Source: a virus. Taken from it: a DNA stretch of 64,000 nt. The stretch is taken from the IMG/VR virus record IMGVR_UViG_3300005739_000002, positions 34,019 through 98,018 of that record. The stretch is one strand, 5' to 3'. This document shows, piece by piece, positions 1-64,000 of the stretch. Each line of letters starts with the position of its first letter. Positions within the stretch are counted from its first letter, which is position 1. The translations under genes and the position numbers were made by a program. Under the pieces are notes generated by a model. It ran no database searches and was not told the DNA's origin. It saw nothing but the letters and a program-made list of their open reading frames with translations.

Positions 1-34
1 AGCGTTCGCAACGATTTAAACCTAAAGGATAGTA

Positions 35-2350
35 ATGGCAAAGGAAGACCTAAACCTTGGCGGCTCTACAGCCGCGTCATTTATTTCCTCTTTAAGAACT
101 GGCATCTCCTCTATACGTCAGGAGATGAATCTTCTTAAACAAGATACCTCTGGTTGGTCCAGCGCTCTTGGTGGAGCTATGTCCAGACTTGGTGGACGTG
201 GTGGTGGATATGGAAGCCCTGGTAACAATGTAATTGCTCCAGTTCCTGTATTTAAAATTACATCGCTTGGTGAAGCTGAACAAGTCGATATGTATCGGCA
301 AGGCGGCTATAACCGAGTATTTTCTTCTCCTGGTATAGAGCCATACAGACCGTTGCCTACTGGATATATGGGCGATGGAGGCGCTGCTGGCGGCGGCGGC
401 GGCGGTGGCGGTGGCGGTGGAGGTTTTGGCGCCCTAGGAAGACGCGCTATTACAGGCGGAGTTGTTGGAGGTATTGCCTCTTTACCTAATGCAAGAGAAG
501 CTGTTGAATATGAACTAGCTACAAAGAGAATGATTTTTTACCAGCAACAAGCAAGTTTTCAAGCTGGTAATGCTGGACCTTTTGGAAAGACTAATCCATT
601 TGGTATTTATGGACTAGGTACTAGCGGCGGTCAAGTTAGACCAGGTGGCGAATACGCTACGGCTACCACTCTACTACAAGAACTAGCAAAGGCTGGTACT
701 ACAACAGGTAAGTTTGACACAGTAGCTGCAATGGAAGCGGCTCGTCAACTTGGTATTGGTGGCCCTAACTTTGCACAAGTAGCGTTTGGTGCGGCGCAGA
801 TGTCTAACATAACTCCAGGTATTGGAGTTGAAGGTTCTATGCGTGCTTTTGGAGCAGTACAACAGGCTCGTAACGTTAACATGCTACGCGGTATTGGCAT
901 TCGTATACGCGGTGAAGATGGCTCTATGAAACCTATGCCGCAGATTATTGACGAGATTTGGGCCAAATTAAATAGAGAAAAGATGGGTAATGAACCCATT
1001 ACTGCACAAGACGTACAAATATCTTTGCAACCAGGTAACGCCTTAGCCTCAATGTTAGACCAATACTTTGGCAATGACCCCCTACTACGCAAGCAGGTAG
1101 AAGACGGACTTATGCTTAAAGCACGAAGCGGTGGAGCACGCTTTGCAGGTAGGGATATGAAAAAGCTTGCAGAACAATATGGCGCTACAACGCCTGCGGT
1201 TAGTTCGCTAAGCCAACGTATTACTGAATCTACTAAAACCCTACAGCAAGCAGCACCTGCTATGGCTGACGCGTTTACCGCAGCTAACAGAATTGTCAGT
1301 CAGATAACTGGCGTTATGAATCTTATTGATAGATTTACAGGAATGTTTACTGGATTGTCTGCTATAAAAGCTGGAACATCCACTCTAATGAGTGGTGGTC
1401 CTGGAAATATTATTGGCGGAATAATGAACTTTGCTGCCAACATCCCTTTTCTTGGCGCCCTATTACCTGGCAAAGCTGACGGTGGTCCTGTTGGCGGAAA
1501 GATGCCATACATTGTAGGTGAGCAAGGACCTGAGCTATTTGTACCTAAACAAGATGGCGTAATTATTCCTAATCATGAGATAAATAAAAACAACCCATTC
1601 CGCCATGAAGGCGGAGAGGTGCATAACAGAACTCATAATGCTCCTGACACTCGACCAAGTGGAGCAGGTAAAATTTTTAAATCAGAAGAAGAAATGAGAA
1701 AAATTTTACAACAAGCTGGGTTTGAAGGAGAAGGTTTAGCTAACGCAATGAAAATTGCTAAAGCTGAATCTAACTATAGACCTTGGGCATGGAACCCACA
1801 CGGTGGCGATTTATCGTATGGTTTATTCCAAATTAACATGCTTGGTGATTTAATGGATGAACGTTTAGGCAAAACATGGAAAGCTAAAGATGGTAGTACA
1901 TTTAAATTAAATAGACCTGAAGATTTATATGACCCGCTAACTAACGCTAAGGTCGCATACCACATGTCTCAAAAAGGATACAACTGGAGTCAATGGTCTA
2001 CAAAAGGTGTGTTAGGGGGAGGCAGCGCAGGCGGCTCCGCTAATGCTGGTGAAGGTGGTTCTGGAGTAACAGAATCTAAAGGTTTTGAACCTGGTGAAAA
2101 ATTTAGTATGTCTAAGTTTTTTTCTGGCGCTGAAAACAGCAATAAAAATCTTTTAAGTGAGTTTTTTAAAGGCTTTACTTCTTTTGCTACCCCATCCCAA
2201 AAAACTCAAGCTCAAACAAATGCTACCACCTACAACTACGGCGGGGTAACTGTGAACTTAACTGGTGGGACAAACCCAGAAGCAAATGCAGCAGCTCTTA
2301 AAGCAGCATTAGCTAACACCGAAACACTATCAAAGGCGGCGAATAACTAA
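35..2350 (+). CDS. tape measure protein with C-terminal lytic transglycosylase (SLT-like) domain
   Basis: Gly/Ala-rich helical 771 aa; GGPV..PYIVGEQGPELFVP tape-measure motif; AESNY..SYGLFQINM..DPLTNAKVA..WSQW SLT motifs; directly upstream of baseplate genes. Confidence 0.85.
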   Translation: MAKEDLNLGGSTAASFISSLRTGISSIRQEMNLLKQDTSGWSSALGGAMSRLGGRGGGYGSPGNNVIAPVPVFKITSLGEAEQVDMYRQGGYNRVFSSPGIEPYRPLPTGYMGDGGAAGGGGGGGGGGGGFGALGRRAITGGVVGGIASLPNAREAVEYELATKRMIFYQQQASFQAGNAGPFGKTNPFGIYGLGTSGGQVRPGGEYATATTLLQELAKAGTTTGKFDTVAAMEAARQLGIGGPNFAQVAFGAAQMSNITPGIGVEGSMRAFGAVQQARNVNMLRGIGIRIRGEDGSMKPMPQIIDEIWAKLNREKMGNEPITAQDVQISLQPGNALASMLDQYFGNDPLLRKQVEDGLMLKARSGGARFAGRDMKKLAEQYGATTPAVSSLSQRITESTKTLQQAAPAMADAFTAANRIVSQITGVMNLIDRFTGMFTGLSAIKAGTSTLMSGGPGNIIGGIMNFAANIPFLGALLPGKADGGPVGGKMPYIVGEQGPELFVPKQDGVIIPNHEINKNNPFRHEGGEVHNRTHNAPDTRPSGAGKIFKSEEEMRKILQQAGFEGEGLANAMKIAKAESNYRPWAWNPHGGDLSYGLFQINMLGDLMDERLGKTWKAKDGSTFKLNRPEDLYDPLTNAKVAYHMSQKGYNWSQWSTKGVLGGGSAGGSANAGEGGSGVTESKGFEPGEKFSMSKFFSGAENSNKNLLSEFFKGFTSFATPSQKTQAQTNATTYNYGGVTVNLTGGTNPEANAAALKAALANTETLSKAANN

Positions 2351-3681
2351 TGCCATATTTCATACCTCCACAAGCGTTACAAAATAAAAACGCTAAAGTA
2401 AAAAAAGAAACTTTAACTGATGCTCAAAAAATAAAAAGAATTAATAACCTAAATAATGCTAGCGTTGCCGCAACCACTGCTGGCAGTATAACCTCGGCCG
2501 CTGCTCCCACAGTTGCTGCTGGCGTAGCCGCTTCAACAGTTGCTGGTTCTGGTATTAATCGACTTGCTATAGGAGTAGCTGCCTCACGAGCTGGTTCCGT
2601 ACTAAGAGTTGGAGGATTTCCAGGTCTTGTTGCTGGAACTGGACTTACTATATTAGGAAAAGTATTAGAAAAAAAAGCTGTAAATGAGTACAATAAAATA
2701 GTAAATACTGTTACAGCAGATGCTAAGGAAAATGTTTCTTTCCCTCCATTAAACTATGAGTATAACCTTCCACCACATTCTTGGAGTTTGCCTATACGTC
2801 CTCATACTATGGATGGCCTTCGTCCATCGCACAACTTTGCACAAAATAATCACCCTGGAGACTTTCATAGACTTCGCCGCGGTGTCATATGGCACTGGGA
2901 TAACGGAAATTATATATCAAGAGTTGATGATTCTAGCGAAAAAGGTTTTAGAACAGCTGCTGAAGTTCAAGCAGATATTGCAAGTAAAAACCCACTTGCA
3001 ATAGCAGCAGCTAAAAAATCTCAAACTAATCCTAATAATTTTAAATATGGTTTTCAATTTTTGTGGAATCCAGAAACTATTTCTTCTGCTATCTCTAGAA
3101 ATATGGACGTCACGCCATCTTCAGCGGATAGGTTTCGTTCAGTTGCTGGCGCTTTTCCTGGACAAGAAACATATCAATTTCAAATTATGCTAGACCGCGT
3201 AAATGACTTTGCTTGTATACGTTCTGCTCTAGGAGACAGCTACCAGGGAACAGCTAAAAGAAATGTAACTAATTATAATAATCCTAATACTAGACATATC
3301 TATGGAGATATACCTCAAGAGTATTTGCAATATTATAAAAACGGTTTAGGCAGCCTAACCACTCAAAAGATTGCTGATTTAGCAAAGTTTGGAACAATGG
3401 CTGACCTTGAGTACCTATTCAAAGCGCTAAATGGGGACGGCGCTAGCCAAGATAGTGGTTCATGGGCTACTCTTTTAAGAAAGAAAACTGCCAACATTGG
3501 ATTCTTATCACCCAGCCTTTTGGCTTTTAGATTTGGACCTAATGCTACACAACAACTTTCTTTTGTTGGTTGGATAACTAATCTATCTATAAATCATACC
3601 TTTTTTACAGAAGACATGATTCCACTACGAACAACGGTGTCGTTCAGTTGTGATGCATTTGCAGGTTCTACGGTTATTTAG
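2350..3681 (+). CDS. tail/baseplate protein (tube-initiator-like)
   Basis: FQFLWNPETIS and C-terminal GWITNLSINHTFFTEDMIPLRTTVS resemble contractile-tail tube initiators; lies between TMP and LysM gene. Confidence 0.5.
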   Translation: MPYFIPPQALQNKNAKVKKETLTDAQKIKRINNLNNASVAATTAGSITSAAAPTVAAGVAASTVAGSGINRLAIGVAASRAGSVLRVGGFPGLVAGTGLTILGKVLEKKAVNEYNKIVNTVTADAKENVSFPPLNYEYNLPPHSWSLPIRPHTMDGLRPSHNFAQNNHPGDFHRLRRGVIWHWDNGNYISRVDDSSEKGFRTAAEVQADIASKNPLAIAAAKKSQTNPNNFKYGFQFLWNPETISSAISRNMDVTPSSADRFRSVAGAFPGQETYQFQIMLDRVNDFACIRSALGDSYQGTAKRNVTNYNNPNTRHIYGDIPQEYLQYYKNGLGSLTTQKIADLAKFGTMADLEYLFKALNGDGASQDSGSWATLLRKKTANIGFLSPSLLAFRFGPNATQQLSFVGWITNLSINHTFFTEDMIPLRTTVSFSCDAFAGSTVI

Positions 3682-3690
3682 GAGAGCACT

Positions 3691-3972
3691 ATGACTATAT
3701 ATGTAGGTTCTAGGTACGAGTTTTCTCTTGTAGACTTCTTTTCTACCACTGTTGGTGGCGGTGAAAACCCTGTAGTATTTTATGATTTTCCTGATATAGG
3801 AACTCTTTCATACTATGACCATACAATAGTAGAGGGTGAGAGGCTAGACCATCTTGCTAATAAATATTACAGAAGGTCTTCTATGTGGTGGATTATATTG
3901 GACCACAATCCAGAGCTTAAAGACATCTTTAATATACCAGCTGGAACTATAATAAGGATACCTCGTGTTTAA
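3691..3972 (+). CDS. LysM-like / tail X baseplate protein
   Basis: HTIVEGERLDHLANKYY..WWIILDHNP..IPAGTIIRIP pattern; SD GGAG. Confidence 0.75.
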   Translation: MTIYVGSRYEFSLVDFFSTTVGGGENPVVFYDFPDIGTLSYYDHTIVEGERLDHLANKYYRRSSMWWIILDHNPELKDIFNIPAGTIIRIPRV

Positions 3973-5305
3973 ATTTGCTAGCGTTAGGTTTCCTGAATCT
4001 CCAGAAGCGCCAACATATGTATATAAAGCTGTTCTTATGCAGAACCTATATCAACATGAACTACTGCTTTTGACTTTTAAAGACTGGAATCCAGAGTATG
4101 AGACAGTGCGTCCTGGCACACCTGTTGAGGTACAGTTAACAGCAAACACTACACCTAGAGATTTTTTTGGATATGTCCATCACATAACTCCTGTTGCTAG
4201 TCCAGGAAAAATGTTTACAGAAGTAGTGTGTATAGGCGGCTCGTTTCCTATGAAACAAGCTAGTCAAAAAGTTTATAGAGACCACACAGCTGACCAGGTT
4301 GTTAAAGAAATGTGTATAAAGCATCGTTTAAAATTTGAAGGAGTACCGCATCCAAGAGTATTTGATATGATTTCTCAAGCTGGATATACAGACTGGCAAT
4401 TAGCTGTCAGATTAGCTAAGCAAATTGGGTATACGCTTAGAGCAGAAAATACAGAAGTATATTTTGAACCTATATTAAACGACTATTCTTTGTATAGGGA
4501 ACAAGCTAAAAGATTTACATTAAGGGATGCGGGTTCTCCAGATGGTTCTACCCTATACTCTTTTAAACCTATTATTGGTGATTCTATAGAATATGACGGA
4601 GATATGAAAGCCGCCGTTTCTGTATCTGGTGTTGATAGATTTGCTAAAGCACCTATTGCACAGACTAAACAAAAAAGAAATAAAACTACAAAAAAGAGAA
4701 AACAAGATGAGTTCTTTGACCGTTTTAACGGTTTAGTTGTAGCGCCTTCATCGGCAATTGCATCATTTGAAGCCGATGCTGCAGAAGCAAGAAACTCCTT
4801 TCCCTATAGAGGCACTGCCACGGTCCTTGGTGACACCACTATACGACCCAATATGCCAGTGTACTTAAGTGGTATTGGCGGCACCTACTCTGGATATTGG
4901 ACGGTTCTTTCGGCAGAGCATGTGATAACAGAGGCTGAAAGAAACACCGCGTCTTATGTAACTAACCTTGTACTAGGAACTGATTCTTTAGGAGGAGCTT
5001 CTACATGGGTAGATGGGCGAACTATTGGAGCCCCTTCTGCTATTCCAAAGAGAGTGGTTAAGCCTGGTAAAAATAACACGGCTAAGCGTAGAGAACGACC
5101 TAAGTTAAAAAGAGCATCAAAAAGGACTAATAATAAGAAGACAGCAAGCTTTGGTTCTATTGGTAATAGAAAAAAAGATACTGCTAAAGCAAAGCAACCT
5201 TCTACTTGGGCATCTGCTAAAAAAACCGCAAAGGTGACATTTACAGATAAAAGGATAAAATCTCCTGCTGTAGCCAACAGAGTTAGGAATAGGGCGCTGC
5301 GATGA
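3965..5305 (+). CDS. baseplate hub (gp27/late control D-like) with basic C-terminal tail
   Basis: SQAGYTDWQLAVRLAKQIGY and GDTTIRPNMPVYLSGIG..SGYW motifs; synteny. Confidence 0.7.
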   Translation: MFKFASVRFPESPEAPTYVYKAVLMQNLYQHELLLLTFKDWNPEYETVRPGTPVEVQLTANTTPRDFFGYVHHITPVASPGKMFTEVVCIGGSFPMKQASQKVYRDHTADQVVKEMCIKHRLKFEGVPHPRVFDMISQAGYTDWQLAVRLAKQIGYTLRAENTEVYFEPILNDYSLYREQAKRFTLRDAGSPDGSTLYSFKPIIGDSIEYDGDMKAAVSVSGVDRFAKAPIAQTKQKRNKTTKKRKQDEFFDRFNGLVVAPSSAIASFEADAAEARNSFPYRGTATVLGDTTIRPNMPVYLSGIGGTYSGYWTVLSAEHVITEAERNTASYVTNLVLGTDSLGGASTWVDGRTIGAPSAIPKRVVKPGKNNTAKRRERPKLKRASKRTNNKKTASFGSIGNRKKDTAKAKQPSTWASAKKTAKVTFTDKRIKSPAVANRVRNRALR

Positions 5306-5856
5306 TAGATGATAAAAGGTTTTATGGTATCTATTTGGGCATTTGTATAGACGTAGAAGACCCTGAAAAAGATAACCGTATACGTTTACAGATACCGCAA
5401 GCTTTAGGTCAGTCAGAAACTGGATGGGCTAGAGCCTGCCTGCCTGTCACATCTAATAGTAATCACCCTGACCATAAAAAGCATTTGGCATCAGAGGTCG
5501 CAGCCCTGCTACAAGCCCACGCTACCCACGCTACCCATAGCGAAACTATCACCTCTAGTCCAGCAACCGTTAGCACCTTTGGCTCCCACACTCACACCGT
5601 AACCATCAGTCTTGCACACGATGCTCACACTAATAACCATACGGGCAAGACGCCAGACTCTACATGGAACTTAGACCATGAACATGAAGAGGATGAAAAC
5701 GCAGATAACAAGTGGAATGATGACCAAGAACAGTCGCTTGTCAATACAATGGAGCACACACCGCATAGACTAGTACCTAAACTAGGTCAAAAAGTCTGGG
5801 TAATGTTTGAGGGCGGAGACCCCAACTTCCCAGTGTGGATGGGAGTTGAACTATGA
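5302..5856 (+). CDS. baseplate spike OB-fold protein (gp5/VgrG/gpV-like) with His-rich insertion
   Basis: YGIYLGICIDVEDPEKDNRIRLQIP..GWA and VPKLGQKVWVMFEGGDPNFPVWMG. Confidence 0.8.
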   Translation: MIDDKRFYGIYLGICIDVEDPEKDNRIRLQIPQALGQSETGWARACLPVTSNSNHPDHKKHLASEVAALLQAHATHATHSETITSSPATVSTFGSHTHTVTISLAHDAHTNNHTGKTPDSTWNLDHEHEEDENADNKWNDDQEQSLVNTMEHTPHRLVPKLGQKVWVMFEGGDPNFPVWMGVEL

Positions 5857-6257
5857 CAGACCGCGCTATCGCTCTTCCATTCTCATTTAATTCATCAGGA
5901 GAAGTTAGCTACAGCAATGATGAAAAGAAGATTATCCAAGACCGCATTGTATTAGCAGTTATGACCCGACCAGGGGAACGTGTTATGCGCCCAAGCTTTG
6001 GAAGTGCTATATACAATACTTTATTTGAAGACGAGGCTGCGGCTCTAGATATTGCTAATCAAGCTGTATCAGCATGTTTTGTAGAAAATTTTCCATACTT
6101 AACTTTAATAGATGTGCAACCAGATTTAAGTACAGAAGATGGTACTTTAGAACTTCTTATTAGATATAAAAAAGGTGAACAATCTGCTACAGAGTCTTTA
6201 ACAGTGAAGACTAAAGTATTCTCCAGAGCTGGAGAGGTAATTCAGGAGGTTATCTAA
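5853..6257 (+). CDS. baseplate wedge protein gp25/gpW
   Basis: TRPGERVMRPSFGS motif. Confidence 0.9.
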   Translation: MTDRAIALPFSFNSSGEVSYSNDEKKIIQDRIVLAVMTRPGERVMRPSFGSAIYNTLFEDEAAALDIANQAVSACFVENFPYLTLIDVQPDLSTEDGTLELLIRYKKGEQSATESLTVKTKVFSRAGEVIQEVI

Positions 6258-8023
6258 TGGCTAACGAAAACTATGTTCCGCAGGTGGATTACACCTCACG
6301 AGATTACCTGACCCTTCGTGAGGAGATGGCAGCTCTTATACCCTACTTTGCCCCTAACTGGACCAACCGCGACCCCGCGGACTTTGGTATGACCTTGATT
6401 GAACTGTTTGCCTATATGGGTGACCAGCTTAATTATTATATTGACCGTTCACTAAACGAGGCATTCATAACCACTGCTAGTCAGCGTGATAACGTATTAA
6501 AAATCTCTAGATTGTTAGGGTATACCCCAACTGAATCCACAGCATCAAAGGTATTGTTAACTTTTCAAAATTCAACAGCTAACCCTATTACTGTACCTGC
6601 CAAAACTAAGGTAGCAACTACGGTTGTAAACAGCGGGGCTACTACTCAAATATTCTTTGAAACTAACACTGCTGTAACTGTACCTGCAAAAGTGGGGGCT
6701 ACTAACGGTTCAATTACAGTAAACGCTACGCAAGGTGAGTCTAAAGGATTTGGATTTGACCCAGATGACGGAGTCATTGGAGTATCTGATGGTACATCTA
6801 ATCAGTTTTTTGAAATTCCAGATTCTCCTGTAATTGGTGGCAGCGTAGAAATTGATGTATCTGGTGTTAAGTATACCTACGTTCCATTTTTAATTGACTA
6901 CCAGTCCTATGACCCAGTGTTCACTACCTACACTGACTCTGACGGAAACACATATGTTCAATTTGGAGATGGTATTAGCGGACGTATCCCAGCAAACCAA
7001 GCAGAGATAAAAGCAACATATCGAATTGGTGGAGGCAAAATCGGTAACGTAGCTGTTAATACAATTAAATTTATTATAACTAATGCTGTAGCTGGATTGA
7101 CAGTCAATAATCAAGACGTCGGGCAAACCTCTGGCGCCGCTGCTGGAGGAGCTGACCCAGAAACTACGGATTCAATTAGAGTAAACGCTCCTAAAAGTAT
7201 TAGGGCTTTATCAAGAGCGGTATCTTTATCTGATTATTCAAATCTAGCTATTCAAGTACCTGGTGTTGCAAAAGCAATTTCAATCGCTGATGTTTATAGC
7301 AGCATTACTATTTTTATTGCTCCATACGGAGACTCGGGGCTGCAATCAGATAACATAACAACCTCAGACGTATTTAATAATCTAGCGGTTAATATTGCAG
7401 CCTTCTTTCAGGACAAGACCCCTCCTGGAACTTCAATCACTCTTCAACCTCCAGCGTACGTGGATACTAGAGTTAAAATAGATTGCACTATACTTCCTCA
7501 ATTTAGAAACTCGCAAGTCACTGCTTCTATTATAGAAGCTATAACTGAACTATTTGATTTTGATAACGTATCTTTTAACGACAGAATTACAGCTTCAGAT
7601 GTATTAGCTGCTGTAAGAGATGTTGAAGGTGTTGCAAGAGCAAGTTTAATAAAACTAATAAGAAAAGATTTAGATAAAGTCTGGTCTATTAATAATAAAG
7701 CTATAACTAGTAACGTTGCTACTTTGACAACCACTGCTACTCACAACCTTAAAGTTGGAGAAACTGTTTTAATTAGTGGAATGCTAGCTCCTTTTGATGG
7801 CACCTATGTTATAACAGGTGTTACCTCAAATACGTTTAGCTTCTCTTTGATTAACGACAACGTTAACTCTGCTCCAGTTAGTCCAAACGGAAAAGTTGCC
7901 CTGATTGATGTGCAGGATATTATTTGTAGTGTAAATGAATTACCGCAGTTAGAAACAACAAAAGTATCTGGTGTAACCTCTATTATAGGTATTGACCTTA
8001 CTACTAGTGGGGGTATTAGTTAA
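6257..8023 (+). CDS. baseplate J-like wedge protein
   Basis: DYTSRDY..WT..DFG..LIELFAY, FGDGISGRIP, GGADPET, RAVSLSDY motifs. Confidence 0.9.
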   Translation: MANENYVPQVDYTSRDYLTLREEMAALIPYFAPNWTNRDPADFGMTLIELFAYMGDQLNYYIDRSLNEAFITTASQRDNVLKISRLLGYTPTESTASKVLLTFQNSTANPITVPAKTKVATTVVNSGATTQIFFETNTAVTVPAKVGATNGSITVNATQGESKGFGFDPDDGVIGVSDGTSNQFFEIPDSPVIGGSVEIDVSGVKYTYVPFLIDYQSYDPVFTTYTDSDGNTYVQFGDGISGRIPANQAEIKATYRIGGGKIGNVAVNTIKFIITNAVAGLTVNNQDVGQTSGAAAGGADPETTDSIRVNAPKSIRALSRAVSLSDYSNLAIQVPGVAKAISIADVYSSITIFIAPYGDSGLQSDNITTSDVFNNLAVNIAAFFQDKTPPGTSITLQPPAYVDTRVKIDCTILPQFRNSQVTASIIEAITELFDFDNVSFNDRITASDVLAAVRDVEGVARASLIKLIRKDLDKVWSINNKAITSNVATLTTTATHNLKVGETVLISGMLAPFDGTYVITGVTSNTFSFSLINDNVNSAPVSPNGKVALIDVQDIICSVNELPQLETTKVSGVTSIIGIDLTTSGGIS

Positions 8024-10836
8024 TGGCACGCTATGGCCTGGATTATTACTCAGCGTCTAGTTTTCCTCTAAGTTACTACGGTAGTGATAACCCTCTTAAC
8101 TATGACGCTTCTCCTGTTTATGCACTAGCTTCTGGGTACAATCAAATAACTTTGTTTTGGACTAGCCCTGTAGGAGCTTGGGTAAAACTAAGAATTATAA
8201 GAAGTCCGTACGGTTTTCCTGTAAACATTACAGACGGAGACAATGTATTTGAAACAACACGTAGAGCAGACCCACAGTTCTACATAGATAAGACCTCTTT
8301 AACCAATGCCGACTCTAAATTTTTCTTTTATTCTATATTTGTATTTGATTCCATACAATTAACCTGGGTTTTAGCTGGGCGGTTATCAGGTATATCAGTA
8401 AAAAACTACGGTACTTCTACAAATATGTATAACTATCTACCTCAGATTTATAAATTAACCACCCCCTATGTTGCGTCTGAAGCAACAGACAACAACGACT
8501 TAGCCAACTTTTTAAGCTTGTTTGCATTTGAGTTAGACCAGACAAGGGCTCTAGCAGAGCTTATTACAGAACGTTATAACTTTGAAAAAATTACAGCAGC
8601 CACTATTCCTCTGTTATTAAACCAGTTTGGTCTTAGGTTTGAGCCAGAAATTGGTTACCAACAATCCCGTATTCTGGTACGAGACTCAATTCAGTTAACA
8701 AAAGAAAAAGGCTCTGAACAAGGTTTGCGAGAATACATAAAAGGATTTACAGGTTGGGCTTGCCCAGCACCTGTAGCTGGAACGCCTAATCCAACAATAG
8801 ATGGAATTCAAGTTAGTCACAACCTAATGCTCGACTACAATGACTCATCTTTTGAAGAGGGTATTGGACATTGGACAACCCCAGATAATACAGCTTCTAT
8901 CAAACAACTTGGTAAAAAAACTGTAACTAGCTATCAATCTAATAACAATAACTTACGATTAATTGTAGGAGCGCATGGGTATCTTGTTGGAGACCAAATA
9001 ACTATTAGCGGATTTAAAACTCCTAAATACAACACCAGTTCTCCTATCTCAATTACAGGTGTTGACTCAACATCTTACATAGAAGTTATTGTTAGTGGTC
9101 CAGATATAGCTCTTGTTTCCGCTTACAATTTAGAAACTGATTCTTACCCAGTTATTGCTCCAGTTCCAGCACCTTATTCTGAACCAACTGCACCTGCTTT
9201 ATATCCAAACAAGCAAAATGGGATTCTTTCTGTAGCTAATAGCACTGCTAGTCCGCAGGTTGTTACCGTTTCATGTGGCAGTTCATCTCCAAGAACCTTA
9301 GGTATACCTGTTAATTCTGGAGATACTTATACCTTTAGCATCTATAGCGCAGCTCGAACTTCAACAAGAAGCTTTACTGCAGGCATTAGTTGGTACGACC
9401 GTTTTGGTACCTTTATGTCAACAACTACAGGAAATCCAGTAAACAATACAACAGGAACCTTATCTACAAGAGCAGTTGTTACTGCAGCGGCGCCCGCTTC
9501 TATTACTCTTAATCCTTTCTTTGCTACTGCTGGCACTGGATATGTAGATGGTGTTTATACAAATGTGCCTTTAACTTATGTATCTGGAAAACAATTTAGC
9601 ATTGCTCCTATTGCAAATATAGCAATATCTGGAGGCGCTGTATCTTCTGTAAACATCACTAACGGTGGTAAAGGCTCCGATACTACAACGGTATTTTCTT
9701 TTAATAGAACATCTATTGGTAGCCCTACTGGTTCTGGGTTTCTTGCAACGGTCTTTCGTGTGCAAGAGTCTTATTATGCCGCTCCAACTATTTCTATATC
9801 TAGCGTAGCAAATGCCGCTAGTGGTGAGCGCCATTATTTTGATGGGGCTCAATTTGAAAAAGCTAATGCGGTAACAGACTTTGATGAGGCTAGACAAGTT
9901 CACATAACTATGAAAGCCAATCGTATTAATGAAATTAAAAATCCTACATTTAATAGCGCAAGTAGCTTTGCCCCTTGGGGATTTACAAATGGAACAGCTA
10001 CTGCCACAACTGCACAATCAGACCCTATATTAGATGAATTAGCTATTGAAGGCTATCAACAATTAGGCGCTACTGCATCTATAAGTTTAACAACCGTACA
10101 TTCTTATAAAGTAAATGACGTTGTATTAGTATCTGGATTGCCGTCCCCATACTCAGGAGTAAAAACTGTTACGGATGTAACAGACTTTACTGTCAGTTAC
10201 ACAGTAAGTCCTAACGCAACTGTTTCTTTTACAACAGCATCTGGAACTATAGCTAAAACAGGTAGCTCCTGTTTAGTTTCAAAAACTGCAACTGGAAATA
10301 CAGAAATTGTTGCTGCAGCTACCTCTGCTGGATATTTAGATATTCACTATCCATCTACCTACTACACGTTTAGTGTGTATGCCAGAAGAGTCACAGGAAC
10401 TGCTGCCCCGATAGTAAGGCCTGTTATATATTGGTATGACAGCACTAAGACTGCAATCTCAAGCACCCTAGTTCCAACTACCACCCTTAATAGCCAAACT
10501 TCATGGACACGTGTTAGCGCTTCAGCGATAGCTCCATCCAATGCCGCGTATGCAAACGTTTCTTTAATATGGACTAATGGCGAAGCGGCAGACGAAATAG
10601 CGGTAGATGATGCGCTATTTGAAAACAGCCCCTTTGTTTTAGATTACTTTGATGGTAGTCAAGGATTTGGTTCTACGGCTGAGCTGTTCTGGGAAGGTCA
10701 AGTTCCTAACAACTCTAGAAGCCACTACTATAAAAACCGTGTAGCTATCTCAGACCGACTAGCTAAGGGAGCCCTAAACGAGTGGTTAATGAGTGGCTCC
10801 AGTTACGCCCTGTACCTCGCACAGCCAAAAACGTAG
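8023..10836 (+). CDS. baseplate wedge/tail protein (gpI-like N-part, carbohydrate-binding-like C-part)
   Basis: YLPQIY..LANFLSLFAFELD..KEKGS..GFTGW; beta-rich Thr/Ser repeats; YFDG motifs. Confidence 0.7.
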   Translation: MARYGLDYYSASSFPLSYYGSDNPLNYDASPVYALASGYNQITLFWTSPVGAWVKLRIIRSPYGFPVNITDGDNVFETTRRADPQFYIDKTSLTNADSKFFFYSIFVFDSIQLTWVLAGRLSGISVKNYGTSTNMYNYLPQIYKLTTPYVASEATDNNDLANFLSLFAFELDQTRALAELITERYNFEKITAATIPLLLNQFGLRFEPEIGYQQSRILVRDSIQLTKEKGSEQGLREYIKGFTGWACPAPVAGTPNPTIDGIQVSHNLMLDYNDSSFEEGIGHWTTPDNTASIKQLGKKTVTSYQSNNNNLRLIVGAHGYLVGDQITISGFKTPKYNTSSPISITGVDSTSYIEVIVSGPDIALVSAYNLETDSYPVIAPVPAPYSEPTAPALYPNKQNGILSVANSTASPQVVTVSCGSSSPRTLGIPVNSGDTYTFSIYSAARTSTRSFTAGISWYDRFGTFMSTTTGNPVNNTTGTLSTRAVVTAAAPASITLNPFFATAGTGYVDGVYTNVPLTYVSGKQFSIAPIANIAISGGAVSSVNITNGGKGSDTTTVFSFNRTSIGSPTGSGFLATVFRVQESYYAAPTISISSVANAASGERHYFDGAQFEKANAVTDFDEARQVHITMKANRINEIKNPTFNSASSFAPWGFTNGTATATTAQSDPILDELAIEGYQQLGATASISLTTVHSYKVNDVVLVSGLPSPYSGVKTVTDVTDFTVSYTVSPNATVSFTTASGTIAKTGSSCLVSKTATGNTEIVAAATSAGYLDIHYPSTYYTFSVYARRVTGTAAPIVRPVIYWYDSTKTAISSTLVPTTTLNSQTSWTRVSASAIAPSNAAYANVSLIWTNGEAADEIAVDDALFENSPFVLDYFDGSQGFGSTAELFWEGQVPNNSRSHYYKNRVAISDRLAKGALNEWLMSGSSYALYLAQPKT

Positions 10837-10848
10837 TAGACTGCTCCC

Positions 10849-11127
10849 ATGCTGGAGCTGTTATTGGTCGGATGCTTTACAGGGTTCTTCCTGGCTACAG
10901 TTCGTAACCTGGTAGACATCCTAAGTATCTTCATGCCTACTTCCGTAATTAATGCTGTACTTTCAATTATATTCTCTTCTATCGGTGTCTTTTTAATAGA
11001 TATCACAGCTGTCCGACAGTTTGTCATATGGACAGTAGCTGGAGCTTTCTTGGGCGCAGCCCTCCTAGCCATCGTAGAAAGAGTGTCTGTTTATAAACCT
11101 GCAGTAATTAACACGGCTAGAGATTAG
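10849..11127 (+). CDS. small multi-TM membrane protein
   Basis: three hydrophobic segments; leaderless TAGACT-N6-ATG. Confidence 0.6.
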   Translation: MLELLLVGCFTGFFLATVRNLVDILSIFMPTSVINAVLSIIFSSIGVFLIDITAVRQFVIWTVAGAFLGAALLAIVERVSVYKPAVINTARD

Positions 11128-11158
11128 TGATAGGGTACTAGGGACCAAAGGAGGTCCT

Positions 11159-11818
11159 ATGAGTAAGTACTACGTTCTGGTAGCGGGCAAAGGCTCTACC
11201 AGCAGACAAAACGTTGAAGCCCTGATGGAAGACCATTACTATGCCAAGGGCGCTGATGGCACATTGATTATGCCTATAGAAAAGCAGGCAACCCCGTCGC
11301 AAGTATTTGTTGCACAGTTTGCTAAAGATAAAAATAAAGACATTGTCATTGTTGCTAAAGAAGATGTGGATTTAAGTAACATGCCAGCGGCCTCTGTAGT
11401 ACATGACGCAGACCCATTTAAAAAAGCCGTAGAGATAATCGCAGGAACAGACGTATCCGCTTTCTTACTGTGGGATGATGGTGATGAATCTCTGCTATCA
11501 ACCCTATCTTCTTGTAAAACCGCAGGTATAAAGTGCTACGACCTAACTAACGGACTATCTGAAATTACCCCATCAACAACAATCCAGGAGCCACAACCAA
11601 CCCTGTTTCCAGAGGCTGAGATGGTCTCAGAAAGTGAGGAGGACGATGAGGAAGAAGAAGACCTCGAAGAGGGTGAAGACGAAGAAGAGTACGAAGACGA
11701 CGAAGAAGAAGCCGAAGACGTGGAAGATATCTACGCGGGGGTCGAAGCGATAGCCCGTGTTTTTGCCAAGGTCCTTATTGAGGAATGGAAGAAGGCCCAG
11801 GATGAGGCTAAGTCCTAA
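11159..11818 (+). CDS. hypothetical protein with acidic C-terminal tract
   Basis: SD GGAGG; long D/E tract. Confidence 0.6.
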   Translation: MSKYYVLVAGKGSTSRQNVEALMEDHYYAKGADGTLIMPIEKQATPSQVFVAQFAKDKNKDIVIVAKEDVDLSNMPAASVVHDADPFKKAVEIIAGTDVSAFLLWDDGDESLLSTLSSCKTAGIKCYDLTNGLSEITPSTTIQEPQPTLFPEAEMVSESEEDDEEEEDLEEGEDEEEYEDDEEEAEDVEDIYAGVEAIARVFAKVLIEEWKKAQDEAKS

Positions 11819-12752
11819 AGCCCTAGGTGTACTCCTAGAGGTGTCTGTATACGGGGCTCCAAGGGGCGTTAAAGGCCTTTGTGAGGCCTTTGGCGTGGGC
11901 CGTGACCAGATTAACTCTGCCCTAGCCGAACTAGCCTCTATGAGGCTTATAGCCCTTTCTAATGGCAAGACCTCTAAAGGTACATATTGGCATAAAATAG
12001 AACTAACAACAGAGGGTAAGGTTTACTCTCATGACTGGTTAACAGGTAACAGACCGTTGCGGGTTTTCCCAATCGGTGAAACCCCAACCTCCATATCACT
12101 GAATAGCAGTATGGCTGATACCTATAAAGCAGATATTCCATATAGCCAAGAGCAGTATGGTTTATACGCTAATTCAGTTAACCAAGGCGTGAAAACGAGT
12201 TTTCACGCACTGGAAAAGAAAAAAACGAAAGGAAAAAATATGGGCTTAGGCGAACTACCACTAGACCCCGACGATTTAGAAGCCGAATTAGAGAAGGACG
12301 CTAAACGTAAAGCCGAGGAGCGCAACGAGCAGTCCAGGGACTATTACAAGAAACGACAAATTGCTAGGTCTAAGAAGACTCCAGACCGCTGGACTCCTAC
12401 AGATATGGTTAATTATTTTGCTGAAAGATGTAAAACCATATGGCAGGTGGAGCAGGTCGCTCTTACTCAGCGCCCTAGGTTAGTGAAGGCTATGTATCAG
12501 TTCCGTGTAGACAACAACACTAACGGTGAAATTGATAAGCGTTTACTAGATATGTTTATTTCTAGTTACAGGTTTGAGCATAGAAAGCTATATAACCCTG
12601 AACAATTGTTTTGGACTTTCTTAAACTATGCGCCCTCTAAAATCGACGAGGTACGACGTGCTATGAAACCTGAGGACTTGGATGTAGTATCAGCAGCAAG
12701 AGAAAAGGCACGGGCAGAGCGCGAAGAGTATTTAAGGAGCATTGGAAGATAA
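11802..12752 (+). CDS. winged-HTH protein, probable replication initiator
   Basis: LSPKALGV..GVGRDQINSALAEL HTH; immediately precedes DnaC-like loader; start placed at ATG 11802. Confidence 0.6.
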   Translation: MRLSPKALGVLLEVSVYGAPRGVKGLCEAFGVGRDQINSALAELASMRLIALSNGKTSKGTYWHKIELTTEGKVYSHDWLTGNRPLRVFPIGETPTSISLNSSMADTYKADIPYSQEQYGLYANSVNQGVKTSFHALEKKKTKGKNMGLGELPLDPDDLEAELEKDAKRKAEERNEQSRDYYKKRQIARSKKTPDRWTPTDMVNYFAERCKTIWQVEQVALTQRPRLVKAMYQFRVDNNTNGEIDKRLLDMFISSYRFEHRKLYNPEQLFWTFLNYAPSKIDEVRRAMKPEDLDVVSAAREKARAEREEYLRSIGR

Positions 12753-13438
12753 TGTACGTATTAGAAAAACAAAAGATAAGACGCCGTGCATGGATACAGG
12801 CTGCTGGGATACCTAAATCTAAACTTGGTTGGACCTTAGACGATTGCACAGACTCAGACCCAGCAGACATAGACGAGATTCGTGGTTGGTTGAGTATCTT
12901 TGACGACGGTTCTATTGTTAGGGCATCAGGTAACCGTTATTGCGGCAGGGGTCTTTTATTAGCAGGCCTACCTGGTCGCGGAAAGTCGACAGTTGCAGCA
13001 GCAACTATCCAGAGTATCATGCTTAATTCTTCTTTACAGGCTTTTGATGTATCTGATGAGTCTGTGTTAATCAGGCCTTGTTATTTCATTACCTTTAACG
13101 ATGTATTAGCACTTCAAGGTCGCATGATGGATAGCCCGACAGACTGGGAGGAGGTGCTCTACCATGGGATTCTGGGCGACGCTCATGACCCTTATAACAT
13201 CAGAGTCTTGGTGATTGATGATGTAGGTAAGGAGCACGCTAGCCTCAGTGGATGGCAGAAGAACGTTCTCCACCATGTATTGCGTACGCGATACAACCAG
13301 GGTCTGCCAACCATCGTGACCACTAACGTTATGCTTGAGGACTGGAATAGTCTTTATGGTGACGCTACCGAAAGTTTTGCTAAGGAAGCGTTTACATATC
13401 TACCAATGGTTACGAGTAAAGGAGACTTACGAGAATGA
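12752..13438 (+). CDS. DnaC/IstB-like AAA+ helicase loader
   Basis: Walker A GLPGRGKS, Walker B LVIDDVGKE, R..PTIVTTN. Confidence 0.85.
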   Translation: MYVLEKQKIRRRAWIQAAGIPKSKLGWTLDDCTDSDPADIDEIRGWLSIFDDGSIVRASGNRYCGRGLLLAGLPGRGKSTVAAATIQSIMLNSSLQAFDVSDESVLIRPCYFITFNDVLALQGRMMDSPTDWEEVLYHGILGDAHDPYNIRVLVIDDVGKEHASLSGWQKNVLHHVLRTRYNQGLPTIVTTNVMLEDWNSLYGDATESFAKEAFTYLPMVTSKGDLRE

Positions 13439-13743
13439 GTAAGGTGATGGATACAAAACTAGTGCAAGTGTTTCTAAGTCAGACACAGTCGCCTGGGCCT
13501 GGAATCTACGAAGTGTCCTGCGATGAGAGCAACAAGTTGTACTGCACCTGCCCAGGTTACAGAGGCCGTAACACTTGTAAACATATTAAGTTTGTCAGCG
13601 CTCGCATTAAAGCAAATGGCGGAGACACCTATCCTCTAGAATTTTCTAGCAGAGCGTCAGCAGAAGACGTGGCTGTAGCTAAGACATCAAAGGAAGCCTT
13701 CAGAGACTTTGTAATAAAGTTTGGCAAGATTGAAGTCTTTTAG
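13435..13743 (+). CDS. SWIM zinc-finger protein
   Basis: CTCPG..CKHI. Confidence 0.75.
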   Translation: MSKVMDTKLVQVFLSQTQSPGPGIYEVSCDESNKLYCTCPGYRGRNTCKHIKFVSARIKANGGDTYPLEFSSRASAEDVAVAKTSKEAFRDFVIKFGKIEVF

Positions 13744-14153
13744 TGCGAAAAGGGGACATCAGTAACGAACTCCCCAAACGGATACTAGTTACCACAGACA
13801 TTATTATGGATGTGGAGATTAATATAAAGAAAAAGTTATTAATCATTCCCACCGTAAAAATACAAAAGAAGTTTAGACGGGACGCTTTGTCCTATCTATA
13901 CATATTTACAACCAGGGCTGGTTTTACCCTGGAACTCATCTCCTTTGATTTAGGGGATGCGGACTTACAAGAAGTTATGGATATGCTTGACAACATGGGC
14001 ACCAACCCATTTAGATACTACACGGCGTACGAATCGGACAACCACTTGCTCAGCGAACTTCCCTATAGACCTGAAGTAGTTGGCGTAGTTGATGTAGACT
14101 CCCGCCTCCTACGATACGGACATTGGGGAAGGACATTCGCTGATTTACAATGA
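13743..14153 (+). CDS. hypothetical protein
   Basis: ORF coupled to neighbours in the replication operon. Confidence 0.6.
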   Translation: MRKGDISNELPKRILVTTDIIMDVEINIKKKLLIIPTVKIQKKFRRDALSYLYIFTTRAGFTLELISFDLGDADLQEVMDMLDNMGTNPFRYYTAYESDNHLLSELPYRPEVVGVVDVDSRLLRYGHWGRTFADLQ

Positions 14154-15376
14154 ACAATGAATATAAATTATTAAGCAAGATATTAGAAGAGCGTAACCTT
14201 CCGTATTTATACGAACTAGGCATTAAGGATGCTTGGTTTATTGATAAAGATGTAAAACGTGTATGGATATTTGTTCGTGAACATTTTACAAAGTATGCAG
14301 AGTGCCCAAGCCTAGAGGTTATTGCTGAGAATTTTCCTACATGGAAACAGTATCCAACAGACGACAACATTGAGTATTTAGTAGACACGGTTATAGCTCA
14401 CCGTAGAGCTGGCTCTGTAATAAAGATGCTAGAAGCAGCGGCTACTGCTTTAGATAAAAACCGTGACCATGAAGAAGCGTTGCGTATATTCCAGGCTGGA
14501 ATTATTACTCTTGAAGAGGACGGCCTTAGTAAAACCAGCGACTTAAACCTAGTAGAAGACCCTAAGAGACGATGGGAAGAATACCTGTGGCGTAAGAACA
14601 ACCCAGGTCTACTTGGCGTTGGTACTGGGTTTCCTAGCGTTGACAAAGTTACAGGCGGTCTACAACCAGGTCAGTTGATAGTTATTGTTGCTCCACCAAA
14701 GACTGGTAAATCCACTCTTGCCTTGCAGTTTGCACAGAACGTACATCTGCAAGATAAGTCGGTTATGTTCCAATCCTTTGAGATGAGTAACCACGAGCAA
14801 CAGACTCGTTATGATGCCATGCGTGCTCGCATATCTCACACAAGACTTATTAACGGTGCGCTAGAACCTGAAGAAGAAGCGCGTTATAAAGCTAAATTAG
14901 ATGCGATGGAAAACATGCGTAAGCCTTTCCATCTTGTCGATTCCGCTAATGGCTCTACCGTGTCAGGTATTGGTGGAAAAATACAAACGCTTCATCCAGA
15001 CGTAGTATTTATTGACGGTGTTTATCTTATGATTGACGAGCAGACTGGAGAGGCAAATACTCCACAGGCTCTTACTAATATTACCCGTTCTCTAAAGCGC
15101 ATGGCACAGAAGTTTAAAGTGCCCATCGTTATTACTACCCAGGTTCTTAACTGGAAGATGCGTAAGGGTCAAGTAACTGCTGACTCTATTGGTTATTCCT
15201 CATCATTCGTACAAGACGCGGATGTTGTGTTTGGTCTACAGCGTGAGGATGAAAACGTAGATGACACACGTGTTCTTAAAGTTCTTGAGAGCCGTAACTC
15301 TGGACGTATGGAGATATCACTTATCTGGGCCTGGGATACAGGTACGTTTAGGGAGATTGATATCAATGACCTCTAA
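14150..15376 (+). CDS. dnaB: DnaB-like replicative helicase
   Basis: GLQPGQLIVIVAPPKTGKS, SFEMS, IDGVYLM, QDADVV. Confidence 0.9.
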   Translation: MNNEYKLLSKILEERNLPYLYELGIKDAWFIDKDVKRVWIFVREHFTKYAECPSLEVIAENFPTWKQYPTDDNIEYLVDTVIAHRRAGSVIKMLEAAATALDKNRDHEEALRIFQAGIITLEEDGLSKTSDLNLVEDPKRRWEEYLWRKNNPGLLGVGTGFPSVDKVTGGLQPGQLIVIVAPPKTGKSTLALQFAQNVHLQDKSVMFQSFEMSNHEQQTRYDAMRARISHTRLINGALEPEEEARYKAKLDAMENMRKPFHLVDSANGSTVSGIGGKIQTLHPDVVFIDGVYLMIDEQTGEANTPQALTNITRSLKRMAQKFKVPIVITTQVLNWKMRKGQVTADSIGYSSSFVQDADVVFGLQREDENVDDTRVLKVLESRNSGRMEISLIWAWDTGTFREIDINDL

Positions 15377-16277
15377 TATAGAAGACACGCTAGAAACGCT
15401 AGGTCTTAAGGTAGTGTCTATTCGCGGTAACGAGATACAGCTTCACTGCCCTGCTCATAAAGAGCGCACAGGCAAAGAGGATAACAATCCATCTTTTTGG
15501 ATTAATGGAGACAGTGGGTTATTTATTTGTTTTTCCTGTGATTGGAAAGGCGGACTTAAAACTCTAGTCAACTATCTAGGTGGCGGTGCTGTAACCATAG
15601 AAGACGTAGACAACACTGTGTCTAGATTGACTGCCAGAATACGCCAGCTTGTACAGGGCGGAAAGCCTGAGAAAGAAGAGATGGTTCCTATACATGAGTC
15701 TATGCTCTTTGCTTTTAAGTCTGTTCCTGATGACGTATGCATCAGTAGGGGTCTGTTACCAAAAGTGGCTGAACAATATGGGCTTAAATGGAATTCTTTA
15801 CAGGGTAATTGGATTATTCCTATTAGAGACCCGATGACTAATAAACTTCTTGGGTGGCAAGAGAAGGGCCACAAGAGTAGGTTTTTTAGAAACACTACTG
15901 GTGTAAAGAAGAGCGAGGCTTTATTTGGCTATGACCAGTATCGTGGCGGGGACATGATTATTGTAGAGTCTCCGTTAGATGTAGTGCGTCTAGCTTCAGT
16001 GGGTATACCTGGTGGCGTGGCTACATATGGATGTGCGGTATCAGATACGCAGTGGAGTTTAATTCGTGGGGCTACCAGACCAGTCTTTGCTTTAGATAAT
16101 GATGATGCAGGCAAGGCTTGCACCCGTGATATAAAAGACTGGGCTCTTGACATGGGGCTTCCTTGTTGGTTTTTTAATTATGACAACACTGACCAAAAAG
16201 ATGTGGGCGGCATGTCTAAAAAAGAAATAGAGTGGGGTTTGCAATTTGCTAAACATCTAATAGGGTTTCAGCCATGA
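15366..16277 (+). CDS. DNA primase (CHC2 zinc finger + TOPRIM)
   Basis: CPAH..PSF..CFSC; IVESPLD; ALDNDDAG; KDVG; start placed at ATG 15366. Confidence 0.85.
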   Translation: MTSNIEDTLETLGLKVVSIRGNEIQLHCPAHKERTGKEDNNPSFWINGDSGLFICFSCDWKGGLKTLVNYLGGGAVTIEDVDNTVSRLTARIRQLVQGGKPEKEEMVPIHESMLFAFKSVPDDVCISRGLLPKVAEQYGLKWNSLQGNWIIPIRDPMTNKLLGWQEKGHKSRFFRNTTGVKKSEALFGYDQYRGGDMIIVESPLDVVRLASVGIPGGVATYGCAVSDTQWSLIRGATRPVFALDNDDAGKACTRDIKDWALDMGLPCWFFNYDNTDQKDVGGMSKKEIEWGLQFAKHLIGFQP

Positions 16278-16465
16278 GTGGTACCACTAGATGGATGGCC
16301 GCAGGGCCTCTTAGAGATTACCTTGAAAAGGTATCAGCGGATAATAAAGAGAGGGCTAAGTACTGTCACGCATGTGATAAGAAGACTGCTGACCACTGGG
16401 AAAGCGTTAGAGGAACACCAACATTAGTTCGTTCATGTAAGGAGTGCTGCTCATGCCCAAAGTAA
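16274..16465 (+). CDS. small Cys-rich hypothetical protein
   Basis: CHAC..CKEC; overlapping operon arrangement. Confidence 0.5.
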   Translation: MSGTTRWMAAGPLRDYLEKVSADNKERAKYCHACDKKTADHWESVRGTPTLVRSCKECCSCPK

Positions 16466-16995
16466 TTGGTTTATCTGGATATGCACAGGTAGGCAAAGAC
16501 ACCGTAGCTCAAGTGCTAGTACAAAAATATGCGTTTGAGCGCATAGCCTTTGCTGATTCTATTAGAAATTTTCTATACGAGGTTGACCCTATTGTTGGAC
16601 ACGTAGCAACCGAGCCCCTATATCTATCTAGATTAGTAGACAGAGACGGATGGGAAGCAGCTAAGAAAAACCCTGAGGTTCGTCGTATGCTACAACGCAC
16701 AGGAGTGGCTGCTAGAAACCAGTGGCAAAAAGACTTTTGGATTGCCCAAGCATTGAAGAAGATGCTGCCTGCAGGTCCTAGGCAGTACGTTATAACAGAC
16801 GTGCGTTTTCCTAATGAAGCCTCGGCTATTAGATTACTTGGCGGTGAGATATGGCGGGTCACTAGAGGTGATGCAAAGGCCGTCAACTCCCATGTATCAG
16901 AATCTGCCTTAGACAACTTTAAGTTTGATAAGGTTATTGAGAACATAGGAACTATAAACGATTTAGAAAAAATTGTAGATAAATATGTGGGATAA
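16453..16995 (+). CDS. deoxynucleoside monophosphate kinase
   Basis: IGLSGYAQVGKDT, AFAD, R..LQRTG, ITDVRFPNE, HVSE. Confidence 0.9.
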   Translation: MPKVIGLSGYAQVGKDTVAQVLVQKYAFERIAFADSIRNFLYEVDPIVGHVATEPLYLSRLVDRDGWEAAKKNPEVRRMLQRTGVAARNQWQKDFWIAQALKKMLPAGPRQYVITDVRFPNEASAIRLLGGEIWRVTRGDAKAVNSHVSESALDNFKFDKVIENIGTINDLEKIVDKYVG

Positions 16996-17299
16996 CCCAA
17001 GAAGAAGTTATACAGCCCATCACTACCCTAAAGCCTGCGCCCATTGTTGGGTCTGGGTTAAGAGAAACGTCAACTGGGAAACAGAAGAAGGAGAACGCTT
17101 TATAGGCGACTACCTCACCATGGAGTGTGGACACTGTAGGAAGATGGGAAAGATTACTTGCCGTTGGAATGATGCATTGCATTCTCATATACCAGAGGGT
17201 TCTAAACGCGGGTTTTATAATGTTCACAATACGCTCGGGTGCCCACCTCGTGGTGGTAAATCTAAATCCAGTGAGTTAGAGTACGCAGATGACTTTTAA
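16985..17299 (+). CDS. hypothetical protein (Cys pairs)
   Basis: fills gap between kinase and helicase with overlaps at both ends. Confidence 0.5.
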   Translation: MWDNPRRSYTAHHYPKACAHCWVWVKRNVNWETEEGERFIGDYLTMECGHCRKMGKITCRWNDALHSHIPEGSKRGFYNVHNTLGCPPRGGKSKSSELEYADDF

Positions 17300-18878
17300 A
17301 GGCACCCTGCTTCCCTACCAACCAGAAGCCGTTGACAAAATGTGTGAGCGCGGCAAGGTCCTGGTTGCCTATGACTTAGGGTTGGGTAAGACGGTTCTGA
17401 CTATTGCAGCCATAGAAAGATTGATGGATGAGAAAAAAATTAAGGAACCAGGGCTTATAATTTGTCTATCCTCATTGAAATATCAATGGGCTGGACAGAT
17501 TGCGAAATTTACCAATGGAACTTCAAACGCTTTGGTCATTGATGGAACGCCAAAGCAACGAGATAAACAGTACGCCCAAGCGCTCGACTGGCGTAATACA
17601 GGCGTTGATTACATCATTCTTAACTACGAGCAGATTGTTAACGACTGGGATACCGTGTCAAAATTGCCCAGAGGATTCGTTGTCTGTGACGAAGCCACAG
17701 CCATTAAGTCCTTCAAATCCAAGCGGTCAAAAGCAGTAAAGAAGTTAATCAATGCGCCTTTTAGATTTGCACTCACTGGTACACCTATTGAGAATGGTAG
17801 GCCTGAAGAGCTGTATAGCATTATGCAGTTCGTTGACGCCAGCGTACTTGGTAGGTTTGACATCTTTGATGCAGCTTTTATTGTAAGAAATTCTTGGGGT
17901 GCTCCTCAGTACTATCGAAATTTATCAACTCTTCACAATAAGATGAAGGAAGCTTCTGTGCGTAAAGCGCAGAAGGACCCAGATGTTGCCCCTTACTTAC
18001 CTGACACAATTCACAAAGACCCAATCACTGTCGTATTTGATAGGGCTTCTTCAAAGTTATACACACGTATTGCTCAAGACCTGCTTACTGATTTAGACGA
18101 AGCACAAGATTTATTTGGAAGTAACTTCAACATCATGGCGCACTACGGTATGGAGTCTCGTCGAGGCGGTCCTGAGGATGAGATGCGTGGCAAGATTATG
18201 TCTAAGATTGGCGCACTTAAGATGCTTTGTTCACACCCAGACCTATTAAGAACTAGCGCTAAGAAATTTAAACAGATGGGCGGGGAAGGTTCGGCGTACA
18301 TAGCTGAGCTTGTAGACAATGGTGCAGTAGAAGATTGCAAAGACTCTCCTAAATTAGAGTATCTAGTTAGATATGTAAAAGAGTTCTTAGAGCAAAGTGA
18401 TGATAACAAGGTTGTTATATTTGCTACCTATGTTGACATGCTTGATAAGATTACGGATGCTTTAGGGACAGATATCTGCCGTCAATACTCTGGGAGAATG
18501 GATGCTCGTGCTAAAGAATCTAACAAAACTGACTTCAATACTAATCCCGCTGTACGCGTACTGGTTAGTTCTGACGCTGGGGGTTACGGTGTGGACCTTC
18601 CTGCTGCTAATCTTCTTATCAATTACGACCTCCCTTGGTCTTCGGGAAGTGCAACGCAAAGGAATGGCCGTATCCAAAGAGCGTCATCTACATGGCCCTC
18701 AATCGTAATTCAGGATTTAATTATGGCTGGCTCCATAGAGGAAAGGCAGCACGATATGTTGCAACAGAAGTCTTCTGTAGCCAACGCCATCATTGATGGC
18801 AAAGGTATTGAAGATGGTGATAAACTTTCTATGACTGTTGATAGCCTTAGGTCCTATTTGACTAACGGCAATGTTTAA
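17289..18878 (+). CDS. SNF2-family helicase
   Basis: DLGLGKT, DEA, LTGTPIEN, GGYGVDL, QRNGRIQR. Confidence 0.9.
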   Translation: MTFKGTLLPYQPEAVDKMCERGKVLVAYDLGLGKTVLTIAAIERLMDEKKIKEPGLIICLSSLKYQWAGQIAKFTNGTSNALVIDGTPKQRDKQYAQALDWRNTGVDYIILNYEQIVNDWDTVSKLPRGFVVCDEATAIKSFKSKRSKAVKKLINAPFRFALTGTPIENGRPEELYSIMQFVDASVLGRFDIFDAAFIVRNSWGAPQYYRNLSTLHNKMKEASVRKAQKDPDVAPYLPDTIHKDPITVVFDRASSKLYTRIAQDLLTDLDEAQDLFGSNFNIMAHYGMESRRGGPEDEMRGKIMSKIGALKMLCSHPDLLRTSAKKFKQMGGEGSAYIAELVDNGAVEDCKDSPKLEYLVRYVKEFLEQSDDNKVVIFATYVDMLDKITDALGTDICRQYSGRMDARAKESNKTDFNTNPAVRVLVSSDAGGYGVDLPAANLLINYDLPWSSGSATQRNGRIQRASSTWPSIVIQDLIMAGSIEERQHDMLQQKSSVANAIIDGKGIEDGDKLSMTVDSLRSYLTNGNV

Positions 18879-18890
18879 TAAGGTGGGTTT

Positions 18891-19046
18891 ATGGTTGATA
18901 TGCTTTTATGGTTCGTACTTGGGTTAGTAGTAGGTTTAGCTTTAGATTGGGTATTAGTAAAAATTATGTTGCGTTCAGTTAACACAAGGCTCATGGCTCT
19001 GGAGGTTAACCAGCGTAGACAAGACGTAGTTTGTAAATGTAACTAA
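18891..19046 (+). CDS. small membrane protein (51 aa, not in ORF track)
   Basis: MVDMLLWFVLGLVVGLALDWVLV... single TM; translated by hand. Confidence 0.5.
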   Translation: MVDMLLWFVLGLVVGLALDWVLVKIMLRSVNTRLMALEVNQRRQDVVCKCN

Positions 19047-19051
19047 GCAAT

Positions 19052-19124
19052 TGGACCATAGCTCAGTCGGCAGAGCGAGGAGCTGTTAACTCCTAGGTCC
19101 CTGGTTCGAGCCCAGGTGGTCCAG
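19052..19124 (+). tRNA. tRNA-Asn(GTT)
   Basis: acceptor TGGACCA/TGGTCCA, D-arm GCTC..GAGC, anticodon arm AGGAG-CTGTTAA-CTCCT, T-loop TTCGAGC. Confidence 0.95.
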
Positions 19125-19128
19125 CTTC

Positions 19129-19204
19129 GCGGACGTAGCGCAGTTGGTAGCGCGGAACCTTGCCAAGGTTCAGGTCGCGGGTTCGACCCCCGTCGTCCGC
19201 TCCA
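19129..19204 (+). tRNA. tRNA-Gly(GCC)
   Basis: acceptor GCGGACG/CGTCCGC, anticodon arm GAACC-TTGCCAA-GGTTC, encoded CCA. Confidence 0.95.
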
Positions 19205-19205
19205 G

Positions 19206-19276
19206 TGCCCTCTCGTCTAACGGTAGGACATCGCGCTCTGGACGCGAGAGTTGAGGTTCGAATCCTTGGGGGGCAG
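19206..19276 (+). tRNA. tRNA-Gln(CTG)
   Basis: acceptor TGCCCTC/GGGGGCA, anticodon arm TCGCG-CTCTGGA-CGCGA, TTCGAAT loop. Confidence 0.9.
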
Positions 19277-19318
19277 CTTTAGCAGTACATACAGACCTAT
19301 AGTAAATACACTATAAGT

Positions 19319-19468
19319 ATGCCTAACTCACCAAAGACCCCCACACGTACTATCCGTGTGTCAGATAATCTATGGACAGCGGTCCAGAAGAAAGCTGCAG
19401 CTGAGAAGGTTACGGTAACCAGCGTTATCATCCGTGCTCTTCAAAACTATATTAAAGAAGATAAATAA
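19319..19468 (+). CDS. ribbon-helix-helix DNA-binding protein (49 aa, not in ORF track)
   Basis: MPNSPKTPTRTIRVSDNLWTAVQKKAAAEKVTVTSVIIRALQNY; leaderless TACACT-N6-ATG. Confidence 0.75.
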   Translation: MPNSPKTPTRTIRVSDNLWTAVQKKAAAEKVTVTSVIIRALQNYIKEDK

Positions 19469-19627
19469 ATGGGGAAACACCACGATAAGGTAGCTGCTGC
19501 ATTGGAATGGCGTATTAAAACTATGCCTAAGGGTTCTGGATTTAAGAAGCCTGGGTCTATGAACCCACGCAAGACTGGCTACCGCAGCATCAATGCGGCT
19601 GAGGCTAGAAAAGCAATTAGCAAATAG
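19469..19627 (+). CDS. small basic hypothetical protein (52 aa)
   Basis: MGKHHDKVAAALEWRIK..KKPGSMNPRK; abuts RHH stop codon. Confidence 0.55.
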   Translation: MGKHHDKVAAALEWRIKTMPKGSGFKKPGSMNPRKTGYRSINAAEARKAISK

Positions 19628-19629
19628 AC

Positions 19630-19658
19630 TTGACACCGTCTTAGTCATCCATTAGGTT
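19630..19658 (+). promoter_or_regulatory. sigma70/SigA-type promoter
   Basis: TTGACA-N17-TAGGTT upstream of the 19688 operon. Confidence 0.75.
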
Positions 19659-19687
19659 CTGCCTAACAGCTAAACGTTAGGAAACTT

Positions 19688-20080
19688 ATGGACATTAATG
19701 CAATCAAAGAAGATGTACGCCAATTTAAGGCACTCAAAGATAATGTAGACCTGTTAGTAAAACGTCAGACTGATATTAAAAAAAGACTGACAGATAACAT
19801 TGACCAGTTTGGTTCAGAAGACGAAAAAGGTCACATCGTTCTTGCATTAGATGACGAAGATAAAATCATGAAGCAAAAGCGTGTAACTAAAAACCTTGAC
19901 ATTTCTGCAGCAGAAATTATCCTTACTAAAAAGGGTATTAGAGAGACCTGCATTAAGATGGTTCCAACATTAGATGAGGCAGCGATTATGGCTGCGTTTT
20001 ATAACGGTCATCTATCTGAAGAAGATATTGATACCATGTTTCCAGCAAAGGTGACGTACGCGTTTATTGTAGGAAAGTAA
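19688..20080 (+). CDS. hypothetical protein (coiled-coil N-terminus)
   Basis: ORF downstream of strong promoter. Confidence 0.6.
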   Translation: MDINAIKEDVRQFKALKDNVDLLVKRQTDIKKRLTDNIDQFGSEDEKGHIVLALDDEDKIMKQKRVTKNLDISAAEIILTKKGIRETCIKMVPTLDEAAIMAAFYNGHLSEEDIDTMFPAKVTYAFIVGK

Positions 20081-20081
20081 T

Positions 20082-20549
20082 ATGTCAGATGAAATTGACG
20101 CAATGTTTGCGGACCTTGATACCTACTATCCAGGCAGTAAAAAGAAGCGTCGTGAAACAAAACCTAAAACTAAACGAGTAACTAAAGATGGTTCGGACTG
20201 GACTACCACTGCGGTGTTTAGAAAACTACCATCGGGAGAACTACACGAGTTTTATCAGGTAGGTGCGTTGGCACAGGCCTTGGGCAGACCCCTTGTAACA
20301 ATTCGTTACTGGATTAAAGAAGGGTATCTACCTCAGGCGCCATATCGCTTGGCTGATAAAGAAACAAAAAATGGCGAGAAGCAACGAGGCCGCAGGTTAT
20401 ACTCGCGGGCTCAGATTGAAAAGGCTGTAGAATTGTTTGGAAAGGCTGGTATTCTTGATAAAGATAGGATACACTGGCCTAACCAGCAATTGACTAACGC
20501 AATCGCTGAGGCTTGGGACTCAATAAAGAGTGCCGAGCTTAACTTATGA
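20082..20549 (+). CDS. MerR-like HTH DNA-binding protein
   Basis: YQVGALAQALGRPLVTIRYWIKEGYLP..GRRLYS. Confidence 0.75.
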   Translation: MSDEIDAMFADLDTYYPGSKKKRRETKPKTKRVTKDGSDWTTTAVFRKLPSGELHEFYQVGALAQALGRPLVTIRYWIKEGYLPQAPYRLADKETKNGEKQRGRRLYSRAQIEKAVELFGKAGILDKDRIHWPNQQLTNAIAEAWDSIKSAELNL

Positions 20550-20574
20550 AACAACTGAAACAAGGAGAAAATAA

Positions 20575-21237
20575 ATGGCAGTAGACCGTACTGAAGAGTA
20601 CATGCCGACAACCGACGCGTTTGCAACCACCAGTGTTGAAGACCGTCCAGCAACACCATCAAGTAATGCAATTCAATCAGGTTGGGCAGCGGCAGAGTCG
20701 CTTACAACCGCATCAGGTGACTATCCCACAGAGTTTAAGTTTAACGATGGGGAGTTCACTGTAGTTAAGTTCATTGACCAGTCTGGTCCATTCGCAATCT
20801 ACAAGCAGCACTTCCTACAACAGAAGACTGTTGGCAAGAAGTCGTACGTCTCACTTGGACCTAACGACCCATTGTGCACCAAACTTGGAAGCAGGCCTGA
20901 AGACAAGCGAGCATTCACTATCGCAGTGGTTACTCCAACAGCCGTTGTACGTCAGATGTTGATTGCTAGCCCACGTCTTTATAAGACTTTGCACTCAGCA
21001 GAGTTTTCCCCACAGGGTCCTCTGACTAAGAACTTCTGGGCAATTAGCCGTACTGGCAAAATGCAACAGACTGTTTACCATCTACAGGCAATCAAGCCAC
21101 GAGACCTCATGGAAGACTATGGTATTGACCAAGCCTTCGCCGAGGCAGAGGTAGCAAAGATTAAGCCTTACGAGCGCTCTGTAATTAAAGAGCACACATG
21201 GGAAGAGCTAGAAGAAATCGCTAATTCCCTTCTCTAA
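20575..21237 (+). CDS. probable ssDNA-binding protein
   Basis: aromatic-rich OB-like core, acidic ends, strong SD, directly upstream of DNA polymerase. Confidence 0.6.
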   Translation: MAVDRTEEYMPTTDAFATTSVEDRPATPSSNAIQSGWAAAESLTTASGDYPTEFKFNDGEFTVVKFIDQSGPFAIYKQHFLQQKTVGKKSYVSLGPNDPLCTKLGSRPEDKRAFTIAVVTPTAVVRQMLIASPRLYKTLHSAEFSPQGPLTKNFWAISRTGKMQQTVYHLQAIKPRDLMEDYGIDQAFAEAEVAKIKPYERSVIKEHTWEELEEIANSLL

Positions 21238-21248
21238 TCAATAGTGTT

Positions 21249-21282
21249 AGGCTGGGGGTAGAACGTGCTCTACCCCTGGCCT
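21249..21282 (+). terminator. stem-loop after SSB gene
   Basis: AGGCTGGGGGTAGA..TCTACCCCTGGCCT inverted repeat; weak U-tract. Confidence 0.45.
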
Positions 21283-21300
21283 TAACCATTTTAGGATGCG

Positions 21301-23268
21301 ATGAATATAATAACTACACGTGAGCAACTAGATGAGATGGTTGCTTACTATATGAAACAAGATGCGTTTGCTTACGATACTGAGACTGTTGGAGAGCGCA
21401 GGGGTGTACCTGTAGTCAATGAAATTATGTGGATTAGCTTTGCTACACATGGACGCGGTGATGTAATCCCTTTAGGTCATCCAAACGGAGAGTTAACCGA
21501 AGTTATTAAACCTCTTACTGGGCAGGGAGCAAAGCGTGCCGAAAAAGGTTTGAATATAACTGATGAAGATTATTCTAAAAATAAAAAATTACATACATAT
21601 AAGTTTACTGAACCACCTACACAGTTGTACCCAGCAGAAGTATTTGAAGTCTTACGTCCTTTGTTTTTTAATCAGGCTACCAAAGTTGGTCATAATCTAG
21701 TATTTGACTTATGTTCTATTGCTAAATATTTTGGTGGCGAGGTGCCTGCTGGTCCCTATTTTGACACTATGGTTGGCTCGTTTATATATGATAACCGTAA
21801 TAAGAACAAGTGTGGTCTTGATGATTGCCTAAAGCGTGAGCTGGGTTATGATATGGAAAAAGGTGTCGGAGCACAGGTAGAGGTGCATGCCTTTAGTGTT
21901 GTTGCTAAGTACGCCTACTTAGATGCTAAATATACCTTTATGCTTTACAAGGTAGTAAAACAAAAAATACAGGATTCTGGCGTAGCTAACATCATGGACC
22001 TAGAAATGGACGTGCTAAGAGTTCTCTGTGATATGAAACTTGCAGGCGCTCCTATGGACCAAGATGCTCTAGCAAAATTACACGTGCAGTTGGAAGAGGA
22101 CATTGAACGGGTACGTGGCGATATTTATAGCGCTGCTGGAACCGTATTTAATATCAATTCCAACAGAGAGAAGCAACAGTTGCTTTATCTTCCAGCGCCA
22201 GAAGGTCGTGGTCTAAAGCCAAAGTTGTACACAGGAAAAGGAAATAAGAAGGAAGCAGAAGGTTTAGAACTAACTACTGACGACTTCTCTGTATCTGCTG
22301 AGGCTTTAGAACCATACCGAGACTCAGACCCGTTAGTAAAAGGCCTACTAGAGTACGCAGACCTTAATAAATTATTAACTACATACGTAATACCATACCT
22401 AGGAGGCGAAGTTGTCAGAACTACAGCAGGAAAATCAAAGACTGAGTATAGAGATAGTCTCCTCGTCAACGGTAAAGTACACGGTGACTTTATACAGCAT
22501 GGAGCGGAAACAGGTAGATTCTCGAGTCGTAACCCTAACCTACAAAATGTCCCCAACCCAGCCACAGCGCACGGTAAGGCTATCCGAAACCTGTTCTACG
22601 CTCCAGAAGATAGCAAACTTGTCGTAGCTGATTACTCGCAGATTGAGCCACGCATAATTGCTTCTATGTCTATGGACCCTATTATGATGAAAAACTATTT
22701 AGAAGGTGGGGACATATATACAACCGTAGGTGATGTCATGGGTGTCGACCGACAGGCTGGTAAAGTGTTGGTGTTGTCTATGGCTTACGGTGTAGGTCCC
22801 GACAAGATTGCCCGTTCTATCGGTTGTTCAGTAACTGAGGCTAGAGGGTTATTACAAAACTTTAGTGACAAGTTTCAAAACGTTAGTGCATACAGGGCAA
22901 AGGTAGTAGGTGTTGCTCGTAAGGTTGGTTATGTTTCTACTATTTTTGGTCGCAAACGCTACATACCAGAGATAACAAGTCGTAACATAGGTGAGCGTGC
23001 GGGTGCTGAACGTCAGGCATTTAACACCCGTATTCAAGGGTCTGCTGCTGACATTATGAAGCTTGCTATGATTAGGGCACATAAGATGATACCTAAGGGA
23101 GCTAGCCTCCTGCTTACAGTTCACGATGAGTTGGTAACTATCACTCCAAACAGCTTAGTCGAAGAGACTAGGGAGGCAATTAGAGAATCTATGGAAGGTA
23201 TCAAGGTTTTAGATGTACCATTGATTGCTGATGTCAAGGTCGTACAAAGATGGGGTGAGGCTAAGTGA
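21301..23268 (+). CDS. polA: family A DNA polymerase (3'-5' exonuclease + polymerase)
   Basis: DTET, GHNLVFD, TGRFSSRNPNLQN, ADYSQIEPR, K..YG, RIQGSAAD, VHDE. Confidence 0.95.
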   Translation: MNIITTREQLDEMVAYYMKQDAFAYDTETVGERRGVPVVNEIMWISFATHGRGDVIPLGHPNGELTEVIKPLTGQGAKRAEKGLNITDEDYSKNKKLHTYKFTEPPTQLYPAEVFEVLRPLFFNQATKVGHNLVFDLCSIAKYFGGEVPAGPYFDTMVGSFIYDNRNKNKCGLDDCLKRELGYDMEKGVGAQVEVHAFSVVAKYAYLDAKYTFMLYKVVKQKIQDSGVANIMDLEMDVLRVLCDMKLAGAPMDQDALAKLHVQLEEDIERVRGDIYSAAGTVFNINSNREKQQLLYLPAPEGRGLKPKLYTGKGNKKEAEGLELTTDDFSVSAEALEPYRDSDPLVKGLLEYADLNKLLTTYVIPYLGGEVVRTTAGKSKTEYRDSLLVNGKVHGDFIQHGAETGRFSSRNPNLQNVPNPATAHGKAIRNLFYAPEDSKLVVADYSQIEPRIIASMSMDPIMMKNYLEGGDIYTTVGDVMGVDRQAGKVLVLSMAYGVGPDKIARSIGCSVTEARGLLQNFSDKFQNVSAYRAKVVGVARKVGYVSTIFGRKRYIPEITSRNIGERAGAERQAFNTRIQGSAADIMKLAMIRAHKMIPKGASLLLTVHDELVTITPNSLVEETREAIRESMEGIKVLDVPLIADVKVVQRWGEAK

Positions 23269-23765
23269 GTTTCTTAGATAGATTTTTTAGACGCAAGAAA
23301 GAGTCCCCCTTTGACTTTGAGTTAATACAAAAAGATATACCGCTATCCACCCTTACCAGGTGGTACATATATGACACCGAGTTAGCTGAGCCTAATGAGA
23401 TAGCAAGTTTACTTGGACTTAGTAACGTAAGCGAAGAGGGTAATGAAAAGGAACGAGAAGATAGCGATGTTCGTTTAGAAAATATCCAACAGCTTCTTCC
23501 TTATCTTGACATCATTGCTAAGATAGGTGCGGATGTTATAACAAATATTCAAGTAAAAGAGATAACAGATAGGAATCCAGAAGACAAGGAAGAGATAGCA
23601 CGAGAGGTTGGGACCATGAATGTTCTTTATCGTGTTATTGGAATGTCTGCAATAATTGGTGCATTCTCGTCTGCTATGGAGATTGGGCTTATAAAGCCAG
23701 GAGATTTATCTGATACTCATACTTTATGGGATGAGACCTTAGAGGAAGGACACGACGATGAGTAA
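23265..23765 (+). CDS. hypothetical protein
   Basis: coupled ORF in operon. Confidence 0.6.
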   Translation: MSFLDRFFRRKKESPFDFELIQKDIPLSTLTRWYIYDTELAEPNEIASLLGLSNVSEEGNEKEREDSDVRLENIQQLLPYLDIIAKIGADVITNIQVKEITDRNPEDKEEIAREVGTMNVLYRVIGMSAIIGAFSSAMEIGLIKPGDLSDTHTLWDETLEEGHDDE

Positions 23766-24129
23766 CCAAAACTGGTGGGCACAGAAACTAGGTGGACAAC
23801 CTGTAGCACCTATTTATGCACAGCCTGTGCAGCAGCCTCAGCAGCCTCAACCAAACAACCTCATTCCTAATGGGCAAAACAACAACACACCACCTGTAGT
23901 GGCTAGAGTTTCAGAACGTTGTCCAGGTTGTGGTAGCAGTAATTATGGTGGTGCAACACCAGAATCTCGCAAAAGATGTTACGACTGTGGGTATCCAATA
24001 GTACAATCAGGTAGTGGAATGGGCCGCGGTATTGTCTCAGGACAACAAACTGCAGGTGCACCACAGCCAGCCAAACAAGTTCAATCTGGTGGCTGGAACC
24101 CAAATGTAATCATAGGAAAAATTGAATAG
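23758..24129 (+). CDS. zinc-ribbon protein with Q/P-rich linker
   Basis: CPGC..CYDCGYP. Confidence 0.6.
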   Translation: MSNQNWWAQKLGGQPVAPIYAQPVQQPQQPQPNNLIPNGQNNNTPPVVARVSERCPGCGSSNYGGATPESRKRCYDCGYPIVQSGSGMGRGIVSGQQTAGAPQPAKQVQSGGWNPNVIIGKIE

Positions 24130-24131
24130 GA

Positions 24132-25187
24132 ATGAATATGAAAAACGCAGAACTTATTAAAACTATCGCAGGTATTAACAAGAAGTATGGTGACGGAACT
24201 GTTGTATTAGGTTCAGATATTATTGAACAACCGCCAAGATTTACTTCAGGTTCCCTAGCATTAGATGTAGCGCTGGGAGGCGGGTGGCCTGCAAACCAGT
24301 GGCATGAACTTATTGGAGAGGCCAGTAATGGAAAGACTGCTATTGCGCTTAAGACCGTAGCAGCTAATCAAAAGCGTGACCCAGAATTTACAACTGTATG
24401 GGTAGCAGCTGAGCAATGGGTAGATAGTTACGCCCAGATGTGTGGCGTTGACACTTCGCGTGTGTATGTAGTTTCAACTAATATTATGGAGGAAGCATAT
24501 GAAGCCGTTGTCCAACTTACAGAAAGTCGGTCGGTGGATTGTATTGTTATTGATTCGCTACCTGCCTTGGTCCCTACAGCAGAGGACGATAAGGAGATGG
24601 AGGAATCTACTGTAGGCCGTGGTGCCCTCCTAACCAACAAGTTTTTCCGTAAGGTAGGCAAGGCCTCTAAGCGCTCGCTGGTAACCCCAGAGCGCCCATT
24701 TATTGGCATCATTATTAACCAGTGGCGTTCAAAGATTGGCGTTATGTACGGAGACCCACGCACAACCCCAGGAGGTTTGGGCAAGGACTACGCTTTCTTT
24801 ACCCGTTGCGAAGTCCGTCGTGATGAGTGGATTGAGGTAGGCGCTGGACAAGAGAAGCGCCGTGTAGGACAGTCAATTAAAGTTAGAGTATTAAAGAACA
24901 AGTCTGCAGCCCCCTCACAGGTCGCTACCTTTGACTTTTACTTTGCTGATGGTGGCCTAATTCCTGCTGGCGAGGTTGACTTTGCCAAAGAAATTATGGC
25001 TATGGGTATCCTTAATAAGGTAATCAAGCGCACTGGCGCCTACTACAACTATGGGGATAGAAAATGGATGGGCCAAGATGGTATGCTTGGGGCCATACGG
25101 GAAGAGATTGACCTTAAGGAACTCCTTGAGCGCGACGTACTAGACGCCCTACGGGCAGGTTCGAAGTTCGTAGCCGATGAAGAGTAA
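24132..25187 (+). CDS. recA: RecA recombinase
   Basis: SGSLALDVALGGG, GEASNGKT, IVIDS, INQWRSKIGVMYGDPRTTPGG, KNK. Confidence 0.95.
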   Translation: MNMKNAELIKTIAGINKKYGDGTVVLGSDIIEQPPRFTSGSLALDVALGGGWPANQWHELIGEASNGKTAIALKTVAANQKRDPEFTTVWVAAEQWVDSYAQMCGVDTSRVYVVSTNIMEEAYEAVVQLTESRSVDCIVIDSLPALVPTAEDDKEMEESTVGRGALLTNKFFRKVGKASKRSLVTPERPFIGIIINQWRSKIGVMYGDPRTTPGGLGKDYAFFTRCEVRRDEWIEVGAGQEKRRVGQSIKVRVLKNKSAAPSQVATFDFYFADGGLIPAGEVDFAKEIMAMGILNKVIKRTGAYYNYGDRKWMGQDGMLGAIREEIDLKELLERDVLDALRAGSKFVADEE

Positions 25188-25518
25188 AGGCCAAAGGGAA
25201 TCTCAGAAGCACGAGGCTCGACTAGCAAAACGTGTCGGTGGTAAGCGCAATGCTGCCAGCGGTGCATTTTGGAGTCGTAAGGGTGATGTGCGGTCTAAGG
25301 ACTTGTTAATAGAACACAAGTGGACTGGCAAAACTCAAGTAACTGTCAAGGCAGCAGTACTAGAAAAGATTGTCACCGAAGCCATCGTTGATAGTCGGAC
25401 ACCTGTCCTCGGGTTCAGTCTTAACAATAACAATTACATATTGCTAACTGAAGATGATTTTCTGGAAATGCGCCAGAATCTTCAGGAGCATAATTGTACG
25501 ACGACACAGGTCACGTAG
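25177..25518 (+). CDS. Holliday-junction resolvase-like PD-(D/E)xK nuclease
   Basis: E..SGA..KGDV..LIEHK. Confidence 0.7.
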   Translation: MKSKGQRESQKHEARLAKRVGGKRNAASGAFWSRKGDVRSKDLLIEHKWTGKTQVTVKAAVLEKIVTEAIVDSRTPVLGFSLNNNNYILLTEDDFLEMRQNLQEHNCTTTQVT

Positions 25519-25811
25519 AAGGCTGGCGACATAAAGCCAAGTGCCGCGGTATGGATACCGAGCTTTGGTTTCCCCCTCGTGATAAAACTAAATATAGAAA
25601 AGTAGCAACGATATCTAAGGGCGTCTGCTTTGGACGTGATGGTCTGCCAGAGTGCCCTGTACGCAAGCAGTGCTTGCTGTATTCGGACCAGATGGATGAG
25701 CAGCATGGTATCTGGGGCGGCCTTAGCCATCGTGAGCGTAACGCTCTTAAAAGAAAACTAAAAAAAGACGGAACCACTTTAAAGGAATACCTTGATGATG
25801 ATAGGGTGTAG
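25494..25811 (+). CDS. whiB: WhiB-family transcription factor
   Basis: four Cys, WFP, GIWGGLS..ER. Confidence 0.9.
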   Translation: MYDDTGHVEGWRHKAKCRGMDTELWFPPRDKTKYRKVATISKGVCFGRDGLPECPVRKQCLLYSDQMDEQHGIWGGLSHRERNALKRKLKKDGTTLKEYLDDDRV

Positions 25812-25813
25812 GC

Positions 25814-26662
25814 ATGAAAAGAAACATACAGAGCGAGGCGTTGAAAGCACTAGTAGACGTGGGTAGAGTCAAGACACGTGTGTTGGGTCCTCTAGAACGC
25901 CACTTAATAGCTGCACCTAAAGATAAAAGTCGTCGCACAGATGTTTTACATCCTTCCGATATGGTCAAGGCAGACTGGTGTCACAGGGCTTCTTACTACC
26001 ATTTGTTAGGTCGTGAGCCTCTGTCTTCAAAGGTTCATGGACTAAATACCCAGAGCATATTTGCTGAAGGACATGCCATCCATGCTAAGTGGCAAGGGTG
26101 GTTTAAATCTATGGGTACTTTGTACGGCAAATGGTATTGCTATGAGTGTGGTGAGATATTTTGGGGCGGTTCTGATTGTCATGATGGGCCTATTGAGTAT
26201 AAAGAAATTCCTTTGTTCTATGAACCACTACGTATCAATGGTCATGCTGATGGTTTATTACTAAACCTAGGTGACCCATTGATGTTAGAGATTAAATCCA
26301 TTGGCGCTGGGACTATCCGTTGGGAAAACCCAAGTCTATTCATAGAACATAACGGTGACCTAGATAAATGCTTTGCTGCTATCAAAGAACCTTTTGCTAG
26401 TCACGTTAATCAAGTTCAGGTATACATGAAACTTGCAGAACTTATTGGTCTTGAGTATGTTCCGCAAGAGGCTGTAATTATTTATGAGAACAAAGCTTCA
26501 CAGAAGGCAAAAGAGTTTGTAATACCAAAGAGTGATTTTACTGTTGCACCATTGTTTGACGCTGCTGCTAAGATTGTAGAAGCAGTTAACAATAAAATAC
26601 CACCTGCATGTAACGTAGATGGTTGGGGTAAATGCTCAAGATGTGGAGGCTACAATGACTGA
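25814..26662 (+). CDS. Cas4-like PD-(D/E)xK exonuclease
   Basis: N-terminal C, GHAIH, GHADG, LEIKS, QVQVY, C-terminal C..CSRC. Confidence 0.8.
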   Translation: MKRNIQSEALKALVDVGRVKTRVLGPLERHLIAAPKDKSRRTDVLHPSDMVKADWCHRASYYHLLGREPLSSKVHGLNTQSIFAEGHAIHAKWQGWFKSMGTLYGKWYCYECGEIFWGGSDCHDGPIEYKEIPLFYEPLRINGHADGLLLNLGDPLMLEIKSIGAGTIRWENPSLFIEHNGDLDKCFAAIKEPFASHVNQVQVYMKLAELIGLEYVPQEAVIIYENKASQKAKEFVIPKSDFTVAPLFDAAAKIVEAVNNKIPPACNVDGWGKCSRCGGYND

Positions 26663-27149
26663 GCTAGTGGCTACAGGAGTAAGTGAACAGGTATTAAAAC
26701 AGTTGGAAGAGCAAGGTCTTCCTTTTAAACGGTCCTTAAAGTTAGAGTTGCCAGACTTTCCTAGCGATATAACTTTAGTTGATGATGTAGAGCTTATGAG
26801 CATGGCTAGCAAGTACATTGAGAACATGAACTTCCTTCGCACCCAGGCGGCCTGCGCTGAGCTAGCAGAACTAGAGGCTGAGACTTTATACAATGATGCA
26901 GTAAACGCTGGTTTACTATCTAAGACCACAGGTAAAGCATCAGAGAAGGCTACCCTTCTTAGGGCACAGGTAGATGGCGACCCCGCAGTGCGTGAACTGG
27001 CTGACGCATACGCGTATTCTCGGGCCTATCATAAAATGATTAGAACTATCCTAGATAACATTGAACGTTACTACTCACTGACCAGCAGGGAACTAACACG
27101 CCGTACTTCTACCAGCCGAGTCACTGGGTTTAACAGGTATGCCCCTTAA
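26655..27149 (+). CDS. helical hypothetical protein (possibly recombination mediator)
   Basis: coiled-coil, SRELTRR end; lies within recombination operon; SD GGAGG. Confidence 0.55.
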   Translation: MTELVATGVSEQVLKQLEEQGLPFKRSLKLELPDFPSDITLVDDVELMSMASKYIENMNFLRTQAACAELAELEAETLYNDAVNAGLLSKTTGKASEKATLLRAQVDGDPAVRELADAYAYSRAYHKMIRTILDNIERYYSLTSRELTRRTSTSRVTGFNRYAP

Positions 27150-27681
27150 AAAAATTGAAGGAGGTCTAGACCGCGAAAGCAGTAGCTTTTATTTAGGCAT
27201 AGACCAGTCCTATACGGGGTATGCGATATGCGCCTATTATGAAGAGAAGTACTACATAGAAGTATTTAAATCAGACAAGCGCGGCATCAAACGCTTGGTA
27301 GAAATTCAAGATTACTTATATGAGTGGATGGGTTATAAATCTATATTAGATGTAGCCATGGAAGGCTACGCTATGGGCGCCATGGGTAAGGTGTTTCACC
27401 TAGGAGAGCTGGGTGGCATGACTAAATTAACGCTCGCCGTCCATAATTTATATCCATTGATAATCCCACCAACAACATTAAAGAAGTATGTAACAGGTTC
27501 AGGCACAGGGCAGAAGAACCAGATGATTTTGCATACCTATAAGAAGTGGGGTCAGACTTTTACAGATGACAACGCTGCAGATGCTTATGGACTTGCCAGA
27601 CTATGCTCAGGCGATGGTAAACTAGCTTATGAAAAGGCCATATACCAACAGGTACAAGACCCGAAGTACAGGGAGATTTGA
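27139..27681 (+). CDS. RuvC-like resolvase
   Basis: LGIDQS, AMEGY, PTTLKKY.TG, DNAADAY. Confidence 0.85.
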   Translation: MPLKKIEGGLDRESSSFYLGIDQSYTGYAICAYYEEKYYIEVFKSDKRGIKRLVEIQDYLYEWMGYKSILDVAMEGYAMGAMGKVFHLGELGGMTKLTLAVHNLYPLIIPPTTLKKYVTGSGTGQKNQMILHTYKKWGQTFTDDNAADAYGLARLCSGDGKLAYEKAIYQQVQDPKYREI

Positions 27682-27941
27682 TGAGTAAGAGACAAGAAAA
27701 AATAGCGCAACGCCAAGAAGAGCAGGCGGCTTTTATTAAACAGCGCAGATTACAACAGCTAACGCTTTTAGAGATGCAGTTTAAAAGAGGCGTAGAGCTT
27801 TATGAAGAAAACAAAGACAAGCTATCTGAAGAAGAAGTAAAGCTTTTAGAAGAAGAAAAACAAAAGTTTATGGATGCTTTATATAAGTTTAAGGAGGAAA
27901 ACGGCCTTGCCAAAGAAGAAGACGACACAGCAAATAATTGA
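27678..27941 (+). CDS. hypothetical coiled-coil protein
   Basis: coupled ORF. Confidence 0.55.
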   Translation: MMSKRQEKIAQRQEEQAAFIKQRRLQQLTLLEMQFKRGVELYEENKDKLSEEEVKLLEEEKQKFMDALYKFKEENGLAKEEDDTANN

Positions 27942-28200
27942 CGAATGTACCACCGACATTACGGGTCGTTCAATACATGGGGATAAAGAGCTAAGACAAG
28001 ACGGCTGGCTTACTATTGATGAGTTTATTGAACAACTTACCCCTGGTCTAACAAGTTGGCTAAAAGGTAACTGGGGGTTTAAAGGGGAGGATGACCTTCA
28101 CCATCCTGTAGACCTATTCACAAACGCCTCCATTTATATGGACGTGGCATATCATGTAGCCGAGGGTTTTGAGTCCTGCCGCCATGTCAAAGAGCATTAG
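27874..28200 (+). CDS. hypothetical protein (start uncertain)
   Basis: ORF fills operon gap. Confidence 0.5.
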   Translation: MLYISLRRKTALPKKKTTQQIIDECTTDITGRSIHGDKELRQDGWLTIDEFIEQLTPGLTSWLKGNWGFKGEDDLHHPVDLFTNASIYMDVAYHVAEGFESCRHVKEH

Positions 28201-28405
28201 AGCCCTTAAACCCGATTACACGGGGACCATGGAATATGAGGACCAAGTCCTACACGAATGCCCCGTATGTGGCTCAGATATATGGAATATTAAAGCTAGT
28301 TTTGACGACTATGAAATAGCCCAATATTTCTTGGATATGGAGTGCAGCAGCTGCGGGACCTATGCCAAGGCCCCTACCCCTTTAGACAGACCAAATCTAA
28401 TTTAA
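28169..28405 (+). CDS. zinc-ribbon protein (start uncertain)
   Basis: CPVCG..CSSCG. Confidence 0.55.
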   Translation: MSPAAMSKSIRALKPDYTGTMEYEDQVLHECPVCGSDIWNIKASFDDYEIAQYFLDMECSSCGTYAKAPTPLDRPNLI

Positions 28406-28450
28406 TATAGATAATTAATACTCCAACCGCAACACTAATAGGAGTATTAC

Positions 28451-28732
28451 ATGTCAGAAGAACAAAAGGACGACCAGGTCCTACGCGTAAGCGCGGGGTC
28501 TAATCCACAAGCTGTAGCTTCAGCTATTGCTCATAGTATTTATGAGACCCGTGCTTGCAAGATTCGTGCAGTAGGCGCTGGGGCAATCAATCAGGCGGTA
28601 AAGGCAATCGCTATTGCCCGTGGGTATACCGCTCCAAGGGGTATGGACCTTATTTGTATCCCAGGGTTTACCAGTATTGAGAGCCATGACGGCCAGATAT
28701 CTGCAATTGTGTTTGATGTCAGTGCACGTTAA
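28451..28732 (+). CDS. spoVS: SpoVS-family (Alba-like nucleic-acid-binding) protein
   Basis: LRVSAGSNPQAVASAIA..AVGAGAINQAVKAIAIARGY.AP.G.DLICIP.F matches the SpoVS signature. Confidence 0.9.
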   Translation: MSEEQKDDQVLRVSAGSNPQAVASAIAHSIYETRACKIRAVGAGAINQAVKAIAIARGYTAPRGMDLICIPGFTSIESHDGQISAIVFDVSAR

Positions 28733-28790
28733 CCCTGTATTTCCCCAATAAATACCCTACTCTGTTTATACCTTCGGCCAAAGGATTAAT

Positions 28791-29138
28791 ATGACAAAAG
28801 ACTCAACTAAGAACTCGAAGCCACTGGCTCCGACTTCTGCCTCCGCATCTAATGCGACGGGTGCAAAGCCTGCAAAGGTTGCTGCCCCTCTTAAAGGCAA
28901 ACTTGTAAAGAAGACTGGAAATGCTAAGGGCGGAACTGACCCATATCGCCAAGCAAAGCCATCCCGCAGCAATGTCTCTGCAACTGGCGGAGCTCGTTAC
29001 GGCGTTCGCGTTAAGTTCCAGAAGTCAGTCGCACCAGAAGCTAGCGCAACGCAGGCAAATGGGCGTATACTTTCCTCAGCAGTTAATCGTGGTATTCAAG
29101 CACCTCATTTCACTGAGGGTAAAGCTGACCACAATTAA
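28791..29138 (+). CDS. basic low-complexity hypothetical protein
   Basis: K/A-rich ORF followed by terminator. Confidence 0.55.
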   Translation: MTKDSTKNSKPLAPTSASASNATGAKPAKVAAPLKGKLVKKTGNAKGGTDPYRQAKPSRSNVSATGGARYGVRVKFQKSVAPEASATQANGRILSSAVNRGIQAPHFTEGKADHN

Positions 29139-29152
29139 GACAACTAAATAGC

Positions 29153-29186
29153 GCGAAGGCCCCCTGGCACGTACAGGGGGCCTTCG
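29153..29186 (+). terminator. intrinsic terminator-like hairpin
   Basis: CGAAGGCCCCCTG..CAGGGGGCCTTCG. Confidence 0.6.
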
Positions 29187-29282
29187 GCATTTACGGGAAT
29201 AATCTAATTTAGATTACGTTACAATCTAATAGTCCTGCCAAACGGGGGACATTAACCTAATCATGTCTAAGGAGTGATTATT

Positions 29283-29786
29283 ATGGCTTCAGGCTACCCA
29301 ATGAAATGGGAAAAAGAACCTCACCGTGTGTGGGGAGAACAAAAAGAAATCCGCCCAGTTACACCGCAGATAGACCCCTTTACGGCTCTGCATAGAATGC
29401 TAGACCCGTGGACTGTAGGGTTCCAGCGTCACCTAGACTTCTTTAAAGGACTAGAGGACGTTAGAATTACCAGCAGCTATCCACCCTACAACATCAAAAA
29501 CCTACCCGATGATAAAGCCCAGATTGAATTGGCTATTGCGGGATTCACCAAAAAAGATGTTAAGATTTCCTATAAGGAAAATATCATCACGGTAGAAGGT
29601 AACCGTGGGGAAGATGATGGGGATTACGCACACAAGGGCATAGCAGCACGCAACTTCGTACAGAAGTTTGCTATTGCTGATGATGTAGTAGTAAACGGTG
29701 CATCACTTGAAGATGGTTTATTGACTATCGACCTCGAACGTATTATTCCAGAGGCTAAAAAAGAAAAGTCCATCGACATCCACTGA
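29283..29786 (+). CDS. small heat-shock protein Hsp20 (IbpA-like)
   Basis: YPPYNI, IELAIAGF, HKGIAARNF, ASLEDGLLTIDLERIIPE. Confidence 0.95.
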   Translation: MASGYPMKWEKEPHRVWGEQKEIRPVTPQIDPFTALHRMLDPWTVGFQRHLDFFKGLEDVRITSSYPPYNIKNLPDDKAQIELAIAGFTKKDVKISYKENIITVEGNRGEDDGDYAHKGIAARNFVQKFAIADDVVVNGASLEDGLLTIDLERIIPEAKKEKSIDIH

Positions 29787-29804
29787 CGTTCACCTACGTA
29801 CAAT

Positions 29805-29835
29805 AAAAGGCCCGTGAGAATATCGCGGGCCTTTT
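29805..29835. terminator. bidirectional terminator
   Basis: AAAAGGCCCGTGA..TCGCGGGCCTTTT. Confidence 0.75.
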
Positions 29836-29902
29836 GCTATACATTTGCACTTTTTCTGGTAGGCTTATGTGTTGAATCGCCCGCTAGTCAAAGAGAGGTC
29901 GA

Positions 29903-30163
29903 ATGGGTACAAAGACACTAGGCGCTATATTAGACGGTTTTATTGCTGATTCTAAGCAGCCTAAAAGATGTAAAACACAAAAGTGGGTAAACACACTTGC
30001 TAAAGAAGACCAAACAAAACTTAATAATTTAGTAAATATTGACACCAAAGGCGTAGATTTTAAAAATCTATTTAATTCTTTGAATGATGCAGGAATTAAA
30101 CTACCTATGGGACTAACCGCTTTCCGCTCACATTTTAAGGGGTATTGCACATGCCAGAAGTAA
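29903..30163 (+). CDS. hypothetical protein (C..H..C.C, possible Zn-binding HTH)
   Basis: FRSHFKGYCTC end; SD GAGG. Confidence 0.55.
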   Translation: MGTKTLGAILDGFIADSKQPKRCKTQKWVNTLAKEDQTKLNNLVNIDTKGVDFKNLFNSLNDAGIKLPMGLTAFRSHFKGYCTCQK

Positions 30164-31176
30164 AAGAAAGTATTTCATCTATTTTAGATAAAGCACTGGT
30201 TTCAGTAACGGGTACTGATTGGCAATGGCCACCAATACAACAGGCTAAACCCACAATAATTAAGCCAGCTACATACAAAGAGCGCACCGCAAAAGCGAAG
30301 GGTGTGCGTTTAGTTATGTTTGTACCAGACCCACAGATTGGGTATCGTAAATATGAAGATGGAACATTAGACCCTTTTCACGACGAAGCCGCTATTGACG
30401 TACACTTTCAATTACTTGCTTATCTAGAAGAAAAATATGGCGTAGATGAAATCATCCATCTAGGTGATTACTTAGACTTACCTACTATGGGCAAATACGC
30501 TCAAGAAGAGATGTTTGCTCACACCGTACAGCCAGCTATCGAGTACGGTCATCAGCTGCTGGCTAAACAACGTGCTACCTGCCCTGATTCAAAGATTGTA
30601 TTCCTTGAAGGTAATCACGACTGCCGTATGTATAAATATATAATTATGAATGCCATGGCATCTCGCGGTATCAAACGAGCTGGCTCAGCACCAGAGGATT
30701 GGCCAGTGCTATCCCTTCCATATTTACTACATATGAAAGACCTTAAAGTTGATTACGTTGGCGCCTATCCAGCGGGAGAATATTGGGTAACTAAAACCCT
30801 GCGTGCTATTCATGGCACAAGCGTTCGTTCTAACGGCTCAACTGCTAGTGCGTATATTAATAAGAACCCACACATATCTACAGTCTTTGGCCATGTTCAC
30901 AGACAAGAAATGCAATATAAAACTGTCCACGACCAGGATGGTCCTATTCGCAGTGTGTCAGCAAGCCCAGGATGCCTATGCCGTGTCGACGGCGCTGTTC
31001 CTTCTTATGGTTCAGGGTTAACAGAGCAAGGGCGACCAGTAAAACACTGGGAAGATTGGCAACAAGGGGTAATGATTGGCTGGATAAAGCCCGATGACTC
31101 CTTTACTTTACAACCTATCCATATTATGGATGGTTGGGCCCTATACGAAGGCGTAGAGTTTAAGGCTTCTAACTAG
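30151..31176 (+). CDS. calcineurin-like metallophosphoesterase
   Basis: PDPQ, LGDYLD, EGNHD, IHG, FGHVHR. Confidence 0.9.
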   Translation: MPEVKESISSILDKALVSVTGTDWQWPPIQQAKPTIIKPATYKERTAKAKGVRLVMFVPDPQIGYRKYEDGTLDPFHDEAAIDVHFQLLAYLEEKYGVDEIIHLGDYLDLPTMGKYAQEEMFAHTVQPAIEYGHQLLAKQRATCPDSKIVFLEGNHDCRMYKYIIMNAMASRGIKRAGSAPEDWPVLSLPYLLHMKDLKVDYVGAYPAGEYWVTKTLRAIHGTSVRSNGSTASAYINKNPHISTVFGHVHRQEMQYKTVHDQDGPIRSVSASPGCLCRVDGAVPSYGSGLTEQGRPVKHWEDWQQGVMIGWIKPDDSFTLQPIHIMDGWALYEGVEFKASN

Positions 31177-31199
31177 ATTACTGGGCGTATCATTTAGGT

Positions 31200-31739
31200 A
31201 TGCCCAGCCCTAATCAAAATACACAGAACCTAGGCGCCAGTGGTCTATACGGAACGTATACCAACTATGGCGGCGGCGGTGTTCCTGTTGCTAGAAATGA
31301 ACTTGATGAACTGCGCTTGGGCGTGGGTCGTGCACCACAAGCAGAATACCCAGATGGTTATTTAGGAACTATTCGCACACGTCGCGATGACCGTGGAAGA
31401 CCTAACAGCGTATCTGAGAATGTACTCGACTCACTTAAAGTTAGAATAGGCCAGCGCTCCTATCAGCGTGGTGTTCACCGTGGTGAGCGCATTGACCAGC
31501 AGAGCTATTATTATCCAGCTGGACTAGAACCGCACTCTGGCATCCTGCGTCAAGCAGAAGCTATAAAAGATGGAAATGTATACCGCAGTCCTCGCCACGT
31601 ATTCATGGCAGACATTGCACCAGCTCCTCACCTACCAAATGATGGTAAAGCAGGTCCAACTGTACGCAGCGATTCACCAATGTATGTAAACAATGCACGT
31701 CAAGACCAGATGGCGCGTATGCGTCCACAGTGGAAGTAA
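31200..31739 (+). CDS. hypothetical protein
   Basis: leaderless TATCAT-N6-ATG; first gene of a tight operon. Confidence 0.6.
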   Translation: MPSPNQNTQNLGASGLYGTYTNYGGGGVPVARNELDELRLGVGRAPQAEYPDGYLGTIRTRRDDRGRPNSVSENVLDSLKVRIGQRSYQRGVHRGERIDQQSYYYPAGLEPHSGILRQAEAIKDGNVYRSPRHVFMADIAPAPHLPNDGKAGPTVRSDSPMYVNNARQDQMARMRPQWK

Positions 31740-31742
31740 CTT

Positions 31743-32123
31743 ATGCCAGGTAGATATTCAGACGGTACCTATGGTCGTAGGCCATGGACTGATGACGGTC
31801 GTCAGCCTTATCACACTCCAGAAGAAGCCGCGTTTCCCCCACAAGAATACCTAGGACCTTTCCAGTCTAACCAGGACCGTTTACTAAATCAGGCGATGGC
31901 TGTGTGGACGATGTCTAGCGAAGAGATTCAGGAACATGTACGCCCTAATCTTCCACAGATTAACCTATTCCCAGACCGTTACGGGTATACTGAAAATGAA
32001 CTAACCTTAGAAGATATTGTTCGCCTGCCTGCTGGTAGAGAACAGCGTGTGGAGTCAGACTACTCAAATACGCCAAACACTACACAGTCTACAAGCCGCA
32101 ACACGTTAGGCTATGGTGTCTAA
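31743..32123 (+). CDS. hypothetical protein
   Basis: tightly packed operon. Confidence 0.6.
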   Translation: MPGRYSDGTYGRRPWTDDGRQPYHTPEEAAFPPQEYLGPFQSNQDRLLNQAMAVWTMSSEEIQEHVRPNLPQINLFPDRYGYTENELTLEDIVRLPAGREQRVESDYSNTPNTTQSTSRNTLGYGV

Positions 32124-32323
32124 TGGCCCGAGATGCAGAATTTAGGAGAGAACTTCCTGGAATTAACTTGGGGAGCGGTACTCGCAAAGACAGTAATATG
32201 GAAGATTTGATAGGTAATAATGAAAAAAAGGCTTTAACATCTACACCTCATAGAGAGAGTAGAGACCCTGTAGCTGAAATGGCTGATTGGGGAGAGGCCT
32301 ATGAATATAGATATGGAGCGTAG
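32123..32323 (+). CDS. hypothetical protein
   Basis: TAATG coupling. Confidence 0.5.
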   Translation: MARDAEFRRELPGINLGSGTRKDSNMEDLIGNNEKKALTSTPHRESRDPVAEMADWGEAYEYRYGA

Positions 32324-32325
32324 TC

Positions 32326-32559
32326 GTGAGCAAAGACCCAGGATTATTTACAGATAGTACAGGCGAAGGTATGACAGGCGCTACTGATGTCCGTCTTTCT
32401 ACCCAAAAGTCCTTAAAAGATACCCTTTATAACGGCACCAGGGCCTGTAAGGCATGTGGTTCAGCCATGAACCCTGTAGAATCATTACGAGACCAGAGCG
32501 TGTGCCCTAAGTGCAACCGTATCAAGGCCTCAAAACTAGTTAAAGGACGGATGGCATAA
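32326..32559 (+). CDS. zinc-ribbon hypothetical protein
   Basis: CKAC..CPKC; SD GGAG. Confidence 0.55.
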   Translation: MSKDPGLFTDSTGEGMTGATDVRLSTQKSLKDTLYNGTRACKACGSAMNPVESLRDQSVCPKCNRIKASKLVKGRMA

Positions 32560-32768
32560 TGGCAACCAATCAATCACGTTCCCTCAATAGCGATATGACA
32601 GAGGGCGCAACAGACGGTAAGTATCGTAAGCGCCGTCCAAATACAACAGTTCAACCAGGCATGGGTGACCAGACCGTACAGGCTAACCGTGCAGGCTTGC
32701 ATCCATACATGAATTATGGTTTTATTAATTCAGAAGAGCCAAACAAGGTAAATCCAGGAGCCAACTAA
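32559..32768 (+). CDS. hypothetical protein
   Basis: TAATG coupling. Confidence 0.55.
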   Translation: MATNQSRSLNSDMTEGATDGKYRKRRPNTTVQPGMGDQTVQANRAGLHPYMNYGFINSEEPNKVNPGAN

Positions 32769-32769
32769 C

Positions 32770-33165
32770 ATGCCAATTTTTCGTAGAGATAACGACGGAC
32801 GTCGCGTTGTAAAGTTTCCAGACAAAGCAACTGCTCAGCAAACAATTAGCATGATTGCAAACTCTGGTGCATTAAGTGGTGGCGGTAGAAAGCCTAGCAA
32901 TATTGAAAGAGCTGCAACACGTTCTGAAATTAAGGACATTCAGGCAGACGCTAAAACACTTGCAGATGCAAATCCTAAGTCTTATGCGGCAAGAAATCCT
33001 GAAGGTGAACATGATATTTGGAATGACAATAAGCCTAATTTTGAAGCCACAAGAGAAGCTCAGGTTTGGCCATCAAAAGATTCACCAACAGGTAAGCCTG
33101 GTCTATCTGAGTATAAAAAAGCTCCTCCTTCAGAATCCAATAAACCTAAAGACCCCTGGGCGTAG
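32770..33165 (+). CDS. hypothetical protein
   Basis: SD AGGAG. Confidence 0.55.
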   Translation: MPIFRRDNDGRRVVKFPDKATAQQTISMIANSGALSGGGRKPSNIERAATRSEIKDIQADAKTLADANPKSYAARNPEGEHDIWNDNKPNFEATREAQVWPSKDSPTGKPGLSEYKKAPPSESNKPKDPWA

Positions 33166-33171
33166 TTTAAA

Positions 33172-33402
33172 ATGGAACCCGTAAATCGGCAGTTCCCAAA
33201 ACTTAAGGACCCAAATAAAGAGGTAGTTCCTGGTTATTTAGGTACGATAGTAGGGCATACCACACCTGAAGATATTCAAGCTTCCTACGCTCACAACGTG
33301 CATAGAAGTAATGAGATGGCTATTCTTGACCATCATGAACCAGACTTTGAAGCTGGTAAAAAAGCTGTTGCTGAGTATAGAAAACGGTATGGTTTGGACT
33401 AG
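33172..33402 (+). CDS. hypothetical protein
   Basis: operon packing. Confidence 0.5.
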   Translation: MEPVNRQFPKLKDPNKEVVPGYLGTIVGHTTPEDIQASYAHNVHRSNEMAILDHHEPDFEAGKKAVAEYRKRYGLD

Positions 33403-34034
33403 TGGGTCTAAAAGATATATCTAAAATTGTTGCCAATCAAACTGCTAGAGAAAAGCATGAGGAGGCAACAGCTGGCCTTGCCACCCCAAAAGAATCACCA
33501 AATGTTGATTTAAAACCTGGCACAAGTAGGCCTGCTAATGTAACTGGGCACCTTGGATTTAAATATGATAGTGCCAATCCTTTTCATAAAGACATGATAA
33601 AAACCCTGTTAAATAACGGGCAAATGGACAAGATAGTAATTCACGATAGTGGCGCGGTATCTATTCCAAAAGACCTTGCTTACGACGAAAGATATTCAGC
33701 CAAGTTTCAGACTGCCGCTGAAACCTCTGGTGGAGAGAAACGCTTTCAAGGAGAGGCTGCCAAGGTAAAACCTAGAAAATCAGAGACTAAGTCCGCTCCG
33801 TCCGTCAGACCTGCCCCTCCAAAAATTTCTAAACCGACAGCTGACAAAAAGGCAGTAGCCCCAGCAAATACGGCAAATAATATTAAAGAAGAAATGCGTA
33901 ATATTTTTGGTGGAGCAAACGTAAGAACTGACCCTGAAATCGCAGCCAAGCGTGCAGCTGAAAAGGCGGCCGCTGAGGCAGCCGAAAAGAAAGCTAGAGC
34001 AGCAGAGCGCAAGCGTCGACTCAGAGGAGACTAG
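33402..34034 (+). CDS. hypothetical protein with basic low-complexity C-terminus
   Basis: TAGTG coupling. Confidence 0.55.
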   Translation: MGLKDISKIVANQTAREKHEEATAGLATPKESPNVDLKPGTSRPANVTGHLGFKYDSANPFHKDMIKTLLNNGQMDKIVIHDSGAVSIPKDLAYDERYSAKFQTAAETSGGEKRFQGEAAKVKPRKSETKSAPSVRPAPPKISKPTADKKAVAPANTANNIKEEMRNIFGGANVRTDPEIAAKRAAEKAAAEAAEKKARAAERKRRLRGD

Positions 34035-34051
34035 TGTGGTAGCCTTCTCAC

Positions 34052-34615
34052 ATGGTACTTGACCTTTCTAAATTAAATCCCAAAGAGGACCCTAAAGACC
34101 GTCCTAAGGTACTGCTACTTGCCTGTTATGATTGCAAGAGCGTAGACGAAATCCCTTACGACGACCGATACCCTCACGACAATAAGCCTGGTCACGACCA
34201 GAACCGAAACCCATTTTTACATGCAATGGTGGAGCGCCACCCTAATCATCGCGGCATGCTTGCAGATGCAGACTTAGTAGTTTGGCAACATCCAGATGGC
34301 AAAAAACAGATTGTAGAGCAGTTCCAAAAGGGCGGGTCACCTGGTCTCGACGTCTTCGGCACAAACTTCTATGAGACTAAAGAAAACTATTCCGCAGATG
34401 CTATGAAGTGCTTTTCACAGCATAACCGTCCAAAAGGTCAATGCTCAGATTACAAAGCCGCTCATAAGATTTTAAAGCCAGATACTTTAAAAGAACGTAA
34501 AGATGCAGGTTTGGACCCAGCTAAAATGCCCAAGATGTATCTATGCGATTTCTGCCCAGTCAAGTCCTACAACATGATGAAGCACAACCAATCAAAGGGT
34601 CTATACACCAAATAA
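34052..34615 (+). CDS. Cys/His-containing hypothetical protein
   Basis: CYDC, C..H..C..CDFCP; leaderless TAGCCT-N6-ATG. Confidence 0.6.
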   Translation: MVLDLSKLNPKEDPKDRPKVLLLACYDCKSVDEIPYDDRYPHDNKPGHDQNRNPFLHAMVERHPNHRGMLADADLVVWQHPDGKKQIVEQFQKGGSPGLDVFGTNFYETKENYSADAMKCFSQHNRPKGQCSDYKAAHKILKPDTLKERKDAGLDPAKMPKMYLCDFCPVKSYNMMKHNQSKGLYTK

Positions 34616-34664
34616 GCCTATTACGGCCAAATGTGGCCAAACCTTAACCTAGTACACTAGACAT

Positions 34665-34949
34665 ATGCCCGTACAGCAGGGGTATACTGTATGTACAGAA
34701 CTAGGGATAGAGGTGGGCACCGTGGCGTTCATCGAAATGACGTGCAAGTGCGAAGCAAGTTTTCAGGCCGATTTAAATACTGAAACCAACGAAGGTTTAG
34801 TAATCATGTGGGCTAGCCAATTTGTAGCAGCGCATTCAGATTGTGGATTTATGGGTACTGTTAAACAAGATAAACCAGAGATTCACCGTGTTATCGACTG
34901 GGATAACGATGTTAAGTACAAAGAAAGCAACAAAAAAGATATAGAATAG
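34665..34949 (+). CDS. hypothetical protein (start uncertain)
   Basis: CKC..H..C motif. Confidence 0.5.
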   Translation: MPVQQGYTVCTELGIEVGTVAFIEMTCKCEASFQADLNTETNEGLVIMWASQFVAAHSDCGFMGTVKQDKPEIHRVIDWDNDVKYKESNKKDIE

Positions 34950-34953
34950 TCGC

Positions 34954-35886
34954 ATGGATTACTACAAAGCGCTGGCACAGCAGGCACGGCCAGTGTCCGT
35001 AGAGCCATCAGAAACGTCCTACTTTTCAGCCCCTGCGGCGGGGTTAGACCCTAGATTATTCCGAAATGGGAAGATTATCCCATCCATCAGGGCATCTATA
35101 TTAAGAATTGCATTATCTAATTTAAAACTTACCTGCACCGCCCCAGAAGCATACGTTACGCTGTGGCTAGCTGGGTCAGCTGTAAGCTACCAATGGTCAG
35201 CAGCAAGAAAACCAGCAGATTTAGATTGCTTGGTGGGTATCAACTACCTATTGTTCCGTCAGGCCAACCCTCAATATAGAAGCCTGAGCGATAAGCAGAT
35301 ATCTCAAACTTTAAACGAGGGGTTTCAAAAGGCAAATTCAGAAAACACCAATTTCATGGATGCCTTTGAACTTACATTTTATGTTAATGTACAGTCCGAT
35401 ATCAGAACCATTAAACCTTACGCAGCTTACAACCTGACGCAAGATGAGTGGACTGTTTCGCCAGAGGTACGCGGTGTTCCTAGGAACCAGATTTATGAAA
35501 GAAAGGTGGCACAAGATACGTCAATGGCTACCGAAATTTTATCTAGATATGCAGAAGCCTTATCTAATATAGGTGCGGCAACTACTGATGTTGCTCGTAG
35601 GAATGCTGAAGCTGCACTTAAGCTTGCGGTAGAACAAGGCTCCGCTTTATTTGAAGATATACATCGTGGCCGTAAATACGCATTTAGTGCCAGCGGTCAA
35701 GGGTACGCTGATATTCACAACTACCGTTGGCAGGCTGGTAAAGCTGCAGGAACTATACAAGCATTAAAAGCATTAAAAGAAATAGAAAAACAATCTAAAC
35801 AAATATTTGAGGCAGCAACGTATGGACAAGAACTACCATCTGCCGATACGCTTATCAGGAGAGCGCTATCTAACAAACGTAACTAG
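34954..35886 (+). CDS. Pol-beta-superfamily nucleotidyltransferase-like protein
   Basis: hAGS(AVSYQW)..DLD motif with downstream ELTFYV. Confidence 0.65.
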   Translation: MDYYKALAQQARPVSVEPSETSYFSAPAAGLDPRLFRNGKIIPSIRASILRIALSNLKLTCTAPEAYVTLWLAGSAVSYQWSAARKPADLDCLVGINYLLFRQANPQYRSLSDKQISQTLNEGFQKANSENTNFMDAFELTFYVNVQSDIRTIKPYAAYNLTQDEWTVSPEVRGVPRNQIYERKVAQDTSMATEILSRYAEALSNIGAATTDVARRNAEAALKLAVEQGSALFEDIHRGRKYAFSASGQGYADIHNYRWQAGKAAGTIQALKALKEIEKQSKQIFEAATYGQELPSADTLIRRALSNKRN

Positions 35887-35898
35887 GAGAACTAAGTC

Positions 35899-36369
35899 GT
35901 GGCAATACTTGTATTTATGGATGAGGTTATGCGTAACCACAAAAAGCATCCAATCGTAGAGGGCTTGGCCTTTTATAAAACTTTAAAAGAAAAGCACCGC
36001 GTACTTATCCTTTGTGAAGATAAAGATAAAGCAGACCACTGGCTTAGACAACAGCGCATTAATAATTACGACGATTTAGTAGCGCTTGAGGATGTTCCAT
36101 TTCCAGGTGACAATCCAAAACTTAGACATGTGGAGTGGGTACGTTCTCAGGGACCCGTAGAGTATGTAATTACGTCAGACCCAGACCTAGCAGTTAAACT
36201 ATTGGTCAGGGGTATAACAACTATAATGTTCCTTCACCCTATCTATACCAATGAAAACTTCCGACCAGATGGCCTAAAGCGTGGGTTCAAACCATGGGCG
36301 CAGATACAGGACGAACTAATAAGACAGCAGGACGAGTACGATAACGACCAGCGTAGAGACCGTATCTGA
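35899..36369 (+). CDS. HAD-like fold protein (degenerate)
   Basis: N-terminal ILVFMDEV, PIVEG, VEYVITSDP resemble HAD motifs I and IV. Confidence 0.45.
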   Translation: MAILVFMDEVMRNHKKHPIVEGLAFYKTLKEKHRVLILCEDKDKADHWLRQQRINNYDDLVALEDVPFPGDNPKLRHVEWVRSQGPVEYVITSDPDLAVKLLVRGITTIMFLHPIYTNENFRPDGLKRGFKPWAQIQDELIRQQDEYDNDQRRDRI

Positions 36370-37814
36370 TGCGTATTGTTTATATGGGATGTGAGGTCCC
36401 CAGCAATAGGACTTTGCTGGAAACTACAACAGCAAACCACCTTGGAGTGAGCTTTCAGGGTTTAGTACGTAGAGGCCTTCCAAAGACAAAAGAATATATA
36501 TTTGATAACTATTTCCCCAAGGATTCCTATATTTATCTATACCCAGGACTACCCCTGAATGCCAAGCTGGGCCGCCTGGAGCTAGAGGAGTTTGCAGCTG
36601 CCTATGAGCACTTTGTAGCCATAAATATAGATAGATTAACTTTATTTGCAGAACTTAATTATGGATTTGTGGACCCAGCCTTTGTAGAGCAACAGCGCAA
36701 AACAGCTTGGGCTTCAGTCCCACCTGGCAAGTTTTTACCAGTCTGGAACCCAGACTTAGGTTTAGATAACCTCAATAGGCTTATAAATAATTATTTAGAT
36801 ATAGGAATACCAGGGGCATCCATAGAGTCAGAGACCAGGCTAGCCGCCACCACCAGAACCGCCACCAAACGTCAGGGAACCAGATTCCATGCATTAGGTT
36901 GCGCCAAGCCAGATAACCTTCGTTCAATACAAGCGGAGACCGCCCACACCCTTTCATGGCTATCGCCCATGACGCATGGTGAGACAATCGTCTGGGATGG
37001 TACTAGGCTTGCTAGATACCCAAAGCGTATGAAAGAACAGGCAAGAGCCCGTTACAATCATATTTACGAGAAGGCTGGCTTGGACGCCGACCTTATCGCA
37101 GAGGATGACCCAAAAGAAGTTTGCCGTCTGGCAGTGTGGTCATATGAACGATTCGAAGAGAGGATTAACAAGGTGGGCGAGTCTTATTATCAGGATGAGG
37201 AAGGTCAGCCAAATACGGAAATTGCACCCTTGGATGCTGATAATAAGGGTATGGAAATGCGGAAACTTTCACCACGCAATCCTGATGAAATTCGCAATCT
37301 TCCAGTGTTTGGATACGATGTTAAGACAGATGTAGACGCTGATGGTGTCATCTCAGATAACACCCATGTAACTTCACAGGCAAGCACCCTACGTCAGTGC
37401 GACACCTGCTTTGTAGCGGCTAACTGCCCTGCTTTTAAACCGCAATCTATGTGTGCTTTTAAGTTACCGATAGAGGTAAAGAGTAAAGAACAACTTAAGA
37501 GTCTTATCAATGCAATCATAGAAATGCAGGGCCAAAGGGTTGCTTTCATGCGTTTTAGCGAAGAAATGAACGGTGGATATGCAGACCCTAACGTATCCCA
37601 AGAGATAGACCGCTTGTTTAAATTAATCAAAACCGTCAAGGAACTAGACGATTCCAGAGAGTTTATTCGCATGACTGTAGAGCGTCAGGGCTCGGCAGGA
37701 GTGCTATCTTCCATCTTTGGAGATAGGGCCCAAGTGCTTAAAGAACTGCCTGATGGTGGGCTTACAGAGGCAGAAACTACGGAGGTAATACGCAAAACTA
37801 TAGAAGATAAGTAG
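36369..37814 (+). CDS. hypothetical protein: TGT/DpdA-like barrel remnant plus Cys4 C-terminal domain
   Basis: FLPVW, RFHALG..TAHTLSW resemble the HxLG..SxDSxSW motif; CDTC..CP..C. Confidence 0.4.
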   Translation: MRIVYMGCEVPSNRTLLETTTANHLGVSFQGLVRRGLPKTKEYIFDNYFPKDSYIYLYPGLPLNAKLGRLELEEFAAAYEHFVAINIDRLTLFAELNYGFVDPAFVEQQRKTAWASVPPGKFLPVWNPDLGLDNLNRLINNYLDIGIPGASIESETRLAATTRTATKRQGTRFHALGCAKPDNLRSIQAETAHTLSWLSPMTHGETIVWDGTRLARYPKRMKEQARARYNHIYEKAGLDADLIAEDDPKEVCRLAVWSYERFEERINKVGESYYQDEEGQPNTEIAPLDADNKGMEMRKLSPRNPDEIRNLPVFGYDVKTDVDADGVISDNTHVTSQASTLRQCDTCFVAANCPAFKPQSMCAFKLPIEVKSKEQLKSLINAIIEMQGQRVAFMRFSEEMNGGYADPNVSQEIDRLFKLIKTVKELDDSREFIRMTVERQGSAGVLSSIFGDRAQVLKELPDGGLTEAETTEVIRKTIEDK

Positions 37815-37923
37815 TGCAACTTATCCTGATAATAACGGTACACAATATTAAAAAACACACAGTCTGAAATAGGCTGTATCTCAGAACTAGACTTATCACC
37901 TTTCGCAGAAACGGAGCAACAAG

Positions 37924-39957
37924 ATGCCATTATCTTTCAGATTTACAGAGGACTTCCTTAAGGAATATCGCAACAAGAAGGTACCTTGGGGATATAGGGA
38001 TGCGGGTGGCAACTCCGTTGGAGAAGTTACTTTCTTACGCACCTACTCTCGACTGAAAGAGGACGGCACTAAAGAGACTTGGGTAGATGTTTGCCAGCGA
38101 GTTATTGAGGGTATGTATTCCCTACAAAAAGACCACTGCAAAACCAATCGACTTCCTTGGAATGACTCCCGAGCTCAGGCTTCTGCTAAAGAGGCCTTTG
38201 ACCGCTTGTTTAATTTAAAGTGGACCCCACCAGGACGCGGTCTATGGGTTATGGGAACTCCCCTGGTCAATGAGCTCAAGAACTCTGCGGCTTTACAGAA
38301 CTGCGCCTTCGTGTCCACTGCCAGTATGACAAAGTTAGACCCCGCTAAACCATTTGCATTTTTAATGGAAGCGTCTATGTTGGGCGTAGGTGTCGGGTTT
38401 GATGACAAGGGTGCTGATAAAGACTTCACTATCTATGACCCACATCCAGATACCGACCCAATCGTCATCCCAGATACTCGAGAGGGGTGGGTTGAATCTG
38501 TAAGTTTGCTCATCAACTCCTATTTAATGCCCGATAAGAAGTCGCCTATATTTGACTATAGCGCTATCCGCCCTGCTGGTGTCCCAATTAAGACGTTTGG
38601 AGGCACGGCGGCTGGGCCAGAGCCACTGGTCAGGCTGCATGATTACATCCGTAACATATTTAAAGGTAGGGCTACTCAAAAGTTAACTAGGGTAGATATT
38701 GCGGATATAGGTAATTTAATAGGAGTCTGCGTGGTGTCTGGCAATGTGCGCCGCAGCGCTGAGCTACTCATGGGTAGATTAGACGATAAAGACTTCTTAA
38801 ATTTAAAGAACGCAAAGGTCTACCCTGAGCGTAACTCCTACGATGCATCCAACCCTGGTTGGGCCTGGATGTCTAATAATTCTGTAGAGGTTTCTGTCGG
38901 CTCTAATTTAGAAAACATAGTTGAGGGTATTGCTCTCAACGGGGAGCCTGGTGTTATCTGGATGGACGTTACTCGCAAGTACGGCCGTCTTATTGACCCG
39001 CCTAATAATAAAGACCATAGAGCCGCAGGTTATAACCCCTGCGCTGAGCAGTCCCTAGAGTCGTTTGAGTGCTGTACGTTGGTAGAAACCTACCTTAATC
39101 GTGCTGAATCTAAAGAAGATTACCTTCGTACTCTAAAGTTTGCTTATCTATATGCTAAGACTGTCACCTTGCTTCCTACTCACTGGGAAGAAACAAATGC
39201 GATTATGCAAAGGAACCGTCGTATTGGAACCTCTATGTCTGGTGTGGCTAACTTCGCTGATAGGGTTGGCATGCCTGTGCTTCGTGAGTGGATGGACGAG
39301 GGTTATCAGACAATACAAGACTACGATAAAACCTACTCTGAGTGGTTAGGTATCCGCGAATCTATTAAGACTACTACTGTAAAGCCTAGTGGCACGGTTT
39401 CTATATTAGCGGGAGAGTCTCCTGGAGTTCACTGGACTCCTGGTGGGAAGCACTTCCTTCGCGCTATCCGCTTTTCTAATGAAGACCCAATGCTACCTTT
39501 GTTTAAAGCGTCAGGTTATAAAATAGAAAAGGCTTCTGAATCACCAAAGACAACTAGCGTTGTTTATTTCCCGATTGAGAGCCAAGCCCTACGTTCAGAA
39601 AAAGATGTTTCTATATTTGAAAAGATGTCTTTAGCGGCTACCGCCCAGAGGCATTGGTCAGACAACAGCGTAAGCGTTACAGTATCCTTTAATTCAAATA
39701 CAGAAAAAGACGCCGTAGGAACCGTACTGCACATGTTTGACGGACAGCTCAAAACCGTTTCCTTCTTGCCTATGGGGAACGAGACCTATCCGCAAATGCC
39801 ATATACGCAAATAACTAAAGAAGAATACGATAAATACACATTTAAATTGCTTCCCATTGATTTTACTGATGTCTATGCGGGGATGGCCGCGGATGCTATT
39901 GGTGAGAAGTATTGCACTACAGACGCTTGTGAAGTAAGCTTTACTAAAATAGATTAG
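37924..39957 (+). CDS. nrdJ: class II (AdoCbl-dependent) ribonucleotide reductase
   Basis: PPGRGLW, ALQNCAF, GNVRRSAE, NPCAEQ, TTVKPSGTVS, C-terminal CTTDAC. Confidence 0.95.
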   Translation: MPLSFRFTEDFLKEYRNKKVPWGYRDAGGNSVGEVTFLRTYSRLKEDGTKETWVDVCQRVIEGMYSLQKDHCKTNRLPWNDSRAQASAKEAFDRLFNLKWTPPGRGLWVMGTPLVNELKNSAALQNCAFVSTASMTKLDPAKPFAFLMEASMLGVGVGFDDKGADKDFTIYDPHPDTDPIVIPDTREGWVESVSLLINSYLMPDKKSPIFDYSAIRPAGVPIKTFGGTAAGPEPLVRLHDYIRNIFKGRATQKLTRVDIADIGNLIGVCVVSGNVRRSAELLMGRLDDKDFLNLKNAKVYPERNSYDASNPGWAWMSNNSVEVSVGSNLENIVEGIALNGEPGVIWMDVTRKYGRLIDPPNNKDHRAAGYNPCAEQSLESFECCTLVETYLNRAESKEDYLRTLKFAYLYAKTVTLLPTHWEETNAIMQRNRRIGTSMSGVANFADRVGMPVLREWMDEGYQTIQDYDKTYSEWLGIRESIKTTTVKPSGTVSILAGESPGVHWTPGGKHFLRAIRFSNEDPMLPLFKASGYKIEKASESPKTTSVVYFPIESQALRSEKDVSIFEKMSLAATAQRHWSDNSVSVTVSFNSNTEKDAVGTVLHMFDGQLKTVSFLPMGNETYPQMPYTQITKEEYDKYTFKLLPIDFTDVYAGMAADAIGEKYCTTDACEVSFTKID

Positions 39958-39971
39958 GAGAAAAATTTAAT

Positions 39972-40214
39972 ATGAATCCAACAATATATACAAAACCAGA
40001 CTGCCCAGCATGCGACGCGACTAAAAAATACTTTAGTAAATACAATGTCGAGTATGTATCCGTTGATATTACGGAAAATGACGAGGCTCTAAACCTTATT
40101 AAATCTTTAGGGTATAACTACACGCCAGTAGTGGTGGTAAATGAATCTAACCATTGGCAGGGCTTTCGACCAGATAAAATTGCGTCATTAAAAACAATTA
40201 AACATGCTATTTAA
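39972..40214 (+). CDS. nrdH: NrdH-like glutaredoxin
   Basis: YTKPDCPAC.ATK, PVVV, WQGFRPDKI; follows RNR. Confidence 0.9.
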   Translation: MNPTIYTKPDCPACDATKKYFSKYNVEYVSVDITENDEALNLIKSLGYNYTPVVVVNESNHWQGFRPDKIASLKTIKHAI

Positions 40215-40476
40215 TAATAAAGCCTCTTGTGAAGGTCTTGAATCTGACATATTTTTTCCAGACGAAGCCAGTCACTATCAGTATTTATCAACAGTTAAAA
40301 AAATGTGTGATAATTGTTCAGCAAAATTAGAGTGCTTTGATTATGCTATAGAAAACGCGGTTCAGGGTATATGGGCAGGAACCACCTTTAATGAACGAGA
40401 CGCGTACAGACTAAAACATGGAATAGTCGCTAAAGGCGTTGTGCCAAATAATTTAGTTTACGACCATATCGCTTAA
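40204..40476 (+). CDS. whiB: second WhiB-family transcription factor
   Basis: C..FFP..CDNC..C..GIWAGTT..ER. Confidence 0.85.
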   Translation: MLFNNKASCEGLESDIFFPDEASHYQYLSTVKKMCDNCSAKLECFDYAIENAVQGIWAGTTFNERDAYRLKHGIVAKGVVPNNLVYDHIA

Positions 40477-40483
40477 TTAAATA

Positions 40484-40525
40484 AGAAAGCCCCACGTGTC
40501 AAAGCATAAGCACGTGGGGCTCTCT
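40484..40525. terminator. hairpin at convergence of + and - transcription units
   Basis: GAAAGCCCCACGTG..CACGTGGGGCTCTC. Confidence 0.7.
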
Positions 40526-40624
40526 CATTCCCGAGGAAGGCGCAGGTCTATCTCAGGCGAAGGGGTGCCTTCATGGATAGCCTTGGCGGGAGAGATAAGG
40601 AAACCGCCTTAACGCCGTTAAAAA

Positions 40625-40771
40625 CTAACATGAACCGCATTTAGTATCTACCCTTATATTTCTTTTATCTACGACTAACATACGACCACAATGATAGCAC
40701 GCTACGTACTTTACTTTGCTATTACGTTTATAAAGTTTAACTAGCGCTTCTAAATTAAGTTTAGTCGTCAT
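40625..40771 (-). CDS. small zinc-ribbon protein (48 aa, not in ORF track)
   Basis: MTTKLNL..CYHCG..CGSC; translated by hand. Confidence 0.5.
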   Translation of the reverse strand: MTTKLNLEALVKLYKRNSKVKYVACYHCGRMLVVDKRNIRVDTKCGSC

Positions 40772-40859
40772 CTTCTTCGTCCTCTTCAAATACGTCCTCG
40801 TCCTCTATATGGGGCATAGGTCTCTCCCACATAGGTTCGGGGATAATCGGGTTACTCAC
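40761..40859 (-). CDS. small acidic peptide (32 aa)
   Basis: VSNPIIPEPMWERPMPHIEDEDVFEEDEEDDD; overlap-coupled on both sides. Confidence 0.45.
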   Translation of the reverse strand: MSNPIIPEPMWERPMPHIEDEDVFEEDEEDDD

Positions 40860-41167
40860 GCGTTACTCTCTTGTTTATAGATTAGAGTGCCCTGAATTCT
40901 TACAGGCTTCTCGCTCTCATCAATAGAGGTGACCTCTAGTTTAATAGACTTGCGAGGCGTGAGTTGTTGGACTCTCTCTTTAATATAACGCTTACCTGCG
41001 CTGGCGTTAGACCATGCGGTTACGTTGTTATCAATTTCGATTTCGTCATATCCACCTAAGCCGTTACTGCGTAATTCGGTAATGGTGTAAGTGACTTTCC
41101 ATGCGCCACCCTTTACAGGGTTCTTTGCGAGCGTGGCTTTAAACGTACGCTCTACTTTTCTAGCCAT
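40856..41167 (-). CDS. hypothetical protein
   Basis: SD AAGGAG; operon packing. Confidence 0.6.
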   Translation of the reverse strand: MARKVERTFKATLAKNPVKGGAWKVTYTITELRSNGLGGYDEIEIDNNVTAWSNASAGKRYIKERVQQLTPRKSIKLEVTSIDESEKPVRIQGTLIYKQESNA

Positions 41168-41588
41168 TTAAGTTCTCCTTCGTAATAGGCCAATGGTAAG
41201 GCAGGGTTTCATCTACTAATGGGAAGTGTATCCTATAGTATTCGGGCAATTTTCGCACTAGGTTGGCTTGGTGCGATATATGTATGCGCTCGTCGCCTAA
41301 CCATGCTGGCATATCGGGCGCGGGTTTGTGTTGGAAGTGCTGGATAAGATTATCGTTGTAACCGCGACGTATCCACTCTAGGCATATCTCTCTCCCATAT
41401 AGTTTGAGAGCGTCAAGGTTATCTCTCCACATCAGCACCGCAGGGTGATTACGCCATGCGTTACTTTGTTGGGTACCGTCTAATACTCTTACTATTTGAT
41501 AAGCCTCTACACGTTGCTTACCTAGACGTTTATAATCTAATACGCGAGCGACTTCTGTAAAGTCTGCGTATGGTAGGAAAGTTTGCGT
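41160..41588 (-). CDS. pyrimidine-dimer DNA glycosylase / MSMEG_6728-like protein, apparent ACG start
   Basis: frame extends upstream of the track call: (ACG)QTFLPYADF..LDYKRLGKQRVEAYQI..WRNHPAVLMW..P.WLG..H.SHQANL.RK..Y.WP; AAGGAG 6 nt before ACG. Confidence 0.85.
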   Translation of the reverse strand, partial: TQTFLPYADFTEVARVLDYKRLGKQRVEAYQIVRVLDGTQQSNAWRNHPAVLMWRDNLDALKLYGREICLEWIRRGYNDNLIQHFQHKPAPDMPAWLGDERIHISHQANLVRKLPEYYRIHFPLVDETLPYHWPITKENLNG

Positions 41589-41598
41589 AACTCTCTCC

Positions 41599-41871
41599 TT
41601 ACGCTACGGGTTGATATTCGTATGGTAAATCTTTTACCTGTATTGGCACTAGTCCGTCGGTGCTATCGAAGTATAAACCTTTTAAGTCGTCCTCTACACC
41701 TGCGTCTAGGTGGCACGACTCCACTACTGGGTCGCTCTCATCTGAACCTATCCACGCAAGGGCTTCGGCTTCTGTATCGAATAGTTGTACGTCGTAGTAC
41801 GAATAGCCTTTGGGTTCATCGTTATCATCAACGAATACGGCTTTTATTACCCATTTCTCTTTGTAGTCCAT
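41599..41871 (-). CDS. acidic hypothetical protein
   Basis: GA-rich SD; stop codon overlaps SD of the next gene. Confidence 0.55.
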   Translation of the reverse strand: MDYKEKWVIKAVFVDDNDEPKGYSYYDVQLFDTEAEALAWIGSDESDPVVESCHLDAGVEDDLKGLYFDSTDGLVPIQVKDLPYEYQPVA

Positions 41872-41887
41872 ATCTCTCTCTCATTTA

Positions 41888-42034
41888 TTAAACGGTTGCT
41901 GGATTACCTGCTGGTGGTACGCACATTACGCAGAATCCTAGACCTATCTCGCTGGCTTCGTCAAGGGCTTCTGTATCAATGGGCACGATTACTTCCCCGT
42001 TGTCGTACTCGATAAAGCATTTAGCGCACCGCAT
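41888..42034 (-). CDS. small Cys-pair protein (48 aa)
   Basis: MRCAKC..CVMC; SD AGGAGAGAG. Confidence 0.5.
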   Translation of the reverse strand: MRCAKCFIEYDNGEVIVPIDTEALDEASEIGLGFCVMCVPPAGNPATV

Positions 42035-42045
42035 ATCTCTCTCTC

Positions 42046-42186
42046 CTACTTCTCTATTCCATATTTATCTAAACACTCGTCGCACATCTTACCGTGGCAA
42101 GCGCAGATAACTTCTGGATTATCCTCAGAATCTACGCCTGGAATCGTGCCGCGTAAATCCATCTGGGCATTTTTGTTACTACTCAC
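42046..42186 (-). CDS. small Cys-rich protein (46 aa)
   Basis: GTGA coupling; CACH..CDEC. Confidence 0.45.
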   Translation of the reverse strand: MSSNKNAQMDLRGTIPGVDSEDNPEVICACHGKMCDECLDKYGIEK

Positions 42187-42581
42187 TCTTTCTCTACTTC
42201 CTCATTTGTTTCTTGGGTTTCTAACTTTAACTCTGTGCCGTAACCCTGATATATAACTTTACCGTCGGCGTCGGTAACCGTTACGACATCACGGTCGCTG
42301 GTGATGAATTGGTGAAGGTGGTGACTCTCCACGATAGCCTCTACGGTTGCGTGGGTGCTTCCCTTGTAGGTGGTACCTTCGGGTAGTAATACTTGGGTCT
42401 GCCACTCGCCTTTATTAGCGTATTCGATAGCCCTAATACACACGTCGGTCATGCTAATCGGTACGGGTGGGTAGTGGTTGTTGGATAGGTGGAAGGCTAC
42501 TAACTTCCAATAATCGTTGGGTTCTTCTGTGAGGTCTGTATCCTCTACGAGTTCCGCGTCGATAATCTCATTGTTCTCCAT
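42183..42581 (-). CDS. hypothetical protein
   Basis: HLSNNHYPPVP..IVESHHL. Confidence 0.6.
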   Translation of the reverse strand: MENNEIIDAELVEDTDLTEEPNDYWKLVAFHLSNNHYPPVPISMTDVCIRAIEYANKGEWQTQVLLPEGTTYKGSTHATVEAIVESHHLHQFITSDRDVVTVTDADGKVIYQGYGTELKLETQETNEEVEKE

Positions 42582-42708
42582 TTAAGTCCTTATCTTTATA
42601 TTTAACTTTCCTAGTGTATCGCTTTTTATTAGTTAGAGGTACTGAAGCATTACTACGCCGTAACTCAAGGATACGGCGTAGTTGCTCTCTTGTCTTTGAT
42701 AGGCGCAT
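42568..42708 (-). CDS. small basic protein (46 aa)
   Basis: MRLSKTREQLRRILELRRSNAS..KKRYTRK; TAATG coupling. Confidence 0.5.
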   Translation of the reverse strand: MRLSKTREQLRRILELRRSNASVPLTNKKRYTRKVKYKDKDLNGEQ

Positions 42709-43019
42709 TAAATACCGTCTAGTCCGTACCCGTTCTCCATGTCGCGTGCGTCGGCTTCGTCAAGGATAGGCGCTCTTAGTCCTAATCTGTCCATGTCGGC
42801 TTCGATACTGTCGATAGCCTCATCTATCTCACCGCGTACTTCGTGGTAGTCGAAGTAACTTTCTAGTCGTTCGTCGCCGTGGCTACGCAGTACGCATAGG
42901 TCTAACGAAGCGCCAATAGCGGTGTCTAATAGGTGAATAGCGCTTGGGTCGCCATTTATATATTTAAGTACGAGGTCGTTATATTGACCTGTCTTAGGTA
43001 GAAAGTTTGTGCTGGTCAT
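42708..43019 (-). CDS. hypothetical protein
   Basis: ATGA coupling. Confidence 0.55.
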   Translation of the reverse strand: MTSTNFLPKTGQYNDLVLKYINGDPSAIHLLDTAIGASLDLCVLRSHGDERLESYFDYHEVRGEIDEAIDSIEADMDRLGLRAPILDEADARDMENGYGLDGI

Positions 43020-43180
43020 TTGCTCACGTCCTCTAGGTAGAATAGGTAGTCACCTATAGTTATTAGTAAGTTTATTAGATACTCGTCGGTTGCGTTGTGT
43101 GCTTTGACGTGACCCTGCGCTTGGGCTAGTAGGTCGCGTACTCGTTCTTTATAATCTATTGCTTCTGTTGCTATATCCAT
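43016..43180 (-). CDS. small hypothetical protein (54 aa)
   Basis: MDIATEAIDYKERVRDLL...; translated by hand. Confidence 0.45.
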   Translation of the reverse strand: MDIATEAIDYKERVRDLLAQAQGHVKAHNATDEYLINLLITIGDYLFYLEDVSK

Positions 43181-43263
43181 ATTTGTTTATCCATTTCTGT
43201 ATTTAAGTCGGAATCCCCTGCCCCGTAGCGCTTACCACGGGGCGGAGAATCCGAACGCTTGTT

Positions 43264-45132
43264 CTAGTGACGGGCGCTCATGGTCGCCTTCACTATGTCC
43301 TTCGCTAACTTCACCATGTCGGTTGGTTCCGCAATATCGCGGAAGTGCTTTGCGCCATGACGATAGCGTGCGACGGCTTTGTCGTACGCTTCTTTATCGC
43401 TATTCCAACGACGTAGGTCGTCGAGATATACGACGGCGGTCTGTACGCCGTCGGCGTTAAGGTCGGAGATTACCTTATCATTTTCCTCGGTCATATCCCA
43501 CTCGCCGTCGGTTACGATAAATAGCATACGCACGCCACGGCGACTAGATAGTAGGTGGCGTCGCGCTTCTAATAAGGCTTTGTAAGGATTAGTACCACCT
43601 GACGTATTGACGAAGCGGTATTCGGTAGGTTGCGCTTTGTCTGCCTGTGAGTAGATAAGCCTACTATCGTGGTTAAACTTATAGACCGCGACGCGACCGT
43701 TGATACGCTCGATACCGCGCTTGATAATCCATGCGCTTTCCATAACACGCTGAATCTGCCACGCCATACTGCCCGAAGTATCTACTAGGACTATTGCGTC
43801 TATGTCGTTGTTGCTATTGCCTTCGTGCCAACGGTCGAACACTTTGTCCATGTCGTTAATATCGGCACGCATGGCGCGACCTATATTTAAGCGACCCTCA
43901 GGTTGCTCTAATTGCCACGCAGGGTCGTTATCTATACGCACGCGCTCTAGGGCTACGGCGAAGGCGCGAGCGCTCGCAGATACTCTAGGGCTAACGGCTT
44001 GGTTGGAATAGTTACCTTGTTTAATAGCACTACGACGGTCACGGTTATCGTTAATAGCCTTACGGACTTCTTTAGCAGACCGTAATACTTCGTCGTTCTT
44101 GTTAAGGCTATCTAACCGTTCCTTAATATCTTTGCGTAGCACGTTATCGTCGGCTTCGTCCTTACCCTTGTTATCGAACGAACGGCTTGAGTTATCGTTA
44201 TCAGTATCGGTATCGGCAGGGTCTTTCATATCCTCAGTACCGCTACCTGCCTCGTCCTTGTTAGCCTTATTCTGTTGGGCTTCCTGTTCACGGTTACCCT
44301 TCATGCGACCCTTATCTTGTACGTCGCGGTCGCCGTGTCCATGTCCGTCCTTAGGAAGCATAGGCACGCCGTCCTTCTCGTTCACTTCGTCGCGTCCTAC
44401 TATGTCGGCTAATAGTCTTATTAACTCTAGTCCTCGGTCATAGTCGCGTGGGAATACGAGCGTGCGATACTCATGGATAATCAGCGCTAACGTCATGGCT
44501 ATATCTTTACCGAAGTGCTTTATAAATCTATCTGCGATTTCCTGACGTAACTCTATATCTAAATACTTACGACCCGTGATAAGTGGGAAGTAACTAGCGT
44601 ATTCCTCGGACTTACCCTTGAGTAAATACTCTAGGCATGACGCTTCTAAGAAAGGCGCAACGGACGGATACTTAGCGATAAGTAGCCGTTCGATACGGGC
44701 GTCCTCTAAGCAGTTATAGGCGTGTTGTAACCTCTCGGCTCTAATAGTCTTGCCAAACTCGCTACCGCTTCTAGGTGAATAAAGGACGTGGGCGACTTCA
44801 TGGTAATTAAATCCGTTGAGGGAGATAATAGTCCTATCGTCCACTTCCTCTAATAGGTGGGCGTTAAACACGATATTTTTACCGTCGTTATAGGCGGTGG
44901 TATCCATTTCAGGATTATCCTCAACGCGTACCTCTACGGGTTCTGCCGTGAGGATACGGTCGGTGCGACCATAGACCGCACCGACCGCCTGTAATTTGTT
45001 GATATGTTCCTCGATACGCTCGGCTTCTGCCTCTGCGTCAAACTCAGTATCACGATAGTTACCGTAACGTACCTGTGCGATAAGGTTATCCATAAGGTCG
45101 TTATGGTTATCGAACGCTTTGCGTGAGGACAT
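43264..45132 (-). CDS. vWA-domain protein with N-terminal HExxH (CobT-like) domain
   Basis: HEVAH, NCLEDARIE, MIDAS DTSGS, GGT, VTDG. Confidence 0.85.
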   Translation of the reverse strand: MSSRKAFDNHNDLMDNLIAQVRYGNYRDTEFDAEAEAERIEEHINKLQAVGAVYGRTDRILTAEPVEVRVEDNPEMDTTAYNDGKNIVFNAHLLEEVDDRTIISLNGFNYHEVAHVLYSPRSGSEFGKTIRAERLQHAYNCLEDARIERLLIAKYPSVAPFLEASCLEYLLKGKSEEYASYFPLITGRKYLDIELRQEIADRFIKHFGKDIAMTLALIIHEYRTLVFPRDYDRGLELIRLLADIVGRDEVNEKDGVPMLPKDGHGHGDRDVQDKGRMKGNREQEAQQNKANKDEAGSGTEDMKDPADTDTDNDNSSRSFDNKGKDEADDNVLRKDIKERLDSLNKNDEVLRSAKEVRKAINDNRDRRSAIKQGNYSNQAVSPRVSASARAFAVALERVRIDNDPAWQLEQPEGRLNIGRAMRADINDMDKVFDRWHEGNSNNDIDAIVLVDTSGSMAWQIQRVMESAWIIKRGIERINGRVAVYKFNHDSRLIYSQADKAQPTEYRFVNTSGGTNPYKALLEARRHLLSSRRGVRMLFIVTDGEWDMTEENDKVISDLNADGVQTAVVYLDDLRRWNSDKEAYDKAVARYRHGAKHFRDIAEPTDMVKLAKDIVKATMSARH

Positions 45133-46679
45133 TAGACACCTTCCGAGATAGTGTTATTAAGTGCGTTGAGTACGCCATTAAATACGGGGTGAACGTTGCT
45201 TACGTTGTTCACGTCAGGAGTGGAATCTGCTGTGGCAGTTTCCATGCCTTCGACTACTGCGCCTACTTCTGTATTTAATATGGCTTGTTCGGTATTTGTA
45301 TTGCCGAAGGTAGCCTTATTAGCAGTAACTTCCAACCCGAAATCAGTAGCGATATTGTCGCGGTGGGTTGTGAGTAATAGCCTTACTGCGCTACGTTCCT
45401 CATCACCCTCGAAGGAGTTGATATAGCAGTAGGACGCGAAGTCCATGCCTAGCGCCTTAGCGTTATCTGCGAAGGCTACGAGATTACGGGTTGAGATAGG
45501 GGTGTTGATAGTACCCTTATTAAACTCGTCGCGTAGTTGGTTCGCCATAACTAATAGGGCTTTGCTACCAATTAACTTCTGTTCGATAGCATTATCGTAT
45601 GGGAATACTAGACGCTCAGGGAAGCGGTCGGCGAGCGCCTGATTTAGTGGGCGTGTGCCTCGGTAATCGGGGTTCATGTCTGCCACGATAAGTAGGTCGG
45701 GGTGCGCTTTGATAACCTCGCCACCGTTCTCGAGTAACTGAATCTCACGGCGATAATCTAATAGGCTAAAGATAAAGGTGAGAAACCGCTCAGGTGCGAA
45801 GTTAATTTCGTTAAATAGGAGTACGCCACCATTACGGACGATTTCAGTAACGGCGCCGTCCTGCCACCTAAAGTGTCCGTCGGGAGTAGGAATCCAACGA
45901 CCGACTAGGTGTGACGCCTCAAGCCCGATATGGCATGCGACGTTAAAGTAGCGGTAGCCCCTAGCGGAAGCGTACGCCTGTACCATAGCGGTCTTACCGC
46001 TACCTGCGTGACCCTCGATAAGGACATTTTTCTTAGACGCCATAGCGTAATCCATAATCTCGAAGTCGGTTAGACCGCCTACGACCTTACGGTTGATATA
46101 CGCCTTAGCGAACGCCTTGTCGGGTACGGTCACCATAGCGGTTACGAGGTCACTACTAGCCTTATTACTCATGGCTTCGATAGTGGTTGGTCGCACCTCG
46201 ATAGGCTCGACGGTCGTGGAAGCCACGGTCGCCGAAAATTGAGGTACACCGTTAATAGGCTTGAGAGATAGACCCTGTGAGCGTCGCTTATCTGTGACGT
46301 ATTCAGAGAGGGTGGAATCCCCACTAATAAGCCTGTCGCGTAACCCTTCTACGGTGAAGTCGTGAGCGACGGGTGTGATAGGTGCGGTTGCGCTTTCTAA
46401 CGCATATAACGCCTTAATACCGACGTTAGTGATTTGACCCATGCCTAGCATTACTAGGTCGCGGTCGCTAAGTACGACCGCCACGGGAGTATGAGAGATA
46501 GGGTTAGTAGGTAGGTTGGTCGGGCGTTGCCATGCCTGTCCTCTACCCTTCGCCCCATTAGATACGCGGTGGTACGTCTGTACCTCGGTATCGGTGCCTA
46601 TGAGTAGGGTCTGCGCTTGAGCAGGTTCCCCCTCTAATATGGCGTCACTCACTACGAGTAACGCGAGGTGTGAAGTCAT
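45132..46679 (-). CDS. MoxR/CobS-like AAA+ ATPase
   Basis: GHAGSGKT, WQDG, LLFNEINF, MNPDYRGTRPLNQALADRF, ISTR; start placed at ATG 46679 with SD AAGGGG. Confidence 0.9.
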   Translation of the reverse strand: MTSHLALLVVSDAILEGEPAQAQTLLIGTDTEVQTYHRVSNGAKGRGQAWQRPTNLPTNPISHTPVAVVLSDRDLVMLGMGQITNVGIKALYALESATAPITPVAHDFTVEGLRDRLISGDSTLSEYVTDKRRSQGLSLKPINGVPQFSATVASTTVEPIEVRPTTIEAMSNKASSDLVTAMVTVPDKAFAKAYINRKVVGGLTDFEIMDYAMASKKNVLIEGHAGSGKTAMVQAYASARGYRYFNVACHIGLEASHLVGRWIPTPDGHFRWQDGAVTEIVRNGGVLLFNEINFAPERFLTFIFSLLDYRREIQLLENGGEVIKAHPDLLIVADMNPDYRGTRPLNQALADRFPERLVFPYDNAIEQKLIGSKALLVMANQLRDEFNKGTINTPISTRNLVAFADNAKALGMDFASYCYINSFEGDEERSAVRLLLTTHRDNIATDFGLEVTANKATFGNTNTEQAILNTEVGAVVEGMETATADSTPDVNNVSNVHPVFNGVLNALNNTISEGV

Positions 46680-46762
46680 AAGACCCCTTCGTATGGGTGG
46701 CGGTGTTGCCACGCCCCGAGCCTACCCTATTTCCGTATTTAAGTATCTCTCCTTCTCCAATT

Positions 46763-46781
46763 CTCAGGAAGTTATCCACAA
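46763..46781. promoter_or_regulatory. extended DnaA box 1
   Basis: CTCAGGAAG-TTATCCACA (46772-46780). Confidence 0.8.
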
Positions 46782-46911
46782 CCCCCTATCCTGATAACTC
46801 TCTGCGATAAGGCTATTAAATCTGGCCGTCCACCCACTCACTTAATACGGCTATTAAGCAGTAGCCTTCTCTCTCTCTCCTATCACGGCCGACGGCTTTT
46901 GGCAACTCTCT

Positions 46912-46930
46912 CTCAGGAACTTATCCACAG
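46912..46930. promoter_or_regulatory. extended DnaA box 2
   Basis: CTCAGGAAC-TTATCCACA (46921-46929). Confidence 0.8.
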
Positions 46931-46931
46931 G

Positions 46932-47073
46932 GTTTGTGTTGGCTCAAGGCTTGCAGCGTTGAGCCAATAGCAATGACCGCCATTTCTATATTAGAAATGG
47001 CGACATTTAGGGTGGGTACGAGTATTTCGGTATAATTTAATACCGAAATACGAGAGGGTGGGCCAACACAAAC
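46932..47073. repeat. cassette-boundary palindrome, type C (multi-hairpin)
   Basis: GTTTGTGTTGGC..GCCAACACAAAC enclosing CGCCATTTCTA/TAGAAATGGCG and GTATTTCGGTAT/ATACCGAAATAC hairpins. Confidence 0.8.
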
Positions 47074-47130
47074 TTTCCCGCAGCGGCAGCAGAGCCGTGA
47101 TTTGGTCTCCACGGTCTCCACCTCACCACC

Positions 47131-47175
47131 AAAAAGCCCTACTAGATGGCATCCTGCCTGTCTAATAGGGCTTTC
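47131..47175 (-). terminator. intrinsic terminator
   Basis: AAAAAGCCCTA.TAGA..TCTA.TAGGGCTTT, U-tract on minus strand. Confidence 0.65.
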
Positions 47176-47190
47176 TAGGGGGTATGTCCG

Positions 47191-47676
47191 CTAGCAGATT
47201 TCGAATCCACCGCTATCTGCTAAGAACTCTGCGAACTCTCGTACGTTCTCTGTTGAGAAGGGATAGTGTTTCTCCCAAGGTTCCTTCTCACGGGTTCCAT
47301 TACACGAATTACACGGGTCACGGAACTTTACAACGCCTTCTTCATAGTCAGGCCACTCAGGTTTTACCTGAACAATACCCATACCGTCACAGAAGTCGCA
47401 TTTTACATTTGGTAGGCTTTCTAAATAAGCCTTGTATTCCTTCTCATAGGCTTCACATGAGCCGTCTGATAGTTTTATCATAAGGACTTGTGATAGGAGT
47501 TCTGCGCCTTCGGCGCCTAACCCGTCACCGTCGTTGTAGTGCCCACTCACACCATTGACTAGGTCAGGTGCTACACGCTCTACATAATCCCATAGTGGTC
47601 GCCACCACCATACATTATTACGGAAGTACTCCCCTTTCTCGGATTTGGGAGCCTTACCATACACGTCCATACCCAT
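47191..47676 (-). CDS. hypothetical protein with DnaJ-like CxxCxGxG zinc finger
   Basis: MGMDVYG..YFRNNVWWWRPLW; CDFCDGMG, CNSCNGT; SD GAGGT. Confidence 0.7.
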   Translation of the reverse strand: MGMDVYGKAPKSEKGEYFRNNVWWWRPLWDYVERVAPDLVNGVSGHYNDGDGLGAEGAELLSQVLMIKLSDGSCEAYEKEYKAYLESLPNVKCDFCDGMGIVQVKPEWPDYEEGVVKFRDPCNSCNGTREKEPWEKHYPFSTENVREFAEFLADSGGFEIC

Positions 47677-47677
47677 A

Positions 47678-48199
47678 CTACTTACCTCGCTTTCTTTTCT
47701 TACCACCCAATAAGTCCTCGATAGTCATATCTAATAGGGCTATTGGGTCTTCTTTTTCGGCGGCCTCTACGATAGGCGTATTAGGGCGAAGGATTATTAG
47801 CAGGTCGTCAGGTGTATCCAACTCTAACTGATGTAGAAACTTGGCGTAAGTTCCCATTAGCATAGCCATTGGAGTAAAGGCGCCTACTACCCACGCTACA
47901 TGGATAGCCATGCTTGCCGTAGATAGGTCGTCGTCTGTGACTTCCTCGTCGTTCGCAACCTTATCAGCAAGAGTCGAGAAGCCTGTGTTGGCGAGCGCAT
48001 TTATCATATTGCCAATAAACGCCTCGTCCTCACGCATTTTGACCGCCTGTGCCATGATAGCGGTCTTTAGGTTGCCGTCTGATAAGCCTTTCGTACCGTC
48101 AGGCAACTTAGGGTCATACATATCGTTATCAGGGTCGCCCATAAGTTCTATAGACGACATAATCTCAGTAAAGCGCACCTTGCGCTCGCTACTGTTCAT
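47678..48199 (-). CDS. hypothetical protein
   Basis: first gene of cassette; SD AAGGGGG. Confidence 0.65.
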   Translation of the reverse strand: MNSSERKVRFTEIMSSIELMGDPDNDMYDPKLPDGTKGLSDGNLKTAIMAQAVKMREDEAFIGNMINALANTGFSTLADKVANDEEVTDDDLSTASMAIHVAWVVGAFTPMAMLMGTYAKFLHQLELDTPDDLLIILRPNTPIVEAAEKEDPIALLDMTIEDLLGGKKRKRGK

Positions 48200-48263
48200 T
48201 TACTACCCCCTTTGATAGGTGGCGCAACTCTACTCTCACTCTCCGTCATATAGCCATAACACT

Positions 48264-48282
48264 CTCAGAAACTTATCCACAG
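48264..48282. promoter_or_regulatory. extended DnaA box 3
   Basis: CTCAGAAAC-TTATCCACA (48273-48281); TAGAGT -10 40 nt downstream on minus strand. Confidence 0.8.
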
Positions 48283-48299
48283 GCCATCTCTCAAGCCTA

Positions 48300-48397
48300 T
48301 TTTGTTTGTGCTGGGGGCTTTTGGGCATAGGTGGGTTGAAAACCGTACCTATGCAGAGATAGCTACTTATTACCAAAAGCCCCCAGCACAAACAAAA
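48300..48397. repeat. cassette-boundary palindrome, type A
   Basis: 25-bp perfect arms TTTTGTTTGTGCTGGGGGCTTTTGG / complement; inner GCATAGGT/ACCTATGC; bulge GATAGCTACTTATTA. Confidence 0.9.
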
Positions 48398-48425
48398 AGG
48401 CCGCGAGGGAAGTCGCGGCCTTCTT
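48394..48425 (-). terminator. intrinsic terminator whose U-tract is the palindrome arm
   Basis: AAAAAGGCCGCGA..TCGCGGCCTT. Confidence 0.75.
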
Positions 48426-48442
48426 ATGACTAGGGGAAGAGT

Positions 48443-48925
48443 CTAGTCTTGTTCCTCTGCAGAGAACTCAAGATTGCTGATGATATCGCCGTCATCATAA
48501 TCAACCTCAACTGAATCAGAGGTACGTCCTTCGCCGTCGTATTCGATATCGAATGTTAGGCGTGCATTGTGAATGCTAAGGTTATCTTCTACTTCTGCGA
48601 TAGCGTCTTCCTCGGTATCGGCTTTTACATCAGTTACCTCTAGAATGTTTTCATAGAGGTAGGAAACCGTAACAGTCCAAGTACGGATTAGTGTGTCGAG
48701 GGTAGGCCATGAAACAGAGCCAACCTTCTCAGCGATAGCGTTGTATATCTCAAGGCCTTGCGCCTCGGTAACAACCTCGTTAGTAACCTTATCTCTTAGT
48801 ACATCTAAGGTTATAGTGTTGATAATGCCAACTGATTTCTCATGTTGGTTGTGACGTGTGGCAAAGACTTCGTTGTCTACCTCTTCTTTGGTATAAACTG
48901 TCTCACCGTTTATCGTATGTGACAT
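48443..48925 (-). CDS. acidic hypothetical protein
   Basis: single-gene cassette. Confidence 0.65.
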   Translation of the reverse strand: MSHTINGETVYTKEEVDNEVFATRHNQHEKSVGIINTITLDVLRDKVTNEVVTEAQGLEIYNAIAEKVGSVSWPTLDTLIRTWTVTVSYLYENILEVTDVKADTEEDAIAEVEDNLSIHNARLTFDIEYDGEGRTSDSVEVDYDDGDIISNLEFSAEEQD

Positions 48926-49001
48926 TTTCTCTCTTCCCGTAGACGCACCTTGCGCCCACGGGTCGAGTCTAATATAACTCTTTTTACAGGTCTCTCACGC
49001 T

Positions 49002-49020
49002 CACAGGAAGTTATCCACAG
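49002..49020. promoter_or_regulatory. extended DnaA box 4
   Basis: CACAGGAAG-TTATCCACA (49011-49019); TAGACT -10 39 nt downstream on minus strand. Confidence 0.8.
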
Positions 49021-49040
49021 GCTCTCTCCTAGCCCTATTA

Positions 49041-49130
49041 TGTTTGTGCTGGGCTTGCTGGTATAGGCAGTGATGATAATCCGTACCTATACCGTGATAG
49101 CTACTTATTACAGCAAGCCCAGCACAAACA
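49041..49130. repeat. cassette-boundary palindrome, type A
   Basis: 20-bp perfect arms TGTTTGTGCTGGGCTTGCTG / complement; inner GTATAGG/CCTATAC; bulge GATAGCTACTTATTA. Confidence 0.9.
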
Positions 49131-49157
49131 AAAGCCCCCGCATCTCTGCGGGGGCTT
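49130..49157 (-). terminator. intrinsic terminator
   Basis: AAAAGCCCCCGCA..TGCGGGGGCTT. Confidence 0.75.
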
Positions 49158-49169
49158 CGTAGTCTTATC

Positions 49170-49565
49170 TTAGAGCCATTGTGATACAGACTTATAGAGG
49201 CTCGCAGGAACATCAGGTTGTGCGGTCATACCTAGCAACTTGATAGTCTTACGGAGTTCCTCGTAATCGTTATCGTTGAACATGCCGTCAGGGCGGTCAG
49301 GGCGTTCTACCTGAGTAGGCAGTTTATCCTTATCTACCTTGAACTCAATTTCCAAAATACCATTCCACGAACGATAGTTAGTGTTATGGATTTCTAACTT
49401 ACCTGACTTTGCCAATGCGATAATCTTACTAGCAAAGGCTTCTTGTGCTTTGTTGTATTTTTCCTCTGCCTTCTTGTAGTCGGCACGGAACTTGTCTTGC
49501 TCGGCTAATCTGCCGTTTAGTGCGTCTAATAGGACTAGCCTATCTACTTTGATGGTTGTAGCCAT
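49170..49565 (-). CDS. hypothetical coiled-coil protein
   Basis: purine-rich SD; followed by terminator. Confidence 0.65.
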   Translation of the reverse strand: MATTIKVDRLVLLDALNGRLAEQDKFRADYKKAEEKYNKAQEAFASKIIALAKSGKLEIHNTNYRSWNGILEIEFKVDKDKLPTQVERPDRPDGMFNDNDYEELRKTIKLLGMTAQPDVPASLYKSVSQWL

Positions 49566-49592
49566 CTACCTTCCCTTTCTTATAGTTGTTGG

Positions 49593-49797
49593 TGAGCAGT
49601 TGTTCTACGACATACTCAGGTCGTTAGGATTACGCAGGTTTGCACCTACTATCCCCCTAACCCTAACGGGGTCTTGCCCTTTATTTTTCTAATCGTTGGC
49701 TACGATTACCCTTCCGTTCGGCGGTTCGCCTACTAGGCGGGATACTGATAAGCCTTTTATCCACTTGCTCAGGTGGTTCTCACGGGGGGTGAGAAAG
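49593..49797 (-). ncRNA. candidate structured RNA/leader with two compact pseudoknots
   Basis: CCAC-CTGAGCAA-GTGG..GGCTTA and ACGAC-CTGAGTAT-GTCGT..CTGCTCA; GCAA tetraloop hairpin between them. Confidence 0.5.
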
Positions 49798-50220
49798 TCA
49801 GAGTAGGTCTTTATCTACGCTGAAAAGGTCTTTTAGTGTGTTGAGTTGTTTAGCGTATTTGCGGGCTAGTGCCTTGTAGTAATCACGCTCGGCTTCTAAG
49901 TCCGAGATTAGTTTATCTACTTTGCTAATAGCCTTATCGGTAGTCATGCGCTCTGAACGCTTTGTGTATTTGCGTTTAGTGCGTTTGATAGCGTTAGCAG
50001 GATTATGTGTCCCTACATGTATGGACATCTGTGCCCTTGTTGGGGTCATGTGTCCGCAGATTTGGCAACCGAACATAGTTGTTCCGTCTAGCCATAGCAG
50101 TTCCACCATGTTGTGGAAGTAATGTCCCTTTGCCATTGGATTAGGCACGGGTTGGGATTGTAAAGGTGCGATGTTATTTCGCAAGAACTTTTGTTTGATA
50201 GTATCACCCCCCTCGTTCAT
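49798..50220 (-). CDS. C2H2-like zinc-finger protein (start uncertain)
   Basis: CQICG..H...H followed by basic segment and coiled coil. Confidence 0.6.
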   Translation of the reverse strand: MNEGGDTIKQKFLRNNIAPLQSQPVPNPMAKGHYFHNMVELLWLDGTTMFGCQICGHMTPTRAQMSIHVGTHNPANAIKRTKRKYTKRSERMTTDKAISKVDKLISDLEAERDYYKALARKYAKQLNTLKDLFSVDKDLL

Positions 50221-50337
50221 CTCTTTAGTGTTGCTCCTTTAGGAGTTGGTCGGCGACCATGTTGCTCTCCCTTCGTTAGTGTGGGCTTGTTCCCACTGAC
50301 TTATTCAACCATAATCTCAATAATCTATTTCATGGCA

Positions 50338-50356
50338 CTCAGGAAGTTATCCACAG
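50338..50356. promoter_or_regulatory. extended DnaA box 5
   Basis: CTCAGGAAG-TTATCCACA (50347-50355). Confidence 0.8.
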
Positions 50357-50369
50357 GTATCTCGTAAGG

Positions 50370-50449
50370 TTGTTTGTGTCGGGGCTTATGGGTGCATATA
50401 TCTATATAGCACCCGTAACACACACGCCCATAAGCCCCGACACAAACAA
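50370..50449. repeat. cassette-boundary palindrome, type B
   Basis: 23-bp perfect arms TTGTTTGTGTCGGGGCTTATGGG / complement; inner TATATAGC and ACACACGCCC. Confidence 0.9.
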
Positions 50450-50475
50450 AAAGCCCCGCCTTTCGGCGGGGCTCC
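50448..50475 (-). terminator. intrinsic terminator
   Basis: AAAAAGCCCCGCC-TTTC-GGCGGGGCT (GAAA tetraloop on minus strand). Confidence 0.8.
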
Positions 50476-50487
50476 TTGTTAGGCTTG

Positions 50488-51498
50488 TTAGACGCCAGCC
50501 AATTCGCGGACGGCGCGGAGTATGCGCCCCTTCTCGGCATTGACCACTGGGTCAAAGCCACTTGCCGCGCCCTTGAGCGCCTCGCCATTGGCGGTGCGAC
50601 CAGTGCGGAAATAGTCAATGCGCTCAGTGAGAGCATTGAGAGCGCCCCAATAGGTGCCCTTGATTGTTGATTGCGTAGGGGATACATGGTAAATATCCTC
50701 TAGGAGGTCGCGCTTAGCCTGCCACTTGGTCATAACTTGTGGCGCAACCGCATTGGCGTCGGGTTGCGGATAAATGGCATTGACCAATTTATCCCAATCC
50801 GCATTGGAGAGAGGAGCCTCGAAAAGAGACTTTGCGATGGACTCAAAAGAATCCATGTGAGCGAAGGTGAGACCTAGCACGCGACGCGCTTCCGCAATGC
50901 GACCCTCGACCTTGAGAGTGTGGCGCAACTTGAATGATTGCTTACATCCAGCCAGCGCCATGTTGAGCGTATTTTGGCAGACAACACGAACGGGCGTGAT
51001 TGACGCTTGAACGCTTGCGCTCCCGTCATGGGAGGTATGAACGAGCAGATAGGTGAGAGTCTTATCATTCGCCCCTTGAGGGTCGATGATGAACTCACGA
51101 GGAACGACAAGGCTACCGAAAACAACCTTGCCATTCTTGATTGAGCCAGCAGATTCCCAACTGGCGCCCCCGTCGAGAATGTTATCCCCGAATGTGAAAA
51201 GTTCCTCATTCTGGAATACGCGATAACGCTTACCGACAACCGCGAGGACATCGGTTCCAGCGTCGAACGGATTGGTGCGAACGACCATGTGAAGGTCGGT
51301 CTTTGAGCGATAGCCAGCGGGATACTGGACATCCTCTAGGCGAACATTCCAGTTCGCTAACTTTGCCGAATCCAACATGACATCGGTTGTCACATGTTCA
51401 TCAGCAGAAAAGATACGATTGGCGAGACCATGCCATGCGGGAGCGCCACGCAATGCGAACGCCACCTCACCGCCTTGAATCTCTAAATCGTGAGCCAT
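50488..51498 (-). CDS. DUF932 / TIGR03299-type phage-plasmid protein
   Basis: MAH..PAWHGL, Y..FQN, ESAGS..G, SHDGS, TPVRVVCQNTL, RHT, GT.WGA.NA.TE..D. Confidence 0.9.
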   Translation of the reverse strand: MAHDLEIQGGEVAFALRGAPAWHGLANRIFSADEHVTTDVMLDSAKLANWNVRLEDVQYPAGYRSKTDLHMVVRTNPFDAGTDVLAVVGKRYRVFQNEELFTFGDNILDGGASWESAGSIKNGKVVFGSLVVPREFIIDPQGANDKTLTYLLVHTSHDGSASVQASITPVRVVCQNTLNMALAGCKQSFKLRHTLKVEGRIAEARRVLGLTFAHMDSFESIAKSLFEAPLSNADWDKLVNAIYPQPDANAVAPQVMTKWQAKRDLLEDIYHVSPTQSTIKGTYWGALNALTERIDYFRTGRTANGEALKGAASGFDPVVNAEKGRILRAVRELAGV

Positions 51499-51571
51499 AA
51501 CAGCCCCCTTCTATGCGAGACCTTCTCGCATGCGCTCACCCTATCAGATACATCTCTCAACCCTATTAGTT

Positions 51572-51590
51572 CTCAGAAAGTTATCCACAG
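51572..51590. promoter_or_regulatory. extended DnaA box 6
   Basis: CTCAGAAAG-TTATCCACA (51581-51589); TAGGGT -10 37 nt downstream on minus strand. Confidence 0.8.
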
Positions 51591-51596
51591 GGCGCG

Positions 51597-51686
51597 ATGT
51601 TTGTGTTGGGCTGCTTATGTGTGTATATGAAGATATATAGCGAAATGTTTATACACACACGCCCATAAGCAGCCCAACACAAACAT
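51597..51686. repeat. cassette-boundary palindrome, type B
   Basis: 23-bp perfect arms ATGTTTGTGTTGGGCTGCTTATG / complement; inner TGTGTATA/TATACACA, TATATAGC, ACACACGCCC. Confidence 0.9.
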
Positions 51687-51691
51687 TCTTC

Positions 51692-51705
51692 GTTTCACGT
51701 GAAAC
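51692..51705. promoter_or_regulatory. parS: parS centromere-like site (ParB-binding consensus)
   Basis: perfect intergenic palindrome GTTTCACGTGAAAC, 15/16 match to TGTTTCACGTGAAACA. Confidence 0.8.
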
Positions 51706-51738
51706 AAAAAGGCCCGAGCGGGAAGGTGCTCGGGCCTC
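51706..51738 (-). terminator. intrinsic terminator
   Basis: AAAAAGGCCCGAGC..GCTCGGGCCT. Confidence 0.75.
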
Positions 51739-51758
51739 TTCGTAGGGGGTTTATAACC

Positions 51759-52058
51759 TCACGCCATCGCTGGCGTGAAGATTCGACGGATATAGTTTTG
51801 CTGCTTGCTTGTAGTGACGCTGAACTTCTGATTCACTACGTACCAACCATTGGCCCCATACCATGCGATTGGCGTGCTATATGATAAGACTACGTAGGCG
51901 CCCTCTTTAAAGTCTTCTACTAGTCTACTGTATTCCTCGCCTAGGCGTCCAGGTCCTGGCGTGTAGTTGTAATAACGGCCACTAAGTGAAGAGGCTTCGA
52001 ATGCTTGACGGTTAGCAATGCGCTCCATCGCTTCTTTCTGATTGACCTGCAGTCTCAT
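51759..52058 (-). CDS. hypothetical protein
   Basis: YVVLSYSTPIAW..W..KFSVTTSKQQ; ATGA coupling. Confidence 0.7.
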   Translation of the reverse strand: MRLQVNQKEAMERIANRQAFEASSLSGRYYNYTPGPGRLGEEYSRLVEDFKEGAYVVLSYSTPIAWYGANGWYVVNQKFSVTTSKQQNYIRRIFTPAMA

Positions 52059-52249
52059 GCGTCCTCCCTTGTACTGTGCCAGTAATCGGCCGCGGCTTCT
52101 GCCCTGTCCGCGTAATCCTGCTCACCCTCACTGTAACCCTTGAGGTAACCTGATATCTTGCCAGACCTGTAGGCGAAGAATCCGACAACAAGAGCAACGA
52201 GGATGTCAACGAGTAAGTTGAAACCGTTATAGAAGATGATTTCATTCAC
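52055..52249 (-). CDS. small membrane protein
   Basis: one TM segment then GY..GY..G; GTGA coupling at 52249. Confidence 0.55.
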   Translation of the reverse strand: MNEIIFYNGFNLLVDILVALVVGFFAYRSGKISGYLKGYSEGEQDYADRAEAAADYWHSTREDA

Positions 52250-52383
52250 GCTAGCGCTTTCCTTTCCTCGTCGGCGCATGTGTAGCAGATACGCCCGACG
52301 AATTCCAAAACACCTAACACGAACGCATCAACGCCACTGTGTACAATATTGCCGTCCTGCGTGGTACCGCATTTATAACACAT
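52246..52383 (-). CDS. small Cys-pair protein (45 aa)
   Basis: MCYKCG..CYTC; SD AGGGG. Confidence 0.5.
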   Translation of the reverse strand: MCYKCGTTQDGNIVHSGVDAFVLGVLEFVGRICYTCADEERKALA

Positions 52384-52458
52384 TTATAACCCCTAATCTG
52401 TGAGCCCCTTGCTCACTGGGATAAACTTAGCAGGCCTGGGATATATATCAATAACCCT

Positions 52459-52477
52459 CACAGAAAGTTATCCACAG
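52459..52477. promoter_or_regulatory. extended DnaA box 7
   Basis: CACAGAAAG-TTATCCACA (52468-52476); TAAGTT -10 38 nt downstream on minus strand. Confidence 0.8.
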
Positions 52478-52500
52478 GCAAACTCTCCTCCTATAACTCC

Positions 52501-52570
52501 CTATATTAGAACGGGGTGGGAGGGCCAACACAAACATGCGAGAGCCCCGCGCCTTGCGACGCGGGGCTTC
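52501..52570. repeat. half palindrome (type C remnant) plus terminator
   Basis: CTATATTAGAA..GGGCCAACACAAACA without left arm, then AGCCCCGCG..CGCGGGGCT. Confidence 0.6.
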
Positions 52571-52580
52571 GCTCTACTAC

Positions 52581-52955
52581 TTATGAAATTGTCGTCGTGC
52601 TCATGAGGCGGTCATCCTGAGCCTCGCCTACTTTTTCGTACCAACGGGTATCGCGCTGGATGAATGCTGCGATTATGTTAGACCATAGATTTACATGGTC
52701 AGAGCCATAATAAGGGGCGATTTTGATGTCGCATAGTTGCGTCATGTAATCGAAGTCCCATAGTTGGAACCCCTTATCATTTACCACTAGGCGGTATCCA
52801 CCTTGAGGTAATAGTTGAGAGTAAATTGGCATGGATACCAATTCGCGCTCGCGGTCAATATCTACCTCGCCGAATTCATAGAGCGAGTGTTCCGCGTTTA
52901 GTCTGCCCTCTAGTTCAGGGGTCAGACCTCCTGCGAAAGTGTAAAGAATAGTCAT
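52581..52955 (-). CDS. hypothetical protein
   Basis: first gene of the minus-strand block. Confidence 0.6.
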   Translation of the reverse strand: MTILYTFAGGLTPELEGRLNAEHSLYEFGEVDIDRERELVSMPIYSQLLPQGGYRLVVNDKGFQLWDFDYMTQLCDIKIAPYYGSDHVNLWSNIIAAFIQRDTRWYEKVGEAQDDRLMSTTTIS

Positions 52956-53047
52956 CTGACTAAACCTTCCCTACTTGGGGCGCTTACTCCTTGTTCAGCG
53001 CCCAGTGAGATAAACTTATGGCATAACCCTATTAGATACAACCGACA

Positions 53048-53086
53048 CTCAGAAAGTTATCCACAATCACAGAAAGTTATCCACAA
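53048..53086. promoter_or_regulatory. tandem extended DnaA boxes 8 and 9 (20-bp direct repeat)
   Basis: CAGAAAGTTATCCACAA x2 (boxes 53057-53065, 53077-53085); TTGTAT-N17-TAAGTT promoter follows on minus strand. Confidence 0.85.
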
Positions 53087-53203
53087 CCTAACCCTCTACC
53101 TGAGGTTGAGGGGTAGGGGTTAGACGACACGCCCGACCGCGTGGGTGGCAGGTAACATGAGTACCTATTTATACATTTAGTAGGCAGTAGCCTATAATAG
53201 AGT

Positions 53204-53668
53204 GTGCGAATAATGCGAAAGTACGGGAAGGGACACCTCGCCTTTACGCGGGGCAAGTTCGATGACTGGGCAGTCTATGTTAAATACCCAATGTTTCCTC
53301 AATGGCCCACAGACAAGTGGTACTTTATTAAGCTGCGGAGTATGGCCCTCTATGGACCCGCATACGATGATTTTGTCGCCCTTTACGATAAGACCACGGC
53401 GGAAGTTGATGAGCTGGTTTTTGACTGGATTGACGGGATAAGTACTAAGTACCCCAATGCCGAGGAGGCCGCGGTTATCTTTGGTATCTTCTATATGACT
53501 ATGATTGCAGAAGAGAACAAGGACGGGGCTATCCTAAAGAAAAGAATTAAGAGGCTAGGTGTCCATCAAGTACTCAAGGAGGGCATGAAACCAGAGCTGG
53601 CGGCTAACTATTCGCGGGGAAAGCCCGTCGGAGAGTTAACTTTAGAGTGTCACAAGAGAGGGTTCTGA
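53204..53668 (+). CDS. hypothetical protein
   Basis: TATAAT-N5-GTG; RGKFDDW..MIAEENK..KRIKRLG. Confidence 0.65.
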   Translation: MRIMRKYGKGHLAFTRGKFDDWAVYVKYPMFPQWPTDKWYFIKLRSMALYGPAYDDFVALYDKTTAEVDELVFDWIDGISTKYPNAEEAAVIFGIFYMTMIAEENKDGAILKKRIKRLGVHQVLKEGMKPELAANYSRGKPVGELTLECHKRGF

Positions 53669-53680
53669 TAGGATTAAGGC

Positions 53681-53917
53681 ATGGAACTATTAATTCTCGT
53701 ACTTATCGCTCTTGGTGTTGCTATTACCGCTGTTGCTCTTCGTGAAGATAAGTGGTTTAAGCAGGAAGACTACTCTTGGTTGGACTTTGAAGAAAAGGTT
53801 GATACCAAAGAAGAAGTCAAACCTAAGAAGAAGGCTGCTAAGAAGCCAGCTAAGAAGGCTGTAAAGAAGACAGCCAAAAAGAAGAAGCCAGCCAAGAAGG
53901 CTGCTAAGCGTCGCTAA
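53681..53917 (+). CDS. membrane-anchored protein with histone-H1-like K/A/P tail
   Basis: N-terminal TM; KKKAAKKPAKKAVKKTAKKKKPAKKAAKRR. Confidence 0.65.
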   Translation: MELLILVLIALGVAITAVALREDKWFKQEDYSWLDFEEKVDTKEEVKPKKKAAKKPAKKAVKKTAKKKKPAKKAAKRR

Positions 53918-54025
53918 TGTGTTTGAAGTGTGGGGCGTGCTCAAGAGAGCACCCCTACTCAATGGATGATGCTATAGATGCCTATGAGAGTTTAGGGTTT
54001 AAAACCCAGGCAGTAGCCTCACAAT

Positions 54026-54259
54026 ATGGTCGTGAGTTTCTACGACTATCTAGAAGAGAGCCTCGATTACCAGGGGCGCACCGCTAAGTTTGCACGTCTT
54101 GTATTCACAGACATACATAATGGTTGCGGTAGTTCTAAATATGACGCTGTAGCGTGGAAACGTCACTTTCAAGAAAAACATAAAGATTCTCCTCAATTAG
54201 TGGACATGCTTCTTCTTGCCTTTATTGAGTATTATCAGGCAAAGCGGAATAGACTTTAG
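54026..54259 (+). CDS. YozE-like small helical protein
   Basis: SFYDYL..FA..D..AF.EY pattern; leaderless. Confidence 0.45.
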   Translation: MVVSFYDYLEESLDYQGRTAKFARLVFTDIHNGCGSSKYDAVAWKRHFQEKHKDSPQLVDMLLLAFIEYYQAKRNRL

Positions 54260-54261
54260 TT

Positions 54262-54510
54262 ATGGCTAGAGATGATTGGGGCCCTGTTAAGTCGGGCGTT
54301 GTAAACCGTGCTAACGATAAAGCTCGTGTTATTGACTTAGGGGTGTACAGAAATAATCGCGACCTTGGATTTGCCAAGGGCACCTCACAAAGGCGTGCGA
54401 CAGTTGACACTCCTGATATGACACGACATGAGAACTCAGCTATGGAAGTTGGCAATCCAGAAAAATCTAAATTGCAAAAAGGCCTGCAATGGTTAGGGTT
54501 GACCGAGTGA
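54262..54510 (+). CDS. hypothetical protein
   Basis: leaderless TAGACT-N6-ATG. Confidence 0.55.
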   Translation: MARDDWGPVKSGVVNRANDKARVIDLGVYRNNRDLGFAKGTSQRRATVDTPDMTRHENSAMEVGNPEKSKLQKGLQWLGLTE

Positions 54511-54722
54511 TACCTGACGAAGACCCGATGAATGAGTACAGGAACCTTAATGATAAGTTTCCTGATAATCGTGTTAAGTATCAGCGTCCAGACCTCTCTG
54601 AGTACATGATGCGTCAAGTACGTCCAGATGAAGTTCACAATCCAAATGTAAAGCCTTATGACCCATATCATGACCCAGGTCCTTATCAATTTGGGAAAAG
54701 ACCAAAAGGATGGCGACCATGA
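54489..54722 (+). CDS. hypothetical protein (start uncertain)
   Basis: operon packing. Confidence 0.45.
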   Translation: MVRVDRVIPDEDPMNEYRNLNDKFPDNRVKYQRPDLSEYMMRQVRPDEVHNPNVKPYDPYHDPGPYQFGKRPKGWRP

Positions 54723-54786
54723 AAAAGATTATTCTTGATACTCTTATCTCTAAACCAGCGATATTTATCTATGGCTTCATTACAGG

Positions 54787-55080
54787 ATGGATAACCTATC
54801 TTCTTGTACTTGTAGCAGTTATGAGGGCATGGGGATGAAAGACCCAGCATTAGGTCGTAGCCGTGCAGAGCGTGCACTTGGCGAGGCATACCCTAAGAAG
54901 AAGGGTGTAAAGTCAAAAAAATCGGCTTCGTCAAAGAAGAAGGCTGTACGTAAGACCAACGATATTCGCAGAAATAGCAATGGGATATTTGATGGTCCGC
55001 GTCCATCATATGGAAGATACAATGTATCTGAGCAAGCTCAAGATGTTTTAAACCGTTCGTTGAATAGGAGAACCCGATAA
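54787..55080 (+). CDS. basic hypothetical protein (start probably later)
   Basis: K/R-rich; TAATG coupling to next gene. Confidence 0.5.
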   Translation: MDNLSSCTCSSYEGMGMKDPALGRSRAERALGEAYPKKKGVKSKKSASSKKKAVRKTNDIRRNSNGIFDGPRPSYGRYNVSEQAQDVLNRSLNRRTR

Positions 55081-55292
55081 TGCCAATCATTGGCCCAGTA
55101 GTAGGCGCTGTAGCAAAAGCTATAGGAGGAAGAGCTGCGCTTGGAAAAGCCGCTTCGTTTGCTAAATCACCTGCCGCTAAAATAGGTGCAGTTGGTTATA
55201 TGGCAGGAAGTTCTGGTCGTAGCGCTTCTATGCAACAGGGACAGATGGATGGCTGGTTCCCAGGTGCAGGTCAGGGTCCTGGTCAAGGATAA
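55080..55292 (+). CDS. Gly/Ala-rich hypothetical protein
   Basis: SD AGGAG, coupling. Confidence 0.55.
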   Translation: MPIIGPVVGAVAKAIGGRAALGKAASFAKSPAAKIGAVGYMAGSSGRSASMQQGQMDGWFPGAGQGPGQG

Positions 55293-55474
55293 TGAAAAGA
55301 ACTGGTGGACAATTTCCTACCTGTGAAAACTGTGGTAAAGAAATTAGAGATAAAGCTCTTAAAGTAGCCACCCGTAGACAAGGCGAGTATCAAATGTTTC
55401 ATCCTGATGCCCATGGATGTGCAAGTGCAACAGCGCCGAAGGAGCCTAGCCAACGTGCCAAAAAAAACAATTAA
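55292..55474 (+). CDS. small zinc-finger-like protein
   Basis: CENC..H....C. Confidence 0.5.
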   Translation: MKRTGGQFPTCENCGKEIRDKALKVATRRQGEYQMFHPDAHGCASATAPKEPSQRAKKNN

Positions 55475-55655
55475 AGTACAAGGTATTAAACATACCGTTA
55501 AGAAGAACAAAAAGGGCGATGTTGTAGTCGACCATGAAGCCAAAGCTAAAGCTGGCAAGTACGACAAGATTAACCTGACAAAAAAGGGTGGCTCTAAGAC
55601 AATTAAGCAGGGCGTCAAAGCCGTCCGTAAGTGGCATAAGGAGAACCCACACTAA
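55407..55655 (+). CDS. basic hypothetical protein (likely GTG start near 55455)
   Basis: HTVKKNKKGDVVVDH..DKINLT; SD AAGGAG before GTG. Confidence 0.55.
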   Translation: MPMDVQVQQRRRSLANVPKKTIKVQGIKHTVKKNKKGDVVVDHEAKAKAGKYDKINLTKKGGSKTIKQGVKAVRKWHKENPH

Positions 55656-55930
55656 TGGCTAAGTCAGCAGCATGGACCCGCAAAGAGGGTAAGAACGCCA
55701 AAGGCGGACTTAATGAAAAGGGACGCAAGTCTTATGAGAAGGCTAACCCTGGAAGCAATCTAAAGCCACCAGTTAAGCGTGAGCAGGCTAAGAAGTCTCC
55801 TAAGAGCGCCGCACGTCGTAAATCTTTCTGTGCACGTATGGAAGGTATGAAGAAGCGTAACACTAGCGCTAAGACTGCACGCGACCCTAATAGCCGTATT
55901 AACAAGAGTTTGCGAGCTTGGGATTGCTAG
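55655..55930 (+). CDS. conserved basic phage protein (DUF6321-like)
   Basis: AWTRKEGKN.KGGLN.KGR..RRKSFCARM..DPNSRINKSLRAW.C. Confidence 0.7.
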   Translation: MAKSAAWTRKEGKNAKGGLNEKGRKSYEKANPGSNLKPPVKREQAKKSPKSAARRKSFCARMEGMKKRNTSAKTARDPNSRINKSLRAWDC

Positions 55931-56087
55931 TTTGTCACCATGTGTACGAAAACACAGGATATGCTCTGTGCCCTTCCTGTGGCAAAGACACCCATGAGAT
56001 AGACTGGAATAAGCAAAATAAGTTACAAAAGAAGTGGCTGAAGGATAATCCTGATGCTTGGCGAAATGTAGGATGGTGGAGTATCTA

Positions 56088-56381
56088 ATGGCAGAGACCA
56101 AGAAGTTTGGACCCTACAAGGGCTCTAAGGCTAATGGCGGCCGCCCTATCTACGTTTATAAGAAGAAGGTCGGCGGTAAGTGGGTAACCACATCAAAGAA
56201 TAAAGCTAGGGCTGACTACGAGTCTAAGAACGGTAAACTTAAATCTAAGGATATTACGGTTGACCATAAGGACAACAACCATAATAACGACTCTAAAGGC
56301 AACCTAAGAGCCATCTCTCGCAGTAAGAATACTGCTAAAGAGAATAAGCGTCGTGCTGGTAAGAAAGAGAATGAGAAATGA
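56088..56381 (+). CDS. HNH endonuclease-like protein
   Basis: VDHKDNNHNNDSKGNLRAISRSKN; SD GGAG. Confidence 0.75.
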   Translation: MAETKKFGPYKGSKANGGRPIYVYKKKVGGKWVTTSKNKARADYESKNGKLKSKDITVDHKDNNHNNDSKGNLRAISRSKNTAKENKRRAGKKENEK

Positions 56382-56629
56382 CAGAGCGCACAGAAGGCCA
56401 GTTTGAAGGAACTACAGTTAATGTAGGACCTGACGGCGTTCACGCTATGAATAAAGAAGGCGTTAGCAAAGTCGATTTAAAGACTGGCAAAGGTCTTTTT
56501 ACCCCTTTTACCATGACTAGCAAGTCAAATCCTAATATTTCTTTTACAGGCTCTCATACAGAAGCAGGTCTTAAGATGATGAGAGAAAGACACGGAGAGA
56601 AGTGGGATATTCAAACTCATGAAGCATAA
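56378..56629 (+). CDS. hypothetical protein
   Basis: ATGA coupling. Confidence 0.5.
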   Translation: MTERTEGQFEGTTVNVGPDGVHAMNKEGVSKVDLKTGKGLFTPFTMTSKSNPNISFTGSHTEAGLKMMRERHGEKWDIQTHEA

Positions 56630-56786
56630 TGACTCTCAAGGTTTTCCAGACCCATGGACTGCAATGACAGATGAAGACTGGGCTGAAATGGATAGAAAAG
56701 CTGAAGAAGCTCATAAAAAGATGAGTGACGGCGACGGAACTAACCTATTAGACAAAAGAACTTGGAAGAGAAAGCCACCATTTTAA
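56619..56786 (+). CDS. small hypothetical protein (55 aa)
   Basis: MKHNDSQGFPDPW..; TAATG coupling; translated by hand. Confidence 0.45.
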   Translation: MKHNDSQGFPDPWTAMTDEDWAEMDRKAEEAHKKMSDGDGTNLLDKRTWKRKPPF

Positions 56787-56983
56787 TGGAAACTGTAACT
56801 GCACGAGAACTAACGGCTTTAGACCGCTGTGATAAGTGCAGTGCTGCAGCCCGTGTAATTGCAACTTTTCTAAATGGTGAGTTAATGTTTTGCGGTCATC
56901 ACGCAAGAGAACAACGTGATGCGCTACTTAATAAAGCTGCATCAGTTTACGACCCAGATAAATATATTTTAATGTTAAAATAG
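56786..56983 (+). CDS. small actinobacterial-type zinc-finger protein
   Basis: LTALDRCDKC.A.A..GELMFCGHH. Confidence 0.7.
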   Translation: METVTARELTALDRCDKCSAAARVIATFLNGELMFCGHHAREQRDALLNKAASVYDPDKYILMLK

Positions 56984-57004
56984 ACTTCTACTTAGGAGTC
57001 TTAA

Positions 57005-59665
57005 ATAAATAAACTGCGTTATCTCGCAGCACTATTCCTAGCAACACTTCTTCATTTACTTAGCCAAAATACGGCATACGCTAATGAGCCTGCCCCAGAG
57101 CAGACGGTTTCGCCTGCCCCTAATCCTTCTCAATCGCCTTCATCAGAGCCTCCAAGCGAGCCGTCACCATCTTCAACTCCTTCGTCTGAGCCATCACCTG
57201 CTCCAACTCAACCACCCAGCGAACCTTCGCCCACTGCCTCGCCATCACCCAGCCAAAGCTCCACGACACAGGAAAACACACCAACAGGAATAACACCTCA
57301 ATCAGAGACAATTACGGTTACCTCCGTACAAGAAAAAATTGATACAGCTGTGGCTACAGTCTCCACAACAAACATCCCATCTACAGTAGCATCAGAGACA
57401 ACAGTTGTCACAGCAGTTTCTGAAGCTAACACTGCAATTACAAATGCACAGACAGCAGTTGAAAGTGCAACTGTTTTAGTGCAACAAGCTGAGAGCGCAA
57501 CTGCTCTCGTAGCACCTGCCGCAGCGGCTGTGGAAACCGCTACCACCACAGCTGCTGCTGCAGCTACAGCAGTTACAACTCAAACTGCAGTTGTACAAAC
57601 TGCAACTGAAACTGTTGCTGCTAGACAAGAAGATGTAAACGTAGCCACTGCTGCCGTCTCTACTCAACAAGCAGTAGTAACGCAAGCCGTTACTACTGAG
57701 GCTGCTGCACAGGCTGTAGTAGACGCCGCTACTCAACCAGGACTTAAGGTTGAGGTTTACAACGTATTAGGACAAAACAACGCCCCAGTTCTTCCTGCAG
57801 GAGCAACGCCTATCCACACCACAACCGATACCAATGGAATTAATGAGCAGTGGCACAGCGGAAACGTGGCTGGGTCTAACCGTTCAGAAGATGTAATTGT
57901 TAAATACTCGGGTAATTGGACTCCACAATACACAGGAACTCAATACCTGCATACTCCAGCAGATGATGGAGTAAAACTTTACTTAGATGGTCAATTGGTT
58001 ATAAATGACTGGTATGACAAAGGTGGGGGAGGTTCCACAGCAGACGTTGCTACAACTGCTGGAACTAGTAAGGTATTTGAAATGTGGTATTACGAAAACG
58101 GTGGGGGAGCACACGTAGCCCTTATGCGTTATACGGGTTCTGGTTGGGAAATAATTCCAGGGTCTGAGTTTTCTCAAAGTTCTGCTACTCCACAACAAGT
58201 AGCCACATTACAAGCAGCAGAAGCAACTGTTACTACAGAAACCGCAGTGTTAGCAGTTAAAGAGGGAGAGAAAACAGCAGCAGAGACAGCACTTGCAACA
58301 TCTCAGACCACATTAACAACAGAAACTCAAACATTATCTAACCTCCAGGCTGAGAAAACTACTGCTGATGCTGCCGTTGTGTCAACTACTGCTGTTCTTA
58401 CGCAGGTTACAAATGATGCGGCAACCGCTACTTCCGCAGCTAATGCGGCTTTAAATACTGCTAATACTCTTGCAGATGTTGCTGTTGAAAAGTCTAATCA
58501 GATTGCGAGTGTAGTCTCCACTGCCGTTTCTCAGATTCCTGTCGCGCCGACTCAGCCGACAACTCCGCCAGAGCCTCAGCCTCAGCCTGCGCCTTCAACT
58601 CCTTCTCAACCAGAATCTTCTTCTTCAACGCCAACTGAGCCTGCAAGTCCAAGTACTCCAACGTCTCCTTCTGACGATGCTTCAACCACTCCTCCTCAGA
58701 CAGATTCTGGAAGTCCATCTACAAATCCTCCAACGGAACCGCAGCCTGATACCGAGCCTCAGCCTCAGCCTGAGCAGCCTTCTGAATCTCAGGAACCGTC
58801 TCCAGACAATGCTTCAGATGAGTCTCAAAACCAAGAATCCAATCAGGAATCTGACCAGACAACTGACTCTCCCGACGAGCAATCAGAAGATGCTGATACG
58901 CCTGAACCAGATACTGATAACACATCTGATGATGATAGTGATAATTCGACTGAGCCAACTCCGACTGATTCATCTGATACACCTACAGACTCAACAGAAG
59001 AACAAGAAACCACAGAAGAAGAACAGTCACAAACAGACCCCGAACAAACAGACGAAACCGACGAGTCTCAGACTGACAGTAGTACTGAAGAATCAACACA
59101 GCAACCGTCAGAAGAACCAGAGCAAGATAATCAGTCGGAAGAAACATCCGATAATAATACACCCGAATCTGTCATTAGTGAAGCATTGTCTGACGGTAAA
59201 TTAACCGAGGAAGAGAAAGCCGCGGTAGTAGAGGCCCTTATATCTGACCTAAAACCAGGAGAGGCTATTAGTGCAGAGGCCCTTCAAGAGTCTGGTCTTA
59301 CCTACGCTGACCTACCTCCAGAGACTCCAGTTGACGTTCGTACTGATGAGAACGGTAATCCCGTTATAATTGAAGCTGAGGTCGCTGCGGCTCTCGTGTT
59401 ACTTGAGGACCCCGCAGAACTCTTAGGCGCAATATTCGATGACCCAGGTCAGGTCCTTTTAGCACTCGGTTCTATCGGTGCTGATATGTCTCCAGAAGAA
59501 CGAGAAGAAGCAACCAAAATGGTGGTTGCTACTGTCGTAGCTGCTGGAGCGGCTCTTAATGCTATTGGTGCAACAGCTGGTGGCTCTTCCCCAACAGGGG
59601 GAGGCAGTTCTGGAGGGGGAGCCCCTTCTGGAGATAGTAGGGCCGTTAGGAGACGGAAGCCATGA
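57005..59665 (+). CDS. secreted/surface-anchored PA14-domain protein with Pro/Ser/Thr/Glu-rich stalks; apparent ATA start
   Basis: frame open from 57005 with signal peptide INKLRYLAALFLATLLHLLSQNTAYA; ADDGVKLYLDGQLVINDW..WYYENGGGA PA14 motif; C-terminal TM + RRRK. Confidence 0.8.
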   Translation: MNKLRYLAALFLATLLHLLSQNTAYANEPAPEQTVSPAPNPSQSPSSEPPSEPSPSSTPSSEPSPAPTQPPSEPSPTASPSPSQSSTTQENTPTGITPQSETITVTSVQEKIDTAVATVSTTNIPSTVASETTVVTAVSEANTAITNAQTAVESATVLVQQAESATALVAPAAAAVETATTTAAAAATAVTTQTAVVQTATETVAARQEDVNVATAAVSTQQAVVTQAVTTEAAAQAVVDAATQPGLKVEVYNVLGQNNAPVLPAGATPIHTTTDTNGINEQWHSGNVAGSNRSEDVIVKYSGNWTPQYTGTQYLHTPADDGVKLYLDGQLVINDWYDKGGGGSTADVATTAGTSKVFEMWYYENGGGAHVALMRYTGSGWEIIPGSEFSQSSATPQQVATLQAAEATVTTETAVLAVKEGEKTAAETALATSQTTLTTETQTLSNLQAEKTTADAAVVSTTAVLTQVTNDAATATSAANAALNTANTLADVAVEKSNQIASVVSTAVSQIPVAPTQPTTPPEPQPQPAPSTPSQPESSSSTPTEPASPSTPTSPSDDASTTPPQTDSGSPSTNPPTEPQPDTEPQPQPEQPSESQEPSPDNASDESQNQESNQESDQTTDSPDEQSEDADTPEPDTDNTSDDDSDNSTEPTPTDSSDTPTDSTEEQETTEEEQSQTDPEQTDETDESQTDSSTEESTQQPSEEPEQDNQSEETSDNNTPESVISEALSDGKLTEEEKAAVVEALISDLKPGEAISAEALQESGLTYADLPPETPVDVRTDENGNPVIIEAEVAAALVLLEDPAELLGAIFDDPGQVLLALGSIGADMSPEEREEATKMVVATVVAAGAALNAIGATAGGSSPTGGGSSGGGAPSGDSRAVRRRKP

Positions 59666-59835
59666 AGAACATATTAAAAGATTTTATTGACCAAACCTGG
59701 ACACTTCTAGGTATGTTCATCGCATGGGTCGTCTTAGACGGTAGCGCTAAGACAGTAGTTGGTTATGCAATCTTGTTCAGCTTAGGTGCTTGGGCAATTA
59801 CATACCCAATTCGTAACCCAAAGGATGATGAATGA
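59662..59835 (+). CDS. small two-TM membrane protein (57 aa)
   Basis: QTWTLLGMFIAWVVLDGSAKTVVGYAI; ATGA coupling on both sides. Confidence 0.6.
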   Translation: MKNILKDFIDQTWTLLGMFIAWVVLDGSAKTVVGYAILFSLGAWAITYPIRNPKDDE

Positions 59836-60224
59836 AATCACTAGGAAATATTATATTAAGAATCATCGCTACCTTCGCGGCTAGCGGTCTTTCAGTTATT
59901 GGTGCTGGAGCAATTGCTGGAGTAGACACCTTGACAGCTGTAACTGTCGCTGGTCTTACTGCTGTTGCTGCGGTAGTTGAGAAGCTCGCAAGAGGCTTCA
60001 TGAATGATGGAAAGCTTGACCTTGATGAGATTAATGCAGCATTTGCCGCTGTTGATACAAAGGCAAAGAGTGAGCATGACCTTAAGGTAGAAGCTAAACA
60101 AAACGGTCAGGACATTGTTATCAGTGCCGCTGGCGCAGTCTCCTATGCAGCAGTCACTAAACCAGACGGACAGGTGCCAGAAGAACAACCTGTAGACGAG
60201 GACTGGGACAAGGAGGATAAGTAA
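59832..60224 (+). CDS. holin-like membrane protein
   Basis: two hydrophobic helices; directly upstream of endolysin. Confidence 0.6.
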   Translation: MKSLGNIILRIIATFAASGLSVIGAGAIAGVDTLTAVTVAGLTAVAAVVEKLARGFMNDGKLDLDEINAAFAAVDTKAKSEHDLKVEAKQNGQDIVISAAGAVSYAAVTKPDGQVPEEQPVDEDWDKEDK

Positions 60225-60784
60225 TGGCTAATCAAGGAACCGCGGCACGGCTTATTGAAGTTGCTACCGCAGAACTAGGAACCATTGAAGGTCCTAAAGA
60301 TAACGAAACTAAATACGGTAAGTTTGCTAAGGCTAATTTCCAGCCATGGTGCGGCTCTTTTGTAATGTGGTGTGCTAATGAGGCTGGGGTAAAGGTGCCT
60401 AACACCGTTTATACCCCAAGTGGCGCAGCGGCGTTTAAAAAGGCTGGCGCATGGATTGACGGTGACCTAGCAGACCCAGATGCTGGAGATATCGCCTATT
60501 TTGATTTCCCATCAGATGGTGTCGATAGAATCTCACATGTCGGTATTGTTATTAAAGACAATGGCGATGGAACCGTATGGTGCATTGAAGGAAATACCAG
60601 CCCTGATGAAAAGGGTAGCCAGCGCAACGGTGGCCAGGTATCAAAGAAACTTCGTGCATTTAAGAAGAACCCAAAGAAGGTACAAATCTCCATTGTTGGG
60701 TTTGGCCGTCCTAAGTTCAAAGATACAGGAGCAGCCGCTCCTGCAGCTAAAACCTGCCCAACATGTGGTCAGGCTGTTAAATAG
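60224..60784 (+). CDS. CHAP-domain endolysin
   Basis: PWCGSFVMW, GDIAYFD, SHVGIV, IEGNT. Confidence 0.9.
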   Translation: MANQGTAARLIEVATAELGTIEGPKDNETKYGKFAKANFQPWCGSFVMWCANEAGVKVPNTVYTPSGAAAFKKAGAWIDGDLADPDAGDIAYFDFPSDGVDRISHVGIVIKDNGDGTVWCIEGNTSPDEKGSQRNGGQVSKKLRAFKKNPKKVQISIVGFGRPKFKDTGAAAPAAKTCPTCGQAVK

Positions 60785-60884
60785 TAGGTGCCACAAGACC
60801 TATTTTTATGTGGGGGGTGCGGGAAGAGATTTCCCGTACCCTCTTTAGCACGTTCTTGCGAGAAGAAACACCTACAATCAGATT

Positions 60885-61388
60885 ATGAAAAAGACAAGAG
60901 CAGTTAGAAGTGCGTCTGAAACCCAATTAAGGGCCAAAGCCACTTCTCACATGGGTCAAAGCGCTAAAAAAAGTAGGTTAATTAGAACCTTAACTGTTGC
61001 TAGAGTAGCTAGAGCTCTTGATAAATCTTTGTCTAAAAAGGGTAAAAGTGGTAAACGCGACTATATTGATGTAGAAGAAGTAACGCCTAGTAGTCGTAGA
61101 GAGAGTTCATCCACCCCTGGTCGTCAATTTGTACGTTCTGAAAAAGTAACTCGTGCCGTATCAGGAGGAAAAAGAACCCCTGCCGCATTACCAGCTCCAA
61201 AGTCTGGTACAAAACCAGCATCTAAGAAGCCTCAGCGCAGTAAAAAAGAGGAAACTCCTGGAATGCAGCGAGTATTTAAAGCAACACCTGTTGTAAAACT
61301 TGATGAAGGCCCTGATTTTGGCAAAATTACTTCGCAAATTGAACCAACTTTTCAACCAAAGAAGTCTAGGAAGAAAAAAGATGCATAA
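60885..61388 (+). CDS. basic low-complexity hypothetical protein
   Basis: leaderless TACAAT-N6-ATG. Confidence 0.55.
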   Translation: MKKTRAVRSASETQLRAKATSHMGQSAKKSRLIRTLTVARVARALDKSLSKKGKSGKRDYIDVEEVTPSSRRESSSTPGRQFVRSEKVTRAVSGGKRTPAALPAPKSGTKPASKKPQRSKKEETPGMQRVFKATPVVKLDEGPDFGKITSQIEPTFQPKKSRKKKDA

Positions 61389-61557
61389 AGATGGCGTTCC
61401 TAGAGAAAAAAGTAGTATTGCAGCCCGAATTACAACTAAAAAACCGAAAGGTAAGGCACGAGAAGAACGAGATAGACGTACGTATGTCATGTCTCCAATA
61501 AAAGGACAGACTACTATGTCTAAACAATGGAGCCGATATGAAGGATGGACCCCTTGA
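61381..61557 (+). CDS. small basic hypothetical protein
   Basis: ATG 61381 overlaps upstream gene end. Confidence 0.4.
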   Translation: MHKDGVPREKSSIAARITTKKPKGKAREERDRRTYVMSPIKGQTTMSKQWSRYEGWTP

Positions 61558-61722
61558 GAGGTGGCGAATTCAAAAAATCGGTTACAAAACCAAAAAAAGT
61601 GATTGATTCAAGGTTTGGTCTTCGAAAGCTGCGTTATAACAGCAATGAGAAGCCAAGCATAGCAACATGGAAGACCCCTGGTAGAGGCCCTAACGGGGAA
61701 AGTCAGAACTGAAAGGTACATA

Positions 61723-62517
61723 ATGCCAGCATCATTTCCTAGCGCAGTACGTGTTTTTACTACTAAACAAAATGTTATTGATACTGTAGATGCCTCACAT
61801 CCCAACAGTCTCCAAGAAGAAGTAGTTGCCATAGAGACCTCTCTTGGTCTTAATCCTGCAACTTCAACTACTCCAAATCCATCTGGTACATTTAATGGAA
61901 GCTCTACCAACTTTAATACTGTATCAGCGCGTATTGCAAACGTAGAAACAGGAGTTGTAGCAGATTCTCACACTCAATACTTAAGAAAAACATCAGATGG
62001 TGCTCAATCTAATAAAGTTCAAGCTGGTTTAGCAACTAATAGGCCATTAATTCTTCAAGGTGCCTTAAATCAATCAGTAAATCTTTTAGAATTTCAAGGT
62101 TCTGGTAACGAAATTATTGCTGGTGTTACTCCAGATGGTACATTTACTGGAAAAGTTTTAGCTAACCAAATTCAAGGTCAGGTTTCGGCTGTTGCAGCTG
62201 ACGCTACAGTAGAACAAAAATCTTCAAACTTTACGTTAGCTGTAGCTGATAAAAACAAGCTAATTTACTGTGTTAATACTAATACATCTGTAGATTTAGT
62301 TATTACTGTCCCAGCTGATACAGGAACTAACGACTTTCCAATAGGTTCTCAAATAAGCATTGTGAGGGGTCAGGTAGGCCCTGTTTCGTTTGCTGGTGCT
62401 GGAGTGGCATCTGTAAATGCTACCCCTGGATTAAAACTACGAGCCAGATGGTCAGGCGCTACTCTGGTTAAGGTAGCAAACAATACCTGGTGGCTATCTG
62501 GTGATTTGAGTGCTTAA
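61723..62517 (+). CDS. virion tail-fibre/adaptor-like protein
   Basis: DASHPNSLQEEV.AIE..LG N-terminus; FPIGSQI..LRARWSGATLVK..WWLSGDL C-terminal module. Confidence 0.65.
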   Translation: MPASFPSAVRVFTTKQNVIDTVDASHPNSLQEEVVAIETSLGLNPATSTTPNPSGTFNGSSTNFNTVSARIANVETGVVADSHTQYLRKTSDGAQSNKVQAGLATNRPLILQGALNQSVNLLEFQGSGNEIIAGVTPDGTFTGKVLANQIQGQVSAVAADATVEQKSSNFTLAVADKNKLIYCVNTNTSVDLVITVPADTGTNDFPIGSQISIVRGQVGPVSFAGAGVASVNATPGLKLRARWSGATLVKVANNTWWLSGDLSA

Positions 62518-64000
62518 TGCGCTACGTAGGAGTTAGTGACTCTCAAAAGAAGGTACCACCATTACCACCTTCTATTGCTTCGCGTTCAGATTCTGGCTCT
62601 AACAGGGCTTTTGATGATGGGGCGACGTTCTTAACATTTGAACCTACAACTTTTGATGGCAAGCTGCCGATTATAGATTATATTGTTGTAGCTACTCCTG
62701 AATCAGGGGCTGCTATTAATATTACACTATCTAATCTACTTCCTTTTGTTTTTACTGGCCTTCGCTCTGGCGTTAAATACACATACAGAATTAGGTCTAG
62801 AAATGAAGTTTTTGAATCTGCTGATTCTACAGGAGTAGGTCCTGATACAGCAACCACGGTTCCAGGAAGACCCACATCACTAACTGCAATTAATCAAGTT
62901 AATGGTGGAGGTATAACTTTAAATTGGGTAGCTCCACCAAATGGTGGAAAGTCCATAACTAGTTACACTATTACTCCAACTGTAGGCGCTCCTATAGTGA
63001 CTAATAGCGCAGCTACAACTTATGCTTTCACAGGAACAGTTGGAACTACTTATAACTTTACAGTTGCTGCTACAAACCAAAATGGAACTGGGCTAGACTC
63101 AACAGCATCTGGCACTGTAGTGCCTACAGCGCCCGCTCCACCCCCTCCCCCACCACCACCTGCGGGTCCTAGCGGTCCTGGTTTATCAATTGTTTCTTTT
63201 AGCGGCTCAGCTTTTAACTCTGGCGGCAATAATGGAGCAACTGTGACATGGAGCGCTACTGGCTACTCTTCTTACAGAGTTACTGGAGCTAATTGTGATT
63301 CAGGTATTATAAATGGTCAAGCAAGCTCTTATAATTTAATTTGTAATCAAGGTACATCACTATGCGGTCAAGTAGCAACCGCAGTTTTGACGGTGTGGCC
63401 ATTTTCTGGCGGTACTGGTACGCCAGTTTCATCTTCTACAAACATAACTTTATCAGCATGTGCGGCTGGCCCTTCTGGACCACCTGCAGGACCTACTCCA
63501 TCACCAACATGCTCTGGAGCCACTTTACTTAATGCAGGCAGCTTTACATTAACCTCAAGTGAAACAGCAACTAGATGTGATGGAACTACCGCTTATACAA
63601 GAACTGTTAATACTTATACTAATTTTTCTACTGGAGCAACACTTACATGTAATGGCCCAGAGTCTGGAGGAACAGCAAACTCTCCATCATGTGGTGGTGG
63701 TACAGTTGTAAATTGTAATTGTATTCCTATAAGCTTTACTTCTACTACTAGAAGCGTTAGTACAAGTATCTGCCCTTCTGGACTTCAAAGTGGAATTTTA
63801 TCAACATATAACGCTTGCTGTGTAACTAATGGAACGGTATCTAACAATCCAGAATATACTGCTTTTGAATGTATTGGTGGCGTAGGTCCAGGTCCTTCGC
63901 CTTCGCCAGCAGCGTCGCCAGCAGCGTCGCCAGCAGCGTCGCCAGCAGCGCCTCCAGCAGCGCCTCCAGCAGCGCCTCCAGCAGCGCCTCCAGCAGCGCC
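62517..64000 (+). CDS. fibronectin-III-repeat, Cys-rich virion/adhesin protein (runs off window)
   Basis: translated by hand from ATG 62517: FTGLRSGVKYTYRI, VPGRPT..LNWVAPPNGGKSITSY..YNFTVAATN; poly-Pro linker; multiple Cys. Confidence 0.75.
   Translation, partial: MRYVGVSDSQKKVPPLPPSIASRSDSGSNRAFDDGATFLTFEPTTFDGKLPIIDYIVVATPESGAAINITLSNLLPFVFTGLRSGVKYTYRIRSRNEVFESADSTGVGPDTATTVPGRPTSLTAINQVNGGGITLNWVAPPNGGKSITSYTITPTVGAPIVTNSAATTYAFTGTVGTTYNFTVAATNQNGTGLDSTASGTVVPTAPAPPPPPPPPAGPSGPGLSIVSFSGSAFNSGGNNGATVTWSATGYSSYRVTGANCDSGIINGQASSYNLICNQGTSLCGQVATAVLTVWPFSGGTGTPVSSSTNITLSACAAGPSGPPAGPTPSPTCSGATLLNAGSFTLTSSETATRCDGTTAYTRTVNTYTNFSTGATLTCNGPESGGTANSPSCGGGTVVNCNCIPISFTSTTRSVSTSICPSGLQSGILSTYNACCVTNGTVSNNPEYTAFECIGGVGPGPSPSPAASPAASPAASPAAPPAAPPAAPPAAPPAA
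63903..64000 (+). repeat. 12-bp coding tandem repeat (SPAA x4, PPAA x4+)
   Basis: TCGCCAGCAGCG x4 then CCTCCAGCAGCG x4, continuing to window end. Confidence 0.9.

Follow-up and report, generated by a model that had tools for sequence, protein, structure and literature searches.

Restriction-site avoidance is usually scored across whole genomes. Published bioinformatic surveys of such avoidance disregarded the location of the sites (PMC12455610). T5-like phages resist Type I and Type II restriction unless sites lie within the first-step-transfer (FST) DNA, and resist Type III restriction regardless of FST sites (PMC10644984; bioRxiv 10.1101/866236); eight DnaA boxes, together with repeats and palindromes, make up the injection-stop region of T5 (bioRxiv 10.1101/866236). 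For T7-like phages (Murciavirus, Type I restriction), the leading-region principle has been shown experimentally (PMC12455610). In conjugative plasmids, the leading region enters ahead of all other DNA; anti-defence genes are concentrated there, and its GC content exceeds that of the remainder (PMC13478746).

The locus described here lies in the 98-kb genome of an uncultured actinobacterial phage, which includes a window of 64,000 nucleotides (positions are those of this window). The host is probably an actinobacterium, since the genome carries a WhiB gene and its relatives are actinophages. A 13-kb block of minus-strand genes, or 14% of the genome, is purged of palindromes (39938..53330): it contains two AGCT and few TGCA, GGCC, GGWCC, CCWGG and GCWGC. 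The count of two AGCT, already given in the preliminary description, was confirmed for 39,950-53,320, where 40.6 are expected from trinucleotides (order-2 Markov, both strands); the 39.9 kb leftward contain 178 and the 10.7 kb rightward 54. Across the 98-kb genome, the two longest stretches without AGCT are 39,937-48,361 and 49,099-53,331, the next one being 1.5 kb, and at the outside rate of 4.76 per kb the probability of zero AGCT across 8.4 kb is about 4e-18. With the same expectation, observed/expected values in the block were 7/34.6 for TGCA, 19/52 for GGCC (1/19 within 40.5-46.8 kb), 0/39.8 for GATC and 0/26.2 for CCGG and, among five-letter palindromes, 1/18.6 for GGWCC (177/155 in the remaining genome) and 4/15 for CCWGG. 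The most depleted four- and five-letter words of the block are palindromes (GATC, AGCT, CCGG, TGCA, GGCC, GGWCC and CCWGG), which argues for a Type II restriction signature rather than strand or codon bias. The trinucleotides AGC and GCT are only slightly rarer in the block.

Codon usage was controlled for by permuting synonymous codons 1000 times in 22 genes of the block (10.2 kb), with protein sequence and block codon usage kept. These genes contain 0 AGCT compared to 41.9±5.2 expected (minimum 25), 4 TGCA compared to 21.0, 9 GGCC compared to 36.3, and 3 CCWGG compared to 12.8. Palindromes are thus under-represented against both synonymous-codon shuffles and order-2 Markov expectations, and the proposed depletion survives control for codons and composition. 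Nor is it genome-wide: in 26.8 kb of genes outside the block, the same codon control gave values near expectation (AGCT 130/154.5, TGCA 105/110.6, GGCC 47/51.4, GCWGC 74/80.7), the only purged words being GATC (0/73) and CCGG (0/40). These two are missing genome-wide, and TGCGCA is likewise under-represented over the whole genome. The remaining 85 kb, with roughly 400 AGCT sites, show no depletion of the block-purged words AGCT, TGCA, GGCC, GGWCC, CCWGG and TTAA; sites that abound in these 85 kb are therefore lacking in the block.

The purged block had been said to coincide exactly with the opposite-strand region, which holds for one edge. The right edge is sharp (about 100 bp) and lies at the divergent junction between the block and the plus-strand genes (52956..53203), the first AGCT, at 53,331, being within the first plus-strand gene. 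The left edge, near the convergent junction (40477..40624) of a WhiB-like gene (plus) with the last block gene (minus), is displaced to about 0.6 kb beyond that last minus-strand gene, and two small plus-strand genes are included. GC content is 0.48 to 0.50 in the block compared to 0.44 elsewhere in the genome, and CpG, TCGA and CGCG are commoner in the block.

Sub-block A (40625..46712, minus strand), a tight operon of about 12 genes, has no AGCT, TGCA or GCWGC, a single GGCC, and a normal frequency of TTAA. The preliminary description had found 40.5-46.7 kb to be free of TGCA and GCWGC, and 43.3-46.7 kb of CCAG/CTGG; these words are indeed absent, from 39,913-46,952, 38,753-46,953 and 43,012-46,822, respectively. 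It had also held the lone GGCC to be forced by Trp-Pro codons, and the sole GGCC in 39,885-46,824, at 41,188, does read TGG-CCT. It belongs to a pyrimidine-dimer DNA glycosylase-like gene (41160..41600, minus strand; Pfam Pyr_excise 8e-23), in which the Pfam match begins upstream of the first canonical start codon. In sub-block B (46713..53203, minus strand), cassettes of one gene apiece form an array, and every cassette has hairpins and a conserved 23-nt element upstream. The sub-block contains the two AGCT, a single TTAA in 47,037-53,280, and some tolerated GGCC and TGCA. Both AGCT, at 48,361 and 49,099, are unpaired as had been described, in the same bulge of two long hairpins on the minus strand (48296..48400, z -10.8; 49034..49138, z -7.8). 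Nine perfect co-oriented copies of the DnaA-box word TTATCCACA were found in 46772..53085 on the minus strand (at 46772, 46921, 48273, 49011, 50347, 51581, 52468, 53057 and 53077), with only one further copy elsewhere in the 98-kb genome. They are dispersed, one per cassette, and accompanied by long hairpins; some relatives carry no such boxes, and these words could be promoter or operator elements.

Among the products of the block are a CobS/MoxR-like AAA+ ATPase (45132..46712, minus strand; Pfam AAA_5 4e-23; phrog_249), a CobT-like von Willebrand A domain protein (43264..45132, minus strand), a DUF932 protein (50488..51498, minus strand; Pfam 3.8e-49) and roughly 20 small, mostly acidic proteins without assigned function. 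Streptomyces phage Samisti12 and its relatives encode homologues of the DUF932 protein (54 to 57% identity) 1.2 kb from the end, within the 10.7-kb terminal repeat. A search of the block proteins against Pfam and PHROGs gave no match to an anti-restriction gene or to a T5 A1/A2-type family; analogues of A1/A2 are possible in the block.

The block was present in 20 related IMG/VR contigs, bounded by the same flanking RNR gene. In these relatives the purge is limited to the block and spares the flanks, with a lineage-specific set of palindromes: ACGT, GTAC, TTAA, CGCG and ATAT are added in various lineages. In one contig (L012), observed/expected values for block and flank were 2/31 and 24/32 for AGCT, 0/23 and 10/20 for GGCC, 0/25 and 19/24 for TGCA, 3/18 and 33/28 for TTAA, 0/18 and 8/18 for ACGT, and 0/20 and 19/19 for GTAC; CCGG was purged solely within the last 4 kb of its block. 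In neither of two whole genomes of relatives was any region except the minus-strand block purged of AGCT, GGCC, GCWGC and CCWGG. Identity across relatives was 79 to 94% for the flanking RNR, compared to 50 to 83% for CobS and 33 to 80% for CobT, block genes diverging faster, and 4-fold sites were saturated with respect to distant lineages (32 to 33% identical). Because block genes outpace RNR and 4-fold sites are saturated, the purge must be actively maintained; because the set of purged palindromes is particular to each lineage despite this saturation, selection on the block is ongoing. We conclude that selection strips short palindromes from the block only, in every lineage of the family, and that the depletion is neither an effect of codon usage nor a relic of gene transfer. 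The purged words shift between lineages, and so do the restriction repertoires of hosts.

Among cultured phages, BRock and LuckySocke of Streptomyces are the closest relatives; their terminal repeats are short (221 bp in BRock, visible as double coverage, PMC7453282; an exact 344 bp in LuckySocke). Between the terminase and DpdA-like genes the genome is collinear with that of LuckySocke, TerL being 54% identical; BRock is likewise a relative with a collinear core genome. In both relatives an opposite-strand block of small genes begins about 0.87 kb from a physical end and reads inward; by synteny, the purged block would therefore be terminal, and a physical genome end is predicted at the divergent junction. 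The adjoining 40 kb are on the opposite strand, and the block alone reads inward from this predicted end. The assembly itself is of the circular type, its contig ends lying within a tandem repeat and not being physical ends, and the contig ends of relatives are scattered. The repeats of 221 to 344 bp in the closest relatives argue against a direct terminal repeat of ~10 kb here. The terminal early blocks of BRock/LuckySocke and Samisti12 (BE1 cluster) are GC- and CpG-richer than their own genomes, like the purged block.

Most likely, the purge marks DNA that is needed in the cell before the phage disarms host restriction. More specifically, the location of the equivalent block at a genome end in BRock and LuckySocke, the organisation into cassettes, and DnaA boxes and hairpins resembling those of T5 make it probable, as far as sequence comparison can tell, that the block is first-exposed early DNA, which probably also enters first. 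The proposal of the preliminary description, that the block enters or is expressed first, is partly supported. It would be an early host-takeover region, exposed to host Type II restriction enzymes ahead of phage-made protection. The packaged genome would be a linear molecule whose direct terminal repeats are short, like those of BRock and LuckySocke; the block would form one end and enter first or alone for a while, in the manner of the first-step transfer of T5 or the transcription-coupled entry of T7. The remainder, rich in AGCT, TGCA and GGCC, would enter or become accessible once block proteins had neutralised restriction, the many small acidic proteins being candidates for this role. GATC and CCGG may be avoided genome-wide because this protection misses the enzymes that cut them. 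The completely clean CobS/CobT-like genes would be the oldest residents, and the fast-turnover cassettes of sub-block B would be less clean because purging takes time. Some observations count against first entry: the divergent junction measures 248 bp, less than the non-coding ends of either LuckySocke or BRock; the proteins of the LuckySocke block share no homology with those of the purged block; and neither that block nor the Samisti12 terminal repeat has a comparable palindrome purge. Moreover, the purged words partly differ between sub-blocks A (TGCA, GGCC, GCWGC) and B (TTAA), which a single common exposure does not predict, and the lack of anti-restriction and A1/A2-type matches among the block proteins in Pfam and PHROGs also counts against this reading.

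We know of no stepwise entry described for contractile-tailed phages, the type of phage studied here. A T5-like two-step entry that arose independently in contractile-tailed phages of low-GC (probably freshwater) Actinobacteria, with the block as first-step DNA, can be proposed tentatively. The DnaA-box array, the long hairpins and a parS site would then act as a brake or anchor keeping the remaining chromosome outside, and block proteins, possibly with the AAA+/VWA pair among them, would set off the second step and switch off restriction.

It is rather unlikely that early expression suffices without ordered entry, in such a way that cuts are fatal only if they fall within the early block, where they stop production of protective and repair proteins, all others being prevented in time or mended. 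Cassettes with a conserved upstream element and a hairpin or terminator per gene do fit an early region, RecA-like and resolvase-type genes are present and match those annotated in LuckySocke, and neither the assembly ends nor the contig ends of relatives place a physical end at the block. When a single genome infects, however, a double-strand cut at any position is normally lethal, and inhibitors fast enough for the other 85 kb (roughly 400 AGCT) would save the block too, so that an all-or-none contrast with edges of about 100 bp is not easily obtained.

A further explanation, which we regard as unlikely, dispenses with host restriction: the block would resist early enzymes of the phage itself, either sequence-specific nucleases directed at host DNA or a DNA-modifying enzyme. 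During its first-step transfer, T5 destroys the DNA of the host and spares its own by unexplained means (PMC10644984), and the present genome has a DpdA-like gene (phrog_887) and an HNH gene. With six to eight unrelated palindromes purged per genome, in sets that vary among close lineages, one phage would nevertheless have to encode numerous nucleases; Pfam and PHROGs searches of block proteins revealed none of restriction type, the genome has no TGT or QueC family match, and its remainder must still be absent or protected.

That the block is a foreign module, keeping the avoidance pattern of a phage lineage with another host range, was the alternative offered in the preliminary description. 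It is very unlikely, and largely refuted as sole cause, since all 20 relatives have the block at the same location beside RNR, down to 50% CobS identity, and since the purge persists at saturated synonymous sites with sets that vary inside the family, within the block only. The distinct composition of the block would suit such an origin, as would the best matches in other actinophage groups (Gordonia phages for the CobT-like protein, Streptomyces BE phages for DUF932), but the block shares the genome-wide avoidance of GATC and CCGG, and GC-rich terminal or early blocks also occur in LuckySocke and Samisti12. Cassette exchange may explain part of the difference in purge sets between sub-blocks A and B, which is a further point for foreign origin. 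An artefact of composition or codon usage, suggested by the GC content and dinucleotide style of the block, is scarcely credible and was rejected on the codon shuffles, the order-2 Markov expectations and the nearly unchanged AGC/GCT frequencies, gene orientation being irrelevant because palindromes are strand-symmetric.

If the block is first-exposed DNA, such purging allows this DNA, and hence the likely set of anti-defence genes, to be located in uncultured phages from sequence alone; the roughly 20 small proteins become prime candidates for new anti-restriction functions, and the purged words a read-out of restriction specificities in uncharacterised hosts. Should two-step entry be true, block-limited palindrome purging would be a general, sequence-only marker of staged entry in uncultured phages.

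Compared with known systems, the block shares with genome-wide Type II avoidance a deficit of palindromic 4-6-bp words relative to Markov or codon expectation (GATC, CCGG and TGCGCA here), whereas the purge of AGCT, TGCA, GGCC, GGWCC, CCWGG and TTAA is all-or-none within 14% of the genome, has a right edge about 100 bp sharp, and is re-tuned per lineage. Plasmid leading regions are, like the block, GC-richer than their own genome, but they enter single-stranded and show no consistent depletion of short palindromes (PMC13478746), which is extreme here. In T7-like phages (PMC12455610; T7 Ocr), only leading-region motifs matter, and early genes point inward in a hypervariable region rich in anti-defence genes. 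These are, however, podoviruses with Type I motifs rather than Type II-like palindromes, and all their genes lie along the direction of an RNA polymerase-driven entry; here the adjoining 40 kb point the opposite way, so that transcription could not pull the remaining genome in.

The resemblance to T5 and Tequintavirus extends to a sub-genomic segment without restriction sites in an otherwise site-rich genome (T5: PMC10644984), its size (about 8 to 14% of the genome), its small uncharacterised host-takeover proteins (predicted here), and repeats or palindromes with a set of DnaA boxes (here nine, with long hairpins). T5 differs in being a siphovirus of E. coli with the segment inside a ~10-kb terminal repeat, compared to a contractile tail and repeats of 221 to 344 bp in relatives; its DnaA boxes are clustered in one non-coding region, instead of one per cassette over 6.3 kb. 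Its two-step entry, with a pause after the segment, protein synthesis required for the remainder and A1/A2 for the second step, is known, whereas two-step entry is hypothetical here and block proteins searched against Pfam and PHROGs gave no A1/A2 family match; and its evidence is experimental and concerns few 6-bp sites, compared to a statistical purge of many 4-5-bp words. The block may represent a second system, unrelated to T5, that pairs DnaA boxes and hairpins with restriction-free early DNA, and the hypothetical DnaA brake of T5 becomes open to comparative study. T5 and T7-like phages already exemplify the principle; an instance of it that varies by lineage and involves many words is new.

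The scarcity of AGCT recorded in the preliminary description was borne out by counting: within 39,950-53,320, the minus-strand block, the word occurs twice, against 178 and 54 times in the flanks. No AGCT-free gaps in the genome are longer than the two, of 8.4 and 4.2 kb, that jointly make up this block; the third-longest measures 1.5 kb. The other absences described there were also recovered, namely a stretch without TGCA (39,913-46,952), one without GCWGC (38,753-46,953), a sole GGCC within 39,885-46,824 that belongs to a Trp-Pro pair (TGG-CCT), and a lack of CCAG/CTGG over 43,012-46,822. The block's only two AGCT sites do lie in one shared unpaired bulge of two long hairpins (48340-48382 and 49078-49120), conserved on the transcript strand as GUAAUAAGUAGCUAUC; since this sequence is retained despite the purge, the bulge is presumably a binding site.

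The window is the final 64 kb of one 98,018-bp viral contig. Terminase, portal, capsid, tail sheath and baseplate proteins are encoded, and the sheath, baseplate and other structural genes identify a contractile-tailed phage. Also present are a helicase, a family A DNA polymerase, a ribonucleotide reductase (RNR) and a WhiB-like regulator. The nearest cultured relatives are the Streptomyces phages BRock, LuckySocke, Alone3 and GiJojo, with 54% identity for TerL and, by local tblastn, 73% for the major capsid protein. A collinear gene order with LuckySocke extends from the terminase as far as a DpdA-like gene. Judging from this relatedness to actinophages, the host is very probably an actinobacterium; the GC content of about 0.45 and the metagenomic IMG/VR relatives suggest an uncultured lineage. 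No match to the block was found in a nucleotide search of GenBank phages.

The CobS-like protein of the block, used as scan query, retrieved 20 IMG/VR contigs (50-83% identity), in all of which the block adjoins an oppositely oriented RNR gene. Collinearity with this genome extends to two related whole genomes of 96.9 and 95.5 kb, each of which is poor in AGCT, GGCC, GCWGC and CCWGG only in its minus-strand block. When observed numbers were set against Markov expectations locus by locus, all blocks proved purged and none of the flanks did, with further purged words added in a lineage-specific way. For GTAC, three loci (L003, L007 and L020) have 0 to 1 site for 19 expected in the block, compared to 19 for 20 in the flank. 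The L012 block lacks ACGT (0/18), GTAC (0/20) and TGCA (0/25) and is poor in TTAA (3/18), its flanks being normal; CCGG is common genome-wide in that contig, yet the last 4 kb of the block have none. The additions in L013-L019 are ACGT, GTAC, CGCG and ATAT, and TGCA is purged in some lineages, not in others. Block genes diverge faster than the adjacent RNR gene, and four-fold degenerate sites of CobS are only 32-33% identical between this genome and distant lineages, which corresponds to saturation. Since the purge lasts and is re-tuned despite saturation, selection acting on the block specifically must maintain it. The alternative raised earlier, that of an acquired module still marked by a former host, is thereby largely ruled out, and an explanation by codon usage is disposed of on the same grounds.

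Composition as the cause of the purge was ruled out by three controls. Relative to the trinucleotide expectation, the block contains 2 AGCT for 40.6, 7 TGCA for 34.6, 19 GGCC for 52, 1 GGWCC for 18.6 and 4 CCWGG for 15, the trinucleotides AGC/GCT being just slightly scarcer there. The depletion outlasted 1000 synonymous-codon permutations of 22 block genes, with 0 AGCT observed against 41.9 ± 5.2 (minimum 25), 4 TGCA against 21, 9 GGCC against 36 and 3 CCWGG against 12.8. It is also limited to the block: when 26.8 kb of non-block genes were shuffled in this way, the counts were 130/154 for AGCT, 105/111 for TGCA and 47/51 for GGCC, and the only purged words there were GATC (0/73) and CCGG (0/40). 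A scarcity of TCGA outside the block is a trinucleotide and CpG-junction effect and was not counted as specific avoidance. The most depleted words of the block are palindromes, which indicates Type II restriction and means that gene orientation cannot be the cause. We consider it highly likely that restriction pressure specific to the block produced the purge.

A DpdA/7-deazaguanine modification, suggested by a 481-aa protein encoded at 36369-37814 (+) that matches PHROG 887 (queuine tRNA-ribosyltransferase/DpdA-like, 4e-50), was rejected as an explanation of the purge, as the protein has no match to the Pfam TGT model, QueC is missing from the genome, and one modification enzyme is insufficient where many lineage-specific palindromes are purged. 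The LuckySocke homologue of this protein is annotated as hypothetical.

Some avoidance is genome-wide. Neither GATC nor CCGG occurs anywhere in the 98 kb (genome positions 1-98018); GATC is missing from all 20 related loci and CCGG from most. Outside the block, TGCGCA is absent as well (10.6 expected). Streptomyces phage Samisti12 has no GATC in 133.7 kb, and the 129-kb Actinomycetia phage DSL-LC01 (OQ999401.1, L053-L059; RNR 77% identical) has no ATAT or TTAA genome-wide; a block-limited purge like the present one was not found in DSL-LC01.

The block, richer in GC and CpG than the remaining genome, comprises two parts on the minus strand. Sub-block A (40,625-46,712) is a compact operon encoding a CobS/MoxR-like AAA+ ATPase, a CobT-like VWA protein, a pyrimidine-dimer glycosylase-like protein and about nine small, mostly acidic proteins. 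It has no AGCT, TGCA or GCWGC and almost no GGCC, with normal TTAA. Sub-block B (46,713-53,203), an array of single-gene cassettes including a DUF932 gene, is AGCT-free apart from the two hairpin sites and nearly devoid of TTAA, and tolerates some GGCC and TGCA. In every lineage no part of the block is cleaner than the conserved CobS/CobT genes, and the difference in word sets between A and B may reflect residence time, since the B cassettes turn over; alternatively, the scarcity of TTAA and AATT in sub-block B might arise because AT-rich words, to which a silencer such as Lsr2 would bind, are avoided there. Upstream of each cassette lies a conserved 23-nt element with the DnaA-box word TTATCCACA, of which nine perfect, co-oriented copies, one per cassette, lie within 46772-53085, compared to one elsewhere in the genome and 0 to 11 in relatives. 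The cassettes come with long hairpins and terminator-like stems. The purged block also holds a perfect match to the parS-type word GTTTCACGTGAAAC (51692-51705; none expected by chance); no parAB was seen.

For the glycosylase-like gene (Pyr_excise, 41160-41600, minus strand), the first ATG/GTG/TTG of the ORF comes about 160 nt after the point where the match begins, so that the gene seems to use a non-canonical start. Many block proteins are small and strongly acidic (pI 4.1-4.6, Asp+Glu up to 23%), those noted being encoded on the minus strand at 41599-41871, 42183-42581, 42708-43019, 47191-48199, 48443-48925 and 52581-52955; they matched no named family and are possible DNA mimics. Except for the CobS/CobT-like, DUF932 and glycosylase proteins, searches of Pfam, PHROGs and the ESM Atlas gave weak or unnamed matches, with none of ArdA or Ocr type and no known anti-restriction or A1/A2-type family detected.

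Why should only this block be purged? One cut anywhere in a lone infecting chromosome is normally fatal. Given so sharp a contrast, we infer that the other 85 kb, with about 400 AGCT sites, are inaccessible to the enzymes while the block is accessible. Ordered entry is the known route to such a difference. T5-like phages are vulnerable to Type I and II restriction, and to CRISPR, only at targets within their first-step-transfer DNA, and resist Type III regardless of sites there (PMC10644984; bioRxiv 10.1101/866236); in T7-like Murciavirus phages, Type I motifs count only in the early-injected region (PMC12455610). That first entry or first exposure of the block is the reason appears to us somewhat more probable than its negation.

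The genome ends bear on this reading. The contig ends (genome positions 1-80 and 97939-98018; window 63921-64000) have 55 bp in common, a k-mer overlap that falls in a tandem repeat of 12 nt, CAGCGCCTCCAG, within a coding region. What the record labels a 'direct terminal repeat' is therefore an assembly overlap; the assembly is of circular type. A 252-bp end overlap in one related whole genome maps inside genes and was rejected as a physical end. Thirteen contigs out of the 20 from relatives break off in sub-block B, with the end either inside the CobS-like gene or upstream of it (loci concerned: L002-L009, L012, L014-L018 and L020). The stop points are non-homologous and, within one lineage, fall at differing homologous positions; such scatter marks assembly breaks in a variable, repeat-rich region rather than termini, and the break hot spot suggests strain-level hypervariability of the cassettes. 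A scan with the neighbouring DUF7004 gene for contigs stopping at the junction yielded four loci only. The terminal repeat of LuckySocke is exact and 344 bp long, and that of BRock, recognised by its doubled coverage, measures 221 bp (PMC7453282); in both, an opposite-strand block of small genes begins about 0.87 kb from a physical end and reads inward. Gene-order synteny would thus place the genome end in the divergent junction at 52,956-53,203, the sharp right edge of the purge; that this junction spans just 248 bp counts against a terminal end.

These terminal blocks fit first entry indirectly, as do two further observations. The T5 injection-stop region comprises repeats, palindromes and eight DnaA boxes (bioRxiv 10.1101/866236); in the purged block there are nine DnaA boxes, together with long hairpins and a parS word. 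Samisti12-type phages have a 10.7-kb terminal repeat with a similar array of spaced minus-strand genes, in which the DUF932 homologues are found 1.2 kb from the end. The reading is weakened by the circular-type assembly with its ends in a tandem repeat, the scattered contig ends, the short junction, the different words purged in A and B, and the undetected anti-restriction and A1/A2 families. It is weakened too by the LuckySocke block, whose proteins are not homologous to those found here and which, like the Samisti12 repeat, shows no comparable palindrome purge.

Early or terminal blocks are 4-7% richer in GC, and also richer in CpG, than the remainder of their genomes in all three phages (window 40-53 kb, LuckySocke 100-114.5 kb, Samisti12 1-10.7 kb). 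This parallels plasmid leading regions, which a recent survey found to be GC-rich, with palindrome depletion that is not consistent (PMC13478746). Published bioinformatic surveys of site avoidance left location out, according to PMC12455610. The principle that selection against restriction sites concentrates on first-entering DNA is already established by the T5 and T7-like experiments. The present case departs from these in several respects. The phage is an actinobacterial myovirus with relatives in the BRock group. Its block lies on the opposite strand, is not known to be part of a long repeat, and carries one DnaA box per cassette. The purge, finally, covers many words, and its strength and its variation between lineages set it apart.

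Follow-up and report, generated by a model that had tools for sequence, protein, structure and literature searches.

The question raised by this locus is why a phage gene for a predicted DNA-repair enzyme should carry ACG at the position where its protein family has the initiator methionine. The window, by which we mean the whole stretch of DNA analysed (64,000 nucleotides; positions 34,019 to 98,018 of the IMG/VR record IMGVR_UViG_3300005739_000002), belongs to the 98,018-bp circular assembly of a freshwater phage, the contig ends of which overlap by 55 nt. The coding sequence for an endonuclease-V-like pyrimidine-dimer glycosylase occupies 41160..41588 on the minus strand (142 codons plus stop), and the proposed initiation codon ACG (41586..41588, minus strand) is preceded at a 6-nt spacing by the Shine-Dalgarno (SD) sequence AAGGAG (41594..41599, minus strand), so that the junction reads TAA-GGAG-AGAGTT-ACG-CAA-ACT-TTC-CTA-CCA-TAC. 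The TAA is the stop (41601..41599) of an upstream 90-aa ORF (41599..41871, minus strand); it abuts the SD and lies 10 nt before the ACG, and on the other side a downstream 103-aa ORF of the same operon (40856..41167, minus strand) has an 8-nt overlap with the glycosylase stop. The in-frame codons before ACG are TAG CGT AAG GAG AGA GTT, and no ATG, GTG or TTG exists in the glycosylase frame between the upstream in-frame stop and the ACG. Because the first canonical in-frame start is the GTG of codon 51 (41436..41438, minus strand), the ORF list begins the gene at 41438 and gives 92 aa instead of 142.

A first-pass annotation of the window, made from the letters alone, had read the junction as AAGGAG-N6-ACG CAA ACT TTC CTA CCA TAC, called the gene UV-repair glycosylase-like, placed the family start at MQTFLPY and put the truncation in the ORF track at 50 codons. 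The reading is exact on the minus strand, the codon count is right, and the identification is borne out by profile matches above cut-off. The protein matches NCBIfam NF038085 (the MSMEG_6728 family) with 148.3 bits (cut-off 100, E 1.5e-43, profile positions 2-148 of 149) and Pfam PF03013 (Pyr_excise) with 81.1 bits (cut-off 23, profile positions 2-76 of 81, protein residues 2-80). Since these matches start at position 2, the ACG corresponds to position 1 of the family, Met1, and the N-terminus of the product is the MQTFLPY of the MSMEG_6728 subfamily. Gln is residue 2 in 118 of the 123 distinct relatives, and across 62 sequences T3, F4, P6 and E28 are invariant and Q2 nearly so. An AF2 model built on 62 relatives (pLDDT 92.6) was superposed by VIA-align, from residue 1, on T4 endonuclease V (1enk/2end) with a Z of 8.8 and an rmsd of 3.0-3.4 Å over 99-103 residues, the next unrelated match reaching Z 4.2. 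The clear endonuclease V match came from VIA-align only, the Foldseek E-values for the same model being not significant; a PDB sequence search with the glycosylase gave no relevant match, the GenBank phage collection yielded no match at the DNA level, and protein matches there stay below 50% identity. By homology the gene is a full-length DNA glycosylase of the T4 endonuclease V type, the activity of which has not been shown; a catalytic role for E28, T3, F4 and P6 is an inference, and the glycosylase/AP-lyase activity itself is likewise untested.

The explanation that we favour lies in the surroundings of the gene. The whole genome holds 387 TGCA sites and not one of them falls between 39917 and 46951, a zone of 7,035 bp within a gap of 7,039 bp that is the largest in the 98-kb genome (next largest 1,655 bp) and wider than the 40.5-46.9 kb for which the first-pass annotation had reported the absence of TGCA; only 8 sites occur in the 7 kb following it. 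Judged by the rest of the genome this zone should contain 29.9 sites (Poisson 1e-13); its own trinucleotides predict 14.8, while synonymous-codon shuffles of its own genes yield 9.9±2.7 sites with a minimum of 2, and 0/500 reach zero. TGCA is under-represented here beyond what composition and codon usage account for. No second start codon with the same fate as that of the glycosylase turned up when the zone was searched; a close relative has just one further ATG-CAA, which encodes a Met-Gln inside a protein, and at that place this genome has Ala-Gln.

In such a zone a gene whose product begins with Met-Gln meets a particular difficulty. As had been pointed out in the first-pass annotation, a canonical start followed by a Gln codon spells the site; NTG-CAR always does, and it can therefore be removed only by dropping the canonical start or by recoding. 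The N-terminus can neither move nor change, because Gln2 is fixed, Met has a single codon, and the N-terminal amine of T4 endonuclease V is the catalytic nucleophile. The gene sits in a block purged of TGCA and its ACG would be a result of that purge; relatives that purge TGCA would have met the same problem with ATT and, in one case, with a recoded MVN N-terminus. The purge would most likely come from host restriction enzymes selecting on a vulnerable block, probably one that is early or first exposed. We give a probability of roughly 0.7 to the reading that this is a functional glycosylase initiated at ACG because TGCA was purged from the block, likely under restriction, with restriction as the selective agent, and the enzyme concerned, being inferred.

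Further observations bear on what kind of purge this is. The whole genome is plus-strand except for an opposite-strand block at ~40.6-53 kb, and in this phage site avoidance is confined to one genome block, the TGCA-free zone being also nearly free of AGCT, GCWGC, GGWCC, CCWGG, GGATG, GCATC and GGCC. When window positions 39917-54090 were compared with loci L001-L029 and L081-L111, the purge of this same core set from the opposite-strand block was found to be common to every syntenic relative, and individual lineages have added purges of their own: ACGT in L019, L029 and L011, GTAC in L003, L013, L019, L029 and L011, and CATG in L013. The TGCA purge was likewise added in individual lineages and is not part of the core set. 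We propose that the palindrome purge is limited to a block and variable between lineages because changing host restriction repertoires act on the part exposed before protection. It could nonetheless be argued that TGCA was lost for a reason unrelated to restriction, as the target of a phage nuclease or of DNA modification or as a regulatory or structural motif; the purge would then have cost the gene its canonical start all the same. Room for such a cause is left by the restriction of the purge to one block while GATC and CCGG are missing genome-wide, by the DpdA-like base-exchange gene of the phage and by the lack of any known restriction enzyme in the host; on the other hand, the co-purged motifs are short palindromes plus GGATG and GCATC, which are classic Type II and IIS specificities, and the variation of the purged set by lineage, with TGCA, ACGT, GTAC and CATG as additions, is what would be seen for changing host restriction repertoires. 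A cause other than restriction is hence regarded as unlikely, without being set aside.

Several features of the block and of the genome are recorded here as observations in their own right. GATC and CCGG have zero occurrences in the whole 98-kb genome, although the window by itself would be expected to contain ~175 and ~91, and both are also missing from nearly all syntenic relatives. The DpdA-like gene (window 36369-37814, plus strand; phrog_887, E 3.9e-50), a homologue of queuine tRNA-ribosyltransferase, adjoins ribonucleotide reductase and may point to 7-deazaguanine DNA modification. Genes for an NrdH-like glutaredoxin and a WhiB-type regulator (window 39972-40476, plus strand) stand at the edge of the purged zone, and the WhiB gene suggests an actinobacterial host. 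The two large genes of the purged zone (window 43264-46712, minus strand) code for an ATPase of the AAA_5 type (MoxR/CobS-like) and for a protein with a VWA domain; the VWA gene is followed by a terminator-like hairpin (window 43203-43268, minus strand), the stem of which has three TGCA sites in L001 and is rebuilt from other bases in the window with pairing kept. Outside the window, G000:C1:14001-18000 holds 65 GGWCC sites in 4 kb vs ~3 per 2 kb elsewhere, a cluster that is probably a repeat inside a large structural gene.

The reading that the TGCA purge cost the gene its canonical start was examined across relatives, for which 160 relative-encoding loci were fetched of more than 800 matched, leaving 123 distinct ones. 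Their start codons are ATG (85), GTG (16), TTG (5), ATT (14) and ACG (2), plus one recoded locus that reads ATG-GTT-AAT and has the N-terminus MVN. If a locus counts as TGCA-free nearby when the 800 nt to each side of its start contain no further TGCA, all 16 ATT or ACG loci and the MVN locus qualify (17, being 14 ATT, 2 ACG and 1 MVN), as opposed to only 6 of the 102 canonical NTG-CAR loci (Fisher odds ratio 68, p 1.6e-12, with the caution that the rows are related and not independent). Most of the ATT, ACG and MVN loci have zero TGCA for more than 5 kb upstream, two ATT loci (L067 and L069) have 0 in 12 kb, and TGCA-free spans reach a median of 6,433 nt for loci without the start TGCA vs 732 nt for canonical ones. 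No ATT or ACG start was found among the 123 in a locus of normal TGCA density, where ATG, GTG or TTG stands instead; the window's closest relatives (L001, L003, L006-8) are of this kind, with normal TGCA density and an ATG or GTG start.

The dependence between rows was addressed with a well-resolved tree of ribonucleotide reductase (RNR) from the syntenic phages, on which the start trait changes 8 times and 5/5 independent pairs on supported branches behave as predicted. A sixth pair from another phage group, L067/L069 (ATT) vs their sisters L042/L066 (ATG), points in the predicted direction, and 6/6 contrasts correspond to a two-sided sign test of 0.031, the contrasts being few (5 to 6). The short glycosylase tree gives independent pairs of 4:0 (p 0.125) and is underpowered, and the RNR-based tree was used instead; searching with the L067 protein for more members of its clade brought only 6 new loci, all canonical and of normal TGCA density. 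The association across relatives is an observation, and it is in these figures, 16/16 and 6:0, that the first-pass inference of avoidance having selected a non-canonical start finds its support, the restriction enzyme remaining inferred.

The association is not strictly one-to-one. The first-pass annotation had proposed setting the start codons of orthologues against their TGCA content, and this comparison did not refute its inference, ATT and ACG being met only in TGCA-free contexts; exceptions on the other side are five relatives (L013, L099, L103, L020 and L098) that keep GTG or TTG followed by CAG despite a strongly TGCA-depleted zone. In L013 no TGCA besides that of the start occurs for more than 6 kb upstream or for 474 nt downstream; judged from its position, the start TGCA looks like the last site standing, a pattern to be expected if it is the hardest site to remove. 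L081 keeps ACG though it is TGCA-free only from -1083 to +1162 (2.2 kb), and its similarity to the window is highest in exactly that TGCA-free stretch. The similarity profile suggests a recombined patch; the strict one-to-one link is weakened nonetheless.

The same survey bears on the possibility that a weak start was selected to keep a DNA-nicking glycosylase at a low or regulated level, in the manner of infC AUU, which serves IF3 autoregulation, and that the link with TGCA is incidental. ATT and ACG are indeed poor starts, and the weaker GTG or TTG opens the gene in 21 of the 123 relatives, from which it appears that low expression is tolerated. However, relatives with normal TGCA have zero ATT or ACG, the 16/16 loci with these codons are TGCA-free nearby, the 6/6 independent contrasts agree with the purge, and the SDs that accompany non-canonical starts are stronger, which is the opposite of tuning down: the median pairing energy is -8.9 kcal/mol for ATT/ACG vs -5.65 for canonical starts (p about 1e-4), and the SD duplex of the window is among the strongest of the set. 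We regard selection for low expression as an improbable account of the ACG.

The purge explanation presupposes that the ACG is genuine and that the codons after it are translated. The TAAGGAGAGAGTT-ACG-CAA module is identical in two metagenome contigs, L081 and L109, which have 85% and 88% nt identity to the window respectively. Over codons 2-50 the three ACG-bearing copies show dN/dS values of 0.08, 0.06 and 0.077 at a dS of 0.65-1.2, the same dN/dS as in the rest of the gene, and it follows from these low values that those 49 codons are read as protein in the ACG lineages. The ACG is also covered by Logan contigs of three studies, one of these contigs being ~96% identical to the window, and among the differences listed for them there is no change at 41586-41588; these are contigs and not reads. 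The first-pass annotation had named an assembly error and a pseudogene as what would overturn its inference, and neither is met with in these comparisons, in which no raw reads were available. As far as can be judged from assembled sequence, the ACG is neither a sequencing error nor the mark of a dead gene. As a separate observation, positions 41601 and 41905 are linked in one contig of run X5 by 14 letters of different sequence; this variant is without the upstream 90-aa ORF, and its match ends at 41601, so that the SD-ACG junction is included.

A recent disabling mutation, with the gene in decay or translated solely as the 92-aa product that begins at GTG 41438, would fit the facts that gene callers see only the 92-aa ORF and that E. 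coli initiates only very weakly at ACG (bioRxiv 10.1101/063800). It fits poorly with three ACG copies separated by a dS of 0.65-1.2 that have kept the frame intact and a dN/dS of 0.06-0.08 in the 49 codons before the GTG, and the 92-aa piece would be left without E28, which is invariant, and without the greater part of the Pyr_excise domain; such decay is thus considered very doubtful. An assembly or sequencing error, an N-terminus supplied by frameshifting from the upstream ORF or a C-to-U editing of the mRNA is scarcely credible, for although the evidence comes from contigs only and not from raw reads, the same ACG stands in independent, diverged contigs and goes without a listed change in the contigs of three studies, and frameshifting is rejected on the frame layout, in which the TAA of the upstream ORF lies in a different frame and the glycosylase-frame TAG is separated from the ACG by no more than 15 nt, which contain no slippery site, the upstream genes being moreover different in the ATT relatives.

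With the purge retained as the reason for the ACG, the manner in which such a codon could serve remains a matter of inference, as does its efficiency. Translation would begin at the ACG through initiator tRNA on a near-cognate codon, probably helped by the strong AAGGAG at 6-nt spacing. The TAAGGAG arrangement, in which the stop abuts the SD, recurs in ATT and ACG relatives, and this position of the upstream TAA suggests translational coupling, again by inference. A hairpin is predicted around the start in the mRNA (41566..41604, minus strand), in which the SD belongs to the 5' arm and pairs with codons 3-6 on the 3' side, so that the start codon falls in the apical loop (ACGCA); the 90-nt fold that holds it has a z of -4.84, and similar pairing is predicted in several relatives, without a functional test. 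This SD-holding hairpin may be opened by ribosomes that finish the upstream ORF at its TAA, 10 nt from the ACG. In E. coli, ACG initiates with an N-terminal Met at ~0.1-1% of AUG and AUU at 1-2% (bioRxiv 10.1101/063800). As ACG is a very poor start there, the enzyme is probably made at a low level, and by analogy with these E. coli figures, with neither an RNA run listed for the region nor proteomics as direct evidence of translation, it may perhaps be made only in traces.

Overall, the locus offers a natural experiment on the strength of selection against a single 4-bp site in a phage, in which selection accepts a start working at ~1% or less of AUG in E. coli, with 5 to 6 independent contrasts to go by. 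To the start codons of phage genes it contributes a rare natural ACG together with a group of ATT, and it explains a systematic gene-calling error by which 50 codons are cut from the gene. A testable rule can also be stated, namely that Met-Gln and Met-His N-termini are incompatible with TGCA avoidance, and it predicts non-canonical or recoded starts at the Met-Gln and Met-His genes of TGCA-free phages.

With regard to known systems, the protein shares with T4 endonuclease V (DenV, PDB 2END/1ENK) the same fold (Z 8.8), the same Pfam family and an alignment of the N-termini; it differs in having only ~17% identity to it, in belonging to the MSMEG_6728 subfamily with the MQTFLPY N-terminus, and in its untested activity. 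Among natural non-canonical starts, the AUU of E. coli infC and pcnB (bioRxiv 10.1101/063800) resembles the phage codon in being a near-cognate codon after a good SD, in being conserved in orthologues and in that both would initiate with Met. The difference is that the apparent cause in the phage is a constraint at the DNA level and that ACG, with its second-position mismatch, is absent from the natural starts listed in that work (bioRxiv 10.1101/063800).

In T5, restriction sites matter only in the block exposed before counter-defence is expressed (PMC10644984), and the likeness to its first-step-transfer region is that here too one block alone is purged of many sites. Two-step injection, a terminal position and a pre-early counter-defence, as in T5, have not been shown for this phage, whose assembly is circular and whose block is recognised by strand and composition alone. 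That in this family of freshwater phages the ~7-13-kb opposite-strand block is the sole restriction-exposed part of the genome, T5-like, under selection strict enough to set aside the start-codon rule again and again, with ACG and ATT made workable by the combination of stop, SD and hairpin through termination-coupled initiation, is put forward as a tentative possibility that we would not expect to hold in full.

Avoidance, non-canonical starts and endonuclease-V-like glycosylases are each known, and the link from avoidance to the start codon was not found in the literature, our search having returned no paper that connects restriction avoidance with start-codon choice. Restriction-site avoidance in phage genomes was reportedly described by Sharp in 1986. 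It has been described as site counts and codon usage (PMC6286503, PMC8410138), and our case is like the known one (Rusinov et al. 2018, PMC6286503) in the strong and statistically clear loss of short palindromes and in purged sets that differ between lineages. The comparative evidence supports the conclusion that the start-codon rule has repeatedly given way, to ACG and to ATT, where a probable restriction site was being avoided, and it is here that this block departs from the avoidance described in those papers: a site that could be removed only non-synonymously was removed by giving up the canonical start, and this on more than one occasion.

Follow-up and report, generated by a model that had tools for sequence, protein, structure and literature searches.

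In T4-type phages, recombination between the promoter-early stem-loop (PeSL) units explains how related phages come to differ by the insertion, deletion and replacement of genes (Arbiol et al. 2010, PMC2839356). DnaA acts as a transcription factor from boxes close to promoters (dnaA, nrdAB and others) and activates lambda pR (PMC8203912, PMC11317965). Cluster A mycobacteriophages, which are temperate, carry stoperators, the sites of an immunity repressor that the phage itself encodes (PMC6550527), and phage T5 has eight DnaA boxes, in pairs 3 bp apart, within one non-coding repeat region (bioRxiv 10.1101/866236). The array described here lies in a 64,000-nucleotide stretch of a phage genome, called the window below. 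It resembles PeSL cassettes in that compact promoter and terminator units are repeated around small accessory early genes in a plastic region, the promoters here being predicted. It differs from them in belonging to an actinobacterial rather than a T4-type phage, in having TANNNT promoters, an actinobacterial type, whose -35 is weak, and in adding to the module a long palindrome beside the terminator and an upstream DnaA box in a fixed place. An earlier note on this DNA had proposed a new system; that label was overstated, and the array is better read as a variant of PeSL-type cassettes combined with DnaA as a transcription factor. The reading that we favour, and hold to be probable by a modest measure, is a PeSL-like early cassette array in the host-takeover block of the phage, whose promoters would take host DnaA as an input.

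The phage genome is a circular assembly of 98,018 bp with a 55-bp overlap. It is that of a lytic phage whose hosts are probably freshwater Actinomycetota; two WhiB genes in the genome, with relatives nearly all in Actinomycetota, make this probable. We found no tyrosine integrase (PF00589) in the 98-kb genome and recognised no repressor among the proteins scanned. The array sits in a block of about 13 kb on the opposite strand (39950..53320, minus strand) that is purged of AGCT (2 observed against 40 expected) and of TGCA (7 against 34), while the rest of the genome, with 403 and 380 copies respectively, is near expectation. This purge of restriction sites suggests that the block is probably early or first-entering DNA. 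Start sites and timing were inferred from the DNA, as the single RNA run yielded low-depth contigs only.

The 18-mer TGTGGATAASTTYCTGWG, a DnaA box followed by TTYCTGWG, has nine exact matches in the window between 46763 and 53085, where shuffles predict 0.04. All are co-oriented on the minus strand, as the earlier note had described for a repeated box-STTYCTGWG motif. The perfect box TGTGGATAA occurs nine times in the window and nine times in the 98,018-bp genome, always inside the 18-mers, and all nine copies match 9/9 bases of the TT(A/T)TNCACA consensus. Every 18-mer is intergenic, and 9/9 are oriented with transcription. Similar to known DnaA-regulated promoters, for which lambda provides a phage precedent, a consensus 9-mer lies near a promoter; the difference is that here a perfect box stands at the same offset ahead of nearly every predicted early promoter, nine times.

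Two of the 18-mers, 20 nt apart (53048..53085), lie in the divergent control region (52956-53203, no hairpin) ahead of the first cassette, whose 124-aa gene (52581..52955, minus strand) is found only in this phage. The second cassette, with a 45-aa Cys-rich, a 74-aa and a 99-aa gene, follows an 18-mer at 52459..52476 and a TAAGTT -10 that begins 48 nt past the box. The third has its 18-mer at 51572..51589, TAGGGT at 51538-51543 (beginning 47 nt past the box) and a 336-aa DUF932 gene (50488..51498, minus strand; Pfam E = 3.8e-49), the conserved anchor of the array with 80 related loci; as previously claimed, this family is also found on plasmids, here actinobacterial ones. The 18-mer at 50338..50355 precedes a zinc-finger (140 aa) and a 131-aa gene; its spacer (50221-50487) has no clear -10 and no TANNNT at the 47-52 offset. 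By its sequence the 140-aa protein (49798..50220, minus strand; pI 9.7) is basic with a C2H2-type zinc finger; it is 41-49% identical in relatives and is a candidate phage DNA binder. No module was found in the gap 49566-49797. A very acidic 160-aa protein (48443..48925, minus strand; pI 4.1) forms the next cassette, behind an 18-mer at 49002..49019 with TATATT/TAGACT at 44/49 nt, and 173-aa and 161-aa genes form the one after, behind an 18-mer at 48264..48281 with TAGAGT at 50 nt. In the last spacer two boxes stand 149 nt apart. The first (46912..46929) has behind it some 130 nt in which no ORF is convincing, and only TAGGAG at the 47-52 offset; the second (46763..46780) precedes, with TAGGGT at 52 nt, the operon of an AAA_5 (CobS-like) ATPase and a VWA protein that closes the array (43264..46682, minus strand). 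A cassette holds up to three genes and at least one, 45-336 aa in length and mostly without a known family. They had been said to differ in oligonucleotide signature, and they do, but the differences are modest (GC 0.44-0.54).

The distance from box to -10 is phased. In 6/8 spacers a TANNNT hexamer begins 47-52 nt past the box, while shuffled spacers gave a mean of 0.66 and 0/20,000 shuffles reached 6. This puts the box at about -58 to -50, with a weak -35 within the next ~30 nt. The leader hairpins and SD sites that had been reported downstream of the box are present too. Ahead of DUF932 the mRNA would begin with a 5'-UTR stem-loop (51513..51531, minus strand) 6-8 nt after the -10, and the same order of -10, 6-8 nt and stem-loop is found there in more than 12 relatives, in which the stem sequences differ.

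Long inverted repeats ending in TGTTTGTG...CACAAACA are found at five sites, each after a GC-rich stem and a T run. They follow the terminator of the 99-aa gene (51597..51686, 42-nt arms), that of DUF932 (50370..50449, a 23-bp perfect stem), that of the 131-aa gene (49038..49133) and that of the 160-aa gene (48287..48410, a near-duplicate of 49038-49133); the fifth, after the 161-aa gene, is a composite with outer arms around three inner stem-loops (46932..47073). The intrinsic terminator of the 99-aa gene is at 51704..51743 (minus strand), and equivalent terminators are at 52543-52568, 50445-50480, 49131-49158, 48394-48425 and 47126-47181. Six spacers had been said to share one architecture: five carry terminator, long hairpin and box, while the sixth (52280-52580) lacks the right half of the hairpin. 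Thus the PeSL-like repetition of a terminator-hairpin-box--10 unit extends to six boundaries, one with half a hairpin. Integron-type attC cassettes were rejected, as the phage has no IntI-type recombinase (no PF00589 match), each cassette has its own predicted promoter, and the hairpin base is TGTTTGTG/CACAAACA and not RYYYAAC...GTTRRRY.

Each box lies just past a terminator and hairpin in one orientation relative to transcription, an arrangement that would also suit a DnaA roadblock to read-through from the upstream cassette, in other words a protein terminator that works in one orientation, like that described at asnC in E. coli. Such roadblocks were documented by Schaefer and Messer in 1988 and 1989, as cited in PMC10950094 and PMC11317965. 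We give this explanation very little credence here, because it is the distance from box to -10 that is fixed, whereas the distance from hairpin to box varies (2-22 nt), and because the boxes at 53048-53085, in the divergent region, have no upstream gene to insulate.

A site resembling parS lies between terminator and hairpin at 51691..51706. It is a perfect 14-bp palindrome, and the 15/16 match to the 16-bp consensus on which the earlier parS claim was based does hold. It is the sole such site in the genome, however, and no match within 3 mismatches was found in any of the 20 related loci checked; relatives L074 and L075 have unrelated bases at its position. A parS function is thus unsupported. 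The palindrome, ~100 nt from a box, invites the suggestion that the array mainly mimics the host origin, its boxes titrating DnaA and the parS-like site loading ParB so that host replication or segregation stalls, with any effect on transcription secondary. Nine sites of predicted high affinity per genome copy would be multiplied by phage replication, DnaA titration by box clusters is known at datA (PMC11317965), and T5 relatives keep DnaA boxes in first-entering DNA, where their function is hypothetical (bioRxiv 10.1101/866236). We consider origin mimicry improbable as the main role. Not only is the parS-like site confined to this genome, but the boxes are promoter-phased and single, with 0.15-1.35 kb from one to the next (20 nt within the pair at 53048-53085 alone), rather than clustered, and a close sister phage, G001, lacks them altogether. 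The absence from the window of any box cluster or AT-rich unwinding element also led us to reject an oriC-like origin, for which a dense cluster beside such an element would be expected; a distant relative, L152, does have a box cluster of this kind. The array is similar to the T5 injection-stop region in combining DnaA boxes and large palindromes in probably first-entering DNA, with a function argued from sequence only. It differs in that single, promoter-phased boxes are spread over 6.3 kb, and the circular assembly does not define genome ends. A T5-type injection-stop region was rejected, since the boxes are single and promoter-linked, where pairs spaced by 3 bp within large inverted repeats of a non-coding terminal region would be expected.

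Comparison with related phages bears out the earlier proposal of a modular, shufflable region. Cassette gain, loss and reordering were all seen at the modules, with the layout kept. The 160-aa cassette is flanked by two near-duplicate hairpin and box modules; at this place L074 and L075 have a single module and lack the gene. In relatives the first cassette has given way to another, and homologous module flanks bound this replacement, so that the breakpoints of insertion or deletion and of replacement fall within the units in both cases, as for PeSL cassettes. L064 and L078 have the zinc-finger cassette on the opposite side of DUF932. The hairpin base TGTTTGTG/CACAAACA covaries between lineages, and the site after the hairpin changes from lineage to lineage among DnaA boxes, PHO-box-like repeats and TCACAG or ATAACG repeats. 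Lineage-specific words at one slot are also expected from a co-evolving phage regulator. In Streptomyces, the PHO boxes of PhoP are built of 11-nt direct repeat units with a GTTCACC core (PMC2691820); tandem 11-nt repeats with this core stand at the box slot in the sister lineages L080 and L096/L097, a likeness of sequence and periodicity only, and the window itself has none. The close sister G001/L054 carries the same modules with CCTGTGAG and CGGCGTGTCG words in place of the box. Because it runs the same array without boxes, DnaA input is optional or dispensable.

Where the box is present, it is held fixed. Within each spacer of the window the sequence on either side of the 18-mer has drifted freely and the 9-mer is invariant; it is likewise invariant in L063, L064, L061, L058-60 and L112, in which the bases that follow vary by lineage. 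Across 63 non-redundant DUF932 loci the 9-mer occurs 186 times against 8.5 expected, and among its one-mismatch variants the most enriched is TTTTCCACA, a form permitted by the DnaA consensus. A second, convergent box in L112 varies at the N position of TTATNCACA. In the contigs of four relatives, hardly any boxes lie outside the array, and nearly all within a contig share an orientation (11/0, 9/1, 6/1, 1/6). Invariance of this kind argues against an 18-mer without a reader, conserved because recent module copies are kept alike by gene conversion. Hairpins can outdo neighbouring genes in likeness (the hairpin at 49038..49133 is 97% identical to its L075 counterpart, the adjoining 131-aa gene 72%), and the modules at 49038-49133 and 48287-48410 are near-duplicates, yet the 9-mer persists amid diverged flanks, even across lineages whose flanks cannot be aligned. 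We regard this explanation as scarcely credible.

The reader of the box could instead be a phage-encoded regulator that switches the cassettes off or on, the box being its operator and the identity with a DnaA box a coincidence or convergence. The array does resemble stoperators: both belong to actinobacterial phages and comprise numerous asymmetric sites that lie in short gaps between genes and are oriented with transcription (PMC6550527), with a word that varies by lineage, so far that the sister phages L074 and L075 have wholly different words at the slot. The array also encodes a candidate regulator in its fast-evolving basic C2H2 zinc-finger protein. Unlike stoperators, the word here is a host-factor consensus, and neither an integrase nor, among the proteins scanned, a repressor was found in the phage, whereas stoperator phages are temperate. 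No protein family follows the type of site, either in the arrays or genome-wide, and no protein of the window phage is present in both box-bearing complete genomes yet missing from the box-less G001. The zinc-finger proteins of L063/L074 and of L054/L075 are 73-75% identical despite their different words. Even clades with no more than 50-60% DUF932 identity share the exact 9/9 match to the strongest DnaA box. We therefore consider a phage operator unlikely, though it deserves more weight than the other alternatives.

Actinomycetota genomes bear on DnaA in both directions. Tandem perfect boxes were found in 37/301 of them, ~22 in dense origin-type clusters, a count for the phylum rather than for the phage's own host; a control pattern gave 2 matches across all 301. 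Several of these clusters are at chromosome starts. On the other side, high-GC actinobacteria prefer TTGTCCACA (PMC4285127), and three Acidimicrobiales genomes have no box clusters. Distant phages carry tandem boxes separated by ACC, and this pair is identical in every letter to the one most common in the actinobacterial origin-type clusters, which also speaks against a phage operator. The phage itself encodes no DnaA C-terminal domain, sigma factor or T7-type polymerase. Collectively, the 9/9 match, the invariance of the 9-mer amid changing flanks, its phasing to the -10, the Actinomycetota clusters and the lack of a phage partner make the link of early expression to host DnaA, as first suggested in the earlier note, the best reading of the sequence.

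According to this PeSL-like, DnaA-responsive reading, the early block would comprise at least seven autonomous transcription cassettes. Each boundary module runs from the terminator through a long palindromic hairpin that shares its T tract, the box with TTYCTGWG, a weak -35 and a TANNNT -10 to a stem-loop at the 5' end of the predicted transcript and an SD, behind which lie between one and three small genes. Host RNA polymerase would read the cassette promoters, and host DnaA, bound to the box immediately ahead of the -35 region, would modulate initiation. The most likely role of the long hairpin is that of a back-up terminator or insulator and of a homology patch for module recombination, and the repeated modules may act as recombination joints like the PeSL units of T4-type phages. 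With nine strong sites in every genome copy, the array may in addition titrate DnaA as a by-product. If this reading is true, early expression of the phage would be tied to the level or state of DnaA in its host.

The cassettes of the minus-strand array at 46680-53100 are separated by spacers that share one plan. The 18-mer TGTGGATAASTTYCTGWG, a perfect 9-nt DnaA box followed by a TTYCTGWG extension (TTATCCACA is the DnaA-box 9-mer of some actinobacterial origins), is present in nine exact copies at 46763-53085, every one on the minus strand; shuffled sequences give an expectation of 0.04. No perfect TGTGGATAA box, in the window or elsewhere in the genome, falls outside these nine copies. Upon folding, every spacer formed a GC-rich terminator stem with a T run. 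The earlier note had described the spacers as 18-mers combined with terminators and palindromes, which is essentially correct, save that the full long palindrome follows the terminator in five spacers, its 5' arm starting within the terminator T run, while in the spacer at 52280-52580 it is reduced to the left arm. The divergent region at 52956-53203 contains two boxes 20 nt apart, the final spacer contains two that are 149 nt apart, and the gap at 49566-49797 has no module. Rfam searches of the palindromes returned only sub-threshold microRNA- and leader-like matches, which are meaningless. A scan of IMG/VR with the 18-mer found 45 contigs with one match apiece, approximately the chance level; in the sequences scanned, the complete 18-mer is private to this phage.

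The position of the box relative to the promoter is constrained. At six of the eight promoter-proximal boxes a TANNNT -10 element starts 47-52 nt past the first base of the box (shuffle mean 0.66; none of 20,000 shuffles reached six), while the distance from hairpin to box varies from 2 to 22 nt, indicating that the box is part of the promoter and not of the terminator. A scan with an E. coli-type sigma-70 consensus gave 12 sites versus 14.4 in shuffles. This lack of enrichment is expected since actinobacterial promoters combine a TANNNT -10 with a weak -35. Upstream of the DUF932 gene (50488..51498 in the window), more than 12 relatives retain the order of -10 hexamer, 6-8 nt, stem-loop, and SD, and the stem sequences vary with pairing retained, which argues that transcripts would start at the foot of this 5' stem-loop. 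By the measured distances, the box would then span about -58 to -50 and the TTYCTGWG extension about -48 to -41. RNAalifold predicted no structure from a plain MAFFT alignment of the DUF932 leaders because the stems are out of register in the alignment; folds of single sequences put a stem-loop at the same place, with modest z-scores.

Two small features of the array were also noted. At 46780-46929, the first box of the final spacer is followed by TGATAGGAG at the usual offset and then by ~130 nt with a local stem-loop, and without a convincing ORF, ahead of the second box. The final spacer of relatives is likewise two-boxed, with boxes 197-236 nt apart, and the segment may be a small RNA or micro-ORF cassette. 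Directly 3' of the second-cassette leader, a 45-aa ORF (52246-52383, minus strand), shorter than the usual ORF cut-off, has its own SD and two CxxC pairs; its predicted product looks like a small zinc-ribbon protein.

Related loci were collected from IMG/VR through the AAA_5 ATPase (twenty loci) and DUF932 (eighty loci). The 9-mer is found at the same place and in the same orientation in L063/L074, L064/L078, L076, L077, L061, and L058-60. L112 keeps the orientation too and has a convergent partner box, as does L082, where some boxes are reversed. The bases 3' of the 9-mer vary by lineage. The perfect 9-mer was counted 186 times, versus 8.5 expected, in a set of 63 non-redundant loci, and the most enriched one-mismatch variant, TTTTCCACA, is permitted by the DnaA consensus. 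That the box has no reader at all appears very remote. In the contigs of four relatives, one complete (closed on terminal repeats), one at 99%, and two partial, nearly all boxes lie in the array and on a single strand (11/0, 9/1, 6/1, and 1/6). Each L112 module contains a convergent pair, the second box varying chiefly at the N of TTATNCACA, and the pair precedes a TTGNNN-N18-TAGACT promoter. Remoter clades have tandem box pairs, and L152 has an origin-like cluster; at L152:1319-1494, more than 10 DnaA boxes and near-boxes, facing both ways, are packed into 200 bp, as in a chromosomal origin. L120, L123, L128, L130, L133, and L134 have in common a conserved cluster of three boxes, located 4-5 kb downstream of DUF932. 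The boxes of the window are unclustered, and a replication origin in its array was rejected. Origin mimicry or DnaA titration as the main role of the boxes we consider improbable, given that they stand singly and are phased to promoters instead of being clustered, and a role for bound DnaA as a roadblock is similarly hard to credit.

A well-supported clade of 24 loci retains the scaffold of terminator and long hairpin. The paired arms at the hairpin base covary (TGTTTGTG/CACAAACA, TTGTTGAG/CTCAACAA, TTGTTAGG/CCTAACAA, TTGTTACG/CGTAACAA, and TGTTTGGG/CCCAAACA), and the long hairpin is, judged from these pairings, structurally conserved. A second terminator without a U-tract, an RNase III site on read-through RNA, and a recombination-promoting cruciform all fit as candidate roles of the long hairpin. 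Integron-like hairpins were rejected, as there is no integrase, the cassettes have their own promoters, and the stem base is different; single-stranded hairpin promoters of the kind in plasmid leading regions were rejected for a tailed dsDNA phage with the -10 outside the hairpin.

The word 3' of the hairpin is lineage-dependent. In the subclade of the window this slot holds DnaA boxes. L080 (nine pairs in 7.3 kb) and L096/L097 have tandem 11-nt repeats built on a GTTYAYC core, L094 and L075 have CCTGTGA repeats, and L079, L081, L083-L091, L095, and L121 have ATAACG repeats that recur every 11 nt. L075 also has 12 copies of CGGGCGTGTCG. The 11-nt repeats of L080 and L096/L097 resemble by sequence the Streptomyces PHO boxes, which have 11-nt units with a GTTCACC core (PMC2691820). 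The reverse complement of CCTGTGA resembles, by sequence alone, the MtrA box and the 7+4 repeats of M. tuberculosis PhoP (PMC4285127, PMC4832192). Slot types switch between sisters on the DUF932 tree (L074 versus L075), and the PHO and CCTGTGA types appear twice each. From this comparison the 18-mer of the window can be read as a DnaA box joined to one CCTGTGA-type half-site. The word CGGGCGTGTCG is also present at 53130-53141 of the window, in L096, L099, and many other loci, and recurs in distant lineages, where two inverted copies often flank the boxes; within it is GACAC, a putative WhiA core. We tentatively suggest that the slot, ~60 to ~20 nt upstream of the start site, could be an exchangeable input port for host global regulators. 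The slot of this phage would take DnaA, and those of sister lineages would take PhoP-type PHO boxes, TCACAG repeats (MtrA/PhoP-like), ATAACG repeats, or a GC-rich word. By exchanging the sites at all promoters in concert, a lineage would re-wire its whole early programme to another host signal, leaving the scaffold of terminator, hairpin, promoter, and 5' stem-loop otherwise conserved.

A phage-encoded protein could instead read the box. A co-evolving regulator would explain the lineage-specific words, as it does for the stoperators, the repressor sites of cluster A mycobacteriophages (PMC6550527). However, no protein family tracks the slot type, in the arrays or genome-wide: no ORF family is restricted to loci of one type (none is private to the two PHO-type or the two CCTGTGA-type loci), and none of this phage's proteins is shared by the two complete box-bearing relatives, G004 and G005, yet missing from the box-less close sister G001 (L054). 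We therefore consider a phage-encoded reader unlikely. A DnaA C-terminal domain, a sigma factor (sigma-70 region 2 or 4), and a T7-type RNA polymerase were sought in the genome and none was found. Tandem perfect boxes were detected in 37 of 301 sampled Actinomycetota genomes, while a reversed control pattern gave 2 matches in all 301, and ~22 of the 37 have dense box clusters, several of them lying where a complete chromosome begins. The commonest pair in these genomes, two boxes with ACC between them, has identical counterparts in distant phage loci. Three Acidimicrobiales chromosomes reached via WhiB matches, which are not necessarily those of hosts, had no box clusters. Taken with the lack of a tracking phage protein, the clusters and the ACC pair favor host DnaA as the putative reader. 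In the model we lean toward, host RNA polymerase would read the TANNNT promoters of the cassettes, host DnaA bound at about -55 would modulate these early promoters, and the modules would insulate the cassettes and double as recombination joints.

Gene content changes at the modules. The gene for a 160-aa acidic protein (48443-48925) lies between two near-duplicate hairpin and box modules, and L074 and L075 have a single module and lack the gene. No homologue of the first cassette (124 aa) is present among the compared relatives, L074 has two other cassettes at this place, and L064/L078 carry a zinc-finger cassette ahead of DUF932 plus an additional 178-aa cassette. Between the window and L075 one hairpin shares 97% identity, compared with 72% for the adjoining 131-aa gene, as expected at a recombination joint. 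The shufflable modular region proposed in the earlier note is thus borne out, with cassettes gained, lost, and reordered at modules. This gene turnover is like that of the PeSL units, the promoter-early stem-loop cassettes of T4-type phages, where genes are inserted, deleted, or replaced at repeated units (PMC2839356). The parS site proposed alongside it fared less well. The sequence at 51691-51706 matches the parS consensus at 15 of 16 positions, contains a perfect 14-bp palindrome, and is unique in the genome, but it is not conserved: 20 related loci have no match even with three mismatches, and L074 and L075 have unrelated bases at this position. The site may be due to chance or may have been acquired by this strain only, and a function for it is doubtful. 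The 160-aa product has 37 acidic versus 10 basic residues and a pI of 4.1, a predicted make-up like that of DNA-mimic anti-restriction proteins.

The opposite-strand block at 39950-53320 is depleted of AGCT (2 versus 40 expected) and TGCA (7 versus 34). In the rest of the genome the counts, 403 and 380, are near expectation, so the purge is confined to this 13-kb block; GATC and CCGG are missing throughout the 98-kb genome. The block is therefore a candidate early region, since the local purge fits DNA that would be exposed to restriction before phage protective functions act. The DUF932 homologue of Streptomyces BE-cluster phages is located 1.6-2.2 kb from the end of the genome and gives two matches per record, which fits a location in the terminal repeat. 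Homologues also lie 1-2.4 kb from the record end in three Streptomyces linear plasmids (H36-H38) as in the BE-cluster phages (H2-H30), and DUF932 homologues may prefer replicon termini. The divergent partner of the array at 53204-57000 is one tightly packed operon of small, often Lys-rich genes with a single sigma-70-like promoter, TATACA-N17-TATAAT (53170-53198, plus strand), and no internal modules or boxes, so that two very unlike organizations stand back to back.

The window covers bases 34019-98018 of a 98,018-bp IMG/VR contig whose ends overlap by 55 bp, which makes the assembly circular. It has genes for baseplate and tail proteins and for three tRNAs, as well as for a family A DNA polymerase, a helicase, a UvsX-like recombinase, and ribonucleotide reductase. 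No tyrosine integrase was found in the 98-kb genome; the phage is tailed and lytic. Its two WhiB genes, whose relatives are nearly all in Actinomycetota, and the DUF932 matches to Streptomyces phages and to plasmids of Mycobacterium, Streptomyces, and Rhodococcus point to a probable actinobacterial host. The sequencing runs in which this DNA occurs carry the labels of freshwater, lake, reservoir, or sediment metagenomes. The metatranscriptome X20 gave eight short, low-depth contigs, for which DNA carry-over is a possible source.

These comparisons suggest that one promoter scaffold may accept different regulator sites in each lineage, two of which match the actinobacterial regulators DnaA and PhoP. 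If host DnaA reads the boxes, a lytic phage would gate nearly all of its early promoters on the replication-initiator status of its host; to our knowledge, phage promoters gated by host DnaA are isolated cases only, such as lambda pR. Cassette shuffling in the style of PeSL is extended here past the T4-type phages, and the modules would offer ready-made insulated promoter-terminator parts for actinobacteria. If the scaffold does accept such different sites, a large group of uncultured freshwater actinophages would constitute a natural experiment in which viral early expression is rewired to host physiology.
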